Virus record (IMG/VR): IMGVR_UViG_3300042460_000724
Span: 46,306 to 110,305 of that record
Origin: a virus
Strand: one strand, 5' to 3'
Length of the DNA stretch: 64,000 bases
Shown here: in pieces, positions 1 through 64,000 of the stretch
How positions within the stretch are numbered: the first letter of the stretch is position 1
How the letters are laid out: each line of letters opens with the position of its first letter
The notes under the pieces: model-generated
The model's database searches: none
Told to the model about the DNA's origin: nothing
The model's input: only the letters and a program-made list of their open reading frames with translations
Made by a program: the position numbers and the translations under genes

Positions 1-138
1 TTCATCCTTTTCAGCGTGAAAATGCATACTGAATTTTGCACCCTTATTGAATTTCAATAACTTGCCGCAATACTTATCAGTAGTAGCCCATATCAATTCG
101 TGGCCCCAACCTTTTTCTACAAATCCTTCAAGTCGCAT
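1..138 (-). CDS. Cupin-fold protein (mannose-6-phosphate isomerase-like / sugar epimerase), 5' part only, runs off the left edge
   Basis: Not in the ORF track. Manual translation from ATG at 138: MRLEGFVEKGWGHELIWATTDKYCGKLLKFNKGAKFSMHFHAEKDE. KGWG and SMHFHxxKDE are cupin motifs. The start overlaps the end of the kinase gene. Confidence 0.75.
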   Translation of the reverse strand, partial: MRLEGFVEKGWGHELIWATTDKYCGKLLKFNKGAKFSMHFHAEKDE

Positions 139-883
139 TTATTTCCTCCAATGTAGGTGCGTATACACCAACGTGTTGCACTGTAATAGAACTAGCTCTG
201 ATGGCAAACTCTATTGCTTGTTCCATATCGTCTGCTACTAAGTAGCCATATGTTAACGCTGATAAGAAGGTGTCCCCCGCTCCACAAACATCAAACACAT
301 CTACTTTAGGTACACTAAATGTTTTATTATTATATGATACCCCGCTACTACCACGTGTTAATACCATATTAGAACAATCACTAATTCTACTAGAATATTC
401 TGTTTCGTTAATCTTTACAATGCAACCTTCAAATAGTTTTAAATCACGTTTCTTGGTATCAACAAAGATAGGACCTTCATACTGTTGTCTAATACCCTTA
501 ATAAAATCTTCTGTGACAAATCCTTTAGCATAATCAGATATAACTACAGCATCACTACCTTCTAGAAATTTCATTACATAATCTAAATTGCAGGGATTAG
601 ACTTTACATCATCATCTATACGCATTAAATGTTGCTTAGACTTTGCATCTATTAAACGTTTCTTTTTAGATGGGTCTCCCAAGAATGAGGTGACATTTAG
701 TCCCAATGCTAATAGATTTTCTTTAACATTACTTCCCATACCTGATTTAGTTTCAGTGTGTTTAGGAACAAAAACAGGTACAGGAGCTTCAGGGCTCATT
801 CTATCTACTGTACCATATTGATATTCATCAATGCAGGTGTCGCCTATTAATATAATTTTCAATTGTCTTTGTGGTTGATTCAT
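128..883 (-). CDS. rfaE1: D-glycero-beta-D-manno-heptose-7-phosphate kinase (HldE/RfaE domain I, PfkB family), stand-alone
   Basis: IGDTCID, DRMSPEAPVP, VVISDYAKG and DVCGAGDTF motifs are typical of the RfaE kinase domain. The true start could be the in-frame TTG near 862. Confidence 0.85.
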   Translation of the reverse strand: MNQPQRQLKIILIGDTCIDEYQYGTVDRMSPEAPVPVFVPKHTETKSGMGSNVKENLLALGLNVTSFLGDPSKKKRLIDAKSKQHLMRIDDDVKSNPCNLDYVMKFLEGSDAVVISDYAKGFVTEDFIKGIRQQYEGPIFVDTKKRDLKLFEGCIVKINETEYSSRISDCSNMVLTRGSSGVSYNNKTFSVPKVDVFDVCGAGDTFLSALTYGYLVADDMEQAIEFAIRASSITVQHVGVYAPTLEEINAT

Positions 884-1235
884 CTATTACCCTATCAAAG
901 AATACTAATTCCTCAGCATACTCCGAACCTATTACTTTTTTATTCTTCCAATCACTTCCGACTATCATAATGTTCGGCTTGTATTGTTCAATGATACTCT
1001 CTAACTCAAAATCAGTATTGAATACTAATACCTTATCTACTGCTTTTAAATTACTGAGTAATGCTACCCTATTATCTATTTTGTTGAATGGTCTATCACT
1101 ACCTTTTTTCTCGGTTACACGATTATCAGAATCAATTGCAACCAATAGATATGTGCCTAAACTCTTTGCATAGTTTAATAAGTCTAAATGACCCATATGT
1201 AATATATCAAACGTTCCATTAACAAAAACTTTCAT
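828..1235 (-). CDS. rfaE2: Heptose-1-phosphate nucleotidyltransferase (HldE/RfaE domain II, cytidylyltransferase-like), stand-alone
   Basis: NGTFDILHMGH (HxGH), KKGSDRP, GSDW and a C-terminal STT motif; adjacent to the RfaE kinase. Confidence 0.82.
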   Translation of the reverse strand: MKVFVNGTFDILHMGHLDLLNYAKSLGTYLLVAIDSDNRVTEKKGSDRPFNKIDNRVALLSNLKAVDKVLVFNTDFELESIIEQYKPNIMIVGSDWKNKKVIGSEYAEELVFFDRVIDESTTKTIENYINRRHLH

Positions 1236-1240
1236 ACACT

Positions 1241-1269
1241 ATTCTAACATAACCTGTAGTAAATATCAA
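1241..1269 (-). promoter_or_regulatory. Sigma70-like promoter upstream of the heptose genes, probably leaderless
   Basis: Minus strand TTGATA (1269-1264), 17-nt spacer, TAGAAT (1246-1241) with an extended -10 TG. The ATG at 1235 lies 5 nt past the -10 box and has no SD. Confidence 0.5.
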
Positions 1270-2270
1270 GCTTTTTGTTCCAAAAATTGATGGGCAGTTT
1301 CTAATGATGAACTAATAGCCATATGCATATCAATATACACATACATTCCACAACGTCCAATAAACGTATTTTTTGTATTTTCGATAGCTTTATACTTCTT
1401 ATATAACTCTCTATATGTATCAATTGGATAATAACGTTCATTATTATTGTCTTTATAATCACAAGGTTCTTCAAATGTTAATGTTGTATTACCCGTATTA
1501 ATATTATTGGGTAGTTTATTCCATTCAGTCATTCTGGTAAACGAACCATTATCAGTAAAATTAACTACGGTAGTAGGTAACATACTGGGTGAGGGAAACG
1601 TTATTGAATGAAATTTAATAGACCTATATGGTAATTCCCCGTATATGAAATCATAATATACATCTATGGGCATAGAATTAAAGATATGATCATAATTATC
1701 TTCCATACTCTTATCAAACATCGTATTCAACTTAACGGTAATGTTTGGATGATTTAATATATTAGTGAATAATGTCGTATATCCGTGTGTCGGTAGATAT
1801 TGATATTCATCTCTAAAATATCTACTGTCGTCATTATCTCTAGTACTAACTCGATTTAATACGTCTTTGCTTAGTGTTTTATAATGTTCTCCCCACATCT
1901 TTTTACTGTAGGGTTCAAAAAATGTATTGTTTATATCTTCTTTTTTTACTGTTTCTAATGTGATTGTGTTAACCGGAAACGGTACATATTTGCCACTTTC
2001 CAGTAACGCCAACACGTGATGTTCATAGAATGTCCACTCGGTAAATTTACTAACCCAATCAAATACTTTTTTGTTACTAGTATGAAAGATATGCGGTCCA
2101 TATTTATGAATGCGTAATCCGTGTTCATTGATATAGTCATATGCATTACCACCAATATGGTCTCTATTATCAATAACTATTACGTTGTAATTGTTTTCTG
2201 CAAGTTCTCTCGCTACTACACTACCAGCAAAGCCTGCCCCTACTATTAAGATATTTTGTTTTGTTCCCAT
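1266..2270 (-). CDS. glf: UDP-galactopyranose mutase
   Basis: FAD-binding GAGFAG, IGGN, HKYGPHIFHT, RYYP and GRxGxYxYIDM motifs. Confidence 0.9.
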   Translation of the reverse strand: MGTKQNILIVGAGFAGSVVARELAENNYNVIVIDNRDHIGGNAYDYINEHGLRIHKYGPHIFHTSNKKVFDWVSKFTEWTFYEHHVLALLESGKYVPFPVNTITLETVKKEDINNTFFEPYSKKMWGEHYKTLSKDVLNRVSTRDNDDSRYFRDEYQYLPTHGYTTLFTNILNHPNITVKLNTMFDKSMEDNYDHIFNSMPIDVYYDFIYGELPYRSIKFHSITFPSPSMLPTTVVNFTDNGSFTRMTEWNKLPNNINTGNTTLTFEEPCDYKDNNNERYYPIDTYRELYKKYKAIENTKNTFIGRCGMYVYIDMHMAISSSLETAHQFLEQKA

Positions 2271-3046
2271 AATTCTTCCAAATCTTTTACATAAAAAGAT
2301 ATATCTTTAGCTTCCCCTAAATGAATAGCTAAAGTTTTCATAGGCATCATCATCCTAACTTCAGGTTGTTGCCATACTTTACTTATTGTGTTACCTTCCC
2401 AATAGCCTTCTATTGTGCCGATATCCAATAAACTATAAAATTCTTCTTTATATTTTTTAAATAAATTTACTGGTATTAAAAATGATTCGTGTGTAAACCA
2501 AGTATTTCTATAATATCTATCTGGTCCTGGTATAACCATACAGGGATAAACATATGTTCCGTTGAAGGGATTCTGTGGATGATAGTATAGTTGATTAAAA
2601 TCTTGAGGAAAAATACATATAGTTAACTCAGGACTAATAGATTCTAAATAGTTTCTTGCATCTATCATTGTAGCAATACTATTTGGATAATGCAAATAGT
2701 CATCTTCTACTAGATAAACAAGTTCATCGTCCGGTAACTGACTAATGTAGTCTAATGCAATCTTTAAACTATATCTAGATTTTTGTTTAATATCTTTAAA
2801 TTCAATTGTTGGATCAACTACTACATCTTGTATTGTAGCATTAGCAAAATGGTTATGTAAGAACTGTTTAGTCTCAATGGAAGAATCATCATCAATTACG
2901 TGTAAACTAAAAGGGTTATTATAATTAGTTAATGACGTTACTAGTGAGTTATAACATCTTTTTACACATTCGTCTTTTGGCACAATGCGATTACTTGCCA
3001 ATGAGGCTTTATCACAGGTCCTTAATACCACATTTAGTTTTTGCAT
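2246..3046 (-). CDS. Putative GT-A fold glycosyltransferase (GT2-like)
   Basis: LHVIDDDSS and VYLVEDDYLH acidic motifs. Start revised to ATG 3046, which forms a TAATG overlap with the upstream mini-ORF. Confidence 0.6.
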   Translation of the reverse strand: MQKLNVVLRTCDKASLASNRIVPKDECVKRCYNSLVTSLTNYNNPFSLHVIDDDSSIETKQFLHNHFANATIQDVVVDPTIEFKDIKQKSRYSLKIALDYISQLPDDELVYLVEDDYLHYPNSIATMIDARNYLESISPELTICIFPQDFNQLYYHPQNPFNGTYVYPCMVIPGPDRYYRNTWFTHESFLIPVNLFKKYKEEFYSLLDIGTIEGYWEGNTISKVWQQPEVRMMMPMKTLAIHLGEAKDISFYVKDLEELWEQNKIS

Positions 3047-3132
3047 TACTTCAAGCCTAAACTCTTGCAAATATGTGCTAGATGGATTTTGTCCGAGCTC
3101 GGTAAGCCCGTAATAAGAATACGTGGTGTCAT
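3046..3132 (-). pseudogene. 28-aa remnant of a P-loop kinase N-terminus, or a leader peptide
   Basis: MTPRILITGLPSSDKIHLAHICKSLGLK* resembles ILIxGLPGSGKTTLA with a broken Walker A. It has an AGGA SD and a late promoter, and its stop overlaps the next ATG. Confidence 0.55.
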
Positions 3133-3148
3133 ACTATTTCCTGTAAAA

Positions 3149-3156
3149 TATTTATA
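3149..3156 (-). promoter_or_regulatory. T4-type late promoter
   Basis: Perfect TATAAATA on the minus strand, intergenic, just upstream of ATG 3132. Confidence 0.7.
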
Positions 3157-3180
3157 ATAGAGACAGTATAACCATTTATT

Positions 3181-3600
3181 TTACATCAAAGCGTCTACTT
3201 CTTCATGTGTCGTAGCGGCTTCAATTTGAGCTATTTTTGCTAATAATGTTTCTTTGGCAGCACTAACCAAACTAGTATCAAATTCTTCTGCAGGATTAGC
3301 ACTCAGTTGTAGTTGTATTTGTTGGTAAACAACCTGCTGAAATAATCCATTAGCTTGTCCGATTAACGAACCTTTGCGTTCATCTATTTCTAAATCACGT
3401 TTACCCCAAATAATTTCAACTGGACTTTTACTAAGATCAAATGTGTGTGTGGTCATTATTTCACGATTTTGTATTAGATCAGGGATTATTTCAACTGCTT
3501 CATTCCAACCATCTTGACCTGCAGGTGGTGCGGAGTCCCAGCAGTCTGTTACTGAATTATCTATTACCCTTACCCAATATCCTGTTTTAATTGTACTCAT
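3181..3600 (-). CDS. Hypothetical protein, possibly tail-fibre assembly chaperone-like
   Basis: 139 aa with an SD and its own promoter. The helical C-terminus (KIAQIEAATTHEEVDAL) resembles phage fibre-chaperone ends. Confidence 0.5.
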   Translation of the reverse strand: MSTIKTGYWVRVIDNSVTDCWDSAPPAGQDGWNEAVEIIPDLIQNREIMTTHTFDLSKSPVEIIWGKRDLEIDERKGSLIGQANGLFQQVVYQQIQLQLSANPAEEFDTSLVSAAKETLLAKIAQIEAATTHEEVDALM

Positions 3601-3620
3601 TTTAAATGTTCCTTATATTA

Positions 3621-3628
3621 TATTTATA
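3621..3628 (-). promoter_or_regulatory. T4-type late promoter
   Basis: TATAAATA on the minus strand upstream of an AAGGAA SD and ATG 3600. Confidence 0.7.
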
Positions 3629-3662
3629 TTAACTTTTCTTGTTTTTTTGTATAACTAAAATA

Positions 3663-4487
3663 TCAGTTAGGTGGATTTTTTCCTAAAGTTTCTAATAATT
3701 TTGATTTCAATAATATGTCTAATGGTACATTCTGATAGATGTAAGTTAATATGCCGCGTACCTGTGTATATCTTTCATCTTTGTGAGTGTGATTGATAAA
3801 CACTATCCCGCAAGTAACATAGTTTTCTAAATCTTCTATTTTATAATAATGCGCCAACAAGTACCATAAAGTCCAACAGTTAGTTGGATTGCTTTCAAAC
3901 TCATCTTTTAACATTTTTATATACAATTCAGGGCGAGATTGTTTTTTAAAATCTTGGTCATGTATTAGATAGATATTTTCATTATATATTTCAACTTCAT
4001 ATCTATCTTTGTGCTTAAACCAAAGATGTTCATAGATAGGTTGTGCCCAAGTATAATCGTGTCTACGATGTATTTTGTTTGTACCTAAAAAGTTAGGAGG
4101 ACCTACTCTAACATTTTCTGTATATAAATCTAATCTATCACACGATATGTTAGTAACAGTAGGATTAGCTTCCATTGTGTTTTTCATTTCAGCTAACACA
4201 TTGATACTGAAATATTCATCTAGATCCGGACTTAAACACCAATCTACGTCAGTAGGAATCATATCTAAGTTGTAGTTACGTGCTACATTAAATATCCATG
4301 GGGTGAATATCTTTTGCTCAATAATCAGATTAGGATCGACCTTTGCAGCCTCTTGAAACATTTCCCAAGTCCCGTCAGTTGAACCGGTATCAAGTATCAC
4401 TCTATATGTAAATTTTTTGGTATAGTATAACCACTTCTCTACGTATTGAAGTTCATTTTTACAGATTGTATATGCTGCCGTTTTCAT
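3663..4487 (-). CDS. Glycosyltransferase family 2 with a helical C-terminus
   Basis: ICKNE, LDTGSTDGT, FNVARN, DWCLSPDLDE and IYEHL motifs. Confidence 0.85.
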   Translation of the reverse strand: MKTAAYTICKNELQYVEKWLYYTKKFTYRVILDTGSTDGTWEMFQEAAKVDPNLIIEQKIFTPWIFNVARNYNLDMIPTDVDWCLSPDLDEYFSINVLAEMKNTMEANPTVTNISCDRLDLYTENVRVGPPNFLGTNKIHRRHDYTWAQPIYEHLWFKHKDRYEVEIYNENIYLIHDQDFKKQSRPELYIKMLKDEFESNPTNCWTLWYLLAHYYKIEDLENYVTCGIVFINHTHKDERYTQVRGILTYIYQNVPLDILLKSKLLETLGKNPPN

Positions 4488-5089
4488 TCTTGTGTCTTAA
4501 TAAATGATGTCTGTGATCCGTCTGGAATATTCAATATGTTTAACTTATGCCAATTGCATTGTATAAACATCTCCACTGCCATTCGCACACTCATCTGTGC
4601 TGATTGTGTGCCATTTTTGTCGGTATAACGCCAAGTAGTGGTATCGTCACATAAAATAACTCCACCTACACGTAGTATTTTCCAAGCTAATACCAAGTCT
4701 GTTAATACTTCGCTTGCTTTGTGATCTCCGTCAATATATATAAACTCTGCGTTGACGTTGTTATTAATCAAATCAATTAGTCCATCTGTACTATGTTTTT
4801 GTATATAAGTTACATTGTTATTTTTATTGAACCCAAGATTATCTAAGAAGTTTTGTTTTACAATATTAAAATCCTCGCTCATATCATTACTACCAATATG
4901 CGGGTCTATTGCATATATTTTCAGGTTAGGATTATACGGTGTAAGTTGGTCACTCATCCAAAATGTTGTAGAGCCTTCAAACACACCAATTTCTACAATT
5001 GTATTTGGTACTCCGTATGTGTTTACTAAGTGACCAACATTAGTCATTGCACCCTTACCACAATTAAAATCCATGCTAAATTTGTACAT
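4484..5089 (-). CDS. Class I SAM-dependent methyltransferase (Methyltransf_24-like)
   Basis: IVEIGVFEGS, YAIDP, FIYIDGDH and GGVILCDD motifs. Confidence 0.85.
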   Translation of the reverse strand: MYKFSMDFNCGKGAMTNVGHLVNTYGVPNTIVEIGVFEGSTTFWMSDQLTPYNPNLKIYAIDPHIGSNDMSEDFNIVKQNFLDNLGFNKNNNVTYIQKHSTDGLIDLINNNVNAEFIYIDGDHKASEVLTDLVLAWKILRVGGVILCDDTTTWRYTDKNGTQSAQMSVRMAVEMFIQCNWHKLNILNIPDGSQTSFIKTQE

Positions 5090-5694
5090 TATTGCTTTCT
5101 ATATATAACTATATTCTTCTCAGGATTGATATAGGGTGTTTCTTTTACTTTAGTTAAGAGTTTCTCTATTGCAGTAAACACATTGAAGTAGTCATTATCC
5201 CAGATAACAAAGCCCTTAGAGTCTACATCACTGGGTATGAATCTGTTATCTTCATTTATTAAAACTAAGTAACCGTTTGGTTTTAGCGTATTGACTATCT
5301 TTTCTATCTCTTGTTGTGGGTTCTCTACGTGTTGTAATACAAATACCGCTAAACATACATCTACTGAATTTTCATCGGGTAGTTGTGATATTATTTTAAA
5401 CTTCCTTGGGTTAGAAACATATAGGGTAGCAAAAGTTTTCATACTTTCACTGATATCAAAACCCAATACAGAGCAATCAAACTTAGTAATTAGTTCTTTA
5501 CTAACACGACCCATACCACAACCAAAGTCTAATACAGTTGATTGATTAGTAATAATGTTTTCATTATATATTGTATCAACTAAGAAATGTGTTTCTTTGT
5601 GGAACTTTTCTGGTTTATCAGATTCAAAGCTGAGAACCACATTCATTGCCTGAGTGATTGTGGTTACATCAAATGCTTCTTTAACATATCTCAT
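5089..5694 (-). CDS. Class I SAM-dependent methyltransferase
   Basis: VLDFGCGMGR, GFDIS, VLQH and LKPNG motifs. Confidence 0.85.
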   Translation of the reverse strand: MRYVKEAFDVTTITQAMNVVLSFESDKPEKFHKETHFLVDTIYNENIITNQSTVLDFGCGMGRVSKELITKFDCSVLGFDISESMKTFATLYVSNPRKFKIISQLPDENSVDVCLAVFVLQHVENPQQEIEKIVNTLKPNGYLVLINEDNRFIPSDVDSKGFVIWDNDYFNVFTAIEKLLTKVKETPYINPEKNIVIYRKQ

Positions 5695-6410
5695 GTTTTA
5701 AGTTTATCGTTACGTTCCGTAGTTCTACCGGTTAATGGTCTAGCTAGAATTGTAGTGTCAGTAGTTACGTTTATGTTTTTATCATAAGCGAACATACCTT
5801 GATGTGTAATATTAAACAAGTCTGCTCTCATCATAATATCTAACGGAGCACATATACCCATTTTTAATACGTGCGAGATTAAGTTCTTTGCCATTAATGG
5901 GTCTAATGCATATGCGTGGGCACGACAGATAAACAGATAATTAGGTCCTTCACTAGCGTGAGGTGGTATAGTTGGATGTATTTTCCATCCTTGCTCTGCC
6001 CACTCAGCACCGCCTAGGTAACATATTGAGTTAACTGAATCATATGAAGTAAACTTCTTAGTCATAATGCTATCGTGTTCTAAGATAACAATAGGCTTAT
6101 CAATCTTGGCGCAATGAACCCACAGGCTGATGTGACTTAATGCACAAGCAACTTCACCTCTAGTTAAGTAATGGTCTGTAATCTTTAGCATTTTGATTAC
6201 TGAATCACCTACGCTGTGGTCAGGTACTGTAATTTCAGAGCCAATGCCGTTGAAGGCATCCCATACTTTATATTGCATACCTACATTCATACAACTGAGT
6301 TGGCATCGTTTAGAATACCGTTCAGATGATTCATTACCTTTTACAGTAATGATGTAAGCGTGTTCTACTTCAAAATCACGTTTATAGAATAAATTAAGAT
6401 TTGTGTCCAT
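5691..6410 (-). CDS. Glycosyltransferase family 25-like
   Basis: GEVACALSHISLW, IVILEHD and AHAYAL motifs. Confidence 0.8.
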   Translation of the reverse strand: MDTNLNLFYKRDFEVEHAYIITVKGNESSERYSKRCQLSCMNVGMQYKVWDAFNGIGSEITVPDHSVGDSVIKMLKITDHYLTRGEVACALSHISLWVHCAKIDKPIVILEHDSIMTKKFTSYDSVNSICYLGGAEWAEQGWKIHPTIPPHASEGPNYLFICRAHAYALDPLMAKNLISHVLKMGICAPLDIMMRADLFNITHQGMFAYDKNINVTTDTTILARPLTGRTTERNDKLKT

Positions 6411-8115
6411 CTAATGCCCGTTTAAATTCACTGTAGTCAATACGACCAGGTTTGTGTACTTGAATTAACATTCTAGTTGATAATGCTACATTATTCAAGT
6501 GATTTAGGGCATGAGTAAGTTCTTCTTGCGTTATTTTGCCATTAGATAGACGTTGTTGATATGGATCAGTATACTCAAACTGAGTATCACATACTTCGAT
6601 ATCAATATCTTCTTCAAATGCTAGTAATGAATCACTTTCACCTTTATTTGCTTTTTCAAACATATGACGTTTGTTAAACAAGTTAAACATAGCAACAGTA
6701 ATCAATCGTTTATGTGTTGGGTCATCTAATGCAGTATCACAGCGCCAATGTGGAGTTTGTATTTCCCAAACAGCACCATTCTCACTTACACGATATAGTT
6801 CTTTAATAACATCAATGAAGTCTCTACCAGTTTCTCCTAGATGTTCTAATATATCTTTAGCTACAACGTGTGAGTATTCGTTGTCTTTCCATGGCCAAGG
6901 TAGAACACTTAAATCAACCTGTTCATCGGCATCAATGAATGGTGATTTATCAACGTTAACAAATCCATCAAATTTCTTAAAGCCACAACCCAAGTTAAGT
7001 TTCTTAGTGACACGATCCTCATTTGGTTGATCGATATGTTTTAAGTTGAAACGTGCTTCTAGTGCAGTGTAAAGACTTTGGAATGTTGGGTCCCATTTCT
7101 TTGGATCTGTTTGTCTAAAGATTTGTACACATTTGTAGTATGGGCTTGTGTTAGCATCAGGTGAGCCTGGTGTCCACGTATGATACGGGAGTATAGGAAC
7201 GATGACCCATGTTTCTTTACCCATTGCGGCTGCTAAGTGTGCTACACTTGTACAAGATGAGATAACGATATCCATATTAGCAATAGCTGCCATTGTATCT
7301 TCCCAGCTTAACAAGAAGTGTTGCAAGTCAGTTACATTTTCAGGTAGTTGAATAATGTTATGATCCTTTTGCAAACTATATACCTGTAGTTCATCATATT
7401 TTGCTAAGTTAGTGATAAAGTTCTCTGGAAACTTTCTAAATTGTTGATGTTCAAATTTAGGATTGCCTGCCCAACGAATACCAACTTTAATTTTTTCGCT
7501 GTTGACGAATGTTTTCCAAATTTCAATACTATCAGCTTTAGCAGTTAGATAAGGATCGTTTGGAAAGTTTGAGAATTCGTGACCAGCTACCCATCCGGCA
7601 CTAAATCCAGGAACCCAATAATCATGAGGTACAGTATGTGATTGATTTCGTAGTATAACTTTATCTACACCTTCAATACGTTCAAATACTGATACTAGTT
7701 CAGGTGCACAAGCGATGTATACTGATTTTGCACCTTGTTTTTTAAAGCTAGTAGCAAAACGTGCGTGAATGATTTCATCTCCGTACCCACCTTCTAGTGA
7801 TACAATAATAGATTTATCGTTGATAGAATGTTTTTCTGGGTTAAAAATAGGTGCATCTGTTTTAAGAGGAGGGCTACCGTATACATTTAAGAAGCGACCA
7901 TTCTCTAATAGTTGACAGCCTTTTCTATAGTCACCGTCTTGAATCATAAACCAACCACGGTTAAAGCAATGACGCATCCAAATATCTTCTGTATTTTGTC
8001 CTTTAGCGTCTACTATTTTTTCAGGGCCTATGTTTTCTAATTTATCTGATAATATTCTGGCTTCTAGATGTTTACCTTCTAATTGAAGCTTGAGCATCAT
8101 ATCTATTTCGTGCAT
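6394..8115 (-). CDS. GT-B (GT9/heptosyltransferase-like) glycosyltransferase fused to a C-terminal methyltransferase-like domain
   Basis: GT9-like part: EGGYGDEI, VGIRWAGNP, DIVISSCTSVAHLAAAMGK. Methyltransferase-like part: KLNLGCG, GFVNVD, ILEHL, ELYRV. Confidence 0.75.
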   Translation of the reverse strand: MHEIDMMLKLQLEGKHLEARILSDKLENIGPEKIVDAKGQNTEDIWMRHCFNRGWFMIQDGDYRKGCQLLENGRFLNVYGSPPLKTDAPIFNPEKHSINDKSIIVSLEGGYGDEIIHARFATSFKKQGAKSVYIACAPELVSVFERIEGVDKVILRNQSHTVPHDYWVPGFSAGWVAGHEFSNFPNDPYLTAKADSIEIWKTFVNSEKIKVGIRWAGNPKFEHQQFRKFPENFITNLAKYDELQVYSLQKDHNIIQLPENVTDLQHFLLSWEDTMAAIANMDIVISSCTSVAHLAAAMGKETWVIVPILPYHTWTPGSPDANTSPYYKCVQIFRQTDPKKWDPTFQSLYTALEARFNLKHIDQPNEDRVTKKLNLGCGFKKFDGFVNVDKSPFIDADEQVDLSVLPWPWKDNEYSHVVAKDILEHLGETGRDFIDVIKELYRVSENGAVWEIQTPHWRCDTALDDPTHKRLITVAMFNLFNKRHMFEKANKGESDSLLAFEEDIDIEVCDTQFEYTDPYQQRLSNGKITQEELTHALNHLNNVALSTRMLIQVHKPGRIDYSEFKRALDGHKS

Positions 8116-8140
8116 ATTTTCTCCGTTATGTGTTGTGTTG

Positions 8141-8184
8141 GTTTTTTGTATATAAAACTGTAAAGTTATTTATATACAAAAAAC
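8141..8184. repeat. Perfect 16-bp inverted repeat with a 12-nt loop, overlapping a late promoter
   Basis: gttttttgtatataaa (8141-8156) and tttatatacaaaaaac (8169-8184). Confidence 0.85.
8167..8174 (-). promoter_or_regulatory. T4-type late promoter for the glycosylation cluster
   Basis: TATAAATA on the minus strand; GGAG SD precedes ATG 8115. Confidence 0.7.
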
Positions 8185-8199
8185 GAAATTAATTAATTT

Positions 8200-11100
8200 T
8201 TACTTAGTAAACCCGAAGTGATTAAAGCCATTTGATACGGTCACTGCAGAGTAACCAACCGACGTAATTGCCGGTATTAATGGGCGATTGTCGTTGAATC
8301 CCCATTCGTATAATACATTGTTAGGATCTATGACAAAAGTACTATTAAAATTCGCAGATACCTGTGTCCAAGATGATGTACCAATTTGTGTAGGCACACT
8401 ATACATATTAGGAGGAGTATATGCTTGATTAGTGCCTAATTGAACTGGGCTGGATTTAGAGATCCTATCATTTAGACCAAGTTGACCACTAGTATTAAGA
8501 CCCCAAACATAAAGTTTGTTATCATTGCGAGTAGCCATCGATGAATTTATATTGGATCCACCTTTATTTAAATTAGTATATATAGAAGTACCAAGTTGTA
8601 CCGGAGCTGATCTAGATAGAATGTCTAATAATCCTAATTGACCATTAGCATTATTACCCCAAGTAAACAAATAGCCATCACTACGTATAGCAAATTGACT
8701 TGCACCAGTTGTTGAAGTGATAGTCCAAGAATCGGTTGCTGTGGGCAAGAATATTGGACTTAATGCAGATGTTACTGAATTAATTCCCAATTCACCATTG
8801 GTATTAGTTCCCCAAGTATATAAACCATATAACTGATCTAATCCAATAGTAAATAGACCACCAGCTGAGACCATAGCCCATGAACTTGTACCAATTTGTA
8901 TTGGGCTTGATTTTGAAATTATTGTACTATCCCCTAATTGACCACTAGTACCTAATCCCCATGTAAATAATAAGTTATCGCTACGTACACCAGCCATATA
9001 GTTTACACCAGAACTAACAGATGTCCAACTAATAGTGCCTAGTTGTACCGGACTACTTCTTAGTATCACATCGTTTGTTCCTAGTTGTCCGCTAGCATTA
9101 TTTCCCCAAACATATAATAGTCCATCACTAGTAATGGCTGCTGTTGCAACACTACCGGCTGAAATAATACTCCAGCTATTTGTACCTATTTGCACAGGAC
9201 TACTTCTGCTTAATATAGCATTGTCACCTATTTGACCATTAGTACCAAGTCCCCACATAAATAGTGCACCATCACTACGTATTGCACCACGTGATGTATT
9301 TTTAGAAATACTTGTCCAAACAGTACCAACGCCAATTTGTACTGGACTACTACGAGAGACTGTATCATTTTGTGCTAATTCACCGTTTGTATTAATACCC
9401 CAAGCCCATAGTTTATTAGTAGCATCAAGAGCCATAAAGTTTGCAAGACCTGTTGATGAAGATACGGTGGTCCAACTACTTGTACCAACTTGTACTGGAC
9501 TACTACGATGTACTAAATTATTTGATGCTAGTTGTCCTGATGCGTTATCACCCCAAGTAAACAATCCACCGTCAATACGAATAGCGACGGTTGATGTAGT
9601 AAATAAACCAACAGCAGTCCAAGAGCTTGTGCCAATTTGTACTGGACTGCTACGAGATATTGTATCATTTAGACCTAGTTGTCCACTAGTACCTAAACCC
9701 CACATAAACAATGCACCGTCACTACGAATGGCAGCACTAGTAGACAGTCCAGTTGATATTGTATTCCAGCTTAAGGCTGCAGGTTTGCTTGTAGTAGTCA
9801 AGTATGTCTGTTGTATCTCTGCACTTGTGAATGAATTTACTTGTACTGGACTAGACCTATTAGCAATGGATCTATCTCCTAATTGTCCACTAGCATTACC
9901 GCCCCAAACATATAATAAATTATTTGTATTAATTGCAGAAGTTGAGCTTTGTCCAGCACTTACTATATTCCAGCTTGTACCAACTTGAACTGGACTACTG
10001 CGGGATAATACTGTAGTATCTCCAAGTTGTCCTGTAGTATTAATACCCCAAGTAAACAATCTATTATCAGATGTAATTCCACCCACAAAAGTTACGCCTG
10101 CACTTATTTGTGCCCAACTACTTGCGCCAATTTGTACCGGAGCAGATCGAGATATGATAGTAGTATCACCTATTTGACCACTAGCGTTAAGACCCCAAGC
10201 AAATAACAAGTTATCAATACGTATACCATATGATGTAGTTCCACCTGAGCTTACTGCATTCCATGACTCATTTATTGATCGGATAAATACTGGACTACTT
10301 CTGGCTCCAAGAGATTCACTTAATCCAAGCTGTCCATTATTATTTTGTCCCCAAATGAAAAGTTGATTATCAGTATAAGTCAACGCCATAGTTACTCCAG
10401 GAGACGTGCCTATACTAACCTGTGACCAACTGCTTGTACCAATTTGTACTGGACTACTACGAGGTAATATTGTATTGTCTCCTAGTTGACCATTAGTATT
10501 AATACCCCAAGACCAAAGAGTGTTGTCAAGACGTAAGGCAGTGGTTGTAGCAAATCCAGTTGATATAACAGACCAACTGCTTGTACCAATTTGTACTGGA
10601 CTACTACGAGGTAATATTGTATTGTCTCCTAGTTGACCATTAGCATTAATACCCCAAGACCACAGTGTAGAGTTAGTTCGGATAGCCATAGCATACGACA
10701 GTCCGGCTGACACACTAGACCAACTGCTTGTACCTATTTGTACTGGACTACTGCGTGGCACGATAGTAGTTGATCCTAATTGTCCACTAGTATTATCTCC
10801 CCAGGAGAAAAGAGCACCATCCAAACGTATAGCATATACACTTACATCTCCGGCACTAACCTTTGTCCAACTACTTGTACCAACTTGTACAGGACTACTA
10901 CGATGTAGTATAGTGCCATCACCTAATTGTCCGGCGTTATTATTACCCCAAGTAAACAATGCACCATCACTACGTATTGCACCAACACAAGCCAGAGTAC
11001 TTACAAGAGTTCCTGTTGCAACACTTCCTGAAACTATAGTCCAGCTACTTGTACCAACTTGTACAGGACTACTGCGATGTACTAAGTCATTTTGACCTAA

Positions 11101-14100
11101 TTGTCCTATTGTATTTAATCCCCATGACCACAACGTATTATCATTACGGATTGCATACATTGCATTATTGCCTATTGATATCTGAGACCAGCTAGTTGTA
11201 CCCAATTGTATTGGACTATTTGTATTAACAGTCGAATTTTGTCCTAGCTGTCCAAATGAATTAATTCCCCAAGTAAACAATGCTCCGTCACTACGTATTG
11301 CCGCTGAACTCCCAATAGACCCACCTGCATTGATTTTGGTCCAACTGAATCCTGTTTTACCGGTAGCAGTTAAGTAAGTACTTTGTAGAGTGTTATTTGT
11401 AAATGAACTAATTTGTACTGGGCTACTCTTGTTAGCCACAAACAGTTGACCAAGTTGTCCACTAGCACCTGCACCCCAACCATATAATACGTTGTCTGCG
11501 GTTAATGCTAAAGTTGTAAAGTCGGTTCCTGCTGTTATTCCACCTGCACTAACAGTAGTCCAACTACTTGTACCTATTTGAACTGGGCTACTACGATGTA
11601 ATATAGTGTCATCACCCAAATTACCAACTGCGTTATTACCCCAAGTAAATAGTGCACCATCACTACGTATACCTGCAAAATGTCCGGCTGAGCTAGATAA
11701 TGCAGTCCAACTATATGCGGTAAACGTATTAGCGGCAGGGTTACCCCAACCATACAATTTGTTATTTGTCTTTATACCTACATTATGGCTATAACCTGCA
11801 CTAATTTTACTCCATGTATCTCCTGTGATTTGTGTAGGCATTGGTTGGTAGCTAGCAATTTGTACTGGACTAGATTTACTTACTACAGTATTATCACCAA
11901 TAGCGCCGTAGCTAGCACCCGAACCCCAACCATAAAACAATAGATTACCATCGAGCACACCGTAACTATTAGTAGATCCAGTACCAATTATAGACCAACT
12001 ACTTAAACTTACTAATGTTGGGCTAGATGTAGCAACAACAGAGTTAATACCTAATTCTCCGCTGCCGTTACCACCCCAAGTATATAGTAACTTAGTAGAA
12101 GTTAACCCTACCATATGGCTTTGACCAACAGTAATTTGTGACCAGCTACTTGTACCAAGTTGGGTTGCACTACTACGGTGGACTAGATCACCTAAACCTA
12201 ATTGTCCATTAGCATTTTGCCCCCATACAAATAATAAACTATCACTGCGTATTGCAGCCGCAGTGTTTACATTCATTGATACTTGTGACCAAGACTCATT
12301 AGCAGTACGAATGAACACCGGGCTAGTAGATTGTGTAACAGTATTATTGCCTATTGCACCAACAGCATTTTGCCCCCATACAAATAATTGCCTGCTTGTG
12401 TTATCTATAGCTGCCGTATTAATATATAATCCACTAACCTTATACCAAGTACTAGTACCAATTTGTACCGGACTAGATCGGGAGATAGCAGTACTATCTC
12501 CTAATTGACCGTTTGTGTTTAGTCCCCAGCCCCATAATGTATTATCACTACGAATAGCAACTGAGTATTGATTACCTGCGTTAACACTTGTCCAACTACT
12601 AGTACCAATCTGTACTGGACTACTTCTAGGGAGAACATTAGTTAAACCTAAACCACCATTAGTATTAATGCCCCATGACCACAATGTATTATTGTTTAGT
12701 AGTCCTACCATGTGTGAGTAACCAACTGCTATTTGACTCCAACTACCTGCACCAAGTTTTACAGGACTAGATTTACTTACTACGGTATTATCACCTAACT
12801 GTCCGTTTGTATTAATTCCCCAAGTGAATAGTCCGCCGTCACTACGCAATGCGGCAGTTATAGCACCATTAGTACTAACCTGTGTCCAACTACTTGTACC
12901 AACTTGTACAGGACTACTACGAGCTACAAGATCACCTAGTCCTAGTTGACCACTAGCATTAATTCCCCAGGCAAATAAAGCACCACCAAGTCGTATTGCA
13001 GTTACAGTCGATATCCCTGCCGCAACACTTGTCCAACTACTAGTACCAATCTGTACTGGACTACTGCGTGGCAATACATCAGTTGTACCTAATTGTCCAC
13101 TAGTATTTAGACCCCACACAAATAATGCTCCATCGTTACGTATAGCATATGTAGAAAAATCTCCCACTGCTACCTGAGTCCAACTGCTTGTGCCAATTTG
13201 TACTGGACTACTACGATGGATGATAGTATTATCTCCTACACCGCCGTTGTTATTAGTTCCCCACGTGAATAATGCTCCATCATTACGTATGGCTGCAGTC
13301 ATACCATTTACACCACCGGAGCTTATTACAGACCAACTAAATGTTGTTGTTCCAGTTGCAGTTAAATAACTATTTTGCTGTGCAAGAGAATATATCGATC
13401 CTACTTGGGTTGGACTACTTTTATTGACAGTATCATTTAAACCAAGACCACCGATGCCGTTAATACCCCATGTAAATAACAAACCATCACTACGTATACC
13501 AGCCATAGTTGTAGCTGCCTTACTATTAATTAAAGTCCAACTACTTGTACCAATTTGTACTGGGCTACTTCTACTAAGTATTGTACTATCCCCTAGTTGA
13601 CCACTAGTACCTAATCCCCAAGTCCATAAACTACCATCATTACGTATAGCCCCAAGTCCACCTACTTTACTCCAAGTAGTATCGGTACCAATTTGAACTG
13701 GACTACTGCGGTGGACTAAATCATTTAACCCTAAATATCCGTCAGTGTTGTTACCCCAAGCCCACAATGTACCATCACTGCGTATAGCTGTAGTCCAAGA
13801 TGTTTCCGAATTAACCTGTATCCAACTACTAGAACCAACTTGTACTGGACTGCTTCTATGAAATATATCACTCAGTCCTAATTGTCCAGATTCGTTAGCT
13901 CCCCAAGTCCATAAACTACCGTCACTACGAATACCAGTGAATCGTAAATTTTGTCCAGTCAATATTGACCAAGATGTTGGAGAATTAACCGGCAATATAA
14001 AGTTTGTGGGACTTAATGTTGGATTATATGGCCATTGTTGATATTGTAATCCCCACCCATACAATGTATTATCTGATGCAATAGCAAGTGAATGTACGTT

Positions 14101-17100
14101 GCCAGCACTTATTTGTGACCAACTACTAGTACCAAGTTGTACTGGACTACTACGATGTAATCCCTCATTATTTACCTGATATGAACTATTATTACCCCAG
14201 GCAAATAATTTATTAGTACTAGAAATAGCAAGCACGTGACTTATACCTGCACTAACTTGTGACCAACTGCTAGCACCTATTTGTGTTGGGCTATTTGAGT
14301 ATGGTGTTGCACCAACTTGTACTGGGCTACTACGATGTTCTAACCAACTACCTGATATAGTTGTTGGATTAAATGCTAATCCTAGTGCTCCATTAGTGTT
14401 ATTACCCCATATATATGCTATACCAGTAGTTGTGATTGCATTGGTTATTCCTGAACCGGCAGCACTAACACTTGCCCAGTCGCTATTATTACCTATTTGA
14501 GTAGGATATGATTTACTAGTTGTAGAATTATCACCCAACTGTCCAAAAGTTGTATTAATTCCCCAAGTAAATAGTTTTCCATCGGATCTAATAGCTGATG
14601 ACAAGCTTTGTCCAGCGCCAACGCTAATCCAGGAATCATTCATTGAGCGAATGAATACCGGGCTACTGCGGCTGGTAATTCCTAATATACCCAATTCTCC
14701 ACTAGTACCAAGTCCCCAAGTAAATAATGCGTTACCTGTATCGGCTGCAGTAATACCTAAAATGTTAGTATAGCCAGTTACCATTGTCCAACTATTTGCA
14801 CCAATTTGTACAGGGAATGATTTAGCAACTGTGGTACCATCACCCAATGATCCAGCAGTATTATTTCCCCAAGCAAACAGTAAACCATCACTTCGTATTC
14901 CTGATAATCCTGCAACAACTGTACCAATTGCAGTCCAAGAATCTGCTACTGAACGAATGAATACTGGGCTGGATCTACCGGCAACAACACCATTACCAAT
15001 AACGCCATCCCCACCTGCAGTAGTTCCCCATGTAAACATTTGCCCATTTGCATCAAGTGCGACTATTGCACTACCTGCATTAACGGTAGTCCAACTACTT
15101 GTACCTGTAGTAAGTGTTGGACTAAAATATGTGTTCACTAGTGAGTTATTACCAAACTGTGCATTAGCTCCACTACCCCACATATATAGTAAATTACCAC
15201 TTATACCGGCTGTGACTGTGCCGCCTGCAGTTACTACACTCCAACTACTTGTACCAATTTGTACAGGACTACTACGATGTTGGGTAGAATCCGGAGTTCC
15301 TAACACACCACTAGTACCTGCACCCCAAGTGAATAATGAACCATCACTGAGAATTGCTACTGTCCATGATAAACCAGATGCTACTGCAGTCCAACTGCTA
15401 CTACCAATTTGTACTGGGCTACTACGATTTAGAGCAGTGCCATCACCTAGTTGTCCAAATGTGTTTACTCCCCATGCATATAATGCGCCAGTAGTACGTA
15501 TAGCATTACTTCTATTATTTGCAGAATAAACTTTTGACCATGTGTTTTCAGTACCGATTTGTACTGGACTACTACGAGCTACTACTGTGTTTAATCCCAG
15601 TTGACCTACATCATTAGCACCCCAACTCCATAATGTACCATCACTACGAACCGCTAATACTGTACCGCCGGTAGTGTTAAACGGTCCTGTTGCAACAGCA
15701 GTCCAACTACTTGTACCAACTTGTACCGGGCTACTACGATGAGCCTGTGTACCATCACCTACAGTACCTGCAGTGTTAACTCCCCAAGTCCATAATGTAT
15801 TATCACTACGTATGGCAGCCGTGAATGATGCTCCTGCTGATACTGTCAACCAGCTATTAGTACCAACTTGTACAGGACTACTACGATGCACTATGTCATT
15901 TAGACCTAATGCGCCATTGATGTTATTACCCCATGCAAACAATAAGCCGTCATTACGAATAGCAAACATTGTATTATTGGTATTTACCACAGTAGACCAA
16001 CTGTAACCAGTCTTACTTGTCTTTGTCAAATATGCCTGTTGTTCTGCAGGTGAAGAGAACGAAACAATTTGTACAGGGCTATTACGAGCAACTACAGTTC
16101 TATCCCCTAATGCACCACCTGAACCAGAACCCCACGTGTACAATGTATTGTTAGCCATTATACCTGCTGTTGTACCAGATGCTTGTGTAGCAACAATATT
16201 CCAATTACTTGTACCAAGTTGTACAGGGCTACTGCGTGAAATTGAGTCACCGATGCCAAGCTCACCGGCTGTATTTAATCCCCATGCAAATAATTTACTA
16301 TCAGTTCGTATTGCAAATGTGCTGTTACCATTTGCTGTTACTAATGTCCAGCTGTTACCCGTACCTACTTGTACTGGGCTACTTCTAGCGATAATATCGT
16401 TTACTCCAAGATTACCAGAACCATTGACTCCCCAACCATATAATTTTCCATCCAACGTAATAGCAAAGGTAGATGTAGCGTTAGTTGTACTATTAGATGG
16501 TACAACTGACCAACTACTTGTGCCTAGTTGAACTGGGCTACTACGATGTACTAAATCATTTAGACCAAGTTGACCATTAAAATTGCCACCCCAAACAAAT
16601 AATAGTCCGTCACTTCTAATAGCGTAAGTATGGCTTATGCCAGCAGCAATACCACTCCAATTACTTGTTCCTATTTGTACCGGACTACTTCTGTGTAGAA
16701 TATCATTTAAACCAAGTTGTCCGATACTGTTAGTTCCCCATGCAAATAACTTACTATCGCTACGAATAGCAAATGAAGTAGATGCACCTGCGGTTACTGT
16801 AGTCCAACTCAATGTTCTAGGTTTACCTGTACTAGTTGACCAAGCAATTTCATCAGCTAATGTAATTAGTGATGAAATTATTACAGGTAATAAGATTGTT
16901 CCTGGAGCATTACCTGTACCCAATTGACCATTATCATTATTGCCCCAACCGTATAAAACATTGTCCATGGTTAAAGCTAATGTATGAGTAGAGCCGGTGC
17001 TTATCATAGTCCAGCTACTTGTACCAACTTGTACTGGACTTGATTTTAGTATGACGGTGTTGTCCCCCAATTGACCAACATCATTATTACCCCATGACCA

Positions 17101-20100
17101 TAATGTTTTATCATTACGAATGGCCGCGGTAAATGTATCACCCTGTGCAACTTGGTACCAAGTATTAATAGTTGCATTTACTTGCACTGGGCTACTAGTA
17201 TCTACTACACTGTTAATACCTAATTCACCGACTGTATTACCGCCCCATGCGTATAAATACCCATTACCATTAGTGTAGTCCTGTATTATTCCCATGCGTC
17301 CAGCAACCATAGTCCAACTACTTGAACCAATTTGTACTGGACTAGATTTATTTACAATTGAGTTGTCACCTAATCCACCATACGTATTATTACCCCAAGT
17401 AAATAAGGCTCCATCACTTCTTATTGCAGAAACAACGTATGCATTTCCAATATCACCAGATTGTCCTGCACTAACCATAATCCAGCTACTTGTACCAACC
17501 TGTACTGGACTACTGCGATGTACTGTGTCATTAAGGCCCAATTGTCCTTGGCTATTAAGTCCCCATGACCACAAATAATTATTAGTGTCAATACTAAAAG
17601 CATTACCGAAGCCTGCCGCTAGTTGTTTCCAACTACCGGTACCTATTTGTACTGGACTACTTCTATTAATACCATCATTCTCTCCTAACTCCCCTACGGT
17701 ATTTTTACCCCATGACCACAATGTTCCATCTAATCGTATACCATAGGACGATGAATCCAATCCTGACACCGCTGAGGTCCAAAGTAAATTACCAATCTGT
17801 ACTGGACTACTACGAGCTACAACAGTATTATCTCCTATTTGTCCTGAATTATTGAAACCCCAAGCCCATAACGTACCATCAATACGTATAGCGATGGGAG
17901 TTAGTCTTCCAGCAGAAACCATATTCCAGCTACTTGTACCAACCTGTACAGGACTACTTCTGAGAAGACCACTAACGTTTGCACCTAATGCACCTAATGA
18001 ATTATCAGTTCCCCATGACCAAAGTGATTTGTCACTACTACGTATAGCAAATAAAAATCCTTGTCCAGCACTAACCATAGTCCAACTACTAGTACCAATC
18101 TGCACAGGGCTACTACGATGTATTTGATTATTTGTACCTAATTGACCGTATGTATTACTACCCCAAGACCATAAACTACCATCACTTCTTATGCCTGCCG
18201 CAGTTTGTGTGCCATCTACTGGCATACTAGATCCTGATAGATATGTCCAACTTAATAAATCTTTACCTAACTGTATTGGTTGGGATCTATTTATAACATT
18301 ATTTTGTCCTAATTGACCACTAGTCCCTAGACCCCAAAGCCAAAGTGTATTATCATTACGTATACCAGCGACATGGTTTGAGTTAAAACTTCCTTCACCT
18401 ATACTTGTCCAAGAATCATTCATAGAGCGAATGAATACAGGTGTAGACATAGTTACCATGTTACCGTCACCTATTTGGCCGTCAGTACCAATACCCCAAG
18501 TATATAATTGACCGGCTGAAGTAATACCCATACCGCCTGATGACCCAGCCGGTACTATAGTCCAACTACTAGTAGTAACTTGTAATGGTAATGATTGGTT
18601 ACCTGGGTTGCCACCTAACGCACCAAATCCATTATATCCCCATCTAAATAACAAACCATCACTACGCACAGCTCCATATTCATCTGTACCTGAACTTACA
18701 TAAGTCCATGAATCAAATATACCTGCACGAATAAATACTGGGCTAGAACGTTGCAATATAGTATTATCACCTACACCACCTTGTGTGTTGCCTGCCCAAG
18801 TAAACAACACACCGTTACTATCTATTGCAGTAGCTCCATTAACAAAAGTCCAACTACTACTACCTATTAGTACTGGGCTGTTTTTATTAGCAGTTGTATT
18901 ATCACCCAATTCGCCGTTAGTATTTAAACCCCAAGCAAACAATGCACCATCATTACGTATTCCATACATAGTAGATGTCCAACTGTTGACATAATTCCAT
19001 GTATTAGTTCCAACTTGTACGGGACTGCTACGATGCACTGAACTGGCTGCCCCTAATTGACCAGACCCATTAGCCCCCCAAGTAAACAATGCACCATTAC
19101 TACTTATAGCACCAGTGAATGACCCGCCTAACGCAACCATAGTCCAACTACTTGTGCCTAGTTGAACTGGGCTACTACGAGCTACTGCATCATTAAATCC
19201 TAACTGCCCCAGTGTATTATCACCCCATATAAATAAAGCACCGTCTGTTCGTATGGCAGCTAAATTTGTACCAAAATTAGTGCCGCTTGCTACCATAGTC
19301 CAACTACTACTACCAACTTGTACCGGACTACTTCGATTTACTGCGTCATTTAGTCCTAATTGGCCTACTGTATTAGCTCCCCAAGCCCATAAACCACCGC
19401 CACTTTTAATAGCGGCCATCGGTCCTATGGATGATCCGGATGCTAGTTTTATCCAATCAGTATCAGTACCGACCTGTACCGGGCTACTGCGATGTATTTG
19501 ATTATTTTGTCCTAATGAACCTTCATCATTACGACCCCATGTCCATAATGTTCCATCTATTTTGATTGCGGCTGCATATGATGTGCCTCCAGCAATTGCA
19601 GCCCAACTACTTGTACCGATTTGCACAGGGCTACTACGATGTACTAAATCATTTAGACCTAATTGTCCTATAGTATTTTGTCCCCATGAAAATAACAATC
19701 CATCACTACGTAATGCCAATCTAGTATTACTACCTGTAGTAAATGTCAAATTGGCTACAGTAGTCCAACTAAGCGGTGTTACTCCTATGGTAGTTAAATA
19801 TGTTTGTTGTTGTGCTGATGTTCTAATTGAAGTTATTTGTACTGGACTACTTTTGTTTATCCCCAGTCCTTCACCAAGATAGGTACCTGTGCCCCAAGAA
19901 TACAACGCACCATCTGTAGTTATTCCCATTGTGACACTTGTTCCACTAGTGACCATAGTCCAACTACTTGTACCAATTTGTATTGGGCTAGATTTTGCAA
20001 CTAATGTGGTGTCACCCAATTGACCATTAGTATTAACACCCCACGTAAATAAGTTACCTGTAGTAGTTATGGCGGCGGTCATGCCAGAACCAGCACTGAC

Positions 20101-21354
20101 CATAGTCCAACTACTTGTGCCTAGTTGAACTGGACTACTGCGATGTACACCAACGTCATTGAGACCTAATTGTCCATTAGTGTTATTTCCCCAAACCCAT
20201 AATGCACCGTTTGTGTCTATGGCAGCAACGTTATCCTGACTAACCGCACCGTTAGTTATTACTTTACTCCAAATAGTAGCGGTACCAACTTGTACTGGAC
20301 TACTTCTATTAATAATGTTATTTGATCCCAACTGCCCGGCTGCATTATACCCCCATGACCACAAAGTATTGTCTGCTCGTATTGCAAGTGTAGCAAATCC
20401 GTTAGCAGATACGCTAGACCAACTGCTAGTACCAACTTGTACTGGGCTACTACGTCTAACAATATCATTTAATCCCAAATTACCATAAGTATTAAGTCCC
20501 CAAGCAAATAATGCACCATCATTTCTTATAGCAAACATTGACCATGCGGCACCATACGATACTGCTGTCCAACTAAGTTGTGTAGTAGCTATACTAGATA
20601 CATATGACTGTTGGATTTGAACTGAAGTTAATGAACCAGTTAAGGTAGGGCTTGAAAGATTATTTGTATTATTATTACCTCCTTGCCCTTGACCAGCACT
20701 ACCCCATACCCACAGTGTACTATCAGAACGTAGTGCTGTGCGTGTTGTTCCGCCACTTCCGCCTAATGCAGACCAAGTACTTGTACCAATTTGTACTGGA
20801 CTACTGCGATGTACTGTGTCATTAAGGCCCAATTGTCCTTGGCTATTAATACCACCGATAGCCCACATTGTACCATCAGATTCTATACCTATAGTATTTC
20901 CGGCCAGTACTTGAGTCCAACTGTTTGCCGCCCAAGATGATAACATACTATTATTACCAAGTTGACCGTTAAACCCTAATCCCCAAGCAAACATTAATCC
21001 ATCATTATTAATAGCATAAGAAGTATCACCGTTAGTACTAACCGCACTCCAATTATTAACACCTATCTGTACTGGGCTACTACGATGTGCTAATGTAAGA
21101 TCATTATTGCCTAATTGACCATATGTATTGGCGCCCCATCCAAATAGTTTACCGTCACTACGAATACCTATAGTATGACTTAATCCACTTGCAACTTGGC
21201 TCCATGATTGTGTACCGATTAATACTGGACTAGATTTAAAAACTGTATTTTCTGTTCCGAGTTGACCCCAAGTGTTGTCACCGAACATATATAATGATTC
21301 AATATCACCGCCGGTTGATGGTTGGACTGTTAATAACCATTTTTCTAATAACAT
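8200..21354 (-). CDS. Giant RCC1/BLIP-II repeat protein (about 84 blades, 12 seven-bladed propellers), probable virion adhesin
   Basis: 4384 aa of roughly 50-aa repeats with consensus SWxxVSAG...AIRSDGxLFxWGxNxxGQLG...RSSPVQIG. Confidence 0.9.
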   Translation of the reverse strand: MLLEKWLLTVQPSTGGDIESLYMFGDNTWGQLGTENTVFKSSPVLIGTQSWSQVASGLSHTIGIRSDGKLFGWGANTYGQLGNNDLTLAHRSSPVQIGVNNWSAVSTNGDTSYAINNDGLMFAWGLGFNGQLGNNSMLSSWAANSWTQVLAGNTIGIESDGTMWAIGGINSQGQLGLNDTVHRSSPVQIGTSTWSALGGSGGTTRTALRSDSTLWVWGSAGQGQGGNNNTNNLSSPTLTGSLTSVQIQQSYVSSIATTQLSWTAVSYGAAWSMFAIRNDGALFAWGLNTYGNLGLNDIVRRSSPVQVGTSSWSSVSANGFATLAIRADNTLWSWGYNAAGQLGSNNIINRSSPVQVGTATIWSKVITNGAVSQDNVAAIDTNGALWVWGNNTNGQLGLNDVGVHRSSPVQLGTSSWTMVSAGSGMTAAITTTGNLFTWGVNTNGQLGDTTLVAKSSPIQIGTSSWTMVTSGTSVTMGITTDGALYSWGTGTYLGEGLGINKSSPVQITSIRTSAQQQTYLTTIGVTPLSWTTVANLTFTTGSNTRLALRSDGLLFSWGQNTIGQLGLNDLVHRSSPVQIGTSSWAAIAGGTSYAAAIKIDGTLWTWGRNDEGSLGQNNQIHRSSPVQVGTDTDWIKLASGSSIGPMAAIKSGGGLWAWGANTVGQLGLNDAVNRSSPVQVGSSSWTMVASGTNFGTNLAAIRTDGALFIWGDNTLGQLGFNDAVARSSPVQLGTSSWTMVALGGSFTGAISSNGALFTWGANGSGQLGAASSVHRSSPVQVGTNTWNYVNSWTSTMYGIRNDGALFAWGLNTNGELGDNTTANKNSPVLIGSSSWTFVNGATAIDSNGVLFTWAGNTQGGVGDNTILQRSSPVFIRAGIFDSWTYVSSGTDEYGAVRSDGLLFRWGYNGFGALGGNPGNQSLPLQVTTSSWTIVPAGSSGGMGITSAGQLYTWGIGTDGQIGDGNMVTMSTPVFIRSMNDSWTSIGEGSFNSNHVAGIRNDNTLWLWGLGTSGQLGQNNVINRSQPIQLGKDLLSWTYLSGSSMPVDGTQTAAGIRSDGSLWSWGSNTYGQLGTNNQIHRSSPVQIGTSSWTMVSAGQGFLFAIRSSDKSLWSWGTDNSLGALGANVSGLLRSSPVQVGTSSWNMVSAGRLTPIAIRIDGTLWAWGFNNSGQIGDNTVVARSSPVQIGNLLWTSAVSGLDSSSYGIRLDGTLWSWGKNTVGELGENDGINRSSPVQIGTGSWKQLAAGFGNAFSIDTNNYLWSWGLNSQGQLGLNDTVHRSSPVQVGTSSWIMVSAGQSGDIGNAYVVSAIRSDGALFTWGNNTYGGLGDNSIVNKSSPVQIGSSSWTMVAGRMGIIQDYTNGNGYLYAWGGNTVGELGINSVVDTSSPVQVNATINTWYQVAQGDTFTAAIRNDKTLWSWGNNDVGQLGDNTVILKSSPVQVGTSSWTMISTGSTHTLALTMDNVLYGWGNNDNGQLGTGNAPGTILLPVIISSLITLADEIAWSTSTGKPRTLSWTTVTAGASTSFAIRSDSKLFAWGTNSIGQLGLNDILHRSSPVQIGTSNWSGIAAGISHTYAIRSDGLLFVWGGNFNGQLGLNDLVHRSSPVQLGTSSWSVVPSNSTTNATSTFAITLDGKLYGWGVNGSGNLGVNDIIARSSPVQVGTGNSWTLVTANGNSTFAIRTDSKLFAWGLNTAGELGIGDSISRSSPVQLGTSNWNIVATQASGTTAGIMANNTLYTWGSGSGGALGDRTVVARNSPVQIVSFSSPAEQQAYLTKTSKTGYSWSTVVNTNNTMFAIRNDGLLFAWGNNINGALGLNDIVHRSSPVQVGTNSWLTVSAGASFTAAIRSDNTLWTWGVNTAGTVGDGTQAHRSSPVQVGTSSWTAVATGPFNTTGGTVLAVRSDGTLWSWGANDVGQLGLNTVVARSSPVQIGTENTWSKVYSANNRSNAIRTTGALYAWGVNTFGQLGDGTALNRSSPVQIGSSSWTAVASGLSWTVAILSDGSLFTWGAGTSGVLGTPDSTQHRSSPVQIGTSSWSVVTAGGTVTAGISGNLLYMWGSGANAQFGNNSLVNTYFSPTLTTGTSSWTTVNAGSAIVALDANGQMFTWGTTAGGDGVIGNGVVAGRSSPVFIRSVADSWTAIGTVVAGLSGIRSDGLLFAWGNNTAGSLGDGTTVAKSFPVQIGANSWTMVTGYTNILGITAADTGNALFTWGLGTSGELGILGITSRSSPVFIRSMNDSWISVGAGQSLSSAIRSDGKLFTWGINTTFGQLGDNSTTSKSYPTQIGNNSDWASVSAAGSGITNAITTTGIAYIWGNNTNGALGLAFNPTTISGSWLEHRSSPVQVGATPYSNSPTQIGASSWSQVSAGISHVLAISSTNKLFAWGNNSSYQVNNEGLHRSSPVQLGTSSWSQISAGNVHSLAIASDNTLYGWGLQYQQWPYNPTLSPTNFILPVNSPTSWSILTGQNLRFTGIRSDGSLWTWGANESGQLGLSDIFHRSSPVQVGSSSWIQVNSETSWTTAIRSDGTLWAWGNNTDGYLGLNDLVHRSSPVQIGTDTTWSKVGGLGAIRNDGSLWTWGLGTSGQLGDSTILSRSSPVQIGTSSWTLINSKAATTMAGIRSDGLLFTWGINGIGGLGLNDTVNKSSPTQVGSIYSLAQQNSYLTATGTTTFSWSVISSGGVNGMTAAIRNDGALFTWGTNNNGGVGDNTIIHRSSPVQIGTSSWTQVAVGDFSTYAIRNDGALFVWGLNTSGQLGTTDVLPRSSPVQIGTSSWTSVAAGISTVTAIRLGGALFAWGINASGQLGLGDLVARSSPVQVGTSSWTQVSTNGAITAALRSDGGLFTWGINTNGQLGDNTVVSKSSPVKLGAGSWSQIAVGYSHMVGLLNNNTLWSWGINTNGGLGLTNVLPRSSPVQIGTSSWTSVNAGNQYSVAIRSDNTLWGWGLNTNGQLGDSTAISRSSPVQIGTSTWYKVSGLYINTAAIDNTSRQLFVWGQNAVGAIGNNTVTQSTSPVFIRTANESWSQVSMNVNTAAAIRSDSLLFVWGQNANGQLGLGDLVHRSSATQLGTSSWSQITVGQSHMVGLTSTKLLYTWGGNGSGELGINSVVATSSPTLVSLSSWSIIGTGSTNSYGVLDGNLLFYGWGSGASYGAIGDNTVVSKSSPVQIASYQPMPTQITGDTWSKISAGYSHNVGIKTNNKLYGWGNPAANTFTAYSWTALSSSAGHFAGIRSDGALFTWGNNAVGNLGDDTILHRSSPVQIGTSSWTTVSAGGITAGTDFTTLALTADNVLYGWGAGASGQLGQLFVANKSSPVQISSFTNNTLQSTYLTATGKTGFSWTKINAGGSIGSSAAIRSDGALFTWGINSFGQLGQNSTVNTNSPIQLGTTSWSQISIGNNAMYAIRNDNTLWSWGLNTIGQLGQNDLVHRSSPVQVGTSSWTIVSGSVATGTLVSTLACVGAIRSDGALFTWGNNNAGQLGDGTILHRSSPVQVGTSSWTKVSAGDVSVYAIRLDGALFSWGDNTSGQLGSTTIVPRSSPVQIGTSSWSSVSAGLSYAMAIRTNSTLWSWGINANGQLGDNTILPRSSPVQIGTSSWSVISTGFATTTALRLDNTLWSWGINTNGQLGDNTILPRSSPVQIGTSSWSQVSIGTSPGVTMALTYTDNQLFIWGQNNNGQLGLSESLGARSSPVFIRSINESWNAVSSGGTTSYGIRIDNLLFAWGLNASGQIGDTTIISRSAPVQIGASSWAQISAGVTFVGGITSDNRLFTWGINTTGQLGDTTVLSRSSPVQVGTSWNIVSAGQSSTSAINTNNLLYVWGGNASGQLGDRSIANRSSPVQVNSFTSAEIQQTYLTTTSKPAALSWNTISTGLSTSAAIRSDGALFMWGLGTSGQLGLNDTISRSSPVQIGTSSWTAVGLFTTSTVAIRIDGGLFTWGDNASGQLASNNLVHRSSPVQVGTSSWTTVSSSTGLANFMALDATNKLWAWGINTNGELAQNDTVSRSSPVQIGVGTVWTSISKNTSRGAIRSDGALFMWGLGTNGQIGDNAILSRSSPVQIGTNSWSIISAGSVATAAITSDGLLYVWGNNASGQLGTNDVILRSSPVQLGTISWTSVSSGVNYMAGVRSDNLLFTWGLGTSGQLGDSTIISKSSPIQIGTSSWAMVSAGGLFTIGLDQLYGLYTWGTNTNGELGINSVTSALSPIFLPTATDSWTITSTTGASQFAIRSDGYLFTWGNNANGQLGLLDILSRSAPVQLGTSIYTNLNKGGSNINSSMATRNDNKLYVWGLNTSGQLGLNDRISKSSPVQLGTNQAYTPPNMYSVPTQIGTSSWTQVSANFNSTFVIDPNNVLYEWGFNDNRPLIPAITSVGYSAVTVSNGFNHFGFTK

Positions 21355-21357
21355 ATT

Positions 21358-21867
21358 TTAACCACCAAACATAGGCCAAATAATATTAAAAGGATCTGTC
21401 TGCGTAGTAATATCTGCTAATGCTTGCATATATGCATCCATTAATGTTAAATCATCTACAGTGGGTTCACCTAATCTAAGTTGTCTATCATATCGAGTGT
21501 ATCGCCATTCAAAATCTTTCATCTTTGTATCACGTTCACCTCTTATCAAATTCCATTGATCTCTAGTACGTAGTTCTTGTTGTAGCTGTATATCTTCAGG
21601 CGAGGGTTCGTATATCACTGATTTAGGTAGCTCAATAATATCCATTGTTTCATACGCAACACCATCAGTAAAATACTGTCTAGGATTATCTATTTTTTGT
21701 GTTTCTGGATTATATTCAGGGTATGCTTTTACTAATGTATACCAACCAAATGATAAACGTTCTTCTTCTGTAAGTGCATAAAAATTACTGATATTTTTCC
21801 AATTATTTGGAATAAGGTCGTATACACCTTCTATATTACCGTCAACAATATGAGCATAATTAGCCAT
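21358..21867 (-). CDS. Phage tail/fibre assembly chaperone-like protein
   Basis: C-terminal WNLIRGERD...YMQALADIT...IIWP pattern. Start revised to ATG 21867 (TAATG overlap with the upstream gene). Confidence 0.7.
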   Translation of the reverse strand: MANYAHIVDGNIEGVYDLIPNNWKNISNFYALTEEERLSFGWYTLVKAYPEYNPETQKIDNPRQYFTDGVAYETMDIIELPKSVIYEPSPEDIQLQQELRTRDQWNLIRGERDTKMKDFEWRYTRYDRQLRLGEPTVDDLTLMDAYMQALADITTQTDPFNIIWPMFGG

Positions 21868-22259
21868 TATAAATTTTGTCCTGAAACAAATGCCTGCCAA
21901 TTTATACCACCATCAGTAGTAAAAAAGGTGAATACATCTTCTTTGTTATTACTTGATGTTAATGTAGGAGCAGTTCCTCCTGGCCAGTGAAAGCTAGCAG
22001 GCCAAGTAACTGAACGAGCAGTACCATCAGCAGTGAAAACTAGTACAAATGAACTTGCTCTACCTGCTGATTGTATGTTAGAGAATGTGATAGATGTGAT
22101 GTTAGAATTTAAAGCGACATTGAATACAGTAGCGATATTTAAATTTAGTGTTAAAACGCCGGCACTAATAGTAGCAGTCGCACTAACTTCTGCTGAATTG
22201 TTTGGTAAAAATACCTTATTGTCGTCAATTACGGTCGACCCGATTACTTTAATTGCCAT
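21867..22259 (-). CDS. Small beta-rich fibre adaptor protein
   Basis: 130 aa. VTWPASFHWPGGTAPTLT...DVFTFFTTDGG.NW resembles phage fibre C-terminal domains. AAGGAG SD. Confidence 0.65.
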   Translation of the reverse strand: MAIKVIGSTVIDDNKVFLPNNSAEVSATATISAGVLTLNLNIATVFNVALNSNITSITFSNIQSAGRASSFVLVFTADGTARSVTWPASFHWPGGTAPTLTSSNNKEDVFTFFTTDGGINWQAFVSGQNL

Positions 22260-22286
22260 CTTCGCTCCTTTGAACTCGGCTACTAC

Positions 22287-22294
22287 TATTTATC
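22287..22294 (-). promoter_or_regulatory. Late-promoter-like element
   Basis: GATAAATA overlapping the upstream stop codon. Confidence 0.45.
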
Positions 22295-25190
22295 TTTTTT
22301 TGAGAGCGTCTATATCCTCTTGCTGTTTTTTAACAGCCTCGATTAAGAATGCTATAATGGGTATATAGTTAACAGCTTTTTTACCTTGACTATTAGTACT
22401 TACTAACTCTGGTAATATTTTTTCAACCATTTGCGCCATTAAACCATATGATTTTTTCTTACTGTCTGTCCAATTGAAACCCATACCAAACAACTGTGAC
22501 AATATTGACATTGGATCTGTGATTGATTGAGGGTTCTCTTTTAGTGTTGCGTCAGACAATGTGTTTAAATCCTGTACAGTTAATTGTCCTGTACTTGGAA
22601 TAAACTGTAGTTTAGTTGTTGTTATACCAGCAGTTAATAACCCACCAGAAGTACTTGTTGCATATACAGGGTAAAAAGTTGAACCAGAACTTGTATTATC
22701 AGTGATTATTGGAGTGGCTTGGGCCCAAGTTACATTTCCAGAACCATTTGTCTGTAAAAATTGATTAGCGGTCCCGTTAGCAATACGTAAGTTAGCTACT
22801 GCACCCAAGTTAATATTGCTTGAGTTTTGAAACTCAACTGTTGTCACGTTTGCAAAGTTAGCTACATTAGCAGTAAAGCTAATATTAGCCGTTGCATTGC
22901 TTACTGTTAAACCAGTTAGTGTACCAACACTTGTAATGTTTGGTTGACTTGATGCCCCTGATACAATTGTACCATAGAAGTAATTAGCACTAATATAGTT
23001 AGCACCAATAATGTTACCGCCTGCGCCCGCACCAGCAATAATATTACCTGTAATATTAGCATTGCCTGCAACGTTTGCACCAGTGCTTGTAACAATCAAT
23101 ACATTAGCATTACCGCCAACGCCAACTGTTACATTTCCGTTAGCAGCCGGTATGCTTATGTTACTATTGCCATTACTGAATACACCTGTAAAATAATTTG
23201 CACTAATTAAGTTAGCACCTGTAATACTACCACCAGTACCAGATCCTGCACTAAGATTGCTAACTGCTACGTTACCGCTATAGTTTGCTGTATTACCAGT
23301 TAATAATCCCGACACAGTTAAACTTGATAATGTACCAACACTTGTAATATTTGGTTGTGAGGCTGTTGTTAATGTACCAGTAAATGTATTAGCACTAATA
23401 TCATTAGCTCCGGATATATTGCTGCCTGTTAATGTTACATTACTACCAAATGCTACGTTGCCTGTAATATTAGCAGTACCATTAATATTTGCACCCGTGC
23501 TAGTTACAACTACAATGTTTGCGTTACCACCTACACTTGTAGTTACATTTCCACCGGCTGTCGCAATGTCAACAATACTTGTACCGTTACTAATATATGC
23601 GGCGCCGCCACCGCCGCCAGCAGGAACCCAACTTAAGTTACCAGCACCGTCTGTTTGTAATACATAGCCATTAGTACCGCCCGTAATACGTACATTAGCA
23701 ACTGTACCTAACGATACATTAGCACCGCTTAGTGCTACATTACCGGTAGTATTTAATGTACCGGCAACATTAACACCGGTGCCAGTAATTACCATAATTG
23801 TATTGCCAACTGCAGTAAAATTAATATTACCATTTGCTGTAGGTATATTTACAGTACTATTACCATTTGCAATATTACTTCCGCCACCTCCTCCGGATTG
23901 TGCTACCCAACTTAATGTCCCTGAGCCATCTGTTTGTAATACATAACCACTAGTACCACCCGAGATATGCAAATTACTAACTGCGCCCAATGTTACGTTA
24001 GCAGAGGTTGTAAAATCAACTATTCCTGTTGCGTTACTTACTGTTAAACCAGTCAACGAACCAACTGAAGTTATATTTGGTTGTGCCGCTGTTGTCAATG
24101 AACCAGATACTGTAGTAAAATAACCACCGGTAGCACCTATATTACCTGCGTTAGCATTACCCGTAGCATTTAATGTTCCTGCTACATTAGTACCAGTGCC
24201 AGTTACAATCATAATGTTTGCGTTACCGACTGCGCTAAATGTTATATTCCCGTTAGCAGAGGGAATATTTACATTACTATTGCCATTTGACATACTTGCC
24301 GGGGTCACATCAACACCCGTTAAGAAAGCACCATTACCAATGAAGTATGGAGCATTAACATTACCAGTAATATTTGCATAGCCTGCAACGTTAACACCTG
24401 TACCGGTAATTTTCATTATATTAGCATTGCCAACCGCATTGAATGTGATATTCCCGTTAGCGGTTGGAATATTTACATTACTATTGCCATTTGAAATATT
24501 AGCTGGGTTTGTGTCTACACCGGTTAAGAATGCACCATTACCGATGAAGTACGGGGCATTAATGTTACCAGTGACATTTGCATAGCCTGCAACGTTAACA
24601 CCGGTACTCGTTACAACCATAATGTTTGCGGTACCGGCTACACTAGTAGTTACATTTCCACCTGAGGTTGCAATAGTTAAATTACTTGTTCCATTGACCA
24701 CTCTACCGGCAGCATCTATTCCGGTCAACTGACTACCATTACCAATAAAGTAATTACCGGATATATTACCGGCAACATTAATACCGACACCAGTAATAAC
24801 CATTGTTGTGTTACCGGCAGCTGTTAGGTTAATATTTCCATTTGCACTTGGGATATTTACGTTACTATTGCCATTTGAGTGTGGTCCTAATATATTACCA
24901 AATGAACCATTACCTGTTACGGTTACACTATATAATGTACCTAGTGAAGTAATATTTGGTTGTGCATTTGTATATACTGTACCTGAAATTAGAGCATTAC
25001 CTACTTGTCCAGAGATGTTACCGGCTGGTAAACTTGTTAGATTTGCACCTGATCCGCTGAAGAAATTAGCTATTGCTAGATTACCCAAATTAGCGTTTAA
25101 TGAAGATAGGTTACCCGTAGCATTTACGTTATTGAACGTAAAATTTTCTGTTGAATCTATGACGTACGGTTCTATCTGTATTAAAGCCAT
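22290..25190 (-). CDS. Fibre 'stalk' protein with a C-terminal intramolecular chaperone (peptidase S74-like) domain
   Basis: G/N/T-rich AQPNITSVG repeats; C-terminal LSDATLKEN...GLMAQMVEKILPELV...VNY...LIEAVKKQQ. Confidence 0.8.
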   Translation of the reverse strand: MALIQIEPYVIDSTENFTFNNVNATGNLSSLNANLGNLAIANFFSGSGANLTSLPAGNISGQVGNALISGTVYTNAQPNITSLGTLYSVTVTGNGSFGNILGPHSNGNSNVNIPSANGNINLTAAGNTTMVITGVGINVAGNISGNYFIGNGSQLTGIDAAGRVVNGTSNLTIATSGGNVTTSVAGTANIMVVTSTGVNVAGYANVTGNINAPYFIGNGAFLTGVDTNPANISNGNSNVNIPTANGNITFNAVGNANIMKITGTGVNVAGYANITGNVNAPYFIGNGAFLTGVDVTPASMSNGNSNVNIPSANGNITFSAVGNANIMIVTGTGTNVAGTLNATGNANAGNIGATGGYFTTVSGSLTTAAQPNITSVGSLTGLTVSNATGIVDFTTSANVTLGAVSNLHISGGTSGYVLQTDGSGTLSWVAQSGGGGGSNIANGNSTVNIPTANGNINFTAVGNTIMVITGTGVNVAGTLNTTGNVALSGANVSLGTVANVRITGGTNGYVLQTDGAGNLSWVPAGGGGGAAYISNGTSIVDIATAGGNVTTSVGGNANIVVVTSTGANINGTANITGNVAFGSNVTLTGSNISGANDISANTFTGTLTTASQPNITSVGTLSSLTVSGLLTGNTANYSGNVAVSNLSAGSGTGGSITGANLISANYFTGVFSNGNSNISIPAANGNVTVGVGGNANVLIVTSTGANVAGNANITGNIIAGAGAGGNIIGANYISANYFYGTIVSGASSQPNITSVGTLTGLTVSNATANISFTANVANFANVTTVEFQNSSNINLGAVANLRIANGTANQFLQTNGSGNVTWAQATPIITDNTSSGSTFYPVYATSTSGGLLTAGITTTKLQFIPSTGQLTVQDLNTLSDATLKENPQSITDPMSILSQLFGMGFNWTDSKKKSYGLMAQMVEKILPELVSTNSQGKKAVNYIPIIAFLIEAVKKQQEDIDALKKR

Positions 25191-25209
25191 CTTTTATCCT
25201 GTTATACTA

Positions 25210-25217
25210 TATTTAGT
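25210..25217 (-). promoter_or_regulatory. Late-promoter-like element
   Basis: ACTAAATA, intergenic, upstream of an AGGA SD and ATG 25190. Confidence 0.5.
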
Positions 25218-25243
25218 CTTTTTATTCATGGTATGTTATCTGT

Positions 25244-28200
25244 TTAATATATCGGGAATGCACTTGTTGGTGGTGTGAAGTTACTTGTATAACGAGCATA
25301 ACCTTTTGTTATTCTTAAATCGTCTATGTAGCCAGTGTAATAAAAATTACCGCCTACCATTTCATACCCAACTACTGCACCATTTTGAATAAAGCTGGTA
25401 CTATTAGTTGTTGATCCATTTAAAATCCCGTTTTGATAGATTGCCAGTGTAGTTCCGGATCGAACAACAGCAATGTGTGTCCAAGTGGTAAGAGATATTG
25501 CGTTAGTTGCTAATAAAAGTTGAGTAGTTTCATTGGTTACTCTTACTTTATTTGCATTACTAATTTGTATATGAAGGGCGTCTCCTGTACCAGTTGTTGA
25601 TGAAATAAACATTGCGCCAAAATTTTGATTTGTTGTAAGGTATAGCCAACCTTCAATTGTAAAATCTCCAGTGCCAAAAGCATATAGTGGATTTGATCGT
25701 AAACTTAAATAATCCCCGGTACCATCAAAATACATACTACTCCCACCGAATTTACTTATTGCTGTACTTAGTTGTGCATTACCAACTGTTTCCATGTTAT
25801 TCATCATTGCGGCATCGTATATACCAGCACTGGTCATATTAGTTAGTAGACTTGTGTTTTGTACTGCGGTTAAGGGTGCAGATGGTGGTACAAAGTTACT
25901 GGTGTAAACTGCTGTACCCCTAACAATTCTTACATCTGACATATAACCTAAGGTAAAACCGCTACTACCGCCTCTTGAACCTATATATACTGGTCTTGTA
26001 GCATCTCCTAATGTTCCGGAGAAAGTTAATGGAGTACCCACTGATACTCCGTCAATGTATAATGAGCAAGTTGTCCCCGATCTAACTGCGGCAACATGGT
26101 ACCATCTATTTGCAACTGGAGTGGGCCCATTAACATATGATGCAGCACTACTCGGATAATATTGAAATGACGGGGCTATAAGAATAGTCCAATCAGGAGC
26201 CGCACTTGATACATAATTTGCAACTAAATCCTGTACACCAGCAACACTTGTAAAATATATCCAAAATTCTATAGTATAATTACCTGTGAATTGAAATGCT
26301 GGATTTGCAGGTACACTCAAAGTATCTCCAGTACCATCAAAGTACCCACTACCGCCTATTGTACTAACCGTATAGCCATTTGTAGTTGCACTAGTAAACC
26401 CGAATGGATTTTGTTGAGTTGGTTGACTATTACCAAATGCAGTGATTGTAAAGTTGTTTGTACTGTTATCTATAAATGTAGGTGATTGACATGTCAATAA
26501 ACTTGTATTGGCAATTGCAGTTAGTGGACTTGTTGGAGGAGTAAATGCACCTGTGTATACTGCGGTACCTTTAACAATACGAATGTTTGACAAATAGCCA
26601 ATGATTGGATATACAGCATCAACTGTAAGACCAATTCGTAATGACCCAGTTGGACTTATGTTTGTTGAATTTGTAGTGCTTAATCCACTTACACCATTTA
26701 CATAGATAGATAAATTTGTTCCAGATCTAACTATAGCAACATGATTCCAAGCATTAATATTTATAGCAATACTGCTGGTTAAATCTGAGGTAATTAAAAT
26801 ATAAGGTTGATTACTAGAGTTAATAAGACATGCCCATGGACTTGCTGTTCCTGATGTTCTAGTATCCAAAACTGTTCTATAACTTCCGGATACTGTTTGA
26901 TAAATCCAATATTCAATTGTAAAATCACCAGTACCAAATTGATATGCCGCGTTTGCAGGAGCAGTTAAATAATCCCCACTACCATCAAAATAACCACTAT
27001 AACTTGTTGGGGTCAATGATGATGGATTGAATGGTGAGAAACGCTGTACCGAAACATCACCGTTCTTTGTGATAGTAAAGTTGTTTATACTAGTATCTAT
27101 TATACGATTACTTTGGCAGGTTAATAAACTTGTATTTGTGATAGGTGTTAGTGGTGTTGTGCTGGGTGTAAATGTAGTTGTATATAGTATTGATTTGGTA
27201 ACTCTAAAGTTACTGATATAACCATTAAATGAGCCATCACCGCCGGCATTGATTGTGCCTATGTCAAAATTTGAACCAGCAGAATATCCACCGGCATATG
27301 TCCCGGAAGCATTTAAAGTTCCGTTAATAAAAACTTTGATATTGCCGCTACTGAATGTGCAAGCAAAATGTTGCCATTGATTTGCTGTAACTGTAAATGT
27401 GGGATTATCACTGCCAGCCACTTTGCCAATTCTATTAGCAGGCCAGTTTCTCATAATGTCCCCTTCATTGGGCCCGCCATCAAATAACCCAATTACTGTG
27501 CTAGATAAAGGATATATCCAACATTCAATGGTAACATCACCGCTAGCAGTTAAAACCCCTGCTCCTGCTTTTCTTATATAATCACTAGCACCATCAAAGT
27601 AGTTACTCCAGTTACCACCATAAGGACTAAATGTACCTTGAGTAGTATTACCCGCTCTTGTTACTAAAAAGTTATTTGTACTGTTATCTAAGAAAACACT
27701 ATTATTTACTGATTGATTGTTTTGTAATACTAATAAACTTGTATTTGCTATTGCTGTTAATGGAGCAGAGGGTGGAGTGAAATCTGTAGTATAAACACCT
27801 GTGCCTATTACAAACCTCATATCTGATAGATATCCAACAATACCGCCTGACCCACTGGAACTAACGCCTATATAAACTGCTGAAGCATTGTATGTTCCTG
27901 TACTTGCCGACGAGTACCCAGAAACACCATTAATAAACATTTTTAATGTTCCTGCGGTACGACTGATAGCAACATGATTCCAGGTATTAACAGTAACTGT
28001 ATTTGTTGTAGCAATATCAACCGGTAAATAAAAATGAACTGTGCCGTTGGCGGCAATATATATCTGCCCAAATATTGCAGTAACACTTGATCTGAAATCA
28101 ATAATCGCTGGCGTATTGGCCAATGTTGTTGGATATACCCAAAAGTCAATAGTAAAAGCACCTGTACCAAATTGTGCTGAATTTATTGGTACATCTAGAT

Positions 28201-29890
28201 AATCATTACCATCAAAGTATCCACTACCATATGTACTATAGCTACTGTTTGGTACAAAGGGATCAAATGAACTTATTAATGTATTGCCTACAACTGTCAA
28301 AGTTTTTGGTGAAGAACTATTGTCAACAAAGGTATTTGATTGACAAGTCAATAATATTGTCCCACTGATCGCAGTCAATGGTGTGGTTGATGGTGTGAAC
28401 GCTGATGTGTAAACAGCAGTACCATTTACAATACGCAAATTAGAAATGTTGCCTAAATATTCTACACCTGTGCCGCTGTTATATAGTTCATAACCGATGT
28501 AAGAAGCAGTACCACCAATGCTTATTGCACTAGTAGATGTACCTTGAACTACACCATTTACATAACCGGTTATAGTACTACCCGAGCGCACAAATGCAAC
28601 ATGAGTCCATGAGTTAGCAACAACGCTTGTTCCTGTTCCAGTAAAAATTGCAGTATTACTTGCAAATAAATATAATTTTCCTGAAGTGTTTATTGCAAAG
28701 AGCCCGCCCGGACTGAATCTATCATCTCCCATGCATACAATTGGTCTTGTTGTTGCTAGGCTTCCAATATAAACCCATGCTTCTAATGTGAAATCACCAG
28801 TAAGACTAAAGTTTGAACCTGATAAAACAATTCTGTCTCCACTACCATCAAAGTAGTTGGAATAATAACCCGGTGTATATGGATTAAAACTATTTGGCTT
28901 AGTGTCACCATTAATAGTCACCGCAAAGTTATTTGTACTAGCATCATCTACAAATGTTGTACTTGCACCCGGTATCAATAATGTGTTGTACTCAAAGTAA
29001 GGATCATTCGCTACTGTAATACTCCAATTGATAGTTCTTACGGCACTACGATTTGTTGTTGCAGCCGTAGCTGTTAACAATGTACTACTATCGGCAATAA
29101 CAGTTGGTGTACCTGCTATATTAGAACCAGTTAAACTCAATCCAGTCGGCAATGCATTTGCACTATATGTAACATTATAACCAGCGGCATCAGTAGCACT
29201 TAATGTTACATTGGCTATAGCACTATCTACAGCACTTGTATATGTTGTATTATTTGCTGGACTAACCCAAGTAACAGCATCAACATTGATTGTTAAACTA
29301 AAACTTCTTGTACTATCTTGTAATTGTGCATCAGTTGCTTGTATCGTAAATGAATATGTTGTACTACTGCTATCAACAGGAGCTGTGCCAGTTATGACAC
29401 CGTTAGCATATAATGTAGAACCAGTCGGTAATGATCCAGAATATAATGAATACGTGATTGGTGCATCACCTGAAGCTATAACAGTATTTGATATACTTGT
29501 TGTTTCATAATAACTGCCTAATGTACCAGCACTTGTTGTCCATGTTGGTAATACACTATAGATAATACCGGGAATATATATTGCTGTACCACCGTCTGGG
29601 TTTACAACATAGATTGTATATGTGCCTGCACTTTTTGCAGGACTTGTAAAAGTTAAACGATTAGCACTACTAAATGTTACTACTGCTACTGCACTACCAT
29701 CAAATGTAATAGTTGCACCAGCTAAAAAGCCAGTACCATTAATCTGTACTGTTTGTCCGCCGGCTGGATCTAATGCTGTGTCATCTAACCCACCAACACT
29801 ATATCCAGAGATAGTTGGCGGTAAAGGTTTTTGTGCGTTAACAAAACTTACACTGGTTACGGTGTCATTGATAACTGAGGTTATACTCAT
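25244..29890 (-). CDS. IPT/TIG + Ig-like + six LamG/concanavalin-A-like domain protein, putative carbohydrate-binding head
   Basis: GGQTVQINGTGF...VVNPDGG (TIG), LPTGLSL (Ig-like), and six YFDGxxD...FTIExW...WxH.A..R...GY..xxR units. Confidence 0.85.
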   Translation of the reverse strand: MSITSVINDTVTSVSFVNAQKPLPPTISGYSVGGLDDTALDPAGGQTVQINGTGFLAGATITFDGSAVAVVTFSSANRLTFTSPAKSAGTYTIYVVNPDGGTAIYIPGIIYSVLPTWTTSAGTLGSYYETTSISNTVIASGDAPITYSLYSGSLPTGSTLYANGVITGTAPVDSSSTTYSFTIQATDAQLQDSTRSFSLTINVDAVTWVSPANNTTYTSAVDSAIANVTLSATDAAGYNVTYSANALPTGLSLTGSNIAGTPTVIADSSTLLTATAATTNRSAVRTINWSITVANDPYFEYNTLLIPGASTTFVDDASTNNFAVTINGDTKPNSFNPYTPGYYSNYFDGSGDRIVLSGSNFSLTGDFTLEAWVYIGSLATTRPIVCMGDDRFSPGGLFAINTSGKLYLFASNTAIFTGTGTSVVANSWTHVAFVRSGSTITGYVNGVVQGTSTSAISIGGTASYIGYELYNSGTGVEYLGNISNLRIVNGTAVYTSAFTPSTTPLTAISGTILLTCQSNTFVDNSSSPKTLTVVGNTLISSFDPFVPNSSYSTYGSGYFDGNDYLDVPINSAQFGTGAFTIDFWVYPTTLANTPAIIDFRSSVTAIFGQIYIAANGTVHFYLPVDIATTNTVTVNTWNHVAISRTAGTLKMFINGVSGYSSASTGTYNASAVYIGVSSSGSGGIVGYLSDMRFVIGTGVYTTDFTPPSAPLTAIANTSLLVLQNNQSVNNSVFLDNSTNNFLVTRAGNTTQGTFSPYGGNWSNYFDGASDYIRKAGAGVLTASGDVTIECWIYPLSSTVIGLFDGGPNEGDIMRNWPANRIGKVAGSDNPTFTVTANQWQHFACTFSSGNIKVFINGTLNASGTYAGGYSAGSNFDIGTINAGGDGSFNGYISNFRVTKSILYTTTFTPSTTPLTPITNTSLLTCQSNRIIDTSINNFTITKNGDVSVQRFSPFNPSSLTPTSYSGYFDGSGDYLTAPANAAYQFGTGDFTIEYWIYQTVSGSYRTVLDTRTSGTASPWACLINSSNQPYILITSDLTSSIAININAWNHVAIVRSGTNLSIYVNGVSGLSTTNSTNISPTGSLRIGLTVDAVYPIIGYLSNIRIVKGTAVYTGAFTPPTSPLTAIANTSLLTCQSPTFIDNSTNNFTITAFGNSQPTQQNPFGFTSATTNGYTVSTIGGSGYFDGTGDTLSVPANPAFQFTGNYTIEFWIYFTSVAGVQDLVANYVSSAAPDWTILIAPSFQYYPSSAASYVNGPTPVANRWYHVAAVRSGTTCSLYIDGVSVGTPLTFSGTLGDATRPVYIGSRGGSSGFTLGYMSDVRIVRGTAVYTSNFVPPSAPLTAVQNTSLLTNMTSAGIYDAAMMNNMETVGNAQLSTAISKFGGSSMYFDGTGDYLSLRSNPLYAFGTGDFTIEGWLYLTTNQNFGAMFISSTTGTGDALHIQISNANKVRVTNETTQLLLATNAISLTTWTHIAVVRSGTTLAIYQNGILNGSTTNSTSFIQNGAVVGYEMVGGNFYYTGYIDDLRITKGYARYTSNFTPPTSAFPIY

Positions 29891-30216
29891 GTTAATTCAG
29901 ACCCAAATAAACTAAAACTTACAGTTGTTGTATTAGCTCTTACTGTTATTACATCTGTTGTAGCCAATGTAATACCAATAGTCATTGTAATACTATCATT
30001 AGCATTTAAGTTACTATCGTATGAAATATATTGTGAAGCTCCAATTGATGCTCCGGCCGGTCTTACAGCAATACGAAATGTTGCGGCACTCGCTGCCTGA
30101 TTACAAATTACGATTGTACTACATACTGCTGAAGTAGTTGCTGGTACTGTGTACAAATCTGTGTTTGTATTTGCTGCCGGGTTACTTTGCCCTAAAACTT
30201 TATATGTGATTGCCAT
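29887..30216 (-). CDS. Small adaptor-like virion protein
   Basis: 109 aa, MAITYKVLGQ...DLYTVP...FSLFGSELT; ATGA overlap with the LamG gene. Confidence 0.7.
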   Translation of the reverse strand: MAITYKVLGQSNPAANTNTDLYTVPATTSAVCSTIVICNQAASAATFRIAVRPAGASIGASQYISYDSNLNANDSITMTIGITLATTDVITVRANTTTVSFSLFGSELT

Positions 30217-30225
30217 GTTATTTCC

Positions 30226-33200
30226 TTATGCTCCCATTAACAAGAATGGACTTAATAAATCTTGCGCTGTTATTCCACCACCACCGCCACCGTTACTAGA
30301 AGTAAATGTTGTTACTTCAATAGGTGCTGTATTTGCCGGTGCAGAACTAAACGTGATTATGTTACCTGTTAATGAATATACTGTTCTTGGCTGGAACAAA
30401 CCAGCAAGACTTACAAGTGTGCAATTTATGTTTGCCGGTGTAGTTGATAGGGTAAAACTTGTTTGTACCCCATTACCAGTAAAGTTATCTACACCGATAC
30501 TTGTACTTGATCCTATTACCCAATTTAGATTGCCGGCGCCATCGGTGCTTAATACATATGTATTTGAACCACCGGTTATGTGTAAATTACTTACATTTCC
30601 TAAACTTACATTAGCACCACTAAGTGCTACATTACCAGTAGTATTCAATGTACCGGCAACATTAACACCGGTACCGGTAATTACCATATTTGTATTACCA
30701 ACTGCAGTAAAATTGATATTGCCGTTTGCTGTTGGGATATTTACGTTACTGTTTCCATTACTAATACTACTTCCGCCGCCACCGCCCCCTGTTTGTGCTA
30801 CCCAAGAAAGATTACCTGAACCATCTGTACTTAATACATATGCATTTGTACCACCTGATATGTGTAGGTTACCTACTGCGCCTAACGTGACGTTAGCTGT
30901 AGTTGTAAAATCAACTATACCGGTTGCATTGCTTATTGTTAAGCCAGTTAAACTGCCAACTGATGTAATATTTGGTTGTGCATTTGTATATACAGTACCT
31001 GAGATTAATGCATTAGCTACTTGACCAGAGACATTTGCACCTGCTACGCTATTAGCAGTTGATGCAAATGTTGCTAAATTAGCTGTTCCGTAGAGAGTAC
31101 CAATAAAGAAATTAGCTGTTACTGCATTACCTAAGTTAGCATTACCAGATGTAATATTACCAGTAACTGCTAAACTTGTTAATGTACCAGTACTAGTAAT
31201 ATTTGGCTGTGCATTTGTATATACTGTGCCTGCTACTAATGCATTAGCTACTTGACCAGAGACATTACCGCCGGCTACACTGTTTGCAGTTGATGCAAAT
31301 GTTGCTAAATTAGCTGTTCCGTAGAGAGTACCTACAAAGAAATTAGCTGTTACTGCATTACCTAAGTTAGCATTACCAGATGTAATATTACCGCTAGCAG
31401 TAAATGTATTAGCTGAAACAACATTTACATTGCTGATGTTACCACCACTACCCGTAGTTGATAAATTAGCTACTGTAGTATTACCACTTACATTTAATGT
31501 ACCGGCAATATTTGCACCTGTGCCAGTTACAACTAATATATTGGCATTACCGGCTACGCTTGTGTTGACGTTTCCGTTTGCAGTTACCGTTACATTACTA
31601 TTCCCATTTACAATTGTATTACCTGCACTTACAATAATACCTGTTAATAAACTACCGTTACCACTAAAGAAATTAGCTGTTGCTAAGTTACCTAAGTTAG
31701 CATTACCGGCTGTTATGTTACCAGTTACTGCTAAACTTGTTAACGTACCAGTACTAGTAATATTTGGTTGTGCATTTGTATATACAGTACCTGAGATTAA
31801 TGCATTAGCTACTTGCCCAGAGACATTTGCACCCTGAATATTACTTAAATTATTTCCTGATCCAATAAAGAAATTAGCTGTAACAGCATTTCCTAAATTG
31901 GCGTTACCTGCAGTTATGTTGCCGGACGCAATGAATGTGTTTGCTGAGATGACATTAACATTAGATACATTACCACCCGAACCACTTGTGATTAAGTTCC
32001 CGACTGTTGTATTACCTGTTACATTTAATGTACCGGCTACATTAACGCCTGTGCCAGTTACAACTAATATGTTTGCATTACCGATTGCACTAAAGTTTAT
32101 ATTACCATTAGCACTTGGTATACTAATATTACTATTACCATTTGCTACACCAGAAGATGTAATTCCAGTTAAATAGATACCATTACCTGTAAAGAAATTA
32201 GCTGTGACTGTGTTGCCTAAATTAGCATTGCCAGATGTAATATTACCCGTAACTGATAAACTTGTTAACGTACCAGTACTAGTAATATTTGGTTGTGCAT
32301 TAGTTGTTACTGTGCCGGCGGTAGTTGCTGTTATTGTTCCTGTTATATTTGCGGCAGCTACACTATTTGCTGTTGTAGCATAAGATACTGCTCCGGTTAC
32401 ATTAGCTCCGGCTATGGCATTTAATCCAGATCCATTACCAGTAAATACACCGGTATTAGCAGTGACGTTTGCGGCAGTTATATTACCATTTACTGATAAA
32501 CCTGTTAATGTTCCTAAACTTGTGATTTGTGTTTGACTAGCATTGACACTAAATGTAGTACCGGTTAATGTTAGACCAGTACCTGCTTGATATGTACCAG
32601 CACCGGAAAACTGAGTGAATTCAATATTATTGCCAGGAGTACCAATTGCACTAATTGTGCTTGTTTGTACCCAACCGGTATTGTCATATAGTGTACCACC
32701 TATACAGAATACAAAATCACCGGCTTCTACTTCCGGTACACTGTTGTAATCAGCGGCACGTGTAATAGCAGTAACATTACTCCAAGTATAGATACCATTA
32801 AAAACTGCATTAGCTTCATTTTTTACTAAAATACGAGTACCACTAGTTTGTACATTTACTCCATCTATTAAGTTGAAAATACCAGTGGTAGTTAAAGTTG
32901 CACCTACACCACTAGAGCCGTTATTGTATGTTATCGTTCCACCAGTAATAGTTGCTAATGTATCTGGTGTTGCGGCTGCTACTGAATCGTGTACGTTTAG
33001 TCCTTGGGCAACGTCATCAACATATTGTTTTGTTGCGGCATCAGTACTTGCAACCGGTGTCGCAAGATTTGTAATATTGAAGCTGTTCATATTGACGTTT
33101 GCGCCAAATGAACCTGATCCTGATACTGTTATACTAGTTAAAGTACCGGTACTTGTTATATTTGGCTGTGAGGCTGTCGTTAACGAACCACTTAATGTTG

Positions 33201-34431
33201 TTGCAGTAACACCGGTTACACCTAAATTACCTAGATTAGCGTTACCAGTAACATTTAATGTACCGGCAACATTAACACCGGTACCGGTAATTACCATATT
33301 TGTATTACCAACAGCAGTAAAATTAATATTACCATTAGAGCTTGGTATATTTATATTACTATTGCCGTTTGATAATCCAGCAGTTGTTATTCCTGTTAAA
33401 TATACACCATTACCGGTAAAAAAGTTAGCTGATACATTATTACCCAAGTTAGCATTACCCGCAGTGATATTACCACTAGCAATAAATGTATTAGCTGAGA
33501 TAACATTAGCATTGCCAATATTACCGCCTGAACCAGATGTAACAATATTGCCAACTGTAGCATTACCTGTTACTGTTAAACTACTTAATGTGCCGACTGA
33601 TGTAATATTTGGCTGTGCATTTGTATATACTGTCCCGGATATTAATGCATTACCTACTTGACCAGAAACATTAGCACCAGCGACTGCATTTGCAGTAGTT
33701 GCATATGTTGCTAGATTAGCTGTTCCGTAGAAATTACCAATGAAGTAGTTAGCGGTTACTGCATTGCCAAGATTAGCATTGCTAGCTGTAATATTACCAC
33801 TAGCAGTAAATGTATTAGCGGAAACAACATTTACATTACTGATGTTACCACCACTACCTGTAGTTGATAAATTAGCTACAGTGGTATTACCACTTACATT
33901 TAATGTGCCGGCTACGTTAACACCTGTACCAGTTACGACTACAATATTAGAATTACCCACAGCACTCATTGTAATATTGCCATTTGCAGTAGCAATACTT
34001 ACATTACTATTGCCATTGCTAATATTACTTGTAGAACCTGAACTTACGGTAGACCAACTTAATATACCTGCACCATCGGTTTGTAGATATTGACCATTAG
34101 ATCCACCTGTAATATGTACATTTGCAACTGGGCCTAATGCTACATTACTTGCCCCGGTTAAATCAGCAGTACCAGTTGAAGTCAAACCAGTTAGAGTACC
34201 TACACTTGTAATATTTGGTTGTGCATTTGTATATACAGTACCTGAAATTAGAGCATTAGCTACTTGGCCAGATACGTTACTACCCTGAATATTACTTAAA
34301 TTATTACCTGAACCAATAAAGAAATTTGCAGTTGCCGCGTTACCCAAATTAGCATTATCTGTGAAAATATTGGCAAAGGTGTAGTTAGCGGTTGCATCTA
34401 AATTAAACGGTTGTAACTTTGTAATTGCCAT
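30226..34431 (-). CDS. Fibre 'stalk' protein
   Basis: 1401 aa with GTVYTNAQPNITS repeats, a DAATKQYVD domain, an FTGNG domain and a Gly linker plus hydrophobic tail (SPFLLMGA). Confidence 0.8.
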   Translation of the reverse strand: MAITKLQPFNLDATANYTFANIFTDNANLGNAATANFFIGSGNNLSNIQGSNVSGQVANALISGTVYTNAQPNITSVGTLTGLTSTGTADLTGASNVALGPVANVHITGGSNGQYLQTDGAGILSWSTVSSGSTSNISNGNSNVSIATANGNITMSAVGNSNIVVVTGTGVNVAGTLNVSGNTTVANLSTTGSGGNISNVNVVSANTFTASGNITASNANLGNAVTANYFIGNFYGTANLATYATTANAVAGANVSGQVGNALISGTVYTNAQPNITSVGTLSSLTVTGNATVGNIVTSGSGGNIGNANVISANTFIASGNITAGNANLGNNVSANFFTGNGVYLTGITTAGLSNGNSNINIPSSNGNINFTAVGNTNMVITGTGVNVAGTLNVTGNANLGNLGVTGVTATTLSGSLTTASQPNITSTGTLTSITVSGSGSFGANVNMNSFNITNLATPVASTDAATKQYVDDVAQGLNVHDSVAAATPDTLATITGGTITYNNGSSGVGATLTTTGIFNLIDGVNVQTSGTRILVKNEANAVFNGIYTWSNVTAITRAADYNSVPEVEAGDFVFCIGGTLYDNTGWVQTSTISAIGTPGNNIEFTQFSGAGTYQAGTGLTLTGTTFSVNASQTQITSLGTLTGLSVNGNITAANVTANTGVFTGNGSGLNAIAGANVTGAVSYATTANSVAAANITGTITATTAGTVTTNAQPNITSTGTLTSLSVTGNITSGNANLGNTVTANFFTGNGIYLTGITSSGVANGNSNISIPSANGNINFSAIGNANILVVTGTGVNVAGTLNVTGNTTVGNLITSGSGGNVSNVNVISANTFIASGNITAGNANLGNAVTANFFIGSGNNLSNIQGANVSGQVANALISGTVYTNAQPNITSTGTLTSLAVTGNITAGNANLGNLATANFFSGNGSLLTGIIVSAGNTIVNGNSNVTVTANGNVNTSVAGNANILVVTGTGANIAGTLNVSGNTTVANLSTTGSGGNISNVNVVSANTFTASGNITSGNANLGNAVTANFFVGTLYGTANLATFASTANSVAGGNVSGQVANALVAGTVYTNAQPNITSTGTLTSLAVTGNITSGNANLGNAVTANFFIGTLYGTANLATFASTANSVAGANVSGQVANALISGTVYTNAQPNITSVGSLTGLTISNATGIVDFTTTANVTLGAVGNLHISGGTNAYVLSTDGSGNLSWVAQTGGGGGGSSISNGNSNVNIPTANGNINFTAVGNTNMVITGTGVNVAGTLNTTGNVALSGANVSLGNVSNLHITGGSNTYVLSTDGAGNLNWVIGSSTSIGVDNFTGNGVQTSFTLSTTPANINCTLVSLAGLFQPRTVYSLTGNIITFSSAPANTAPIEVTTFTSSNGGGGGGITAQDLLSPFLLMGA

Positions 34432-34462
34432 GTAGTAAATCTCTTAATATAATCTATCTATG

Positions 34463-34470
34463 TATTTAAT
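34463..34470 (-). promoter_or_regulatory. Late-promoter-like element
   Basis: ATTAAATA, intergenic, upstream of ATG 34431. Confidence 0.45.
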
Positions 34471-34489
34471 CCAATTTAATCTATAAAGT

Positions 34490-34843
34490 TTATGCTGTTA
34501 TTTCAATCCAAGCAGTAGTATCTTCATCCCAACTATAGATTTTATCATCAGTTGGCATTGGTGTAGGCGCTTCATACAAACAACTAGTTTCATTTAATAC
34601 CCAACTGTTAAAGGGTTTAGGTGGTATAAATGCATCTCTAGTACTATCATATGTATAGCCTATACCTGCATAATTTTTACGTAATGGTGTACCACCTAAT
34701 AAGTGTACACCACCCGATGTGTTATAGCTTGTTTGAATCCAGCTATTTGGATCACCGAATAGACCAGTATCTACTACATCTTGTTCTATTACGATTACCT
34801 GTGTTACGATGTTATTTTCATCTATTTGTGCAAAATGACTCAT
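34490..34843 (-). CDS. Phage hypothetical protein adjacent to glycine-rich domain genes
   Basis: MSHFAQIDENNIV...RKNYAGIGYTYD...DAFIPPKP; AAGGA SD. Confidence 0.7.
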   Translation of the reverse strand: MSHFAQIDENNIVTQVIVIEQDVVDTGLFGDPNSWIQTSYNTSGGVHLLGGTPLRKNYAGIGYTYDSTRDAFIPPKPFNSWVLNETSCLYEAPTPMPTDDKIYSWDEDTTAWIEITA

Positions 34844-34860
34844 TGTTTATTTTCCTTTAA

Positions 34861-35763
34861 TTAAAATGTTATTGAACCTGAACTGGTCCATTGATATACT
34901 CTATATCCACCTGCAGTTGTTATTGTTGGGCTACCAGTTGTTGTTGTTGCGGCTGCAAATGTGTCTGCATAGCGAATGATTACGATGCCGGAACCACCAG
35001 CTGATCCGTTAGCCGATGATCTACCATTACCTCCACCGCCACCACCGGTATTTGCAGTGCCGGCTGTAGTGCCACCGTTCTCTCCTCCACCGGTTCCACC
35101 TCCACCGGTTCCACCTGCTGCACCAATATTGTTTCCGCTACCTCCACCACCACCTGCATAGTAAGTACTTGTACCACTAATTGAACTAGCTAAACCAATA
35201 CCACCGGCTCCACCATTAACACTAGTAGGTGCGGCTGTACCTACAGCACCTGCACCGCCACCACCTCCTCCGGCGTCTGCACCATTAGCTAACCAACCAT
35301 TACCGCCGTTATTACCTTGACTAGGGCTTGTTGAAGGTGTGTTACCTAAACCACCTGTTGCGCCTGAATTTCTTTGTGCGCCACCGCCACCAGAACCACC
35401 ATTACCACCAGGACTTCCGTATTCAGTGCTACTATTTGCAGAAGAACCATAACCTCCACCTGCTGAGGTAATAGATGAAAACACAGAAGGGTTTCCGTTG
35501 TTTCCACCAGCAGAATATGTAGATGTAGAACCTGCGCCACCTGCACCCACTGTTACAGTTATTGCGGAACCTGAAGAAACAGCAAAATCAACAGCAGTTC
35601 TATAACCACCGGCACCTCCGCCACCTCCGCCACCGCCTCCCTTACCGCCGCCGCCGCCGCCAGCAACTACTAGATATTCAACAGTAGGTGTAATTGACGG
35701 GCCATCACTACCAAGTATATTCCATCCACCTGTTATTGTTACGCCTGAAAAAGTTATTGCCAT
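34861..35763 (-). CDS. Glycine-rich domain protein (polyglycine-II type), putative adhesin
   Basis: VEYLVVAGGGGGG, GGAGGYR, ITVTVGAGG, YYAGGGGG and GSGIVIIRY motifs. Confidence 0.8.
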   Translation of the reverse strand: MAITFSGVTITGGWNILGSDGPSITPTVEYLVVAGGGGGGKGGGGGGGGGAGGYRTAVDFAVSSGSAITVTVGAGGAGSTSTYSAGGNNGNPSVFSSITSAGGGYGSSANSSTEYGSPGGNGGSGGGGAQRNSGATGGLGNTPSTSPSQGNNGGNGWLANGADAGGGGGGAGAVGTAAPTSVNGGAGGIGLASSISGTSTYYAGGGGGSGNNIGAAGGTGGGGTGGGENGGTTAGTANTGGGGGGNGRSSANGSAGGSGIVIIRYADTFAAATTTTGSPTITTAGGYRVYQWTSSGSITF

Positions 35764-35771
35764 TTTATACC

Positions 35772-36683
35772 TTAAAACGTTATCGACCCACTACTAGTCC
35801 ATTTATACACTCTATATCCACCTGATACAGTTATTGTTGGGCTACCGGTTGTACTTACGGCGGGGTCAAATGTATCTGCATAACGAATAATTACAATACC
35901 GGAGCCACCTCCGCCCCCATCTACTGTACTACCACCTCCGCCACCACCGCCGCCGGTATTTGGTGTACCTGCAACGGCTGATGCTCCTTGATAAGTGCCG
36001 CCGGCGCCACCGCCACCATTTCCGCCTGAGGATACGACCCCGTCTTTACCACCGCCGCCACCACCTGCATAGTATGTTGATGTTCCTGAAATACTTGATG
36101 CTAAACCTACGGCGCCAGGGGATGCAACTTGTGAACCCGCTGTAGTGCCGGCGGCTCCGGCGCCGCCACCGGATGATCCATAAGTAGTACCACCGCTACC
36201 ACCACCATTATTACCTTGTCCTGCTGTACCTGTACCACCTGAATAACCTGCATAAGAAGATCCGCCACCACTTCCGCCGTTATTACCATTACTACTAGCA
36301 CTTCTGGATGCTCCCCCGCCTCCACCGACTGAAGTTATTGTCCCGAAAACAGAATTAGAACCATTGCCGGAATTAACCGAAATACTTCCAGATGATGTTC
36401 CACCTGCACCCACTGTTACAGTAATAGGCGAACCAGAAGTAACTGAAAGACCGGTAGCTGTTCTATAACCACCTGCGCCACCGCCACCGCCATAGTAGCC
36501 GTAGCCGCCGGCGCCGCCACCTGCAACTACTAGATATTCTACCGCCGAGGTTTTAGAAGTAGGCCAATTACCAGATTGCGTAGCTTGCATCTGTTGACTT
36601 GTATTAAAAAATCCAGATGCTGAGATAGCATTAGTAACAACTTGGGTAGCAGATATTACACCACCATAATATCTTTTAACCAT
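35772..36683 (-). CDS. Glycine-rich domain protein, paralog of 34861-35763
   Basis: Same motif series and a near-identical C-terminus (GGYRVYxWTSSGSITF); different N-terminus. Confidence 0.8.
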   Translation of the reverse strand: MVKRYYGGVISATQVVTNAISASGFFNTSQQMQATQSGNWPTSKTSAVEYLVVAGGGAGGYGYYGGGGGAGGYRTATGLSVTSGSPITVTVGAGGTSSGSISVNSGNGSNSVFGTITSVGGGGGASRSASSNGNNGGSGGGSSYAGYSGGTGTAGQGNNGGGSGGTTYGSSGGGAGAAGTTAGSQVASPGAVGLASSISGTSTYYAGGGGGGKDGVVSSGGNGGGGAGGTYQGASAVAGTPNTGGGGGGGGSTVDGGGGGSGIVIIRYADTFDPAVSTTGSPTITVSGGYRVYKWTSSGSITF

Positions 36684-36684
36684 T

Positions 36685-37056
36685 TTAGCTTATATCCTCA
36701 TAACTGCAAGTAACACATAATGTATTAGCTGTACCAGCTGTGGCTCCTAAACTACTGTTTTCTTCTAAGTAATATTGACTTGTTTTGTCAATTACGTTTA
36801 ATGTACTATTACCAGGAACATTTACATTACCAACTAATTGAAATAGTGTTCCACCAACGTTGGCAGCATTATAATAACCTATTGTTACGTTTGCGGTTGA
36901 GCTACCATAGTTTGCTACGTTTAATACATTTACTTTTAAGCATTTACCACTACCACTAGCATTGTTTAATACTGTGGTTGCACTCGTACTTGTTAGGTTT
37001 GCACCCGTTGTTTTACCATTGATTGTTGTTGCACTGATTATGTTTGGTGCTGCCAT
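36685..37056 (-). CDS. Small adaptor-like virion protein
   Basis: 123 aa, MAAPNI...YYLEEN...CSYEDIS; tightly packed with its neighbours. Confidence 0.7.
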   Translation of the reverse strand: MAAPNIISATTINGKTTGANLTSTSATTVLNNASGSGKCLKVNVLNVANYGSSTANVTIGYYNAANVGGTLFQLVGNVNVPGNSTLNVIDKTSQYYLEENSSLGATAGTANTLCVTCSYEDIS

Positions 37057-37057
37057 G

Positions 37058-40000
37058 TTATCCTCCGAATATTAATGAATAGCCTACTGCGGCCGCTGCT
37101 GATGCTCCACCACCTCCACCTGCAGTTAGATTGATTGTTGTTACTTCTATATAACTACCATTTGCAGGAGCACTACTGAATGTTATATTAGCGTTAGCTA
37201 ATGTGTAATCTGTTCGTAATACTGTTGCACCGTTATAGTTAACACTAGTTTGATTTATGCTTGTTGGTGTCGTACTTAAAGTAAATATTGTTTGTACACC
37301 ATTACCAGTAAAGTTATCTACTGTTACGTTTGCTCCGGCCGGCGGTGCTGTCCAACTTAAGTTTCCTGAACCGTCAGTACTTAATACATATGTGTTTGAG
37401 CCACCAGTAATCTTAACGTTACCTACTGCTCCTAAATTAGTTTGTCCAGTAACGTTTAATGTACCTGCTACATTTACTCCGGTACCGGTAACAGTTACAA
37501 TATTAGCATTACCTACAGCACTCATTGTAATGTTGCCATTAGCGGTTGCAATACTTATGTTGCTGTTGCCGTTACTTATACTATTTGACGAACCACCTGC
37601 TACATTAGACCAAGTTAATGTACCTGATCCATCTGTTTGTAGATATTGACCATTAGAACCACCTGTAATTTTTACATTGCTAACTGGGCCCAATGAAACA
37701 TTGCTAGCACCTATTAAGTTAGCAGTACCTGTACTTGTTATACCAGTAAGTGTACCAACACTTGTAATGTTAGGTTGAGCCGCAGTATAAACAGTACCTG
37801 ACACTAGTGCATTAGCTACTTGACCCGAGACATTGCCGCCTGCTACACTGTTAGCAGTTGTAGCATATGTAGCTAAGTTGGCTGTTCCATATAAGTTACC
37901 AATAAAGAAATTAGCTGTTACTGCATTACCTAAGTTAGCATTACCTGCAGTGATAGTACCACTTGCAGTAAATGTATTAGCTGATATAACATTACCACCT
38001 GTAATATTACCACCTGTGCCTGCGCCAGCAGTGATATTACCCGCAGTTAGATTACCAGTAGTATTTAATGTACCTGCTACATTAACACCTGTTCCAGTAA
38101 TGACCATTGTGGTATTACCAACCGCAGTAAAATTAATATTACCATTACTAGTTGGAATATTTACATTACTATTTCCATTACTAATACTACTTCCACCACC
38201 ACCTGACTGTGCTACCCAAGAGAGATTACCTGAACCGTCAGTACTTAATACATATGCATTACTACCGCCAGTGATACGTACATTACCTACTGCACCAAGT
38301 GTTGTATTACTTGTATTAGCAAAGTTTACTATTCCATTACTTGTTAGTCCAGTTAATGTTCCAACTGATGTAATATTTGGTTGTGCCGCAGTTGTTACTG
38401 TGCCTGCAGTTGTAGCTGAATTAGCTGTACCATAGAAGTTACCAATGAAGTAATTAGCAGTTACACTATTGCCTAAATTTGCATTAGCGGCTGTTATGTT
38501 ACCGGACGCAGTAAATGTATTAGCCGATATGACATTACCACCTGTAATATTTCCACCACTACCAGATCCAGCAATGATATTACCCGCAGTTAGATTACCG
38601 GTTACATTTGCAGTACCTGTAATGTTTGCACCAGTACCTGTGATTACTAATATATTTGCATTACCCGCTACACTAGTTATTACATTACCATTTGCTAGTA
38701 CTACTACATTGCTATTTCCACTTACAATTGTATTACCTGCGCTTACTGTAATACCAGTTAGTAAACTGCCGTTACCACTAAAGAAATTAGCTGTAACCAA
38801 ATTACCTAAATTAGCATTACCGGATGTGATATTACCCGTAACAGCTAAACTTGTTAATGTACCAACTGACGTAATGTTTGGTTGAGCATTTGTATATACT
38901 GTGCCGGCTACTAATGCGTTAGCTACCTGTCCAGAAACATTACCACCTGCTACTGCATTTGCAGTTGTTGCATATGTAGCTAAGTTAGCTGTTCCGTAGA
39001 AATTACCAATGAAGTAGTTAGCGGTTACTGCATTGCCAAGATTAGCATTGCTAGCTGTAATATTACCACTAGCAATAAAAGTATTTGCCGAGATAACATT
39101 AGCATTACCAATATTACCACCTGAGCCAGTAGTATTAATATTGCCGGCTGTAATATTGCCACTAGCGATGAATGTGTTTGCGCTGATAACATTGACGTTA
39201 CTGACGTTACCACCAGAACCAGCTGTAATTAAATTACCAACAGTTGCATTTCCGGTTACATTCAATGTACCGGCAACATTAACACCTGTACCGGTAATTA
39301 CCATATTTGTATTACCAACAGCAGTAAAATTGATATTGCCGTTTGCAGATGGTATATTTACATTACTATTTCCATTACTTATGTTACTTGCGGCACCTGA
39401 ACTAACAGTAGACCAAGTTAATGTACCAGAGCCATCTGTTTGTAGATATTGACCATTAGAACCACCTGTGATTTTTACATTACCAACCGGGCCCAAAGAT
39501 ACATTACTGGCACCTATTAAGTTAGCAGTACCTGTACTTGTTATACCTGTTAGTGTACCAACACTTGTTATATTTGGTTGAGCCGCAGTATAAACTGTAC
39601 CTGACACTAATGCGTTAGCTACTTGACCAGAAACGTTGCCAGCTGGTAAACTTGTTAAGTTAGCTCCACTACCTATAAAAAAGTTAGCAGTAACACTGTT
39701 GCCTAAGTTAGCGTTACCGGCAGTAATATTACCACTAGCAATAAATGTGTTTGCACTAATAACATTAGCATTACCAATGTTACCACCACTACCAGTAGTA
39801 TTAATATTACCGGCGGTGATATTGCCACTAGCAATAAAGGTATTGGCTGAAATGACATTAACATTGCTGACATTACCACCTGATCCAGATGTAACAATAT
39901 TACCAACTGTAGCATTTCCAGTGACATTTAATGTACCAGATATGTTAGCTCCGGTTCCAGTAACTACTAGAATATTAGCATTGCCTACAGCACTGATATT

Positions 40001-42853
40001 AATATTGCCGTTTGCAGATGGTATATTTACATTACTATTTCCGTTACTGATGTTACTTGACGATCCACTTGCTACATTTGCCCAACTTAATACACCTGAG
40101 CCATTTGTTTGTAGATATTGACCATTTGTTCCACCAGTAATTGTTACATTACCTACAGGACCTAAGTTAGATGTACCAGATACAGTTACACTAGTTAATG
40201 TACCGACTGATGTAATATTAGGTTGCGCTGCCGTATAGACAGTACCTGCTACTAATGCATTGGCTACTTGACCAGATACATTAGCACCTGCTACCGCATT
40301 AGCTGTTGTAGCATATGTAGCTAAGTTAGCTGTTCCATAGAGATTACCAATGAAGTAATTAGCAGTTACCGCATTACCCAAATTAGCGTTACCCGCAGTG
40401 ATATTACCACTAGCAATAAATGTATTAGCTGAGATAACATTAGCATTGCCAATATTACCACCTGAGCCAGTAGTATTAATATTGCCGGCGGTGATATTAC
40501 CACTAGCAATGAATGTGTTTGCACTAATAACATTGACGTTAGATATATTACCACCGCTACCAGATGTAACGATATTACCAACAGTAGCATTTCCTGTAAC
40601 GTTTAATGTGCCTGCGACATTAACACCTGTACCAGTTACAATCACAATGTTTGCATTACCGGCTACACTAGTTGTTACATTACCGTTTGCGGCTACTAAT
40701 ACATTACTATTTCCGTTTGTAATTGTATTACCTGCGCTTACTGTAATACCAGTTAATAGACTACCATTACCAGTAAAGAAATTAGCTGTAACTAAGTTTC
40801 CTAAGTTAGCATTACCTGAACTTATATTACCAGTAACTGCTAAACTAGTTAGTGTTCCAACACTTGTTATATTGGGTTGTGCCGCCGTATATACTGTACC
40901 TGAGATTAATGCATTGCCCACTTGTCCTGTAACATTAGCACCTGCAATTGAACTTAATCCAGATCCGTTACCCGTGAATACCCCTGTATTAGCAGTTATA
41001 TTGGCAGCTGTTATGTCTCCATTCACCGCTAAACCAGTTAATGTACCAACACTTGTAACTTGTGTTTGACTTGCGTTAACGCTAAAAGTACTACCAGTTA
41101 ATGTTAATCCTGTACCTGCTTGGTATGTACCAGCTCCACTAAATTGAGTGAACTCAATGTTATTACCAGGAGTACCAATGGCAGTTACTGTACTTGTTTG
41201 TACCCATCCGGTGTTGTCATACAATGTACCACTGGTTACGAATATAAAATCACCTGCTTCTACTTCTGGTACACTGTTATAGTCTGTTGCACGTGTAATA
41301 ACAGTAGCGTTACTCCAAGTATAGATACCATTTAATACTGCATTTGCTTCATTTTTAACTAAGATGCGAGTACCTGATGTTTGTACATTTACACCATCAA
41401 TTAAGTTGAATGTCCCAGTAGTAGTTAGATTTGCACCTACCCCACTAGAGCCGTTATTGTATGTTATTGTACCAGTAGTAACGTTAGCTAATGTATCTGG
41501 TGTTGCGGCGGCGGCTGCATCGTGTACGTTTAGTCCTTGAGCAACATCATCAACATATTGTTTTGTTGCGGCATCTGTGCTTGCAACAGGTGTTGCTAAA
41601 TTTGTAATATTAAAGCTGTTTAAATTAACATTAGCACCAAATGAACCTGATCCTGATACTGTTATACCTGTTAGTGTACCAACACTAGTTATATTTGGTT
41701 GTGCCGCAGTTGTTAACGAACCCGTTACCGCAGTAAATACTCCAGTAGTTGCACCAATGTTACCTGCATTAGCGTTACCGGTAACATTTAGTGTACCGGC
41801 GGTTATATTACCGCTAGCAGTAAATGTATTAGCTGAAACAACATTTACATTGCTGATGTTACCACCACTACCCGTAGTTGATAAATTAGCTACCGTAGTG
41901 TTACCAATTACATTTAATGTACCGGCTACGTTAACCCCTGTACCAGTTACAACTAAAATATTTGCATTACCTGCAACACTAGTAGTTACATTTCCGTTAG
42001 CAGATACAAGTACGTTGCTATTTCCATTTACAATTGAATTACCAGCACTTACTGTAATACCTGTTAATAAACTACCATTACCACTAAAGAAATTTGCAGT
42101 AACTAAATTGCCTAGATTAGCATTACCTGCATTTACGTTACCGGAAATATTAGCTGTTGTTGCAAAAACTGTGCTATTTGCAATGACGTTACTAGCAACG
42201 ATGTTACCAGTATCACTGATAGAGGCTTTGTCACCACCAGTAGTGAAGAAATTAATGTATCCTGCAGGACCAGCAGACATATAGACGCCTGTGCCACCGT
42301 TTACAATAATAGGTGCGTTAACGTTCCCACTAGTTGTTAAGTTACCCCCAGTAACGTTACCAGTTACTGTCAATGAAGTTAATGTACCAACACTAGTAAT
42401 ATTTGGCTGTGCGTTAGTTGTTAGTGTACCTGTAAAGTAATTAGCAGTAACTAGATTACCTAGATTAGCATTACCTGCAGTTAAGTTACCGGATATGTTT
42501 GCTGTACCGGATATATTTGCACCGGTACCTGTAATCACCATTATAGTGTTACCTGTAGCAGTAAGATTAATATTACCATTACTACTTGGAATGTTTACAT
42601 TGCTGTTGCCGTTGCTAATACTACTAGTAGAACCGGTAGTTACAGTAGACCAAGTTAATACACCGGATCCATCTGTTTGCAGATATTGACCATTAGCACC
42701 GCCACCAATATAGATATTACCAACAGCACCTAAATTACTTGAAGTTGTTATAGTAAGGTTGGCAACAGACAGATTGGCAGAAACGTTCATACCGTTAACT
42801 GTGTAGTTACCAGATGTATCTATTCCTGATGGTTTAATTACTGTCAATGCCAT
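37058..42853 (-). CDS. Fibre 'stalk' protein
   Basis: 1931 aa built from the same repeat modules as 30226-34431, with an FTGNG domain and a Gly linker plus tail (VGYSLIFGG). Confidence 0.8.
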   Translation of the reverse strand: MALTVIKPSGIDTSGNYTVNGMNVSANLSVANLTITTSSNLGAVGNIYIGGGANGQYLQTDGSGVLTWSTVTTGSTSSISNGNSNVNIPSSNGNINLTATGNTIMVITGTGANISGTANISGNLTAGNANLGNLVTANYFTGTLTTNAQPNITSVGTLTSLTVTGNVTGGNLTTSGNVNAPIIVNGGTGVYMSAGPAGYINFFTTGGDKASISDTGNIVASNVIANSTVFATTANISGNVNAGNANLGNLVTANFFSGNGSLLTGITVSAGNSIVNGNSNVLVSANGNVTTSVAGNANILVVTGTGVNVAGTLNVIGNTTVANLSTTGSGGNISNVNVVSANTFTASGNITAGTLNVTGNANAGNIGATTGVFTAVTGSLTTAAQPNITSVGTLTGITVSGSGSFGANVNLNSFNITNLATPVASTDAATKQYVDDVAQGLNVHDAAAAATPDTLANVTTGTITYNNGSSGVGANLTTTGTFNLIDGVNVQTSGTRILVKNEANAVLNGIYTWSNATVITRATDYNSVPEVEAGDFIFVTSGTLYDNTGWVQTSTVTAIGTPGNNIEFTQFSGAGTYQAGTGLTLTGSTFSVNASQTQVTSVGTLTGLAVNGDITAANITANTGVFTGNGSGLSSIAGANVTGQVGNALISGTVYTAAQPNITSVGTLTSLAVTGNISSGNANLGNLVTANFFTGNGSLLTGITVSAGNTITNGNSNVLVAANGNVTTSVAGNANIVIVTGTGVNVAGTLNVTGNATVGNIVTSGSGGNISNVNVISANTFIASGNITAGNINTTGSGGNIGNANVISANTFIASGNITAGNANLGNAVTANYFIGNLYGTANLATYATTANAVAGANVSGQVANALVAGTVYTAAQPNITSVGTLTSVTVSGTSNLGPVGNVTITGGTNGQYLQTNGSGVLSWANVASGSSSNISNGNSNVNIPSANGNINISAVGNANILVVTGTGANISGTLNVTGNATVGNIVTSGSGGNVSNVNVISANTFIASGNITAGNINTTGSGGNIGNANVISANTFIASGNITAGNANLGNSVTANFFIGSGANLTSLPAGNVSGQVANALVSGTVYTAAQPNITSVGTLTGITSTGTANLIGASNVSLGPVGNVKITGGSNGQYLQTDGSGTLTWSTVSSGAASNISNGNSNVNIPSANGNINFTAVGNTNMVITGTGVNVAGTLNVTGNATVGNLITAGSGGNVSNVNVISANTFIASGNITAGNINTTGSGGNIGNANVISANTFIASGNITASNANLGNAVTANYFIGNFYGTANLATYATTANAVAGGNVSGQVANALVAGTVYTNAQPNITSVGTLTSLAVTGNITSGNANLGNLVTANFFSGNGSLLTGITVSAGNTIVSGNSNVVVLANGNVITSVAGNANILVITGTGANITGTANVTGNLTAGNIIAGSGSGGNITGGNVISANTFTASGNITAANANLGNSVTANYFIGNFYGTANSATTAGTVTTAAQPNITSVGTLTGLTSNGIVNFANTSNTTLGAVGNVRITGGSNAYVLSTDGSGNLSWVAQSGGGGSSISNGNSNVNIPTSNGNINFTAVGNTTMVITGTGVNVAGTLNTTGNLTAGNITAGAGTGGNITGGNVISANTFTASGTITAGNANLGNAVTANFFIGNLYGTANLATYATTANSVAGGNVSGQVANALVSGTVYTAAQPNITSVGTLTGITSTGTANLIGASNVSLGPVSNVKITGGSNGQYLQTDGSGTLTWSNVAGGSSNSISNGNSNISIATANGNITMSAVGNANIVTVTGTGVNVAGTLNVTGQTNLGAVGNVKITGGSNTYVLSTDGSGNLSWTAPPAGANVTVDNFTGNGVQTIFTLSTTPTSINQTSVNYNGATVLRTDYTLANANITFSSAPANGSYIEVTTINLTAGGGGGASAAAAVGYSLIFGG

Positions 42854-42873
42854 TATATCTTATCCTTATTATG

Positions 42874-42881
42874 TATTTAGT
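42874..42881 (-). promoter_or_regulatory. Late-promoter-like element
   Basis: ACTAAATA upstream of an AAGGA SD and ATG 42853. Confidence 0.5.
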
Positions 42882-42886
42882 TGTTA

Positions 42887-45800
42887 TTAATAGATCGGGA
42901 ATGCAGTTGTTGGTGGGGTAAAGTTTGCAGTATATCGTGCATAACCTTTTGTTATTCTGAAATCATCCATATAACCATAGAAAGGTCCCCAAGAGCCTCC
43001 CGTAAAAGCATATCCAATATCAAGTTTTGAAGCTGTCAAATTAGTTGAATCCGTGCCTGAAGATTTTGAAATCCCGTCATAATAAAAGTTTACTGCAGTT
43101 CCATTGCGTACTATTGCAATGTGATGCCATCCGTTTATTTCTACTGCTTGTCCTGCATTGGCACCGCCGGCCGAACCGCAAGTAAATGCATAATTACCAT
43201 TATATTGAATCAATGATACCCCATCAGCCGGTGACCAGCCCTCACCAAAAGAAAATATATACCTACTAGCAGTATCTAACGGGTATATCCAAAATTCAAT
43301 AGTAAGATTCCCGGTACCAAATGGCTGTATAATAGGTGTCTGAATCTGGTCATTAGTGCCATCAAAACTCATACTACTTCCGCCAAATTTACTTACTGCG
43401 GTACTTAATTTTGCACCATCTATGGTTTCCATTGTAGTCATCATTGCGGCATCGTAGACACCAGCACTTGTTCCATTAATTAACCAACTTGTATTTTGTA
43501 TTGCTGTTAATGGTTGTGATGGTGGTACAAAGTTGCTTGTATATAAGGCAGTACCAGCAATCATACGAGTATCAGTTATGTATCCATTTACACCATCTGA
43601 ACGAGCACCTCCCCCACCAAACAATATTCCCTGTGTAAATGGTTTTAATCCAGATTGAATTGCAGAACCATATGTAGTTGAACCAATTTGAACACCATTA
43701 ATGAAAAGCCTAATAGTATTTCCACTACGTGTTGCGGCAAAATGATACCATTGACTCGCAGTAAAAGTGTATGCTGTTTCAATTGCCCATATTGTAGTTA
43801 CAGTAGATGATTCGGCGAATCGCACAGTGGTGTTACTCGAAACTCGCAATTCAACATAGGGCGTGTTACCACCTGTGTTATTACCTAATCCAAAAATCCA
43901 GTTACTAGAACCAAAAGAATTAAAGTATACCCAAGCTTCCATTGTCCAATTGGTTGTTGTTCCAGCTATAGGTGATGCTATGTTACTATAAATTATGCCA
44001 GTATTATCTGAATTAGTAGAACCACCAATTGTACTTACTGTATAACCCTGTGTAGTTGCACTAGTAAAACCGAATGGGTTTTGTATTGTTGGCTGACTAT
44101 TACCAGCTGTAGTAATAGGGAAATTATTTGTACTGTTATCTATAAATGTTGGTGATTGACATGTCAATAAACTTGTACCAGATATTGCCGTCAATGGACT
44201 TGTGGGGGGTGTAAAGATAGTTGTACCTGTTGTAGTACTAGCAGTAACATAACCTGCAACTACAGATCCTCTAACAACACGCATATTAGACAGATAACCT
44301 ATAGGGCCGCCGCCTTCACTAAATACACGCCAGGCTGTACTTGATGCAAAATTTGTACCACCTAAAGCAGAATATGCTCGAAGTACACCATTAACAAACA
44401 ATCTCATTGCAGATCCACTACGAGTAACACACAAGTGTAACCATTGATTTGTTAAAGCTGATATATTATATGATACGATTATTGCTCCGCCGTTACTAGC
44501 AACACCAAAAGTACCACTGTCTGAATAAATTTGAAAGCCACTTGCCGTATTAGCTTCAAATATTCTAGGATATTGACCTCCTAAATTAGTAAAATACCAC
44601 CAACTTTCCCAAGTAAAATCTTGTGTACCTTCTGGTCCAGCCGCACCTGTAATATTTAACACATCTCCCGTACCATCAAAATAACCACTATAACTTGTTG
44701 GGGTCAATGATGATGGATTGAATGGACTAAATCGTTGTACACTTGTATCACCAACTTTTGTAATAGTGTAGTTGTTTATACTGTCATCAATAAAACGACT
44801 GTCAGCACAGGTTAATAAACTGGTGTTTGTTATCGGTGTTAGTGGAGTTGTAGATGGAGTGAACGCTGAGGTATATACTGCGGTACCCTTAACAATCCTA
44901 GCATTGCTAATGTACCCTGTCCAATCTTGAATAACAGATCCGTTGTATGTTAGTGAACCAATTTGTACTTTTGCAAAAGTTTGTATGGTTCCACTATATG
45001 CAACTGAGCCCTGTAACACCCCATCTAAGTACAAATAAATGTTATTACCATTTCTAACTGTAGCAATATGATGCCACACGTTTGATGTTAGTAATGTTGT
45101 TCCTGCAACAGACCACGGCACTGACGATTGTGTCCCTTCTTCTGCAAACACATATCCTGTACCAGTTTTTGTTCCGAATTGAAGATATGGGTAACCGGAG
45201 TTATTACAGAAAGTTAAAAAGTTTCTATACCCACTTGTTAGACTAGAGCCGGTATACATTACCCATGCTTCTACAGTCCAACTTCCACTACCCAAATCTA
45301 GTGGGCCACTGGCTGTAATTGGAGTAGTCAAGTAATCACCGGTACCATCAAAGTAGTTACTCCAGTTACCACCGTATGGTGAGAATGTACCTTGAGTAGC
45401 TTTACCGACATAAGTGACAGGAAAATTGTTTGTACTATTATCTAAGAATACATTATTGTTTACTGATTGATTGTTTTGTAATGTTAATAAACTTGTACCA
45501 CTAATCGCTGTTAATGGTGCTGTGGGCGGGGTGAAGTTAGCTGTATAAACTGCGGTACCTACTACTAATCTAGCATCAGAGATGTATCCATTAGCGTAAA
45601 AACCATTATAATCAGTATAATATCTACCCATAACTGCTACAGTATTAACTGCGGTGTTATTAACTGATCCTATAGATCCTACACTAACACCATTCTTATA
45701 TAAAGTAAGAGTGTTACCACTTCGTACACCCGCCACATGAATCCAAACATTGGTTGTCAATGCGACACTATCATATATGTCAAAGGCTGCGCCATCAGTT

Positions 45801-47749
45801 CCTAATCTAAATTGCAATGTTCCCTGAAATGTTCCTATAAACATTCCAGAAGTAGAAGAGCCTTGTGTACTAACAAAACCTGCTGATAAACTACTTGCGG
45901 TAACATAAACCCATGCTTCTATTGTAAAATTTCCACTAGCAGTTAACGCGGCACTACTAGGAGTATTCAAATAATCCCCAGTACCATCAAAGTATCCACT
46001 ACCATATGTACTATAACTACTATTTGGTACAAAGGGGTCAAAAGAACTAATTGATGTATTACCCGCAACTGCCAATGTAAGGTTGTTTGTGCTGTTGTCA
46101 ATAAACCTATTAGATTGGCAAGTAAGAAGTGATGTTCCAGATACTGCTGTCAATGGCGTGGTGCTTGGAGTAAAACTAGATGTGTAAAGAGCCGTACCTT
46201 TTACCAATCGCAAATTGCTGATGTTTCCATTAAAGTAAAAAGTGTCTGTGCGATTTGCACCAACAGCAACTGGATAACTTGTGCTTGTTGCACCCCATGA
46301 AGTTGAGTAAGAAGCTGTAGCGACCTGAGCTCCATTGACGAACATATATAGAGTGTCATTGTCTCTAACACACGCAATGTGATACCAAGCTCCAATAGCC
46401 CAAGTTTGTGATGTACTAAGAATTGTAGTACCAGATCCAGTTGCTTGCCATAATAAAGTAGAGCTAGTAACAATAAATCTGAAAGGCTGACACTCATTGA
46501 TGCTTAATAAAGTATGGTTTCCAGAAAGAGTACTTGCAGAAAACCAACATTCAAAAGTTAATGTTTTTGTTGATGAGAAATCAAATGCTGATGCGCCGGC
46601 CGATGTAGAAAGATAATCCCCGCTGCCATCAAAGTAATTACTATAATATCCAGGCGTATACGGATTAAAATTATTTGGCTTTGTATCACCATTAATTGTT
46701 ACCGCAAAATTATTTGTACTAGCATCATCTACAAATGTTGTACTTGCTCCCGGTATCAATAATGTATTGTACTCAAAGAATATATCATTCGATACACCTA
46801 TAACCCAATTGATAGTTATAGATGATAACTCACTTGTTGTATTAGCAGTAGCTGTTAATAACGAACTACTATTTGCTTCTACCGTTGGTGTTCCTGATAT
46901 GTTTGCACCAGTTAAACTCAATCCAGTTGGTAACGCATTAGCAGTATATGTAATCCCTGAGCCAACAGCACTAGTTGCGCTTAGTGTTACATTGGATATA
47001 GCACTATTAGTTGTACTAGTATAAGTTGTTCCATTGGCTGGACTAGCCCATGTTACTACATCAGGATTAATAGTTAAACTAAAACTACGATTTGTATCTT
47101 GTAATTCAGCATCTGTTGCTCTAACAGTAAATGTATATGTAGTTGGGCTAGATAATAATTGACTTGTACCAGTAATTGTTCCATTACTGTTAAAAGTTGC
47201 TCCAGGTGGTATTGAACCACTAAACAAACTATATGTTATTGGAACGTCACCGGTAGCAGTAACTGATTGATTAAAACTTGCTGTTTCGTATACATTTCCT
47301 AAACTACCGGCAGCAGTTGTCCAATTTGGTGTACCACTATATTGTATACCCGGGATAGCAATTGCTGTTCCACCATCAGTGTTTATCACATACAATACAT
47401 AACTACCTGTAGCATTAGCAGGACTTGTAAATGTAATAGTTGTAGAACTTACAACTGATACTACACCCACTGCACTGCCGTTAATCAATACACTTGCACC
47501 GGCAAGAAATCCACTGCCTGTTAGTGTAATAGTTTGTCCACCTGCAGGATCGGCTGCGGTGTCATCACCTGGATAAGTAATAGTAGATACTTTTGGAGTG
47601 ACAATTGTTGCTCCGGTAACTGTAGTATTACCTAAGACTAAATCATTTTGTATGTATACATCATCAAACTGATTAGTTGCATTACCTAAACTTGTGTTTG
47701 CCGGGGGGTTAAAGATATTTTGATTTTTTACCTGATAATAATCTGCCAT
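42887..47749 (-). CDS. IPT/TIG + Ig-like + six LamG domain protein, paralog of 25244-29890
   Basis: Same architecture and linkers; ends ARYTANFTPPTTAFPIY. Confidence 0.85.
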   Translation of the reverse strand: MADYYQVKNQNIFNPPANTSLGNATNQFDDVYIQNDLVLGNTTVTGATIVTPKVSTITYPGDDTAADPAGGQTITLTGSGFLAGASVLINGSAVGVVSVVSSTTITFTSPANATGSYVLYVINTDGGTAIAIPGIQYSGTPNWTTAAGSLGNVYETASFNQSVTATGDVPITYSLFSGSIPPGATFNSNGTITGTSQLLSSPTTYTFTVRATDAELQDTNRSFSLTINPDVVTWASPANGTTYTSTTNSAISNVTLSATSAVGSGITYTANALPTGLSLTGANISGTPTVEANSSSLLTATANTTSELSSITINWVIGVSNDIFFEYNTLLIPGASTTFVDDASTNNFAVTINGDTKPNNFNPYTPGYYSNYFDGSGDYLSTSAGASAFDFSSTKTLTFECWFSASTLSGNHTLLSINECQPFRFIVTSSTLLWQATGSGTTILSTSQTWAIGAWYHIACVRDNDTLYMFVNGAQVATASYSTSWGATSTSYPVAVGANRTDTFYFNGNISNLRLVKGTALYTSSFTPSTTPLTAVSGTSLLTCQSNRFIDNSTNNLTLAVAGNTSISSFDPFVPNSSYSTYGSGYFDGTGDYLNTPSSAALTASGNFTIEAWVYVTASSLSAGFVSTQGSSTSGMFIGTFQGTLQFRLGTDGAAFDIYDSVALTTNVWIHVAGVRSGNTLTLYKNGVSVGSIGSVNNTAVNTVAVMGRYYTDYNGFYANGYISDARLVVGTAVYTANFTPPTAPLTAISGTSLLTLQNNQSVNNNVFLDNSTNNFPVTYVGKATQGTFSPYGGNWSNYFDGTGDYLTTPITASGPLDLGSGSWTVEAWVMYTGSSLTSGYRNFLTFCNNSGYPYLQFGTKTGTGYVFAEEGTQSSVPWSVAGTTLLTSNVWHHIATVRNGNNIYLYLDGVLQGSVAYSGTIQTFAKVQIGSLTYNGSVIQDWTGYISNARIVKGTAVYTSAFTPSTTPLTPITNTSLLTCADSRFIDDSINNYTITKVGDTSVQRFSPFNPSSLTPTSYSGYFDGTGDVLNITGAAGPEGTQDFTWESWWYFTNLGGQYPRIFEANTASGFQIYSDSGTFGVASNGGAIIVSYNISALTNQWLHLCVTRSGSAMRLFVNGVLRAYSALGGTNFASSTAWRVFSEGGGPIGYLSNMRVVRGSVVAGYVTASTTTGTTIFTPPTSPLTAISGTSLLTCQSPTFIDNSTNNFPITTAGNSQPTIQNPFGFTSATTQGYTVSTIGGSTNSDNTGIIYSNIASPIAGTTTNWTMEAWVYFNSFGSSNWIFGLGNNTGGNTPYVELRVSSNTTVRFAESSTVTTIWAIETAYTFTASQWYHFAATRSGNTIRLFINGVQIGSTTYGSAIQSGLKPFTQGILFGGGGARSDGVNGYITDTRMIAGTALYTSNFVPPSQPLTAIQNTSWLINGTSAGVYDAAMMTTMETIDGAKLSTAVSKFGGSSMSFDGTNDQIQTPIIQPFGTGNLTIEFWIYPLDTASRYIFSFGEGWSPADGVSLIQYNGNYAFTCGSAGGANAGQAVEINGWHHIAIVRNGTAVNFYYDGISKSSGTDSTNLTASKLDIGYAFTGGSWGPFYGYMDDFRITKGYARYTANFTPPTTAFPIY

Positions 47750-47759
47750 TTTCTATACC

Positions 47760-48797
47760 TTAAACGTTTGTTAATATCCAACCTTGGGCAGCATTATAAT
47801 ATACTAATGTAAATGCTGAACGGTTTGTTGTTACTGTCATATCTGATGCTGTTCCTTGAATGTTGCCACCATTTCTTCCAACTGTAATTGCGTGTACATT
47901 TGCATTACCAGTACCATCAATGATACCAACTTCAGTACCCAATGAAGGACTACTTGGAAGTGTAATTGTTATGTTAGAAGTATCTGTGTTAACTATATAT
48001 TTTGTGTTTGCTGTTGCAGATGTATTTGCGGTAACATCTACATAAGTGTATCCGCCGCTTCCACCACCGCCGCTTCCTAAATTAAATGTCATTACCTCAA
48101 TAGATGCGCCATTAGCCGGTGCACTACTTAATGTGACATTTGCTCCAGAAACAGTATATGCTGAATGTAATTGACTTACGCCGTCAACGTTAATAATTGT
48201 ATAATTTTCTGATGTTGGTGCGTTTGTTAAAGTAAAGACTGTTTGAACACCATTGCCGGCAAAGGTGTCAAGTACTATATTAGATCCGGCTGTTGATGCT
48301 AATATCCAACTTAAATTGCCAGAACCGTCAGTGCTTAATATATATCCGTTTGCACCGCCCGCAATATGCAGATTGCCCACAGCACCTAAAGTTACATTTG
48401 CACCACTTAGGGATACATTACCTGTTATGTTTGCTGTACCGGATATATTTGCGCCAGTACCGGTAATAGTCATTACATTGGCATTACCAACTGCACTAAA
48501 TGTGATATTTCCGTTTGCTGTAGCAATATTTACATTACTATTACCATTACTGATATTGCTTGTTGAGCCTCCTCCGGACTGTGCAGTCCAAGATAAGTTA
48601 CCCAATCCATCAGTGCTCAGTACATATGTGTTAGAGCCACCGGTAATCTTTATATTACCAACTGCACCTAAATTCGCTGAATTTGTGACACTAATATTTC
48701 CAAGGAAGTAATTTGCCTGTACGTTTGCATTGGCCGAGTGCAATGATATATTGCCGGTCGTGAGGCCGTTCTTTACGTTAAAATATTTAAATGACAC
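47760..48797 (-). CDS. Short fibre/branch-point protein
   Basis: GTG start; KYFNVKNG N-terminus, stalk repeats, FAGNG domain and a C-terminal ITLPSSPSLG...LVYYNAAQGW domain. Confidence 0.75.
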   Translation of the reverse strand: MSFKYFNVKNGLTTGNISLHSANANVQANYFLGNISVTNSANLGAVGNIKITGGSNTYVLSTDGLGNLSWTAQSGGGSTSNISNGNSNVNIATANGNITFSAVGNANVMTITGTGANISGTANITGNVSLSGANVTLGAVGNLHIAGGANGYILSTDGSGNLSWILASTAGSNIVLDTFAGNGVQTVFTLTNAPTSENYTIINVDGVSQLHSAYTVSGANVTLSSAPANGASIEVMTFNLGSGGGGSGGYTYVDVTANTSATANTKYIVNTDTSNITITLPSSPSLGTEVGIIDGTGNANVHAITVGRNGGNIQGTASDMTVTTNRSAFTLVYYNAAQGWILTNV

Positions 48798-48829
48798 AGT
48801 TCCATATTCCCTGTTTACGAATTATACTA

Positions 48830-48856
48830 TATTTATCCCCCGATTAAAGGGGATAA
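48830..48856 (-). promoter_or_regulatory. Late-promoter-like GATAAATA overlapped by an 8-bp stem-loop
   Basis: GATAAATA at 48837-48830; stem ttatcccc (48833-48840) / ggggataa (48849-48856). Confidence 0.5.
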
Positions 48857-48862
48857 TTTTCA

Positions 48863-51800
48863 TTAAGTGTTAATGTAAGTACTTACCATATTTACTTTTA
48901 AGTTAGCACTAGTTCCAGATGCATACAATGATACATTTCCAGATACTCCATTAATATTACTTGATAGTTCAATGATATCAGAAGTAACATTACTACAAAT
49001 ACTACCATAAATTGTTATATAAGCTGTAGTACCATCATGTATCAATAATGTTTCAACAGATTGGTATCCATCATCACCTGACGCACTGATAATATACTTT
49101 GCTGTTCTAAATGTGCTTGGGGAGAACTGATCTACAACTGTGTTTGAAGTTACTGATACATTACTACGATTACTTGTTAAACCACCGTTGTACGCAACAT
49201 AATTAGCTGTTACATTACCACTTACAGCTAAACTTGTCAATGTACCAACACTAGTAATATTTGGCTGTGCCGCTGTTGTTACCGTACCTGCTTTACCTGC
49301 AGTTTCTACGTTTAAGTTAGCAACTTGTGTAGTAGATGTTACAGTAAACGGTGCAGTACCTGTCGTTACGTTAGAAGTTAATGTAGTGGTAGTAATATTA
49401 CCTGACGCAAACAAGAATTCTGTACCCAAATTACCTGTATTTGCATTACCGGTAGCATTTAATGTACCTGCTATATTTGCACCAGTCGAGGTAACTACTA
49501 ATGTAGTATTTCCACCCGATACAGTATTAACATTGCCATTTGCAGTTGGAATACTTACATTACTTGTACCATTAGCTATCGAAGATGTATCGACATTGGC
49601 CCAAGATAATGTTCCAGATCCATTTGTTTGTAGATATTGTCCATTAGAACCGCCTGTGATATGTACATTAGCTACTGGACCTAATGCAACATTACTTGCA
49701 GATGTAAAATCAATAGTACTATTAGCAGTTAATCCAGCAAGTGTACCAACACTAGTAATATTTGGCTGACTTGCAGTTGTTAATGTGCCGGTTAAAGTTG
49801 TAGCAGAAATGTTATTAGCACCAGAAATATTTCCACCAGATGCTAATGTTATATTGGCTGAGTGTAAGTTACCTGATATGTTTGCATAGCCTGCAATATT
49901 TGCGCCAGTTCCAGTAATAACCAATGTGGTATTACCTGTAGCAGTAAGATTAATATTACCATTACTACTTGGAATATCAACATTACTATTGCCATTGCTG
50001 ATCCCTGTACCAGATGGTACAGCTGCCCAAGATAATGTTCCTGAACCATTTGTTTGTAAATAGTATCCATTAGTACCGCCGGTAATAGTAACATTACCTA
50101 CTGGTCCTAAATTACTTGTACCAGTAACTGCTAACGTTCCTACATTAGCTGAGCCAGCAGTACTTATATTACCACCAGATATATTACCAGTTACACTTAA
50201 GCTTGTTAGTGTTCCAACTGAAGTAATATTGGGTTGTGCATTAGTTGTTAAATTACCAGTTAAGGTGTTAGCAGAAATATTGTTTGCTCCGGAAATATTA
50301 CCACCTGAACCACCTGTCGTTATATTCCCTGCAGTTAGATTTCCAGTAACTGATAAATTACCTAATGTACCAACACTAGTTAATGATGAATTAACAATAG
50401 TACCGGCTAATGTAGTACCGGTTAAATTAGCGGCATTGGCTGTTATAGCTGTATTACTTGCGGCTGTTAATTGACCTTGACCATTAACTGTAAATGTTGC
50501 TACTGCATCACCTCCACCATATGAACCGGCAGTTACTGCAGTGTTACTAATACTAAATTGTGTTCCATTTAACGTTAAACCAGTACCAGCAGTATACGCA
50601 CCAGCACCTGAGAACTGTACCCAATATACCGGACTTGTTCCAACTGTAGTGACTGGATCTGTCATTACCCAACCAGTGTTGTCGTACAATGTACCTGCAG
50701 TAACGAATGTGAAATCACCTCCTGCCATTTCAGCCGGAGTATTAAAGTCTGCTGAACGTGTTAATACTGTACTGCTTGTAACATCATATATACCGTTATC
50801 TGCTGTAGATACCTCATTCTTAACTAGAACACGCATACCAACCGACAATGTAACGCCGTCAATAGTTGTGTATGTTCCTGTTGTTGTCAATGTTGCACCA
50901 ACACCGCTTGTACCGTTATTATATGTAACAGTACCGCCTGAGATACTTGCTAATGTAGTTTGTGTTGCCGCATTACAACTATCGTGTGTATGTAATCCTT
51001 GAGCAACATCATCAACGTATTGCTTAGTTGCCGCATCAGCTGGATTAACTGGAGTAGCAAGACTTACAATGTTGAAACTGTTTAGAGTAACATTGCCACC
51101 AAAACTACCTGTTCCGGTTGCAATTAAGTTTGTTGTACCTAAGTTACCAACGTTAGCATTACCGGTTGCATTTAATGCGACGGTAGTTAAATTACCAACG
51201 TTAGCGTTGCCACTTACAATTAATGATGATAGTGTACCTACACTGGTAATATTTGGTTGAGCGTTAGTTGTTACTGTATCTGCAGTTGTTGCAGATCCAG
51301 CAGTTGTTGCAAAGGTTGCATTAGCAACAGTACCAGTAACATTTGCACCTGCGATATTTGATAATCCACCGCCATTACCTGTAAATAGTCCGGTGTTAGC
51401 AGTAAATGCGGATGCGGTAACTGTTCCACTAACATCTAAGTTTGATAATGTGCCAACACTAGTAATATTTGGTTGAGCATTAGTTGTTACTGTACCGGCT
51501 GTAGTTGCTGTATTAGCTGTTCCGTAGAAGTTACCAATAAAGTAATTAGCAGATGCCGCATTACCTAAATTAGCGTTGTCAGTAGATAAATTGCCTGTAA
51601 CTGTTAATACGTTTGATGTTTTATTGAATGTGAAAGCATTACCGCCACCAATATTACCACCATCATTAAACAATACACTAGTGTTAGAACCACCAACGCT
51701 AACGTTACCACTAAAGTTACCACTAAAGTTACCACTAAAGTTAGTAGCAGTTAATGTGCCAGTAGCATTAATATTACCATTAATCATTACTATGTTAGAT

Positions 51801-52213
51801 GTAGCATTACCTACTGTTAAACTAGTTAAATTACCAACGCTAGTAATATTTGGTTGACTTGAACTTGTAGCGTCAAATACACCATGGAAGAAATTAGCTG
51901 TTGCTAAATTACCTAAATTAGCATTACCCGATGATATATTACCAGTAACTGATAAATCTGTTAGTGTGCCAACTGAAGTAATATTAGGTTGTGCATTTGT
52001 ATACACTGTTCCGGCAACTAAAGCATTGCCTACTTGGCCAGAGACATTTGCACCTGCTATATTACTTAAATTATTACCTGAACCAATAAAGAAATTAGCG
52101 GTAAGAGCGTTACCTAAATTAGCATTATTTGCCGTAATATTGCCGGTTATTCCATCTAGTAATATATTACCAGTTGTAATACCTTGTTTTACATTAAAAT
52201 ATTTTGTAGTCAT
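48863..52213 (-). CDS. Fibre 'stalk' protein
   Basis: 1116 aa with AQPNITSVG repeats, a DAATKQYVD domain and a C-terminal FRTAKY...LLIHDG..YITIYG domain. Confidence 0.8.
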   Translation of the reverse strand: MTTKYFNVKQGITTGNILLDGITGNITANNANLGNALTANFFIGSGNNLSNIAGANVSGQVGNALVAGTVYTNAQPNITSVGTLTDLSVTGNISSGNANLGNLATANFFHGVFDATSSSQPNITSVGNLTSLTVGNATSNIVMINGNINATGTLTATNFSGNFSGNFSGNVSVGGSNTSVLFNDGGNIGGGNAFTFNKTSNVLTVTGNLSTDNANLGNAASANYFIGNFYGTANTATTAGTVTTNAQPNITSVGTLSNLDVSGTVTASAFTANTGLFTGNGGGLSNIAGANVTGTVANATFATTAGSATTADTVTTNAQPNITSVGTLSSLIVSGNANVGNLTTVALNATGNANVGNLGTTNLIATGTGSFGGNVTLNSFNIVSLATPVNPADAATKQYVDDVAQGLHTHDSCNAATQTTLASISGGTVTYNNGTSGVGATLTTTGTYTTIDGVTLSVGMRVLVKNEVSTADNGIYDVTSSTVLTRSADFNTPAEMAGGDFTFVTAGTLYDNTGWVMTDPVTTVGTSPVYWVQFSGAGAYTAGTGLTLNGTQFSISNTAVTAGSYGGGDAVATFTVNGQGQLTAASNTAITANAANLTGTTLAGTIVNSSLTSVGTLGNLSVTGNLTAGNITTGGSGGNISGANNISANTLTGNLTTNAQPNITSVGTLTSLSVTGNISGGNISTAGSANVGTLAVTGTSNLGPVGNVTITGGTNGYYLQTNGSGTLSWAAVPSGTGISNGNSNVDIPSSNGNINLTATGNTTLVITGTGANIAGYANISGNLHSANITLASGGNISGANNISATTLTGTLTTASQPNITSVGTLAGLTANSTIDFTSASNVALGPVANVHITGGSNGQYLQTNGSGTLSWANVDTSSIANGTSNVSIPTANGNVNTVSGGNTTLVVTSTGANIAGTLNATGNANTGNLGTEFLFASGNITTTTLTSNVTTGTAPFTVTSTTQVANLNVETAGKAGTVTTAAQPNITSVGTLTSLAVSGNVTANYVAYNGGLTSNRSNVSVTSNTVVDQFSPSTFRTAKYIISASGDDGYQSVETLLIHDGTTAYITIYGSICSNVTSDIIELSSNINGVSGNVSLYASGTSANLKVNMVSTYINT

Positions 52214-52224
52214 TTTTAATCCTT

Positions 52225-53685
52225 TTAATCTGCTACGTAAACGCCCAATAAATTCACCGTTGTGTTAGCTGTACCAGTTGTGGCTAGCAACCTAACATTT
52301 CCGGAAACTATATCTGTAGATAATACTATAATGTCTAGACCTATAGTAGACAAGCTACCATATATAGTCACATAACTATTAGCATTATCATGAATCAATA
52401 ATACTTCAACAGCCTGATATCCATCATCGCTATTGACTCTCATTGTGTATTTAGCTGACCTGTACTTATTAACCGAAAAGCTGTCAACTACTGTGCTTGT
52501 TGTAACATTTATTGGGGTTCTGTTACTATAAACATCACTTACTTTTAAGTTGGTGATAGTCGCTGTGGACTGCACTACCAAATTACCTGTTGTGCTAATA
52601 TTATTAGCAATTAAATTACCACGGGCGGTTACATTTCCAGCAATACTTCCTAATGTAATATTGGCTAATAATCCAATGTTAATATTATCTATCGCACTAG
52701 TAAAAATACCAGCACTATTGCCTACGACAGTAATTACCCCGGTATCTAATGTTATTGTACCTGCAGTAGAAGTTATATTTCCAGTAATATTAGCATTTCC
52801 ACTAGCAATTACATCTCCAAGTATGTTAACATTAGTTTTATTAATTGTTGTAACTATATTGCTATTACCCGAGCCACCTACTACAAATTTAATTGACGTA
52901 TTGTTTTTGACCGTTCCCATTACTAGGTTACCACCAACATTGCCACGAACATACAAATATCCGTCATCTGCTGACAATGCGTTACCTAATGAGTTTAACT
53001 GGGCGCCATCCCAGGTACTACCCGCAATGCCCATATTAATATAGTTTGTGGTGCTATTCCCGTTATCTGCTGTTAATACTATATCGGTGCTAGCGGATGA
53101 CCCAGTATTAATATTTTGAAAATTGACTTGGGCCGCGCTATTTAAGTTACCGGTATATTGTGCTATCGTGTTTGGTACTGCAGTAAATCCAGTGACACCT
53201 ACTTGAAGTGCATTTTTACCATTAGTAGTATTACCATAAAACACACCACTAACTGCAGTTGCATTATAAGTTGAAAAAGTATTAGTTGTTATATCAAATG
53301 TAAGATTTGCGGATGCACCGAATGCATTAGCATTGTTAAATTGAATTTGAGTGTTAGTGCCAGCTGGTGATCCACCTAAATCCCAAGCAGTGCCGTTTGC
53401 ATATAATAAATGATCAGTTAATATATTTCCTGCAGAGACATTACCTGTTAATGATAATGCAGAAGATGTTCCAGGGTACGCAGTAGTTTGATCAGTATTG
53501 TCCGGAAATACAATATTCCCGGTACTATCAAAAATCCAAATACTATTACCATTATCAGAAACTATATCAACATCTATATAAGAGCTAATCTTTGATGTAA
53601 AGACGTTGCCAGAGGTATCTATCACCTCGGTAAGTTGATCACCTACCGAGAATCCGTTTATAGAATTAAACCACTTTATTGCCAT
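52225..53685 (-). CDS. Fibre/structural protein
   Basis: 486 aa; FNSINGFSVG N-terminus and C-terminal YRSAKY...LLIHD..YVTIYG domain. Confidence 0.75.
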   Translation of the reverse strand: MAIKWFNSINGFSVGDQLTEVIDTSGNVFTSKISSYIDVDIVSDNGNSIWIFDSTGNIVFPDNTDQTTAYPGTSSALSLTGNVSAGNILTDHLLYANGTAWDLGGSPAGTNTQIQFNNANAFGASANLTFDITTNTFSTYNATAVSGVFYGNTTNGKNALQVGVTGFTAVPNTIAQYTGNLNSAAQVNFQNINTGSSASTDIVLTADNGNSTTNYINMGIAGSTWDGAQLNSLGNALSADDGYLYVRGNVGGNLVMGTVKNNTSIKFVVGGSGNSNIVTTINKTNVNILGDVIASGNANITGNITSTAGTITLDTGVITVVGNSAGIFTSAIDNINIGLLANITLGSIAGNVTARGNLIANNISTTGNLVVQSTATITNLKVSDVYSNRTPINVTTSTVVDSFSVNKYRSAKYTMRVNSDDGYQAVEVLLIHDNANSYVTIYGSLSTIGLDIIVLSTDIVSGNVRLLATTGTANTTVNLLGVYVAD

Positions 53686-53703
53686 ATAATATGTAAAGTA
53701 CCC

Positions 53704-56700
53704 TTAAATTGTTCTAACCTGTGTAGTCCAAACTGTAGCATTTGTACTTGCTGGCGTTGCTTGTAGGTTAACATAATAATTGCTACCCGAGTTGCTCATA
53801 TTAACAGCTAATGTTCCTGTGCTTGCCCCGATACGGACAGTTCCGTAAGTAACATAATCAACATTTGATCCGTCTGTAACTGCTAACACTGTTGCTACAC
53901 TATATTTTGCGTTAGATACAGTATCATGTCCTTTAACTAAGAACTCAAAACCAGTAGCAGTTGATCCAGTTACTTCAAATGATGCAATAGTTTGATTAGC
54001 AGTAATCGCAGTAGTAGTAACCGTATTTGCAGTAACAGTTGTATTACCAATATCTACGGTATTAGCTTCAAATACTGCCGCTGTTAATGTACCGGTAGTT
54101 GAAAGATTACCAACTGAAACATTACCTGTTATATTTGCTGTACCGGTTACATCAAGTTGAGTACCACTAAATGTTAAGTTAGCACTTTGTTGTAAGTTGC
54201 CATTAGTATCAGTGTATATAATACTGTTAGATTGTGTTAAGGTAGTAACAGTTGCAGTATTTGTCGTTAATTTACCACTGAAGTTAGCAACATTACCATT
54301 AATCTCTTGAGATACATTTACGTAATTAGCTGTAGCTAAATTACCTAAATTAGCATTTAATGATGTTAAATTACCACTGAAGTTAGCAACATTGCCATTA
54401 ATCTCTTGGGATACGTTTACGTAATTAGCTGTAGCTAAATTACCGAAATTAGCATTTAATGATGTTAAATTACCACTGAAGTTAGCAACATTGCCATTAA
54501 GTTGTTGTGATACATTTACGTAATTAGCTGTAGCCAAGTTACCTAAATTAGCATTTAATGTTGTTAAATTGCCACTGAAGTTAGCAACATTACCATTAAT
54601 CTCTTGGGATACATTTACATAATTAGCCGTAGCCAGGTTACCTAAATTAGCATTTAATGATGTTAAATTACCACTGAAGTTAGCAACATTGCCATTAAGT
54701 TGTTGTGATACATTTACGTAATTAGCCGTAGCCAAGTTACCTAAATTAACTGCACCGGCTCCAGGGAATAGTGTATTACCGTTATTAGCAAATGTCCAAG
54801 TGTCAGAAATTGAACCACCTGTACCAACTTGTACTGTTACGTTACCACCACGATTTTGGAATATGTCTGTTTGACTTGTACCTAATGTGATACCTGAACC
54901 AGCAAATGTTCCACCTTGAATTTGTGAAGCACCACCTAATGTTATGGCACCACTTGGGGCAAATTGTGTTGCATTGCCAGCTGAGTAGATTGCTACGATA
55001 CCAGAACCAACTCCCATACTAATTGATGTATTAGCCGTAGTATTGTAAATATCTGGAAGTTGAACATTGCCACTAAAGTTTGCTGTATTACCTGATAGTG
55101 CTAAGTTAACTGTTAAGTTATTTGTTATTAAATTACCACTTATATTTGCAGTAGAAGCAACTAAATTACCAGAGAACGTATTTGCAGAAACTACATTAGC
55201 ACCAGTGATGTTACCACCAGAACCAGTTGTACTGATATTACCAAAAGTACCGTTGCCAGTAGCAACAACTTCACCACTAGTATTAATATTACCACCAGTT
55301 ATATTACCGGTTGCAATGATTAGACCTCCGGTACCTAAATTACCAACGTTAGCATTACCAGTTACACCTAGTGTTAGGTTAGCTGTTAATGTGTTTGCAG
55401 TTAAAGTACCTGTTAGTGATAGTGAATTACCGGTTGCAGCACCAATGTTTGGTGTTGTAAGATTTGCGCTATCTTTAACAACGACATTTCCACCTACAAT
55501 AGCAGTTGTGTTATTGTCAGTATTAACACTGAATACAGAACCAGTTAATGTTAAACCTGCACCAGCAGTATATGTACCAGCACCAGAGAACTGTACCCAA
55601 TCAACCGGCGATGTACCAACAGTAGTTACTACATCAATCATTACCCAACCGGTGTTATCGTATAGTGTACCTGCAGTAACGAATGTAAAGTCACCACCTG
55701 CCATTTCAGCCGGAGTATTAAAGTCTGCTGAACGAGTCAATACTGTACTACTTGTACGGTCATATATACCGTTATGTGCAGTATTAGCTTCGTTCTTAAC
55801 AAGAATACGCATTCCATTTGACAATGTAACACCGTCAATAGTTGTGTATGTTCCTGTTGTTGTCAATGTTGCACCAACACCATCAGTACCATTATTATAT
55901 GTAACAGTACCACCTGAAATTGTTGCTAGTGTTGTAGTTGTGGCTGCATTACAGCTATCGTGCGTATGTAAGCCTTGTGCAACGTCATCAACATATTGTT
56001 TTGTTGCCGCATCAGTAGATGCAGTTGGGGTTGCCAAACTTGTAATACGTTTACTTGATACATCAACTGTACCATTTCCAGTTGGTGTTAATACAACTGA
56101 GTTATCACCTGTAGCCGCTGATAATACTAAGTTAGCAAAGTTAGAAGTTAATGAAGTGGAAATCAATGCTGAGGTTGTAATATTACCTGTAACATTTATC
56201 AAGCCACCTGCAAATATATTACCAGAAACTCCAACTCCACCATTAGCAACTAACGCACCTGTACTAGTAGACGTTGTGGCTATTGTTGTATTACTGATTG
56301 TTACTAAGGTAAAGTTATTAGCACGATTAAGGAATGTAAATGCATCTGCTTCACTGGCTATACTATTTGATGCAGCCGATAATAAGATTTTTGCACTATT
56401 ACCTGTTGCTCCTGCAAATAGACTTAGTTGACCAGAAGTATTATTATATCCCCCTCTGATTTCTAATGTACTGTTACTTAAATTTACTATTTCATTTTGA
56501 TATAGACTACCTAATGCTATATTACCTGTTAGATTTAATGTAGAGAATGCATTGATAGCACCAGTAACTGATAATAAGTTACCAACGTTCAATGTGTTTG
56601 CAATATTAGCAATATTAGAACCGGATACAAAAGTAAATCCATTACTTGAGTTAGCATTCCCGCCATCATTAATAACTACACCGGTAGTTGGTCCAGGAAT

Positions 56701-57711
56701 AGTAATATTACCAGAAATGTTACCAGTTATGTTACCATTAATGTTTGCACCGTTGATGTTGCCGGTTGCATTAATGTTACCTGTTATATCAATACCACTT
56801 ATTGAAACTACTACAACGTTAGCTACTGCAACGTTACCATTAGCAGTATTAGCAATGTTAAAAGTTACATTACCGTTTGAATATGTTTGTACAGTTGTAT
56901 TACCATTAGTTAGCTTATCAGCAGAAGTTGCCACAACACCTGTTATGTTTGCACCATTACCACTAATATAGTTAGCACTGATGTTGCCAGTAATATTAGC
57001 ATTACCGGTTATCGACATATTATTAGCACTAATATTGCTATTAGATTCTATGTTTGTAGTAAACTTTACTATACCAGTACCGTTTGGTGTCAACGTGATG
57101 TTTGCATTAGCGGTACTACCTATTGTGCTATCATTAAATGTTAGATTACCAATGCTAGTGCCACTAGGCAAATTTGTTACACCAGTTAATCCTATATAAC
57201 GATAACCTACGATGTATAGTACCTTACCTGCCGTTAACGCTGCCGGTATAGTTTCACCAATGAAGTTTAGTACACCAGACTGATAGTTATAATAATATTG
57301 ACCATTACCACCTGAACCAGCGGCAAAGATTTGCGTACCAGTTGCTGTTGGGTTAGCTACTCCGGGATTATCAATCCAAACTTGAGCAGTATATGTTGCA
57401 CCAAATTCAGAAGGTATCCAATAAGTTAAACTAGTTAACCAAGTTGGGTATATACCACCGATCGGTACAGTAGTTGTATCTGCTGTACATTGTATTGCGC
57501 TTGCACCTGTATAAGCTTGAACAATACCTGCAGTTGCGGCTGCGACACCTGGTATTTGATTAGCTTGTGTCCATAACGTGTCTCCACGTAATAGTAACGG
57601 ACTAGGTATTGATTCATTACTAGGACTCTTATTAGTACTAGTATCGGTTTTAGTTACCCCGAACGCTTGTTTATATAATAAGTCAACGATTTGTGCTTGT
57701 GATACGGCCAT
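53704..57711 (-). CDS. Fibre 'stalk' protein with a distinct N-terminal globular domain
   Basis: 1335 aa with a DAATKQYVD domain, 33-aa tandem repeats and a C-terminal domain ending DYVTYG...WTTQVRTI. Confidence 0.8.
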   Translation of the reverse strand: MAVSQAQIVDLLYKQAFGVTKTDTSTNKSPSNESIPSPLLLRGDTLWTQANQIPGVAAATAGIVQAYTGASAIQCTADTTTVPIGGIYPTWLTSLTYWIPSEFGATYTAQVWIDNPGVANPTATGTQIFAAGSGGNGQYYYNYQSGVLNFIGETIPAALTAGKVLYIVGYRYIGLTGVTNLPSGTSIGNLTFNDSTIGSTANANITLTPNGTGIVKFTTNIESNSNISANNMSITGNANITGNISANYISGNGANITGVVATSADKLTNGNTTVQTYSNGNVTFNIANTANGNVAVANVVVVSISGIDITGNINATGNINGANINGNITGNISGNITIPGPTTGVVINDGGNANSSNGFTFVSGSNIANIANTLNVGNLLSVTGAINAFSTLNLTGNIALGSLYQNEIVNLSNSTLEIRGGYNNTSGQLSLFAGATGNSAKILLSAASNSIASEADAFTFLNRANNFTLVTISNTTIATTSTSTGALVANGGVGVSGNIFAGGLINVTGNITTSALISTSLTSNFANLVLSAATGDNSVVLTPTGNGTVDVSSKRITSLATPTASTDAATKQYVDDVAQGLHTHDSCNAATTTTLATISGGTVTYNNGTDGVGATLTTTGTYTTIDGVTLSNGMRILVKNEANTAHNGIYDRTSSTVLTRSADFNTPAEMAGGDFTFVTAGTLYDNTGWVMIDVVTTVGTSPVDWVQFSGAGTYTAGAGLTLTGSVFSVNTDNNTTAIVGGNVVVKDSANLTTPNIGAATGNSLSLTGTLTANTLTANLTLGVTGNANVGNLGTGGLIIATGNITGGNINTSGEVVATGNGTFGNISTTGSGGNITGANVVSANTFSGNLVASTANISGNLITNNLTVNLALSGNTANFSGNVQLPDIYNTTANTSISMGVGSGIVAIYSAGNATQFAPSGAITLGGASQIQGGTFAGSGITLGTSQTDIFQNRGGNVTVQVGTGGSISDTWTFANNGNTLFPGAGAVNLGNLATANYVNVSQQLNGNVANFSGNLTSLNANLGNLATANYVNVSQEINGNVANFSGNLTTLNANLGNLATANYVNVSQQLNGNVANFSGNLTSLNANFGNLATANYVNVSQEINGNVANFSGNLTSLNANLGNLATANYVNVSQEINGNVANFSGKLTTNTATVTTLTQSNSIIYTDTNGNLQQSANLTFSGTQLDVTGTANITGNVSVGNLSTTGTLTAAVFEANTVDIGNTTVTANTVTTTAITANQTIASFEVTGSTATGFEFLVKGHDTVSNAKYSVATVLAVTDGSNVDYVTYGTVRIGASTGTLAVNMSNSGSNYYVNLQATPASTNATVWTTQVRTI
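54267..54750 (-). repeat. 99-bp (33-aa) tandem repeat, about 5 copies
   Basis: Unit ANLGNLATANYVNVSQ(Q/E)(L/I)NGNVANFSGNLTSLN; aagttagcaac recurs at 54281, 54380, 54479, 54578 and 54677. Confidence 0.9.
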
Positions 57712-57713
57712 GA

Positions 57714-60700
57714 TTAGTTACTCGCAGTTTGTAATGATAATGCAGTCACCGATTGACCGCTTGTTAATGCTATACGGATATAAATTTCGTTATCTGGTGT
57801 ACTTGAACTACTTACAGTACCAAATGTTGCAGTAACAGATTTATTAGTTTGTGCCGAATTTAATGGTGCAACACCACCTAACGATGCTCCATTGCTTCCA
57901 TTTCCACCTGTTCCTGCACCTGGTTGACCTGCACCTGCATACGCTATGCTCATATCTAACCAACCATTTAATGTAGAAGAAGTATCAATAGCACTACCCG
58001 GTAATGCTACCCATAAACCAGCAATTGTGCCTGACCATTTAATATCAAATTTAGATACAGATGTACGTACAATCTTAATTGTAAAATACTGTGTTCCAGT
58101 ACGTCCTGAACTTAAGTCAGGGCCAACTGGTAAATAACCAGTACTATAGTTTGTTTGATCATGTTTTAATGTGTTTGCAACAACAGTTGAATCATATGTT
58201 TGTAATGTACCTGACTGGCTATTGAAGGCTGCTTCACTGCCAGTGTATGCAGGAGTATTTCCTGATCCTGGGTTGACAATCCTAAATGCCAATCCTGATC
58301 CACTACCAATAGTTGAACCAACAAAAACGTTTGCTTCTTCGATAACAGAAGCAGAACTAGTTGTACCTGTTTTATACAATACATTTGCCGCCAACGTTGA
58401 AGTAAATGCTTGTGTATTAGAGTTATAACTATTATTAGATGCTAGTGAAGGACCTGTACTGCTTGCGCCAAAACCTGATATAATAGTTGATGTAGTTGAT
58501 ATAGAAGCATTACCTGAACTTACATATAAATTCTGTGCTAACGGTGTTGTAACACCGGCTGCCGCATATGTAACACTTGCAGGAGCAGCAAATGCACCAC
58601 CTGCAGTACCTGTAACAAAACTATCACTTGTTGGGTACATATTACCGCTTAACTTATTAACATTAGCAGTCAATGTAAACTGATTGGTGTTATTGTAATG
58701 CGGTACTGTACTTGAATAAGTATAACTTGGTGAGACAGGAGCAGATATAGTTAATGAGCTAAATGCTGGTGTACCCGGTGCACTTGAATCATAGAACCAA
58801 CTAGTAGTATTTGTATTAGTTGTGGCACTATCAGCAATATAAACTTCGTTCCAACCTTCTGTTACAGTACCTGCAACTCTAGATGAGAATACTGACCAAA
58901 AGCCAGCGGCAATATTTGCGTTTGCAACATTGTAGTCATAATTATTAAAAATTACTAAATTACTGTATGTACCGTTTCCATCAAGCGCAGTTGTTAATGT
59001 TCTGCTCCCTGCATTGCTACCATTTAAGAATGCAGTAATAGTACCAGTATCTCCTGGACCTGCTATAGTAATATTACCAGTTGTGTATGAACTTGCTCTA
59101 CGTGCAGATGTGACAGTTGTACCACCTGCTACTGATTTATTAGCACCAGGTGTGTTGTCAGTTTGAACATAATTTGCCATACGGTATGTTGACAAGGTTT
59201 GAACACTAATTGACTGACTTGCAGGGAAATTAGGGGGAGCAGGAGGAACTAGTTTTCCTAATACTGTGTTTAGTTGAGCAATTGCGTTAGATACCGATGA
59301 ATCAGTTGTTAATGTTACTGCATTACTAATCAAGTTACCTTGTGTTGGTGAACCCATTGCAATAGCAGTTGCACCACCGGACGTATTTGCAATTACAACT
59401 ACACCGGTACCGTTTGGATCTAATACTAAATTAGAGTTACTTTCTGTAGTAATGTTACCATCTGCTACAGTTAATATATTTTGTATTACTGTTCCTGTAT
59501 CAGAAACATTCATTATATTTGCAACACCATTTGCGGCAAATATGATAGGACCATTAGCAGTTGGAATAGTTACATTACTTGTACCATTAGCAAGTTCACT
59601 TGATGATGCGGCTGAAACTCCAGTTAACTGACTACCATTACCAATAAAGTAAGAAGCACTAACATTACCGGTTACATTTGCATAGCCCGTAATATTTGCA
59701 CCAAGTTGAGTAACTACCAAAGTAGTATTGCCGTTAGCTACAAGATTAACATTACCATTTGCTGTTGGGATACTTACATTAGAAGTACCATTAGCTACAC
59801 CTGAAGAATCAATTGATGCCCAAGTTAAATTACCAGAACCATTTGTTTGTAAATAGTACCCGTTAGAACCACCGGTAATTGTAACATTACCAACGTTACC
59901 TAAATTACTAGTACCAGTAACTATTAAATTACCTACATTTGCTACATTTGAAATGTTTGCACTACCGGTAACAGTTAATAATTGAGTACCGTCATTGAAC
60001 GCAAAGTTTGCACTAGCACCAAAATTATTGTTACCATCATTAAACTGAATCTGAGTATTAGCACCGGCTGCTTCTTGTAAATCCCAAGGTTGACCATTTG
60101 CATATAATAAATTATTTGTTCTTAGGTTACCAACATTTGCTGTATCAGTTACAAACACATTGCTTGCTACATTTACAAAGTTTGCTGTAGCTAGATTACC
60201 TAAATTAGCATTATTAAACTGAGAGTTACCAATAACAGTTAATAGTTGAGTACTATCATTGTATGTTATATTAGCAGAATTAGTTAATACACCACCAGTA
60301 CCGGCAAATGTTACATATGTATTTGTTAATGCATTAGATTGTAAGTTGGCAGCAATAACATTACCACTAAAATTAGCAGTATTACCTGATAGTTCTAAGT
60401 TAACTGTAACATTTGGAGCAATAACGTTGCCACTGAAATTTGCTGTGTTTCCTGATAGTGCTAAGTTAACTGTCACATTCGGAGCTATTACATTACCACT
60501 AAAATTAGCAGTATTACCCGATAATTCTAAATTAACTGTTACATTCGGAGCTATTACATTACCACTAAAGTTTGCCGCATTACCGGTTAAAGTTAAACCA
60601 ATATTTGCATTGCCGGTTACTTCTAATGAAGATAGATATGTTATATTAGATAGTGATAGACCGCCCGCATTCGCTGAAATAGATTGATCACCAATAATAA

Positions 60701-61370
60701 TTGTACTACCACTTAAATACAAATCTTTCCAACGGTTGGTCGTGTTACCCAAATTATATGTTACATTTGCACTAGGTATTAGATTTCCAGTTACATTACC
60801 GGAAATTTGTAAATTACCAATATTTGCTAACCCTAATGTGTTTAAGTTAGCACCATCAATATTACCATCTGCATTAATATTAAAATTGGCTTCAATGTTC
60901 GCATTAACATTTAATATATTGGCTAAGTTTGTAATACCATCAACATTTAAACTAGTTAAGTTACCAACTGAAGTTATGTTTGATTGTGCATTAGTTGTTA
61001 ATGTACCAGTAAAGAAGTTAGCAATTGCTAGATTACCCAAATTAGCATTATTGGCTAAGACATTACCAACAATAGTCAATAAACTTGTTGCAGGGTCAAA
61101 CGTAAAGTTTGAACTGGCTGCAAAGTTATTACCTTCATTATACTGAATCTGATTATTAGCACCGGCAGCTTCTTGTAAATCCCAAGGTTGACCATTTGCA
61201 TATAATAAATTATTTGTTCGTAAATTACCAACGTTAGCGGTATCTGTAACGAAAAGATTAGCTGATAAATTAGCATTACTTGTGGTAATGTCACCGTTCG
61301 CTAAAATAACGTTTGCGGCATTTTCTCCTACTGAGAATCCACCAACTGAGTTAAATGCTTTAATTGCCAT
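57714..61370 (-). CDS. Fibre/structural protein with a large C-terminal globular region
   Basis: 1218 aa; FNSVGGFSVG N-terminus, stalk repeats, then a non-repetitive region after LGKLVPPAPP. Confidence 0.8.
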   Translation of the reverse strand: MAIKAFNSVGGFSVGENAANVILANGDITTSNANLSANLFVTDTANVGNLRTNNLLYANGQPWDLQEAAGANNQIQYNEGNNFAASSNFTFDPATSLLTIVGNVLANNANLGNLAIANFFTGTLTTNAQSNITSVGNLTSLNVDGITNLANILNVNANIEANFNINADGNIDGANLNTLGLANIGNLQISGNVTGNLIPSANVTYNLGNTTNRWKDLYLSGSTIIIGDQSISANAGGLSLSNITYLSSLEVTGNANIGLTLTGNAANFSGNVIAPNVTVNLELSGNTANFSGNVIAPNVTVNLALSGNTANFSGNVIAPNVTVNLELSGNTANFSGNVIAANLQSNALTNTYVTFAGTGGVLTNSANITYNDSTQLLTVIGNSQFNNANLGNLATANFVNVASNVFVTDTANVGNLRTNNLLYANGQPWDLQEAAGANTQIQFNDGNNNFGASANFAFNDGTQLLTVTGSANISNVANVGNLIVTGTSNLGNVGNVTITGGSNGYYLQTNGSGNLTWASIDSSGVANGTSNVSIPTANGNVNLVANGNTTLVVTQLGANITGYANVTGNVSASYFIGNGSQLTGVSAASSSELANGTSNVTIPTANGPIIFAANGVANIMNVSDTGTVIQNILTVADGNITTESNSNLVLDPNGTGVVVIANTSGGATAIAMGSPTQGNLISNAVTLTTDSSVSNAIAQLNTVLGKLVPPAPPNFPASQSISVQTLSTYRMANYVQTDNTPGANKSVAGGTTVTSARRASSYTTGNITIAGPGDTGTITAFLNGSNAGSRTLTTALDGNGTYSNLVIFNNYDYNVANANIAAGFWSVFSSRVAGTVTEGWNEVYIADSATTNTNTTSWFYDSSAPGTPAFSSLTISAPVSPSYTYSSTVPHYNNTNQFTLTANVNKLSGNMYPTSDSFVTGTAGGAFAAPASVTYAAAGVTTPLAQNLYVSSGNASISTTSTIISGFGASSTGPSLASNNSYNSNTQAFTSTLAANVLYKTGTTSSASVIEEANVFVGSTIGSGSGLAFRIVNPGSGNTPAYTGSEAAFNSQSGTLQTYDSTVVANTLKHDQTNYSTGYLPVGPDLSSGRTGTQYFTIKIVRTSVSKFDIKWSGTIAGLWVALPGSAIDTSSTLNGWLDMSIAYAGAGQPGAGTGGNGSNGASLGGVAPLNSAQTNKSVTATFGTVSSSSTPDNEIYIRIALTSGQSVTALSLQTASN
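60352..60585 (-). repeat. 66-bp (22-aa) tandem repeat, about 3.5 copies
   Basis: Unit GNTANFSGNVIAPNVTVNL(E/A)LS. Confidence 0.85.
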
Positions 61371-61391
61371 AATGTTGTCCTTGTCTTTATG

Positions 61392-61399
61392 TATTTATG
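61392..61399 (-). promoter_or_regulatory. Late-promoter-like element
   Basis: CATAAATA upstream of an AAGGA SD and ATG 61370. Confidence 0.55.
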
Positions 61400-61415
61400 T
61401 TAAATTTGTATATAG

Positions 61416-62369
61416 TTAGTTTGCATATTGTACAATCATCATATTATATTTTATAGGATTACTGTAATCCGGAGTCACTACTAACTGAACTGAATCTGGG
61501 CTTCCCGCCTGATATATTACTGAAAAACTACCCACACCACCATTGATGTATAGTCCTGAATATTCGTTAAATACTACCTCTGTACCCAAAATAGCGGCTG
61601 CTATTTTTGCTGTTTGTCTGGTGTTACTTGTCTCATCGGTTGATATTATAGTGAAATCAATTGCTGATAAATTAGCTAAAGAAGTTGACCATAATACTTG
61701 ATTTGGATCTGCTGTTGCAGTGGTAGCAAAATATACTGATGCGTGATAAAACTCATATATTCCAATACCCATTTGAAAAGTATTTGCTATTAAATTTTCA
61801 TTAATTGTTACATTATTACTACTGATGTTTCCTGCAACATCCATACCAGCATTACTAATTACTAATACATTATCTGTACCGTTAACTCCGGCAGTAATAT
61901 TACCATTAAATGTAGCAATGCTTACATTACTATTACCATTACTAATTGCTGATCCGGTACCAGGAGGTGACCATTGAATTATACCGTTGCCATCAGTGGT
62001 TAGTAAATAACCAGATCCGCCACCAGTAATAGTGATATTGGAGATTGGTCCTAAATTACTTAACCCGTTTACATTAATACTTGGTACTGTAAGTAAATTA
62101 GTTACATCATCAAATGTTAAATTTCCACTACCGTTAAACGTCCCGTTTCCGTTGAATTGTATACTATTATTAGGACCATAGGGATTTCCGCCCGCATTAA
62201 AAGGCATTCCATTGGCATAATAATAATTGGCGGCATATACGTTTGCGGCTGTAACATTGCCAGAGGTAACTAATACATTGGTAATTACATTGCCATTGGC
62301 ATCAATTACTGGTACAGGCGGTATACCTACTGAGTACCCACCCAACGAATTAAATGCTTCTGCTGCCAT
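61416..62369 (-). CDS. Fibre/structural protein, first gene of the array
   Basis: 317 aa; FNSLGGYSVG N-terminus, stalk motifs and a C-terminal beta domain (FNEYSG). Confidence 0.75.
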   Translation of the reverse strand: MAAEAFNSLGGYSVGIPPVPVIDANGNVITNVLVTSGNVTAANVYAANYYYANGMPFNAGGNPYGPNNSIQFNGNGTFNGSGNLTFDDVTNLLTVPSINVNGLSNLGPISNITITGGGSGYLLTTDGNGIIQWSPPGTGSAISNGNSNVSIATFNGNITAGVNGTDNVLVISNAGMDVAGNISSNNVTINENLIANTFQMGIGIYEFYHASVYFATTATADPNQVLWSTSLANLSAIDFTIISTDETSNTRQTAKIAAAILGTEVVFNEYSGLYINGGVGSFSVIYQAGSPDSVQLVVTPDYSNPIKYNMMIVQYAN

Positions 62370-62392
62370 GTAATATCCTGATAATTATATTA

Positions 62393-62400
62393 TATTTATC
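62393..62400 (-). promoter_or_regulatory. Late-promoter-like element heading the fibre array
   Basis: GATAAATA upstream of an AGGA SD and ATG 62369; a divergent TCTAAATA lies on the plus strand at 62450-62457. Confidence 0.55.
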
Positions 62401-62461
62401 TTTTTTTGCTTCTGTATGCTTACAAAAAAAACACCCTGGAGATCTTTTTTCTAAATATGAT

Positions 62462-62827
62462 ATGCTTACTCAACAAAAACCTAGACCACTATGCGAAAAC
62501 TGTAATGTAACATTAGCAAAAGCCAATGGCACAAGTAAACACGGTTTTATGAAATGGCACAAGTATTGTGTTGACTGCAGTAAAGCCGCATATAACTCAA
62601 AACACGGCTATCTATTACATAAAAAGAATAAATGCGAGAAATGTAGCTTTATACCAGAAGATAAATGTCAACTTGATATTGTATATAAAGATGGTAATAA
62701 AAAGAATAAAGAAAAAAGTAATTTAAAAACACTATGTGCCAACTGTAATAGACTGTATCAAAAAAAATTAAAAGAAAAACGTAAGAGTATATTAGATATA
62801 ACAGTTGATACAGACTATACATTATAG
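62462..62827 (+). CDS. Zn-finger / degenerate HNH-like protein
   Basis: Four CxxC pairs; QLDIVYKDGNKKNKEKSNLKTLCANCNR matches an HNH core lacking its histidines. Start revised to ATG 62462. Confidence 0.7.
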   Translation: MLTQQKPRPLCENCNVTLAKANGTSKHGFMKWHKYCVDCSKAAYNSKHGYLLHKKNKCEKCSFIPEDKCQLDIVYKDGNKKNKEKSNLKTLCANCNRLYQKKLKEKRKSILDITVDTDYTL

Positions 62828-62832
62828 CCAAC

Positions 62833-62856
62833 AAAAAAGCACTACGAATAGTGCTT
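62833..62856 (-). terminator. Rho-independent terminator between convergent genes
   Basis: Minus strand AAGCACTA-TTCG-TAGTGCTT followed by TTTT. Confidence 0.8.
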
Positions 62857-62890
62857 GATTGTAACTTCCCATCCCGTTGAGATATTGTAT

Positions 62891-63676
62891 TTATGCTTTT
62901 TCTTTACAATTGTCACCGTGCCATCTTGTATAGTTACTTGGTCCTACCTTCTTATCACAGTGTTCACATATCTTTTGTAAGTCAAGTCTGCTATTTGGAT
63001 TATTAAGTGAAAATTCCTTCTTCATTCTTTCAGCAACTTTATCCCCAAAGCCTTTTGGTTTAGGTACACCCTTTTGTTTATCTGACCGTATTTGTTTTTG
63101 TTCTTCACTCATAGGTCCTTTTGGCTTACCAATGGCTTTTAGCGACATTAGTTTTTTAGTTTCTTCACTTCTCTTTTGCCCCGTAACTTTAGCAATACGT
63201 TTTAGTTGACCTTCTGCTTGTTTAATGGGATCAACATTTCTAGTTCTGGCTGCTTTTCTTAAATTTTCTCTATGATCGTCTGTTATCTCTACTCCACCTT
63301 TATTCCAAGGTACAAGATTTTTAGATTTCATTAGTTTAGAATGATACTCTGCGTGTTCTATTCTATATTTTTCATACACACGTGCAGTAAAAACAGTATG
63401 GTATCTTTCATGGTGTTTGTTTTCTGCTCTCATTCCCATAAGCGCATATACCATCTTATGATAGTATTCTCCTTCAGTCATTTTTACTAATAACCAATGA
63501 CAGAGAAAATGTTCTCTGCAAGACAAATAAACTAGATTACTTTTGTCATTATTACCTCCCAATGATTGAGGGATAATATGATGGCGTTCTCTGCCTCGGG
63601 CTTTTTTCCAGCCTCGGGTAACTGCTTTCTCAATAGTTGAGAAGTATACTTTGGAATAAAATTTATTTGTGAACAT
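62891..63676 (-). CDS. Free-standing HNH homing endonuclease with NUMOD3-like DNA-binding repeats
   Basis: ERHHIIPQSLGG...NLVYLSCREHFLCH core; PWNKG, KRSEETKKLMS and MSEEQK repeats; C-terminal CEHC..RWHGDNC. Start probably ATG 63676, just past the promoter (the ORF track begins at GTG 63700). Confidence 0.85.
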   Translation of the reverse strand: MFTNKFYSKVYFSTIEKAVTRGWKKARGRERHHIIPQSLGGNNDKSNLVYLSCREHFLCHWLLVKMTEGEYYHKMVYALMGMRAENKHHERYHTVFTARVYEKYRIEHAEYHSKLMKSKNLVPWNKGGVEITDDHRENLRKAARTRNVDPIKQAEGQLKRIAKVTGQKRSEETKKLMSLKAIGKPKGPMSEEQKQIRSDKQKGVPKPKGFGDKVAERMKKEFSLNNPNSRLDLQKICEHCDKKVGPSNYTRWHGDNCKEKA

Positions 63677-63681
63677 AATAC

Positions 63682-63689
63682 TATTTATA
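63682..63689 (-). promoter_or_regulatory. T4-type late promoter for the HNH gene
   Basis: Perfect TATAAATA on the minus strand. Confidence 0.7.
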
Positions 63690-63692
63690 CAT

Positions 63693-63789
63693 AATATCAC
63701 TTTTCAGTGATTTTAGATACAAAAAAGGGCACCTAAGTGCCCAATTTTGATTTTGAATTACATTCAATTTATCACTGAAAAGTGAAATT
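63693..63789. repeat. 19-bp inverted repeat (1 mismatch) flanking the capsid terminator
   Basis: aatatcacttttcagtgat (63693-63711) and atcactgaaaagtgaaatt (63771-63789). Confidence 0.8.
63721..63742 (-). terminator. Rho-independent terminator after the major capsid gene
   Basis: Minus strand GGGCAC-TTAG-GTGCCC followed by TTTTTT. Confidence 0.85.
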
Positions 63790-63999
63790 TTATTGGAATG
63801 TAAGGTTCTGAACTGCTATCTCGCCAACGTAGTCTGCGGCATTGCCGAAACTCGATGCAGTGTTAGTTAATTCGATGTAACCATAACGTGTCATAAATGA
63901 TACGACTGGTTCGAATGTTGATGGATCTAGAACAACTCCACTGCTCATCAATGGAATGTATGGGCAATAGAATGCGGCTGCATCAGTCTCTGAAGAACC
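63790..63999 (-). CDS. gp23: Major capsid protein (T4 gp23-like), C-terminal 69 aa, begins beyond the right edge
   Basis: Not in the ORF track. Manual translation: GSSETDAAAFYCPYIPLMSSGVVLDPSTFEPVVSFMTRYGYIELTNTASSFGNAADYVGEIAVQNLTFQ*. YCPYIPL...DPxTFxP...TRYG is the gp23 C-terminal signature. Confidence 0.92.
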   Translation of the reverse strand, partial: GSSETDAAAFYCPYIPLMSSGVVLDPSTFEPVVSFMTRYGYIELTNTASSFGNAADYVGEIAVQNLTFQ

Positions 64000-64000
64000 T

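Follow-up and report, generated by a model that had tools for sequence, protein, structure and literature searches.

A giant phage RCC1 protein of 84 blades, read as a branched tree of nested seven-bladed propellers

The locus: one giant RCC1 gene beside tail fibre genes

The window analysed here, a stretch of 64,000 nt, is the final 64 kb of the 110-kb IMG/VR virus record IMGVR_UViG_3300042460_000724, which has a CheckV completeness of 31% and represents a fragment of a phage of ~350 kb. It contains a 13-kb open reading frame (ORF) that is free of stop codons between positions 8200 and 21354 and is preceded on the same strand by a set of tail fibre genes:

8200..21354, minus strand: RCC1 gene, a single intact ORF of 4384 aa with 84 RCC1 blades
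21358..21900, minus strand: tail fibre assembly chaperone-like gene, 180 aa (PF16778, phrog_4912)
21867..25190, minus strand: upstream tail fibre genes of 130 aa and 966 aa (Peptidase_S74 chaperone end)

Membership of the RCC1 family was judged by ~50-residue repeats matching the RCC1 profiles (PF00415, PF13540 and PF25390) above the curated cut-off. The 4384-aa protein has 76 such repeat matches in frame, all except one above that cut-off, and its residues 239-981 alone score 364.6 bits against PF25390 (cut-off 150) and 330.3 bits against PF00415 (cut-off 21.7). RCC1 repeats are the only domains that Pfam finds along the chain. Counting one W-G anchor per repeat over the whole protein gives the 84 blades that an earlier note on this DNA, made from the letters alone, had assigned to a single polypeptide.

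Repetitive genes of this length are open to misassembly, by which the giant ORF could have been inflated or scrambled. Repeat collapse does occur in this family: when P0007 (2605 aa, from a 9-kb contig) was compared with P0005 by 7-mer sharing among 240 relatives, the two shared 99% of 7-mers, while P0007 lacked 1, 2, 3 and 8 blades of P0005 at repeat boundaries. The 8-blade indel of P0007 was for this reason set aside as evidence against nesting, as it belongs to a repeat-collapsed copy. For the 84-blade protein itself, an artefact is nevertheless scarcely credible, since three collinear homologs from other assemblies (4367-4388 aa, 66-69% identity) also carry 84 blades, the identical sequence recurs in a cluster of 16 members, and the frame stays open throughout. 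The three collinear homologs show at most one indel of 8 or more residues. More widely, at least 599 relatives of 2,400-7,600 residues were found, as were thousands with 14 or 21 blades.

The chaperone-like gene ends 4 nt before the RCC1 start codon. Also upstream and on the same strand are LamG-rich, baseplate-wedge-like giant proteins, while genes for Glf, GT2, GT25 and methyltransferases lie downstream. The RCC1 gene is located in a tail fibre/baseplate module, and the same gene order is found in the cultured cyanophage BUCT-ZZ01. A megablast search of the flanking fibre genes against phages gave no match, and a search for related loci gave a single distant locus from a virus plus 27 from metagenomes, none above 39% identity. 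TATAAATA shows no enrichment across the window, with 9 occurrences against 15 expected.

Blade strands, joints and the nested parse

The strands of a blade follow each other in the sequence as b1 (SSPVQI), b2 (SWxxVSAG), b3 (xxAIRSDG) and b4 (xLFxWG), after which a ~15-residue GQLG loop leads to the next blade. Judging from the tight b1-b2 turn, b1 would be the innermost strand. This regular series is interrupted by seven open linkers, with the pattern S-x-x-S...QQxYLT...SW and ~20 extra residues, and by seven close motifs of the form PVFIRxxx[DE]SW:

20575-20634, minus strand: open linker O1
19771-19833, minus strand: open linker O2
16810-16872, minus strand: open linker O3, divergent (ADEIAW)
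16003-16062, minus strand: open linker O4
13339-13398, minus strand: open linker O5
11347-11406, minus strand: open linker O6
9775-9834, minus strand: open linker O7
~18741, 18441, 14967, 14661, 12321, 10293 and 8757, minus strand: the seven close motifs, the last a PIFLP variant

All of these lie within ~50 nt of the positions in the earlier note, which had also described them as pairing like brackets. They do so: each of the five innermost open-close pairs encloses exactly 7 blades, and both second-level pairs enclose 14, leaving 5+2 blades outside the inner pair. Eight further joints are atypical. To treat all joints alike, the residues separating the P of SSPVQ from the following W were counted at all 83 of them. 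Canonical joints span 7-9 residues, and exactly 22 joints either span at least 10 or have a missing or doubled strand; these 22 are the boundaries of the nested parse given below, and they include both atypical joints of the middle child (propeller E). Two more joints, with turns of canonical length, are flagged for a mutated anchor only: P is replaced by A after blade 59 and W by Y after blade 82.

The flagged boundaries divide the protein into 23 runs of 3, 2, 5, 7, 2, 1, 7, 2, 5, 7, 2, 2, 2, 4, 7, 3, 1, 2, 7, 3, 7, 2 and 1 blades. Repeatedly deleting internal runs of 7 and joining their neighbours collapses the whole series to one final 7. Among 300,000 random separator sets there was no such full collapse, and when the observed run lengths were shuffled 300,000 times it occurred 4 times. 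At every nesting level, the number of blades is an exact multiple of 7.

We estimate a probability of roughly 0.7 that this is a real, conserved structural-module gene of a large phage, made of RCC1 blades only, whose product forms twelve seven-bladed propellers by domain insertion rather than in tandem. The chain would then build a three-dimensional tree of propellers, with the following pieces:

20923..21354, minus strand: root piece a (aa 1-144), the N-terminal outer strand of the closing blade and blades 1-3
14311..20922, minus strand: propeller F, blades 4, 5, 20, 28, 29, 44 and 45, with three guests, 42 blades in total
18427..20574, minus strand: propeller B, blades 6-10 and 18-19, holding A; entry O1, exit PVFIR
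18727-19770, minus strand: propeller A, blades 11-17; entry O2, exit PVFIR
17179..18264, minus strand: propeller E, blades 21-27 (aa 1031-1392), guest of F; joints GKDLLSW and NATINTW
14647..16809, minus strand: propeller D, blades 30-34 and 42-43, holding C; entry O3
14953-16002, minus strand: propeller C, blades 35-41; entry O4
13975..14310, minus strand: root piece b (aa 2349-2460), the returning inner strand SPTQIG and blades 46-47
11854..13974, minus strand: propeller G, blades 48-51 and 59-61, holding H
12307-13338, minus strand: propeller H, blades 52-58; entry O5
11713..11853, minus strand: root piece c (aa 3168-3214), the returning inner strand MPTQITG and blade 62
8434..11712, minus strand: propeller I, blades 63-64, 72-74 and 82-83, holding J and K
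10279-11346, minus strand: propeller J, blades 65-71; entry O6
8743-9774, minus strand: propeller K, blades 75-81; entry O7
8203..8433, minus strand: root piece d (aa 4308-4384), the returning inner strand SVPTQIG, blade 84 and three C-terminal strands, with no fourth

The positions of the three root insertions and of the atypical middle child agree with the earlier note. At root blades 3 and 62, the W-G strand runs straight into the next SW and b1 is missing; root piece a ends in the short joint NSMLSSWAAN and root piece c in NTFTAY, both without an inner strand. A doubled b1, right after the last strand of a guest, is found exactly 42 blades past blade 3 and 21 past blade 62. Blade 47 has a degenerate joint, and there the extra b1 is back after 14 blades. 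In root piece b, SPTQIG directly follows the SSPVQVG of F itself, and this motif, like the other missing and doubled strand motifs, is invariant in five homologs. The fourth strand that would close the root is most simply the N-terminal LYMFG strand, and the same end pattern, three C-terminal strands and one N-terminal, is found in the 14- and 21-blade relatives.

Read this way, a guest propeller could be accommodated in two modes. In the hairpin mode, the chain would exit the host after b1, mostly via the conserved ~20-residue linker, perhaps with a short helix. It would then build seven blades, the last b1 (PVFIR) closing the first blade of the guest, and would re-enter the host at b2 (xxxDSW). 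Propeller E would use the same mode with just two extra residues per side, each of its joints being 2 residues above canonical length. In the loop mode (from b4 to the next b1), which would apply to the three root guests, the chain would exit after b4 without making b1, and the missing b1 would return right after the guest's own final b1. Propeller F with its guests would in this way sit inserted in a root loop, and the root ring would be closed by the three C-terminal strands and the one N-terminal strand. The boundaries of propeller E are drawn from 2-residue differences, arithmetic and register.

Register, relatives and structure models

Under a tandem reading, each seven consecutive blades would form one propeller and the open and close motifs would be longer or variant loops. 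Blade cores, without the linker strands, were compared for all 66 propeller pairs, and the best rotation of each was scored. With the nested parse, 40 of the 66 pairs score best in register, compared with 9.6 on average and at most 20 for random rotations, whereas tandem parses at all seven offsets bring only 5-9 pairs into register. Comparing blades by position, along the lines of a check proposed in the earlier note, likewise separates the two: the excess similarity of same-position blades has a z of ~7 under the nested parse and is zero under the tandem one. The tandem reading also has to place open and close sites at every phase of the 7-blade period (after blades 5, 10, 17, 19, 29, 34 and so on), yet these sites always bracket 7 or 14 blades, and it leaves the missing and doubled inner strands unexplained, as well as the full reducibility of the run lengths.

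The discontinuous hosts root, F, B, D and G share the register of contiguous guests. The nine host-guest pairs involving these hosts have a common register (G-H being tied with another rotation), whereas I-J and I-K do not. A register shared between host and guest argues for the insertion of whole propellers and not for a re-partitioned tandem duplication. The comparison with homolog P0006 (4048 aa, 59% identical) points the same way, as it lacks O7, propeller K and the close motif. At the K site of P0006, the host SSPVQV joins directly to a canonical GTSSW turn, followed by the next host blade, so that the flanks of K correspond to an ordinary hairpin where K is absent. Such a clean loss of K between its linkers is left unexplained by a tandem string. 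Growth by insertion of whole propellers, as first suggested from the sequence, is thus favoured by P0006 and by inner and outer propellers sharing a register without circular permutation, but the pairs I-J and I-K do not follow this pattern.

A less complete form of nesting has to be weighed as well. Here, the contiguous open-to-close units would be true propellers, while the leftover host blades would form open arcs, rings shared between subunits of an oligomeric fibre, or a different arrangement of F and E. The strong motifs directly bound contiguous guests only and the closure of the hosts is deduced from counts, the joints of propeller E are near-canonical, and fibre proteins are usually oligomers, all of which would suit such a structure. 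We nevertheless regard it as unlikely, since the leftovers total exactly 7 at each level, including the root (3+2+1+1), and since the discontinuous hosts keep the blade register of contiguous guests. Furthermore, the nested F/E parse is clearly in register while an alternative split of that region is not, and P0006 has an ordinary hairpin in place of K.

Among 113 distant giant relatives, the number of blades within brackets formed by a strand-less and a double-strand joint is a multiple of 7 for 85 of 202 brackets (14% expected) and exactly 7 for 49. Smaller relatives parse as 3+7+4 (~740 aa) and 2+3+7+4+5 (~1100 aa), for instance P0177, P0204, P0209 and P0225 with 14 blades and P0151, P0157, P0166 and P0188 with 21. 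The earlier note had predicted that homologs would differ by whole propeller units at the linkers. This is the case for P0006, and blade counts of related pairs differ mostly by 0, 7, 14, 28 or 35; differences of 1-3, 6 or 8 blades are also found in smaller numbers, some of them slips in blade detection. LamG domains are gained and lost among relatives at the same hairpin site, which looks like a general socket where whole propellers or LamG domains may come and go. No PVF-type close motif was found seven blades past the long linkers of the distant relatives, and we take this motif to be specific to the present subfamily. An automatic joint classifier was not robust on homologs and distant relatives (13 of 234 were reduced fully), and the homologs were read by hand. 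The relatives also include cases that suit a tandem arrangement, namely 14-blade proteins without any unusual joint, and P0215 and P0230 with a 7-linker-7 pattern.

AlphaFold2 was run on two sub-trees, each with a shallow alignment of 5 sequences (the query and 4 full-length relatives). Model 1 (aa 239-981, 5+7+2 blades) has a mean pLDDT of 57 and a pTM of 0.45, and model 2 (aa 2460-3181, 4+7+3 blades) a mean pLDDT of 53 and a pTM of 0.49. Both align to UVR8 and HERC2 with Z of 28-29 over ~330 residues at these pLDDT values of 53-57, and in both low-confidence models the open linkers contain a short helix. The best RCC1 alignments of model 1 all begin at residues 288-290, just past open linker O2, a hint in favour of nesting. 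At this low confidence, the seventh inner blade is unplaced and the outer 5+2 ring is absent, so the discontinuous outer propeller that the earlier note had expected for this sub-tree did not appear. Model 2, for which UVR8 is the best match (Z 28.8, rmsd 3.5 Å, 327 aligned, model residues 1-411), joins four G blades and three H blades into one low-confidence ring across open linker O5. Formally, this is what had been named as contrary to the tree, seven consecutive blades closing regardless of linkers, but model 1 departs from that rule. The ring in model 2 counts weakly against nesting, and we give it little weight, in view of the low confidence values and of the different rules that the two models follow. 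As evidence on topology, both models were set aside, as they are of low confidence and their VIA-align matches contradict each other. A plain tandem string, which would close its first seven blades as model 2 does, is in our view quite improbable given the register, strand and run-length evidence. The twelve-propeller, four-level parse is in this way backed by every sequence and comparative test that was run, but its fold was not reproduced by low-confidence AlphaFold2 models.

Beyond the nesting itself, we consider it probable, with somewhat less assurance, that the protein is a four-level branched tree of twelve domains of the same fold, built with a 'grammar' of two sockets with dedicated entry and exit motifs, and that such sockets are common to a large phage family (14-112 blades) whose members gain and lose propellers and LamG lectin domains.

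Known propellers, possible function and cyanophage relatives

Among solved structures, the best sequence match is UVR8 (E 8e-47). Of the solved chains, 31 match along a propeller; they have 370-536 residues and each is a single RCC1-type propeller, whereas a 32nd, a 2484-residue myosin, gives a marginal match only (E 8e-4). RCC1, UVR8, the RLDs of HERC1 and HERC2, RPGR and BLIP-II belong to the same repeat family as the phage protein and all form seven-bladed rings. In contrast to these single domains, the phage chain would hold twelve propellers, most of them discontinuous in sequence. Membership of the RCC1 family implies neither nucleotide exchange nor a chromatin role for the phage protein.

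Propellers of other families tolerate the insertion of whole domains between blades, as in the integrin alpha-subunit propeller, which carries the alpha I-domain. Strands remote in sequence can also complete a ring, as when Sec13 receives a blade from Nup145C or Sec31. These are different propeller families, however, with guests other than propellers and without recursion. The nearest precedent is human UBR5, whose RCC1 propeller is discontinuous, with a UBA domain after blade 1 and two small beta domains after blade 4 (bioRxiv 10.1101/2022.11.03.515015). As in the phage protein, the chain leaves between blades, makes other domains and comes back. The guests of UBR5 are three small domains of unrelated kind, flexibly tethered and inserted at a single level, whereas those of the phage protein would be whole RCC1 propellers, with conserved entry and exit motifs, in four levels and with up to three per host. 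The earlier note knew of no description of such a topology; in line with this, the literature searched (nested, inserted or discontinuous propellers, and RCC1 in phage, tail fibre, jumbo phage and cyanophage) holds no account of propellers nested in propellers. The 'RCC1' hits in a prasinovirus paper were discarded, as they refer to the strain numbers of a culture collection and not to the protein.

If the tree is real, it would be an extreme case of domain insertion, with recursion of one fold, up to three guests per host and one ring whose pieces lie 4,300 residues apart in the chain. It would also pose a difficult case for folding theory and for the structure predictors, which failed on it here. 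The same parse would provide a concrete and testable rule by which hundreds of unannotated giant RCC1 proteins of phage metagenomes could be read. In that case, large phages may expand and rearrange the surfaces that bind their hosts by inserting entire binding domains at fixed sockets, a modular, recursive and previously undescribed route to multivalent host binding. The small relatives (~740 and 1,100 residues) and BUCT-ZZ01 make the nesting testable.

Regarding function, the gene neighbourhood suggests that the protein is most likely a branched, multivalent surface-binding module, for a receptor or glycan, on or near the tail fibres, possibly modified with sugars by the enzymes encoded just downstream. 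The multivalent adhesin first proposed is in keeping with the tail fibre surroundings of the gene, but no virion-attachment domain, fibre shaft domain or signal was found, and Pfam and PHROGs searches with the N- and C-terminal pieces give RCC1 only. PHROGs lists the RCC1 family under 'regulator of chromosome condensation' and not under tail. The chaperone encoded upstream may act on the preceding fibre and not on the RCC1 protein. For phage phAPEC6, the available part of the report describes eleven RCC1-like proteins, names no function for them in prokaryotes and does not place them in the virion (PMC7247149).

Parallels in gene context come from cyanophages. In Synechococcus phage BUCT-ZZ01, the RCC1 gene, which encodes UTS52180.1 (700 aa, 14 blades, 44.5% identity to the B+A segment), lies after a tail fibre gene and a small chaperone-like gene homologous to the one found here, and in S-SRM01 the RCC1 genes for gp335, gp337 and gp344 adjoin long tail fibre and sugar-modifying genes. 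The RCC1 proteins of these two phages differ from the present one in having one or two propellers and no open or close linkers. All 14 joints of the BUCT-ZZ01 relative are uniformly tight, so that a canonical turn alone is not enough to exclude a change of ring. The RCC1 proteins of these two cyanophages are annotated as 'BNR repeat domain protein' or 'regulator of chromosome condensation'.

Relatives of the RCC1 protein and their assembly

Among the RCC1 relatives of 400-1300 aa (P0122-P0241), lengths fall into two sharp clusters, one near 740 residues (14 blades) and the other near 1100 (21 blades). Several of these proteins carry nested runs, others look tandem (two seven-blade runs separated by a linker), and many are without any marked joint. 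Two individual relatives, one from a cultured phage and one metagenomic, are the following:

L037:5634-8233 (+), locus of Synechococcus phage BUCT-ZZ01 with a 14-blade RCC1 protein annotated as 'BNR repeat domain protein'
L010:5711-16843 (+), metagenomic RCC1 relative of 3711 aa

BUCT-ZZ01 is a cultured T4-like cyanophage, in which the RCC1 gene is preceded by a tail fibre gene and by a 166-aa homolog of the 180-aa chaperone-like protein encoded in the window. In the metagenomic relative, the RCC1 blades are broken up by LamG-like domains of about 200-450 residues each; the chain contains seven short joints of the TYSW type that lack the b1 strand, with double-strand joints further along.

P0007, a 2605-aa NCBI protein from a 9-kb contig, is a repeat-collapsed, near-identical version of the 4388-aa homolog P0005, from which it differs by seven deletions of 1-8 blades each, between identical repeat edges. 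This collapse calls for caution over short-read assemblies of this gene family.

The sugar cluster downstream

The RCC1 gene is followed immediately downstream by a sugar cluster that shares its strand:

128-8115 (-), PfkB-like kinase, UDP-galactopyranose mutase, GT2, GT25, two methyltransferases, and a 573-aa protein, part of which is methyltransferase-like

Exact copies of TATAAATA occupy intergenic gaps in this region (8167, 3621 and 3149); across the whole window, the motif is not enriched.

LamG giants and other reading frames

25244-29890 (-), giant LamG protein, 1548 aa
42887-47749 (-), its giant paralog, 1620 aa
37058-42853 (-), 1931-aa ORF
34861-35763 (-) and 35772-36683 (-), adjacent 300-aa paralogs

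The stretch that holds the 1931-aa ORF is richer in G+C (0.43 versus about 0.38). No PHROG matches this ORF, and its sole Pfam match, NigD_N, falls under the family cut-off. Both 300-aa paralogs match one and the same segment of phrog_2295 (unknown function). Each giant paralog contains six Laminin_G_3 domains and one He_PIG Ig domain, and the PHROGs matches of the pair are 'baseplate wedge subunit' and 'virion structural protein'.

What the first reader, a model, noticed from the sequence alone, without database searches (positions are those of the whole stretch)
21867..62369. Plug-and-socket code: fibre genes appear to daisy-chain head-to-tail in gene order into a giant branched appendage
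Seen: N-termini fall into classes that track the C-terminal domain of the preceding stalk gene. Class 1 plugs (FNSxxG[FY]SVG or KYFNVKxG) start the 317, 1218, 486, 1116 and 345 aa proteins. The last four each directly follow a gene ending in a similar ~90-aa beta domain (clear in 486 and 1116, more divergent in 317 and 1335). Class 2 plugs MA[LI]xx[IL]xPxx[IL]D start the 1931, 1401 and 966 aa proteins. Exactly three F[AT]GNGVQTxFTL...SAPAN...IEV domains occur, near the ends of the 345, 1931 and 1401 aa proteins, i.e. one in each preceding stalk and none in the last. Those three proteins also carry a second terminal element followed by adaptor or head genes. Inference: a trunk 317>1218>1335>486>1116>345>1931>1401>966 (9115 aa, about three times the residue count of the T4 gp34-gp37 long tail fibre). 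Side branches would carry LamG, Gly-rich and LamG heads, with the RCC1 tree at the tip.
Basis: partly seen in the sequence, partly recalled or inferred. Interest (0 to 1): 0.85.

Follow-up and report, generated by a model that had tools for sequence, protein, structure and literature searches.

The report
Jointed modular fibre genes of a jumbo phage
A 40-kb run of phage fibre genes follows a strict rule, kept in over a hundred related phage contigs, that the end domain of each protein predicts the start of the next one. This fits rods that plug end to end through a socket shaped like the T4 long-tail-fibre socket, though no binding has been shown.

Summary
Observation: confirmed. The ~100-aa C-terminal domains ("Cb") of the 317, 1335, 486 and 1116 aa proteins are homologous. 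Exactly three GNGVQT domains occur.

New evidence:
- Across 147 related IMG/VR loci, the Cb subtype predicts the N-terminus of the next gene. B-type is followed by FNSxxGFSVG (66/70) and A-type by KYFNVKxG (56/65), with no cross cases. The protein's own N-terminus does not matter.
- Further pairs exist: the 1218 C-domain with the 1335 N-domain, XD1 with the LamG protein, and hydrophobic C-terminal tails with small adaptor proteins.
- The AlphaFold model of Cb (pLDDT 95) best matches the C-terminal domain of T4 gp9 (Z 12.5), where the long tail fibre attaches coaxially.
- The 345-aa protein ends in the XD1 domain of CBA120 TSP4. Its GNGVQT domain has the fold of the T7 gp17 N-terminal domain.

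Interpretation: partly supported. Gene-order-collinear joints are plausible (about 0.5). Not supported are a single nine-protein trunk, GNGVQT as the socket for the MA[LI] N-termini, and the RCC1 giant at the tip. Genetic linkage of adjacent modules remains a live rival, and nothing has been shown physically.

The kind is known (T4 long tail fibre, CBA120 and RaK2 branched complexes); this is a new variant.

An earlier scan note on tail/adaptor pairs in this same genome was tested here and holds.

The parts
61416..62369 (-). 317-aa rod and first gene of the series. It has the orphan plug variant N1a* (FNSLGGYSVGIPP, nt 62283-62369) and a C-terminal Cb domain of subtype B (nt 61419-61736).
   Evidence: Orthologues always open the cluster after a gap of about 450 bp and have no Cb gene upstream.
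57714..61370 (-). 1218-aa rod. It has an N1a plug (nt 61284-61370) and a 546-aa C-terminal domain C3 (nt 57717-59354, phrog_8578).
   Evidence: It follows a CbB gene. In the loci listed, C3 is followed by an N3 gene.
53704..57711 (-). 1335-aa rod. It has the N-terminal domain N3 (nt 57172-57711, phrog_9417) and a C-terminal Cb of subtype B (nt 53707-54027).
52225..53685 (-). 486-aa rod. It has an N1a plug (nt 53599-53685) and a C-terminal Cb of subtype A (nt 52228-52524).
   Evidence: AlphaFold model mbc3e6f6fb73b has pLDDT 94.8 and matches the T4 gp9 C-terminal domain at Z 12.5.
48863..52213 (-). 1116-aa rod. It has an N1b plug (nt 52133-52213) and a C-terminal Cb of subtype A (nt 48866-49171).
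47760..48797 (-). 345-aa candidate hub. In order: N1b plug (nt 48717-48797), short shaft, GNGVQT domain (nt 48078-48287), Gly linker, XD1 domain (nt 47763-48059).
   Evidence: phmmer hits CBA120 TSP4-N at E 2.8e-11. VIA gives Z 17.8 to TSP4 residues 77-177, 12.5 to gp9 residues 66-165 and 12.1 to gp10. The GNGVQT domain scores Z 8.5-9.6 to the N-terminal domains of T7 gp17 and other podophage fibres.
42887..47749 (-). 1620-aa protein with six LamG repeats. Its N-terminal motif N5 (MADYYQ...) follows XD1-ending genes in the window and in the relatives seen.
37058..42853 (-). 1931-aa rod. It has an N2 N-terminus (nt 42773-42853), a GNGVQT domain (nt 37139-37327), and a Gly linker plus hydrophobic tail ...AVGYSLIFGG (nt 37061-37138).
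36685..37056 (-). 123-aa all-beta adaptor S1, 1 bp after the 1931-aa gene.
   Evidence: the S1 subtype MAAPNIIS always follows a ...GYSLIFGG tail. S1 and S2 are homologous (hhalign 99.8%).
34861..36683 (-). Two glycine-rich head proteins of 303 and 300 aa (Gly_rich_2).
34490..34843 (-). 117-aa protein T117 (phrog_7759). It always sits just upstream of the MAITKLQPFNLD type of N2 gene.
30226..34431 (-). 1401-aa rod. It has an N2 N-terminus, a GNGVQT domain (nt 30310-30498), and a Gly linker plus tail ...DLLSPFLLMGA (nt 30229-30309).
29887..30216 (-). 109-aa adaptor S2. Its stop overlaps the start of the LamG gene by 4 nt.
   Evidence: S2 of the MAITYKVLGQ type always follows a ...PFLLMGA tail and precedes an MSITSV LamG gene.
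25244..29890 (-). 1548-aa protein with six LamG repeats (N6 type).
22290..25190 (-). 966-aa rod with an N2 N-terminus and a C-terminal Peptidase_S74 intramolecular chaperone domain (nt 22293-22598).
   Evidence: Pfam PF13884 at E 6.3e-9, 36.4 bits against a cut-off of 22.
21358..22259 (-). Two genes. The 130-aa protein has a tail-fibre-tip-like domain. The second is a tail-fibre assembly chaperone whose likely start is MANYAHIVDG at nt 21867.
   Evidence: phrog_9017 and phrog_7760 for the 130-aa protein. PF16778 Phage_tail_APC and phrog_4912 for the chaperone.
8200..21354 (-). 4384-aa RCC1-repeat protein.
   Evidence: None of the N-terminal profiles hit it.

Best explanation
The window is part of a metagenomic phage contig. 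Its relatives are jumbo phages of 220-360 kb with a T4-like major capsid protein. The cluster encodes a fibre system assembled from trimeric rods in the order of the genes.

Proposed mechanism (all binding steps are inferred, none shown):
- Four rods (317, 1335, 486, 1116 aa) end in a ~100-aa jellyroll domain with the fold of the C-terminal domain of T4 gp9, the long-tail-fibre socket.
- The first 25-30 residues of the protein encoded immediately downstream act as the plug.
- At least two orthogonal classes exist: Cb subtype B with FNSxxGFSVG, and Cb subtype A with KYFNVKxG. A third pair links the 1218 C-domain to the 1335 N-domain.
- The series ends in the 345-aa hub, which has a T7 gp17-N-like GNGVQT domain, a Gly linker and a gp9/gp10/TSP4-type XD1 domain.
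- From the hub the LamG protein and the three long MA[LI] fibres depart.
- Two of those fibres end in GNGVQT, a Gly linker and a hydrophobic tail peptide. The tail recruits a matched small beta adaptor (123 or 109 aa) carrying glycine-rich or LamG heads.
- The third fibre (966 aa) ends in a self-cleaving S74 chaperone and is a free tip.

Shown here: the modules, their homologies and folds, and the adjacency rules.

Inferred: every binding step, the site on the virion, and the overall topology (one trunk or several shorter fibres).
For: 1. Junction grammar in 136 non-identical junctions from 147 related loci. CbB is followed by N1a in 66/70 and CbA by N1b in 56/65, with no cross cases. N1b is preceded by CbA in 55/55. 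The rule is independent of the protein's own N-type.
2. The rules survive rearrangements:
   - chains of 2 to 6 links;
   - L081, where an N1a protein carries the XD1 end and the CbA/N1b pair is absent altogether;
   - L086, where a homing endonuclease lies between a CbB gene and an N1a gene;
   - L049/L051/L052, where one protein runs from N1a* to C3 while the window has two (317 + 1218).
3. The Cb model (pLDDT 94.8) matches T4 gp9 residues 163-284 at Z 12.5, rmsd 2.9 A, 102 residues aligned. The review PMC3004832 states that long tail fibres attach coaxially to that domain and calls gp9 the 'socket protein'.
4. Cb is always C-terminal and N1 always N-terminal in the loci.
5. Termini are more conserved than shafts: 64/44/71% for N-terminus, shaft and Cb in the 1116 family. 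Synonymous differences outnumber non-synonymous ones in the modules, for example 33 versus 9.
6. The 345-aa protein has XD1 (Z 17.8 to CBA120 TSP4) and a gp17-N-like domain. Its N-terminal 20 residues have low pLDDT, as expected for a peptide that folds on binding.
7. Tail peptide type and adaptor subtype covary perfectly across parents with N2, N1a, N1b or other N-termini.
8. Three relatives encode, elsewhere in the genome, an orphan 258-265-aa mini-fibre with a B-like Cb. It is a candidate partner for the orphan plug N1a* of the first gene.
9. T4 genes 34-37 give a precedent for gene order matching proximal-to-distal order.
Against: - No physical interaction was tested.
- Adjacent modules lie only 1-65 bp apart, so co-inheritance is expected from linkage alone. 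Unequal crossing-over between paralogous junctions would change chain length and still keep the grammar.
- The gp9-C fold also forms the C-terminal, distal domain of Acinetobacter phage tailspikes (Z 10.2 and 8.0), which are not known to be sockets.
- In the wider database the fold occurs as tandem arrays of 6-10 copies.
- Synechococcus phage S-SM2 has a Cb-ended protein with no N1-type neighbour.
- N1 profiles do not match the N-terminus of T4 gp34.
- The plug and socket classes are generic: two CbB, three N1a, two CbA and two N1b in the window. The code as seen does not fix a single order.
- In several relatives the cluster lies next to the major capsid gene, so attachment to the baseplate is assumed rather than shown.
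Confidence: 0.5

Rival explanations
1. Independent fibres. Each rod attaches to the virion or a hub on its own through its N-terminus, with N1a, N1b and N2 as anchors for a few shared sites. Cb is a conserved distal knob. The end-to-start pairs are only linkage blocks left between recombination hot spots in the repetitive shafts.
For: - The modules are 1-65 bp apart.
- The shafts are full of near-identical repeats such as NAQPNITS and GNSNVNIP, which favour recombination inside genes.
- The gp9-C fold is also the distal C-terminal domain of tailspikes.
- S-SM2 has a Cb without a plug neighbour.
- The blocks [S1-heads-T117-N2a] and [S2-LamG-N2b] are permuted as units between the window and a 137-kb relative. 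Cassette exchange predicts exactly this.
Against: - Five or more different fibres would compete for the same anchor site.
- Cb is conserved rather than hypervariable as receptor-binding tips usually are.
- There are no cross cases in about 120 junctions, including deep relatives with 20-40% Cb identity.
- The CbA/N1b pair is lost together in L081.
- A 118-aa protein consists of an N1b plug and a CbA domain only (P0145). That makes little sense as a fibre but makes sense as a link.
Confidence: 0.3
2. A single trunk runs 317>1218>1335>486>1116>345>1931>1401>966. GNGVQT domains act as sockets for the MA[LI] N-termini, LamG and Gly-rich heads form side branches, and the RCC1 giant sits at the tip.
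For: - In the window and in two relatives (the 137-kb and 348-kb contigs), the number of GNGVQT-bearing proteins equals the number of MA[LI] proteins, and the last MA[LI] protein lacks GNGVQT.
- The GNGVQT fold is that of known attachment domains (T7 gp17 N-terminus, Kp7 tail adaptor).
Against: - In L009, L091 and L093, GNGVQT is tandem or internal (five copies) with only one MA[LI] protein.
- MA[LI] genes never directly follow a GNGVQT gene, and their subtypes track T117 or LamG neighbours.
- In its known contexts the gp17-like domain is the part that attaches, not the part that receives.
- C3 of the 1218-aa protein is a 550-aa globular domain that may be a head.
- The 966-aa fibre ends in an S74 chaperone, and the RCC1 protein has no junction module.
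Confidence: 0.1
3. The appendage sits on the head or neck rather than the baseplate (head fibres or whiskers). This concerns location only and is compatible with either assembly model.
For: - In several relatives the first fibre gene lies directly downstream of the scaffold and T4-like major capsid genes (phrog_138, E 4e-98).
- The Cb-bearing protein of S-SM2 lies between gp16 and gp17, among the neck and terminase genes.
- One weak PHROG hit to 'head decoration' falls in the 1335-aa protein.
Against: - The XD1, gp9-C-like and gp17-N-like domains, the tail-fibre assembly chaperone PF16778 and many PHROG 'tail' hits all come from tail or baseplate contexts.
- Gene neighbourhood in jumbo phages is a weak guide to location on the virion.
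Confidence: 0.15

Closest known systems
T4 long tail fibre (gp9 socket, then gp34-gp35-gp36-gp37)
   Same: - Several proteins join end to end, and adjacent genes follow proximal-to-distal order.
- The socket fold matches: Cb versus the gp9 C-terminal domain, Z 12.5.
- An XD1-like domain is also present in gp34 residues 100-185.
- A fibre assembly chaperone is encoded at the end of the cluster.
   Different: - Here the socket domain sits at the C-terminus of the rods themselves and recurs four times in two subtypes.
- No gp35-like monomeric knee was found.
- N1 plugs show no detectable similarity to the gp34, gp36 or gp37 N-termini.
- Up to nine rods are involved rather than four proteins.
CBA120 TSP1-4 and G7C gp66/gp63.1 branched tailspike complexes (T4 gp10-like XD domains)
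   Same: - The XD1 domain of the 345-aa protein shares 28-30% identity with TSP4 residues 77-177 (Z 17.8, rmsd 1.2 A).
- It is preceded by a Gly linker, as in TSP4 (PMC8825819).
- Both follow the idea of a hub that carries several receptor-binding proteins.
   Different: - In TSP4 the XD domains are N-terminal, next to a baseplate anchor. XD2 and XD3 do the binding, while XD1 is described as a spacer (PMC8825819).
- Here XD1 is the very C-terminus of a short fibre, and XD2/XD3 were not identified.
- The partners are long fibres and LamG proteins, not enzymatic tailspikes.
RaK2 / phiK64-1 (Alcyoneusvirus) long tail fibres built from nine tail-fibre proteins
   Same: A jumbo myophage with a very elaborate, branched, multi-protein appendage encoded by a gene cluster (PMC10253068).
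   Different: - RaK2 branches from several N-terminal XD domains on one organiser protein (gp528), and most branches are depolymerases.
- Here the proposed joints are C-terminal socket to N-terminal plug, in series along long shafts.
T7 gp17 N-terminal domain and podophage tail adaptors (Kp7 7Y22 chain e)
   Same: The GNGVQT domain matches the Kp7 tail adaptor by profile (E 1.2e-15). It matches the N-terminal ~75 residues of T7 gp17 and other podophage fibres by fold (Z 8.1-9.6).
   Different: - In those phages the domain is N-terminal and docks the fibre onto the tail.
- Here it lies near the C-terminus of rods, sometimes in tandem, and its partner is unknown.
T2-type gp37/gp38 fibre tip with a separate adhesin
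   Same: A fibre C-terminus recruits a small protein encoded just downstream. Here the tail peptide is followed by the S1 or S2 adaptor.
   Different: - No sequence relation was found. The comparison to gp38 rests on my own knowledge and was not tested here.
- S1 and S2 are followed by further head proteins.

Membership tests
T4 gp9 C-terminal (long-tail-fibre socket) domain | Eight-stranded beta jellyroll fold of gp9 residues ~175-288 | tested here: met
   The model of the 486-aa protein's Cb (pLDDT 94.8) gives VIA Z 12.5, rmsd 2.9 A and 102 aligned residues to 1qex_A 163-284. Foldseek E is 5e-5.
T4 gp9 C-terminal (long-tail-fibre socket) domain | Lies at the C-terminal end of the chain, leaving the distal threefold face free | tested here: met
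   All ~240 Cb hits in the loci end within 25 residues of the C-terminus, and none is internal. In the wider database, tandem internal arrays do exist.
T4 gp9 C-terminal (long-tail-fibre socket) domain | Binds the N-terminus of a coaxial trimeric fibre | not testable with these tools
   Only monomer prediction was available. The adjacency rules are indirect.
T4 gp9 C-terminal (long-tail-fibre socket) domain | Sequence-level family membership | tested here: inconclusive
   No Pfam or PDB sequence match for Cb. Pfam gave nothing, and the best PDB profile hit had E 0.47 to an unrelated protein.
gp10/TSP4-type XD branching adaptor | XD1 domain | tested here: met
   phmmer E 2.8e-11 to 7rej residues 75-176. 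VIA Z 17.8, rmsd 1.2 A, 28% identity. The XD profile also hits T4 gp34 residues 100-185.
gp10/TSP4-type XD branching adaptor | XD2/XD3 jellyroll domains that bind trimeric partners | tested here: inconclusive
   There is only a weak alignment of the GNGVQT region to TSP4 residues 206-269 (i-E 4.6). The best fold matches of that region are gp17-N-like domains, not XD2/XD3.
gp10/TSP4-type XD branching adaptor | XD domains at the N-terminus, after a baseplate anchor and before a tailspike body | tested here: not met
   In the 345-aa protein, XD1 is the C-terminal domain (residues 247-345) and there is no tailspike body.
T4-type long tail fibre proteins gp34-gp37 | Homology of rods or joints to gp34, gp35, gp36 or gp37 | tested here: not met
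   The N1a, N1b, N2, Cb and GNG profiles give no significant hit on T4 gp34-37. Only the XD profile hits gp34.
Peptidase_S74 intramolecular-chaperone fibres | C-terminal PF13884 domain above the gathering score | tested here: met
   966-aa protein residues 879-930, 36.4 bits against a cut-off of 22, E 6.3e-9. Cleavage residues were not examined.
T7 gp17 N-terminal tail-attachment domain | Fold of gp17 residues ~1-80 | tested here: inconclusive
   VIA Z 8.5 (7boz_b 5-77), 8.8 (8dsp_C) and 9.1 (7ey9_a), in the range where a common small beta sandwich cannot be excluded. No Pfam PF03906 hit, only a weak DUF4183 hit.
T7 gp17 N-terminal tail-attachment domain | N-terminal position on the fibre | tested here: not met
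   The GNGVQT domains lie 26-109 residues from the C-terminus.

The most novel reading that the evidence does not exclude
Jumbo phages of this group use a small set of orthogonal, reusable joints to concatenate and branch trimeric rods of any length into an appendage several times longer than the T4 long tail fibre.

The joints proposed are:
- gp9-like C-terminal sockets of at least two specificities with matching 25-residue N-terminal plugs;
- a third domain pair (C3/N3);
- XD1 with the LamG N-terminus;
- C-terminal tail peptides with matched small adaptors.

Gene order would spell out the assembly order. An orphan mini-fibre encoded elsewhere would provide the base socket. The same socket domain (7584 clusters at 50% identity, no Pfam family) would then be a general, undescribed fibre connector in phages.
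Probability: 0.2. Interest if true: 0.85.

Novelty: new variant of a known kind. Interest (0 to 1): 0.68.

Why it matters
If the joints are real, they explain how phages with 200-360-kb genomes build very large receptor-binding appendages from interchangeable rods and heads. They would also explain how recombination can swap whole segments without breaking assembly. Such joints would offer a defined set of natural, orthogonal connectors for rebuilding phage fibres in laboratory host-range work. They would also give a function to a very common unannotated domain (7584 protein clusters). The hypothesis is directly testable with short protein fragments, without the uncultured phage.

Tried and rejected
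- Megablast of 6 kb against 50,697 phage records found no match. tblastn found only domain-level hits. No cultured close relative was found, so no virion images can be consulted.
- N1 plug versus the T4 gp34 N-terminus: the two look alike by eye (MAEIKREF..GLDAGG against MAIKAFNSVGGFSVG), but the profiles give no hit. I dropped this as evidence.
- S1/S2 adaptors as free-standing Cb sockets: hhalign probability is below 1%. Rejected.
- The count rule of one GNGVQT per MA[LI] protein holds in three genomes but fails in L009, L091 and L093.
- Finer specificity within CbA/N1b (C-terminal ...YVxD followed by KQG...YIxT followed by KNG) is a tendency only, with mixed cases. No claim is made.
- Conserved total chain length: the variance of the sum is about half the sum of the variances (n = 8 related chains; CV 15% over 12 chains). 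This is too weak and non-independent to count.
- The T4 late promoter TATAAATA is not enriched (9 found, 15 expected) and is absent between the fibre genes. Only a GATAAATA lies before the 317-aa gene.
- The candidate gp9 homologue upstream of the first fibre gene in relatives turned out to be the major capsid protein.
- ESM Atlas searches for C3 and N3 returned only unnamed viral clusters.
- The moraphage paper (PMC12619734) was checked for a link to this lineage, and none could be established.
- A tree-based independence test was not run. Cb subtype and tree would come from the same columns, and linkage would confound the result.
Full report
**What is there**

The window is the last 64 kb of a 110-kb viral contig. 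Nineteen minus-strand genes lie between 62369 and 8200, with gaps of -34 to 65 bp.

In order of transcription they are:
- 317, 1218, 1335, 486, 1116 and 345 aa proteins;
- 1620 aa (six LamG repeats);
- 1931 and 123 aa;
- 303 and 300 aa (Gly_rich_2);
- 117, 1401 and 109 aa;
- 1548 aa (six LamG repeats);
- 966 aa (C-terminal Peptidase_S74);
- 130 aa;
- 180 aa (tail-fibre assembly chaperone, PF16778);
- 4384 aa (RCC1 repeats).

No cultured close relative exists in the phage collection. IMG/VR holds many related contigs, including complete ones of 348 and 359 kb. In several of them the cluster starts right after a T4-like major capsid gene.

**Checking the observation**

Profiles built on ORFs of the 147 related loci show each N-terminal class to be a real, strictly N-terminal family:
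- N1a (FNSxxGFSVG) in 154 proteins;
- N1b (KYFNVKxG) in 109 proteins;
- N2 (MA[LI]...) in 38 proteins.

N1a and N1b are related to each other (hhalign 94%), while N2 is unrelated to both.

The C-terminal domain, which I call Cb, is homologous in the 317, 1335, 486 and 1116 aa proteins (hhalign 99.9%). It falls into subtype A (486, 1116) and subtype B (317, 1335). Exactly three GNGVQT domains occur.

**The adjacency grammar**

In the window, B-type Cb is followed by an N1a gene and A-type Cb by an N1b gene, four times out of four.

Across the loci (136 non-identical junctions):
- CbB is followed by N1a in 66/70, and CbA by N1b in 56/65.
- There are no cross cases, whatever the protein's own N-terminus.
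- The exceptions are divergent N-termini or more distant phages, which have a third Cb type followed by an MMAVTRIK N-terminus.
- N1b is preceded by CbA in 55/55.
- The only N1a genes without an upstream Cb are the first-gene variant N1a* (..GGYSVGIPP), that is, the orthologues of the 317-aa protein.

Further pairs were found:
- C3 (the 546-aa C-domain of 1218) is followed by N3 (the N-domain of 1335).
- XD1 is followed by the MADYYQ LamG protein.
- A GNGVQT-plus-tail end is followed by S1 or S2.
- S2 is followed by the MSITSV LamG protein.
- T117 is followed by the MAITKLQPFNLD type of N2 gene.

Chain length varies from two to six links, and individual rods from about 115 to 2867 aa, yet the rules hold. 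L081 lacks the CbA/N1b pair entirely. L086 has a homing endonuclease inserted inside a junction. L049, L051 and L052 have one protein where the window has 317 + 1218.

The tail peptide after GNGVQT covaries perfectly with the subtype of the small protein downstream, on parents with N2, N1a, N1b or other N-termini:
- ..GYSLIFGG with MAAPNIIS;
- ..IAMAIVFGF with MANPNIV;
- ..PFLLMGA with MAITYKVLGQ;
- ..VYSLVL with MAIHN.

**Structure**

The Cb domain folds confidently (pLDDT 94.8, eight strands). Its best solved match is the C-terminal domain of T4 gp9 (Z 12.5, rmsd 2.9 A, residues 163-284). The T4 tail review calls gp9 the 'socket protein' and states that long tail fibres attach coaxially to its C-terminal domain, through the N-terminus of gp34 (PMC3004832).

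The next matches are a gp9-like protein of Klebsiella phage KP1 (Z 10.5) and the C-terminal domains of Acinetobacter tailspikes (Z 10.2 and 8.0). The latter are not known to be sockets.

For the 345-aa protein:
- Residues 247-345 are an XD1 domain. The matches are CBA120 TSP4-N residues 77-177 (Z 17.8, 28% identity, phmmer E 3e-11), the gp9 middle domain (Z 12.5) and gp10 (Z 12.1).
- Residues 171-240, the GNGVQT domain, match the N-terminal domains of T7 gp17 and other podophage fibres (Z 8.1-9.6).
- By profile, the GNGVQT domain also matches the Kp7 tail adaptor (E 1.2e-15).

In TSP4, XD2 and XD3 bind the partner tailspikes, and XD1 is described as a spacer (PMC8825819).

**Are the modules functional protein parts?**

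Termini are more conserved than shafts. In the 1116 family the identities are 64% (N-terminus), 44% (shaft) and 71% (Cb). In the 486 family they are 56%, 31% and 50%. Synonymous codon differences outnumber non-synonymous ones within the modules. This pattern suits structural joints better than receptor-binding tips, which are usually the most variable part of a fibre.

**Wider distribution**

- Cb has no Pfam family but matches 7584 clusters in the 1.84-billion-protein library.
- Single-copy hits are strictly C-terminal. The top hits are tandem arrays of 6-10 copies.
- One 118-aa protein is nothing but an N1b plug and a CbA domain.
- Three relatives encode, elsewhere in the genome, a conserved 258-265-aa mini-fibre with a different N-terminus and a B-like Cb. 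It could be the base socket for the orphan plug N1a*. This is speculation.

**Interpretation**

The best reading is a fibre system jointed in gene order, with gp9-like sockets and N-terminal plugs. It would end in a hub (345 aa), followed by fibres whose tips recruit adaptors and heads. I give it about 0.5.

The main rival, at about 0.3, is that the pairs reflect only linkage of neighbouring modules between recombination-prone shafts. The permutation of whole blocks between the window and the 137-kb relative fits both readings.

- GNGVQT is not 1:1 with MA[LI] N-termini in relatives.
- MA[LI] subtypes follow the preceding LamG or T117 gene.
- The plug and socket classes are generic, so order is not fixed by the code seen.
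- C3 may be a head.
- The 966-aa fibre ends in an S74 chaperone.
- The RCC1 protein has no junction module.
- The site on the virion is unknown.

**Comparison with known systems**

The principle is known from the T4 long tail fibre (serial, collinear genes) and from CBA120, G7C and RaK2 (branching through gp10-like domains; PMC8825819, PMC10253068).

What is new:
- a gp9-C-like socket placed at the C-termini of the rods themselves;
- its recurrence in orthogonal subtypes;
- C-terminal rather than N-terminal docking modules;
- the number of joint classes.

I rate this a new variant of a known kind. It is interesting because it is directly testable with protein fragments.

Noticed in passing
window 62354-62827 (+ strand), between the homing endonuclease and the 317-aa gene: A small Cys-rich ORF (MLTQQKPRPLCENCNVTLAK...) runs opposite to the fibre genes. 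The same 121-122-aa ORF sits before the first fibre gene in L005, L018 and L025. A hairpin plus T-run lies at about 62830-62850, and a GATAAATA lies about 25 nt before the 317-aa start codon.
   Followed up: partly
window 62891-63700 (-); L086: A homing endonuclease (phrog_655, E 2e-40) sits just upstream of the cluster, where relatives have the capsid gene. In L086 a similar endonuclease is inserted between a CbB gene and its N1a neighbour.
   Followed up: partly
L025:1398-2594 (+), also L009, L014, L018, L029: In several relatives the first fibre gene lies directly after the scaffold and T4-like major capsid genes (phrog_138, E 4e-98). The position of the appendage on the virion is therefore open.
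   Followed up: partly
L153:2549-3325 (+), L154:2677-3474 (-), L155:2352-3134 (+): A conserved orphan 258-265-aa mini-fibre carries the N-terminal motif DIGDLPNDGTGDPLRxAFEKINxNF and a B-like Cb domain. It is encoded far from the fibre cluster. None was found in the complete 348-kb relative at E <= 1e-3.
   Followed up: partly
P0001-P0039, P0145: The Cb domain family is very large (7584 clusters at 50% identity) and has no Pfam model. Some proteins carry 6-10 tandem copies. P0145 (118 aa) is only a plug plus a socket. P0039 is a plug plus two Cb domains.
   Followed up: partly
window 34490-34843 and relatives: The blocks [S1 - Gly-rich heads - T117 - N2a start] and [S2 - LamG - N2b start] occur in opposite order in the window and in the 137-kb relative. 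The recombination break points therefore lie inside the long N2 shafts.
   Followed up: yes
window 60636-60782 (1218-aa protein, residues 197-245): The N-terminal motif of the 1620-aa LamG protein (..LGNxTNxxxDxYxxxxLxxG) recurs inside the 1218-aa protein and in 130 other proteins of the loci. It appears to be a common fibre element, not a plug specific to XD1.
   Followed up: no
L152 (Synechococcus phage S-SM2, SSM2_107, record 89712-91376): An annotated 'tail fiber protein' with a coiled-coil-like N-terminus and a C-terminal Cb domain lies between gp16 and gp17. The genes after it are lysine-rich and show no N1 plug.
   Followed up: partly
G000 contig 40297-40897 (L151:4298-4898, -): A PAAR-motif protein (phrog_281) and a phrog_527 protein lie next to two unannotated 419-aa and 500-aa proteins, downstream of the ribonucleotide reductase genes. 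They may be tail-tip components.
   Followed up: no
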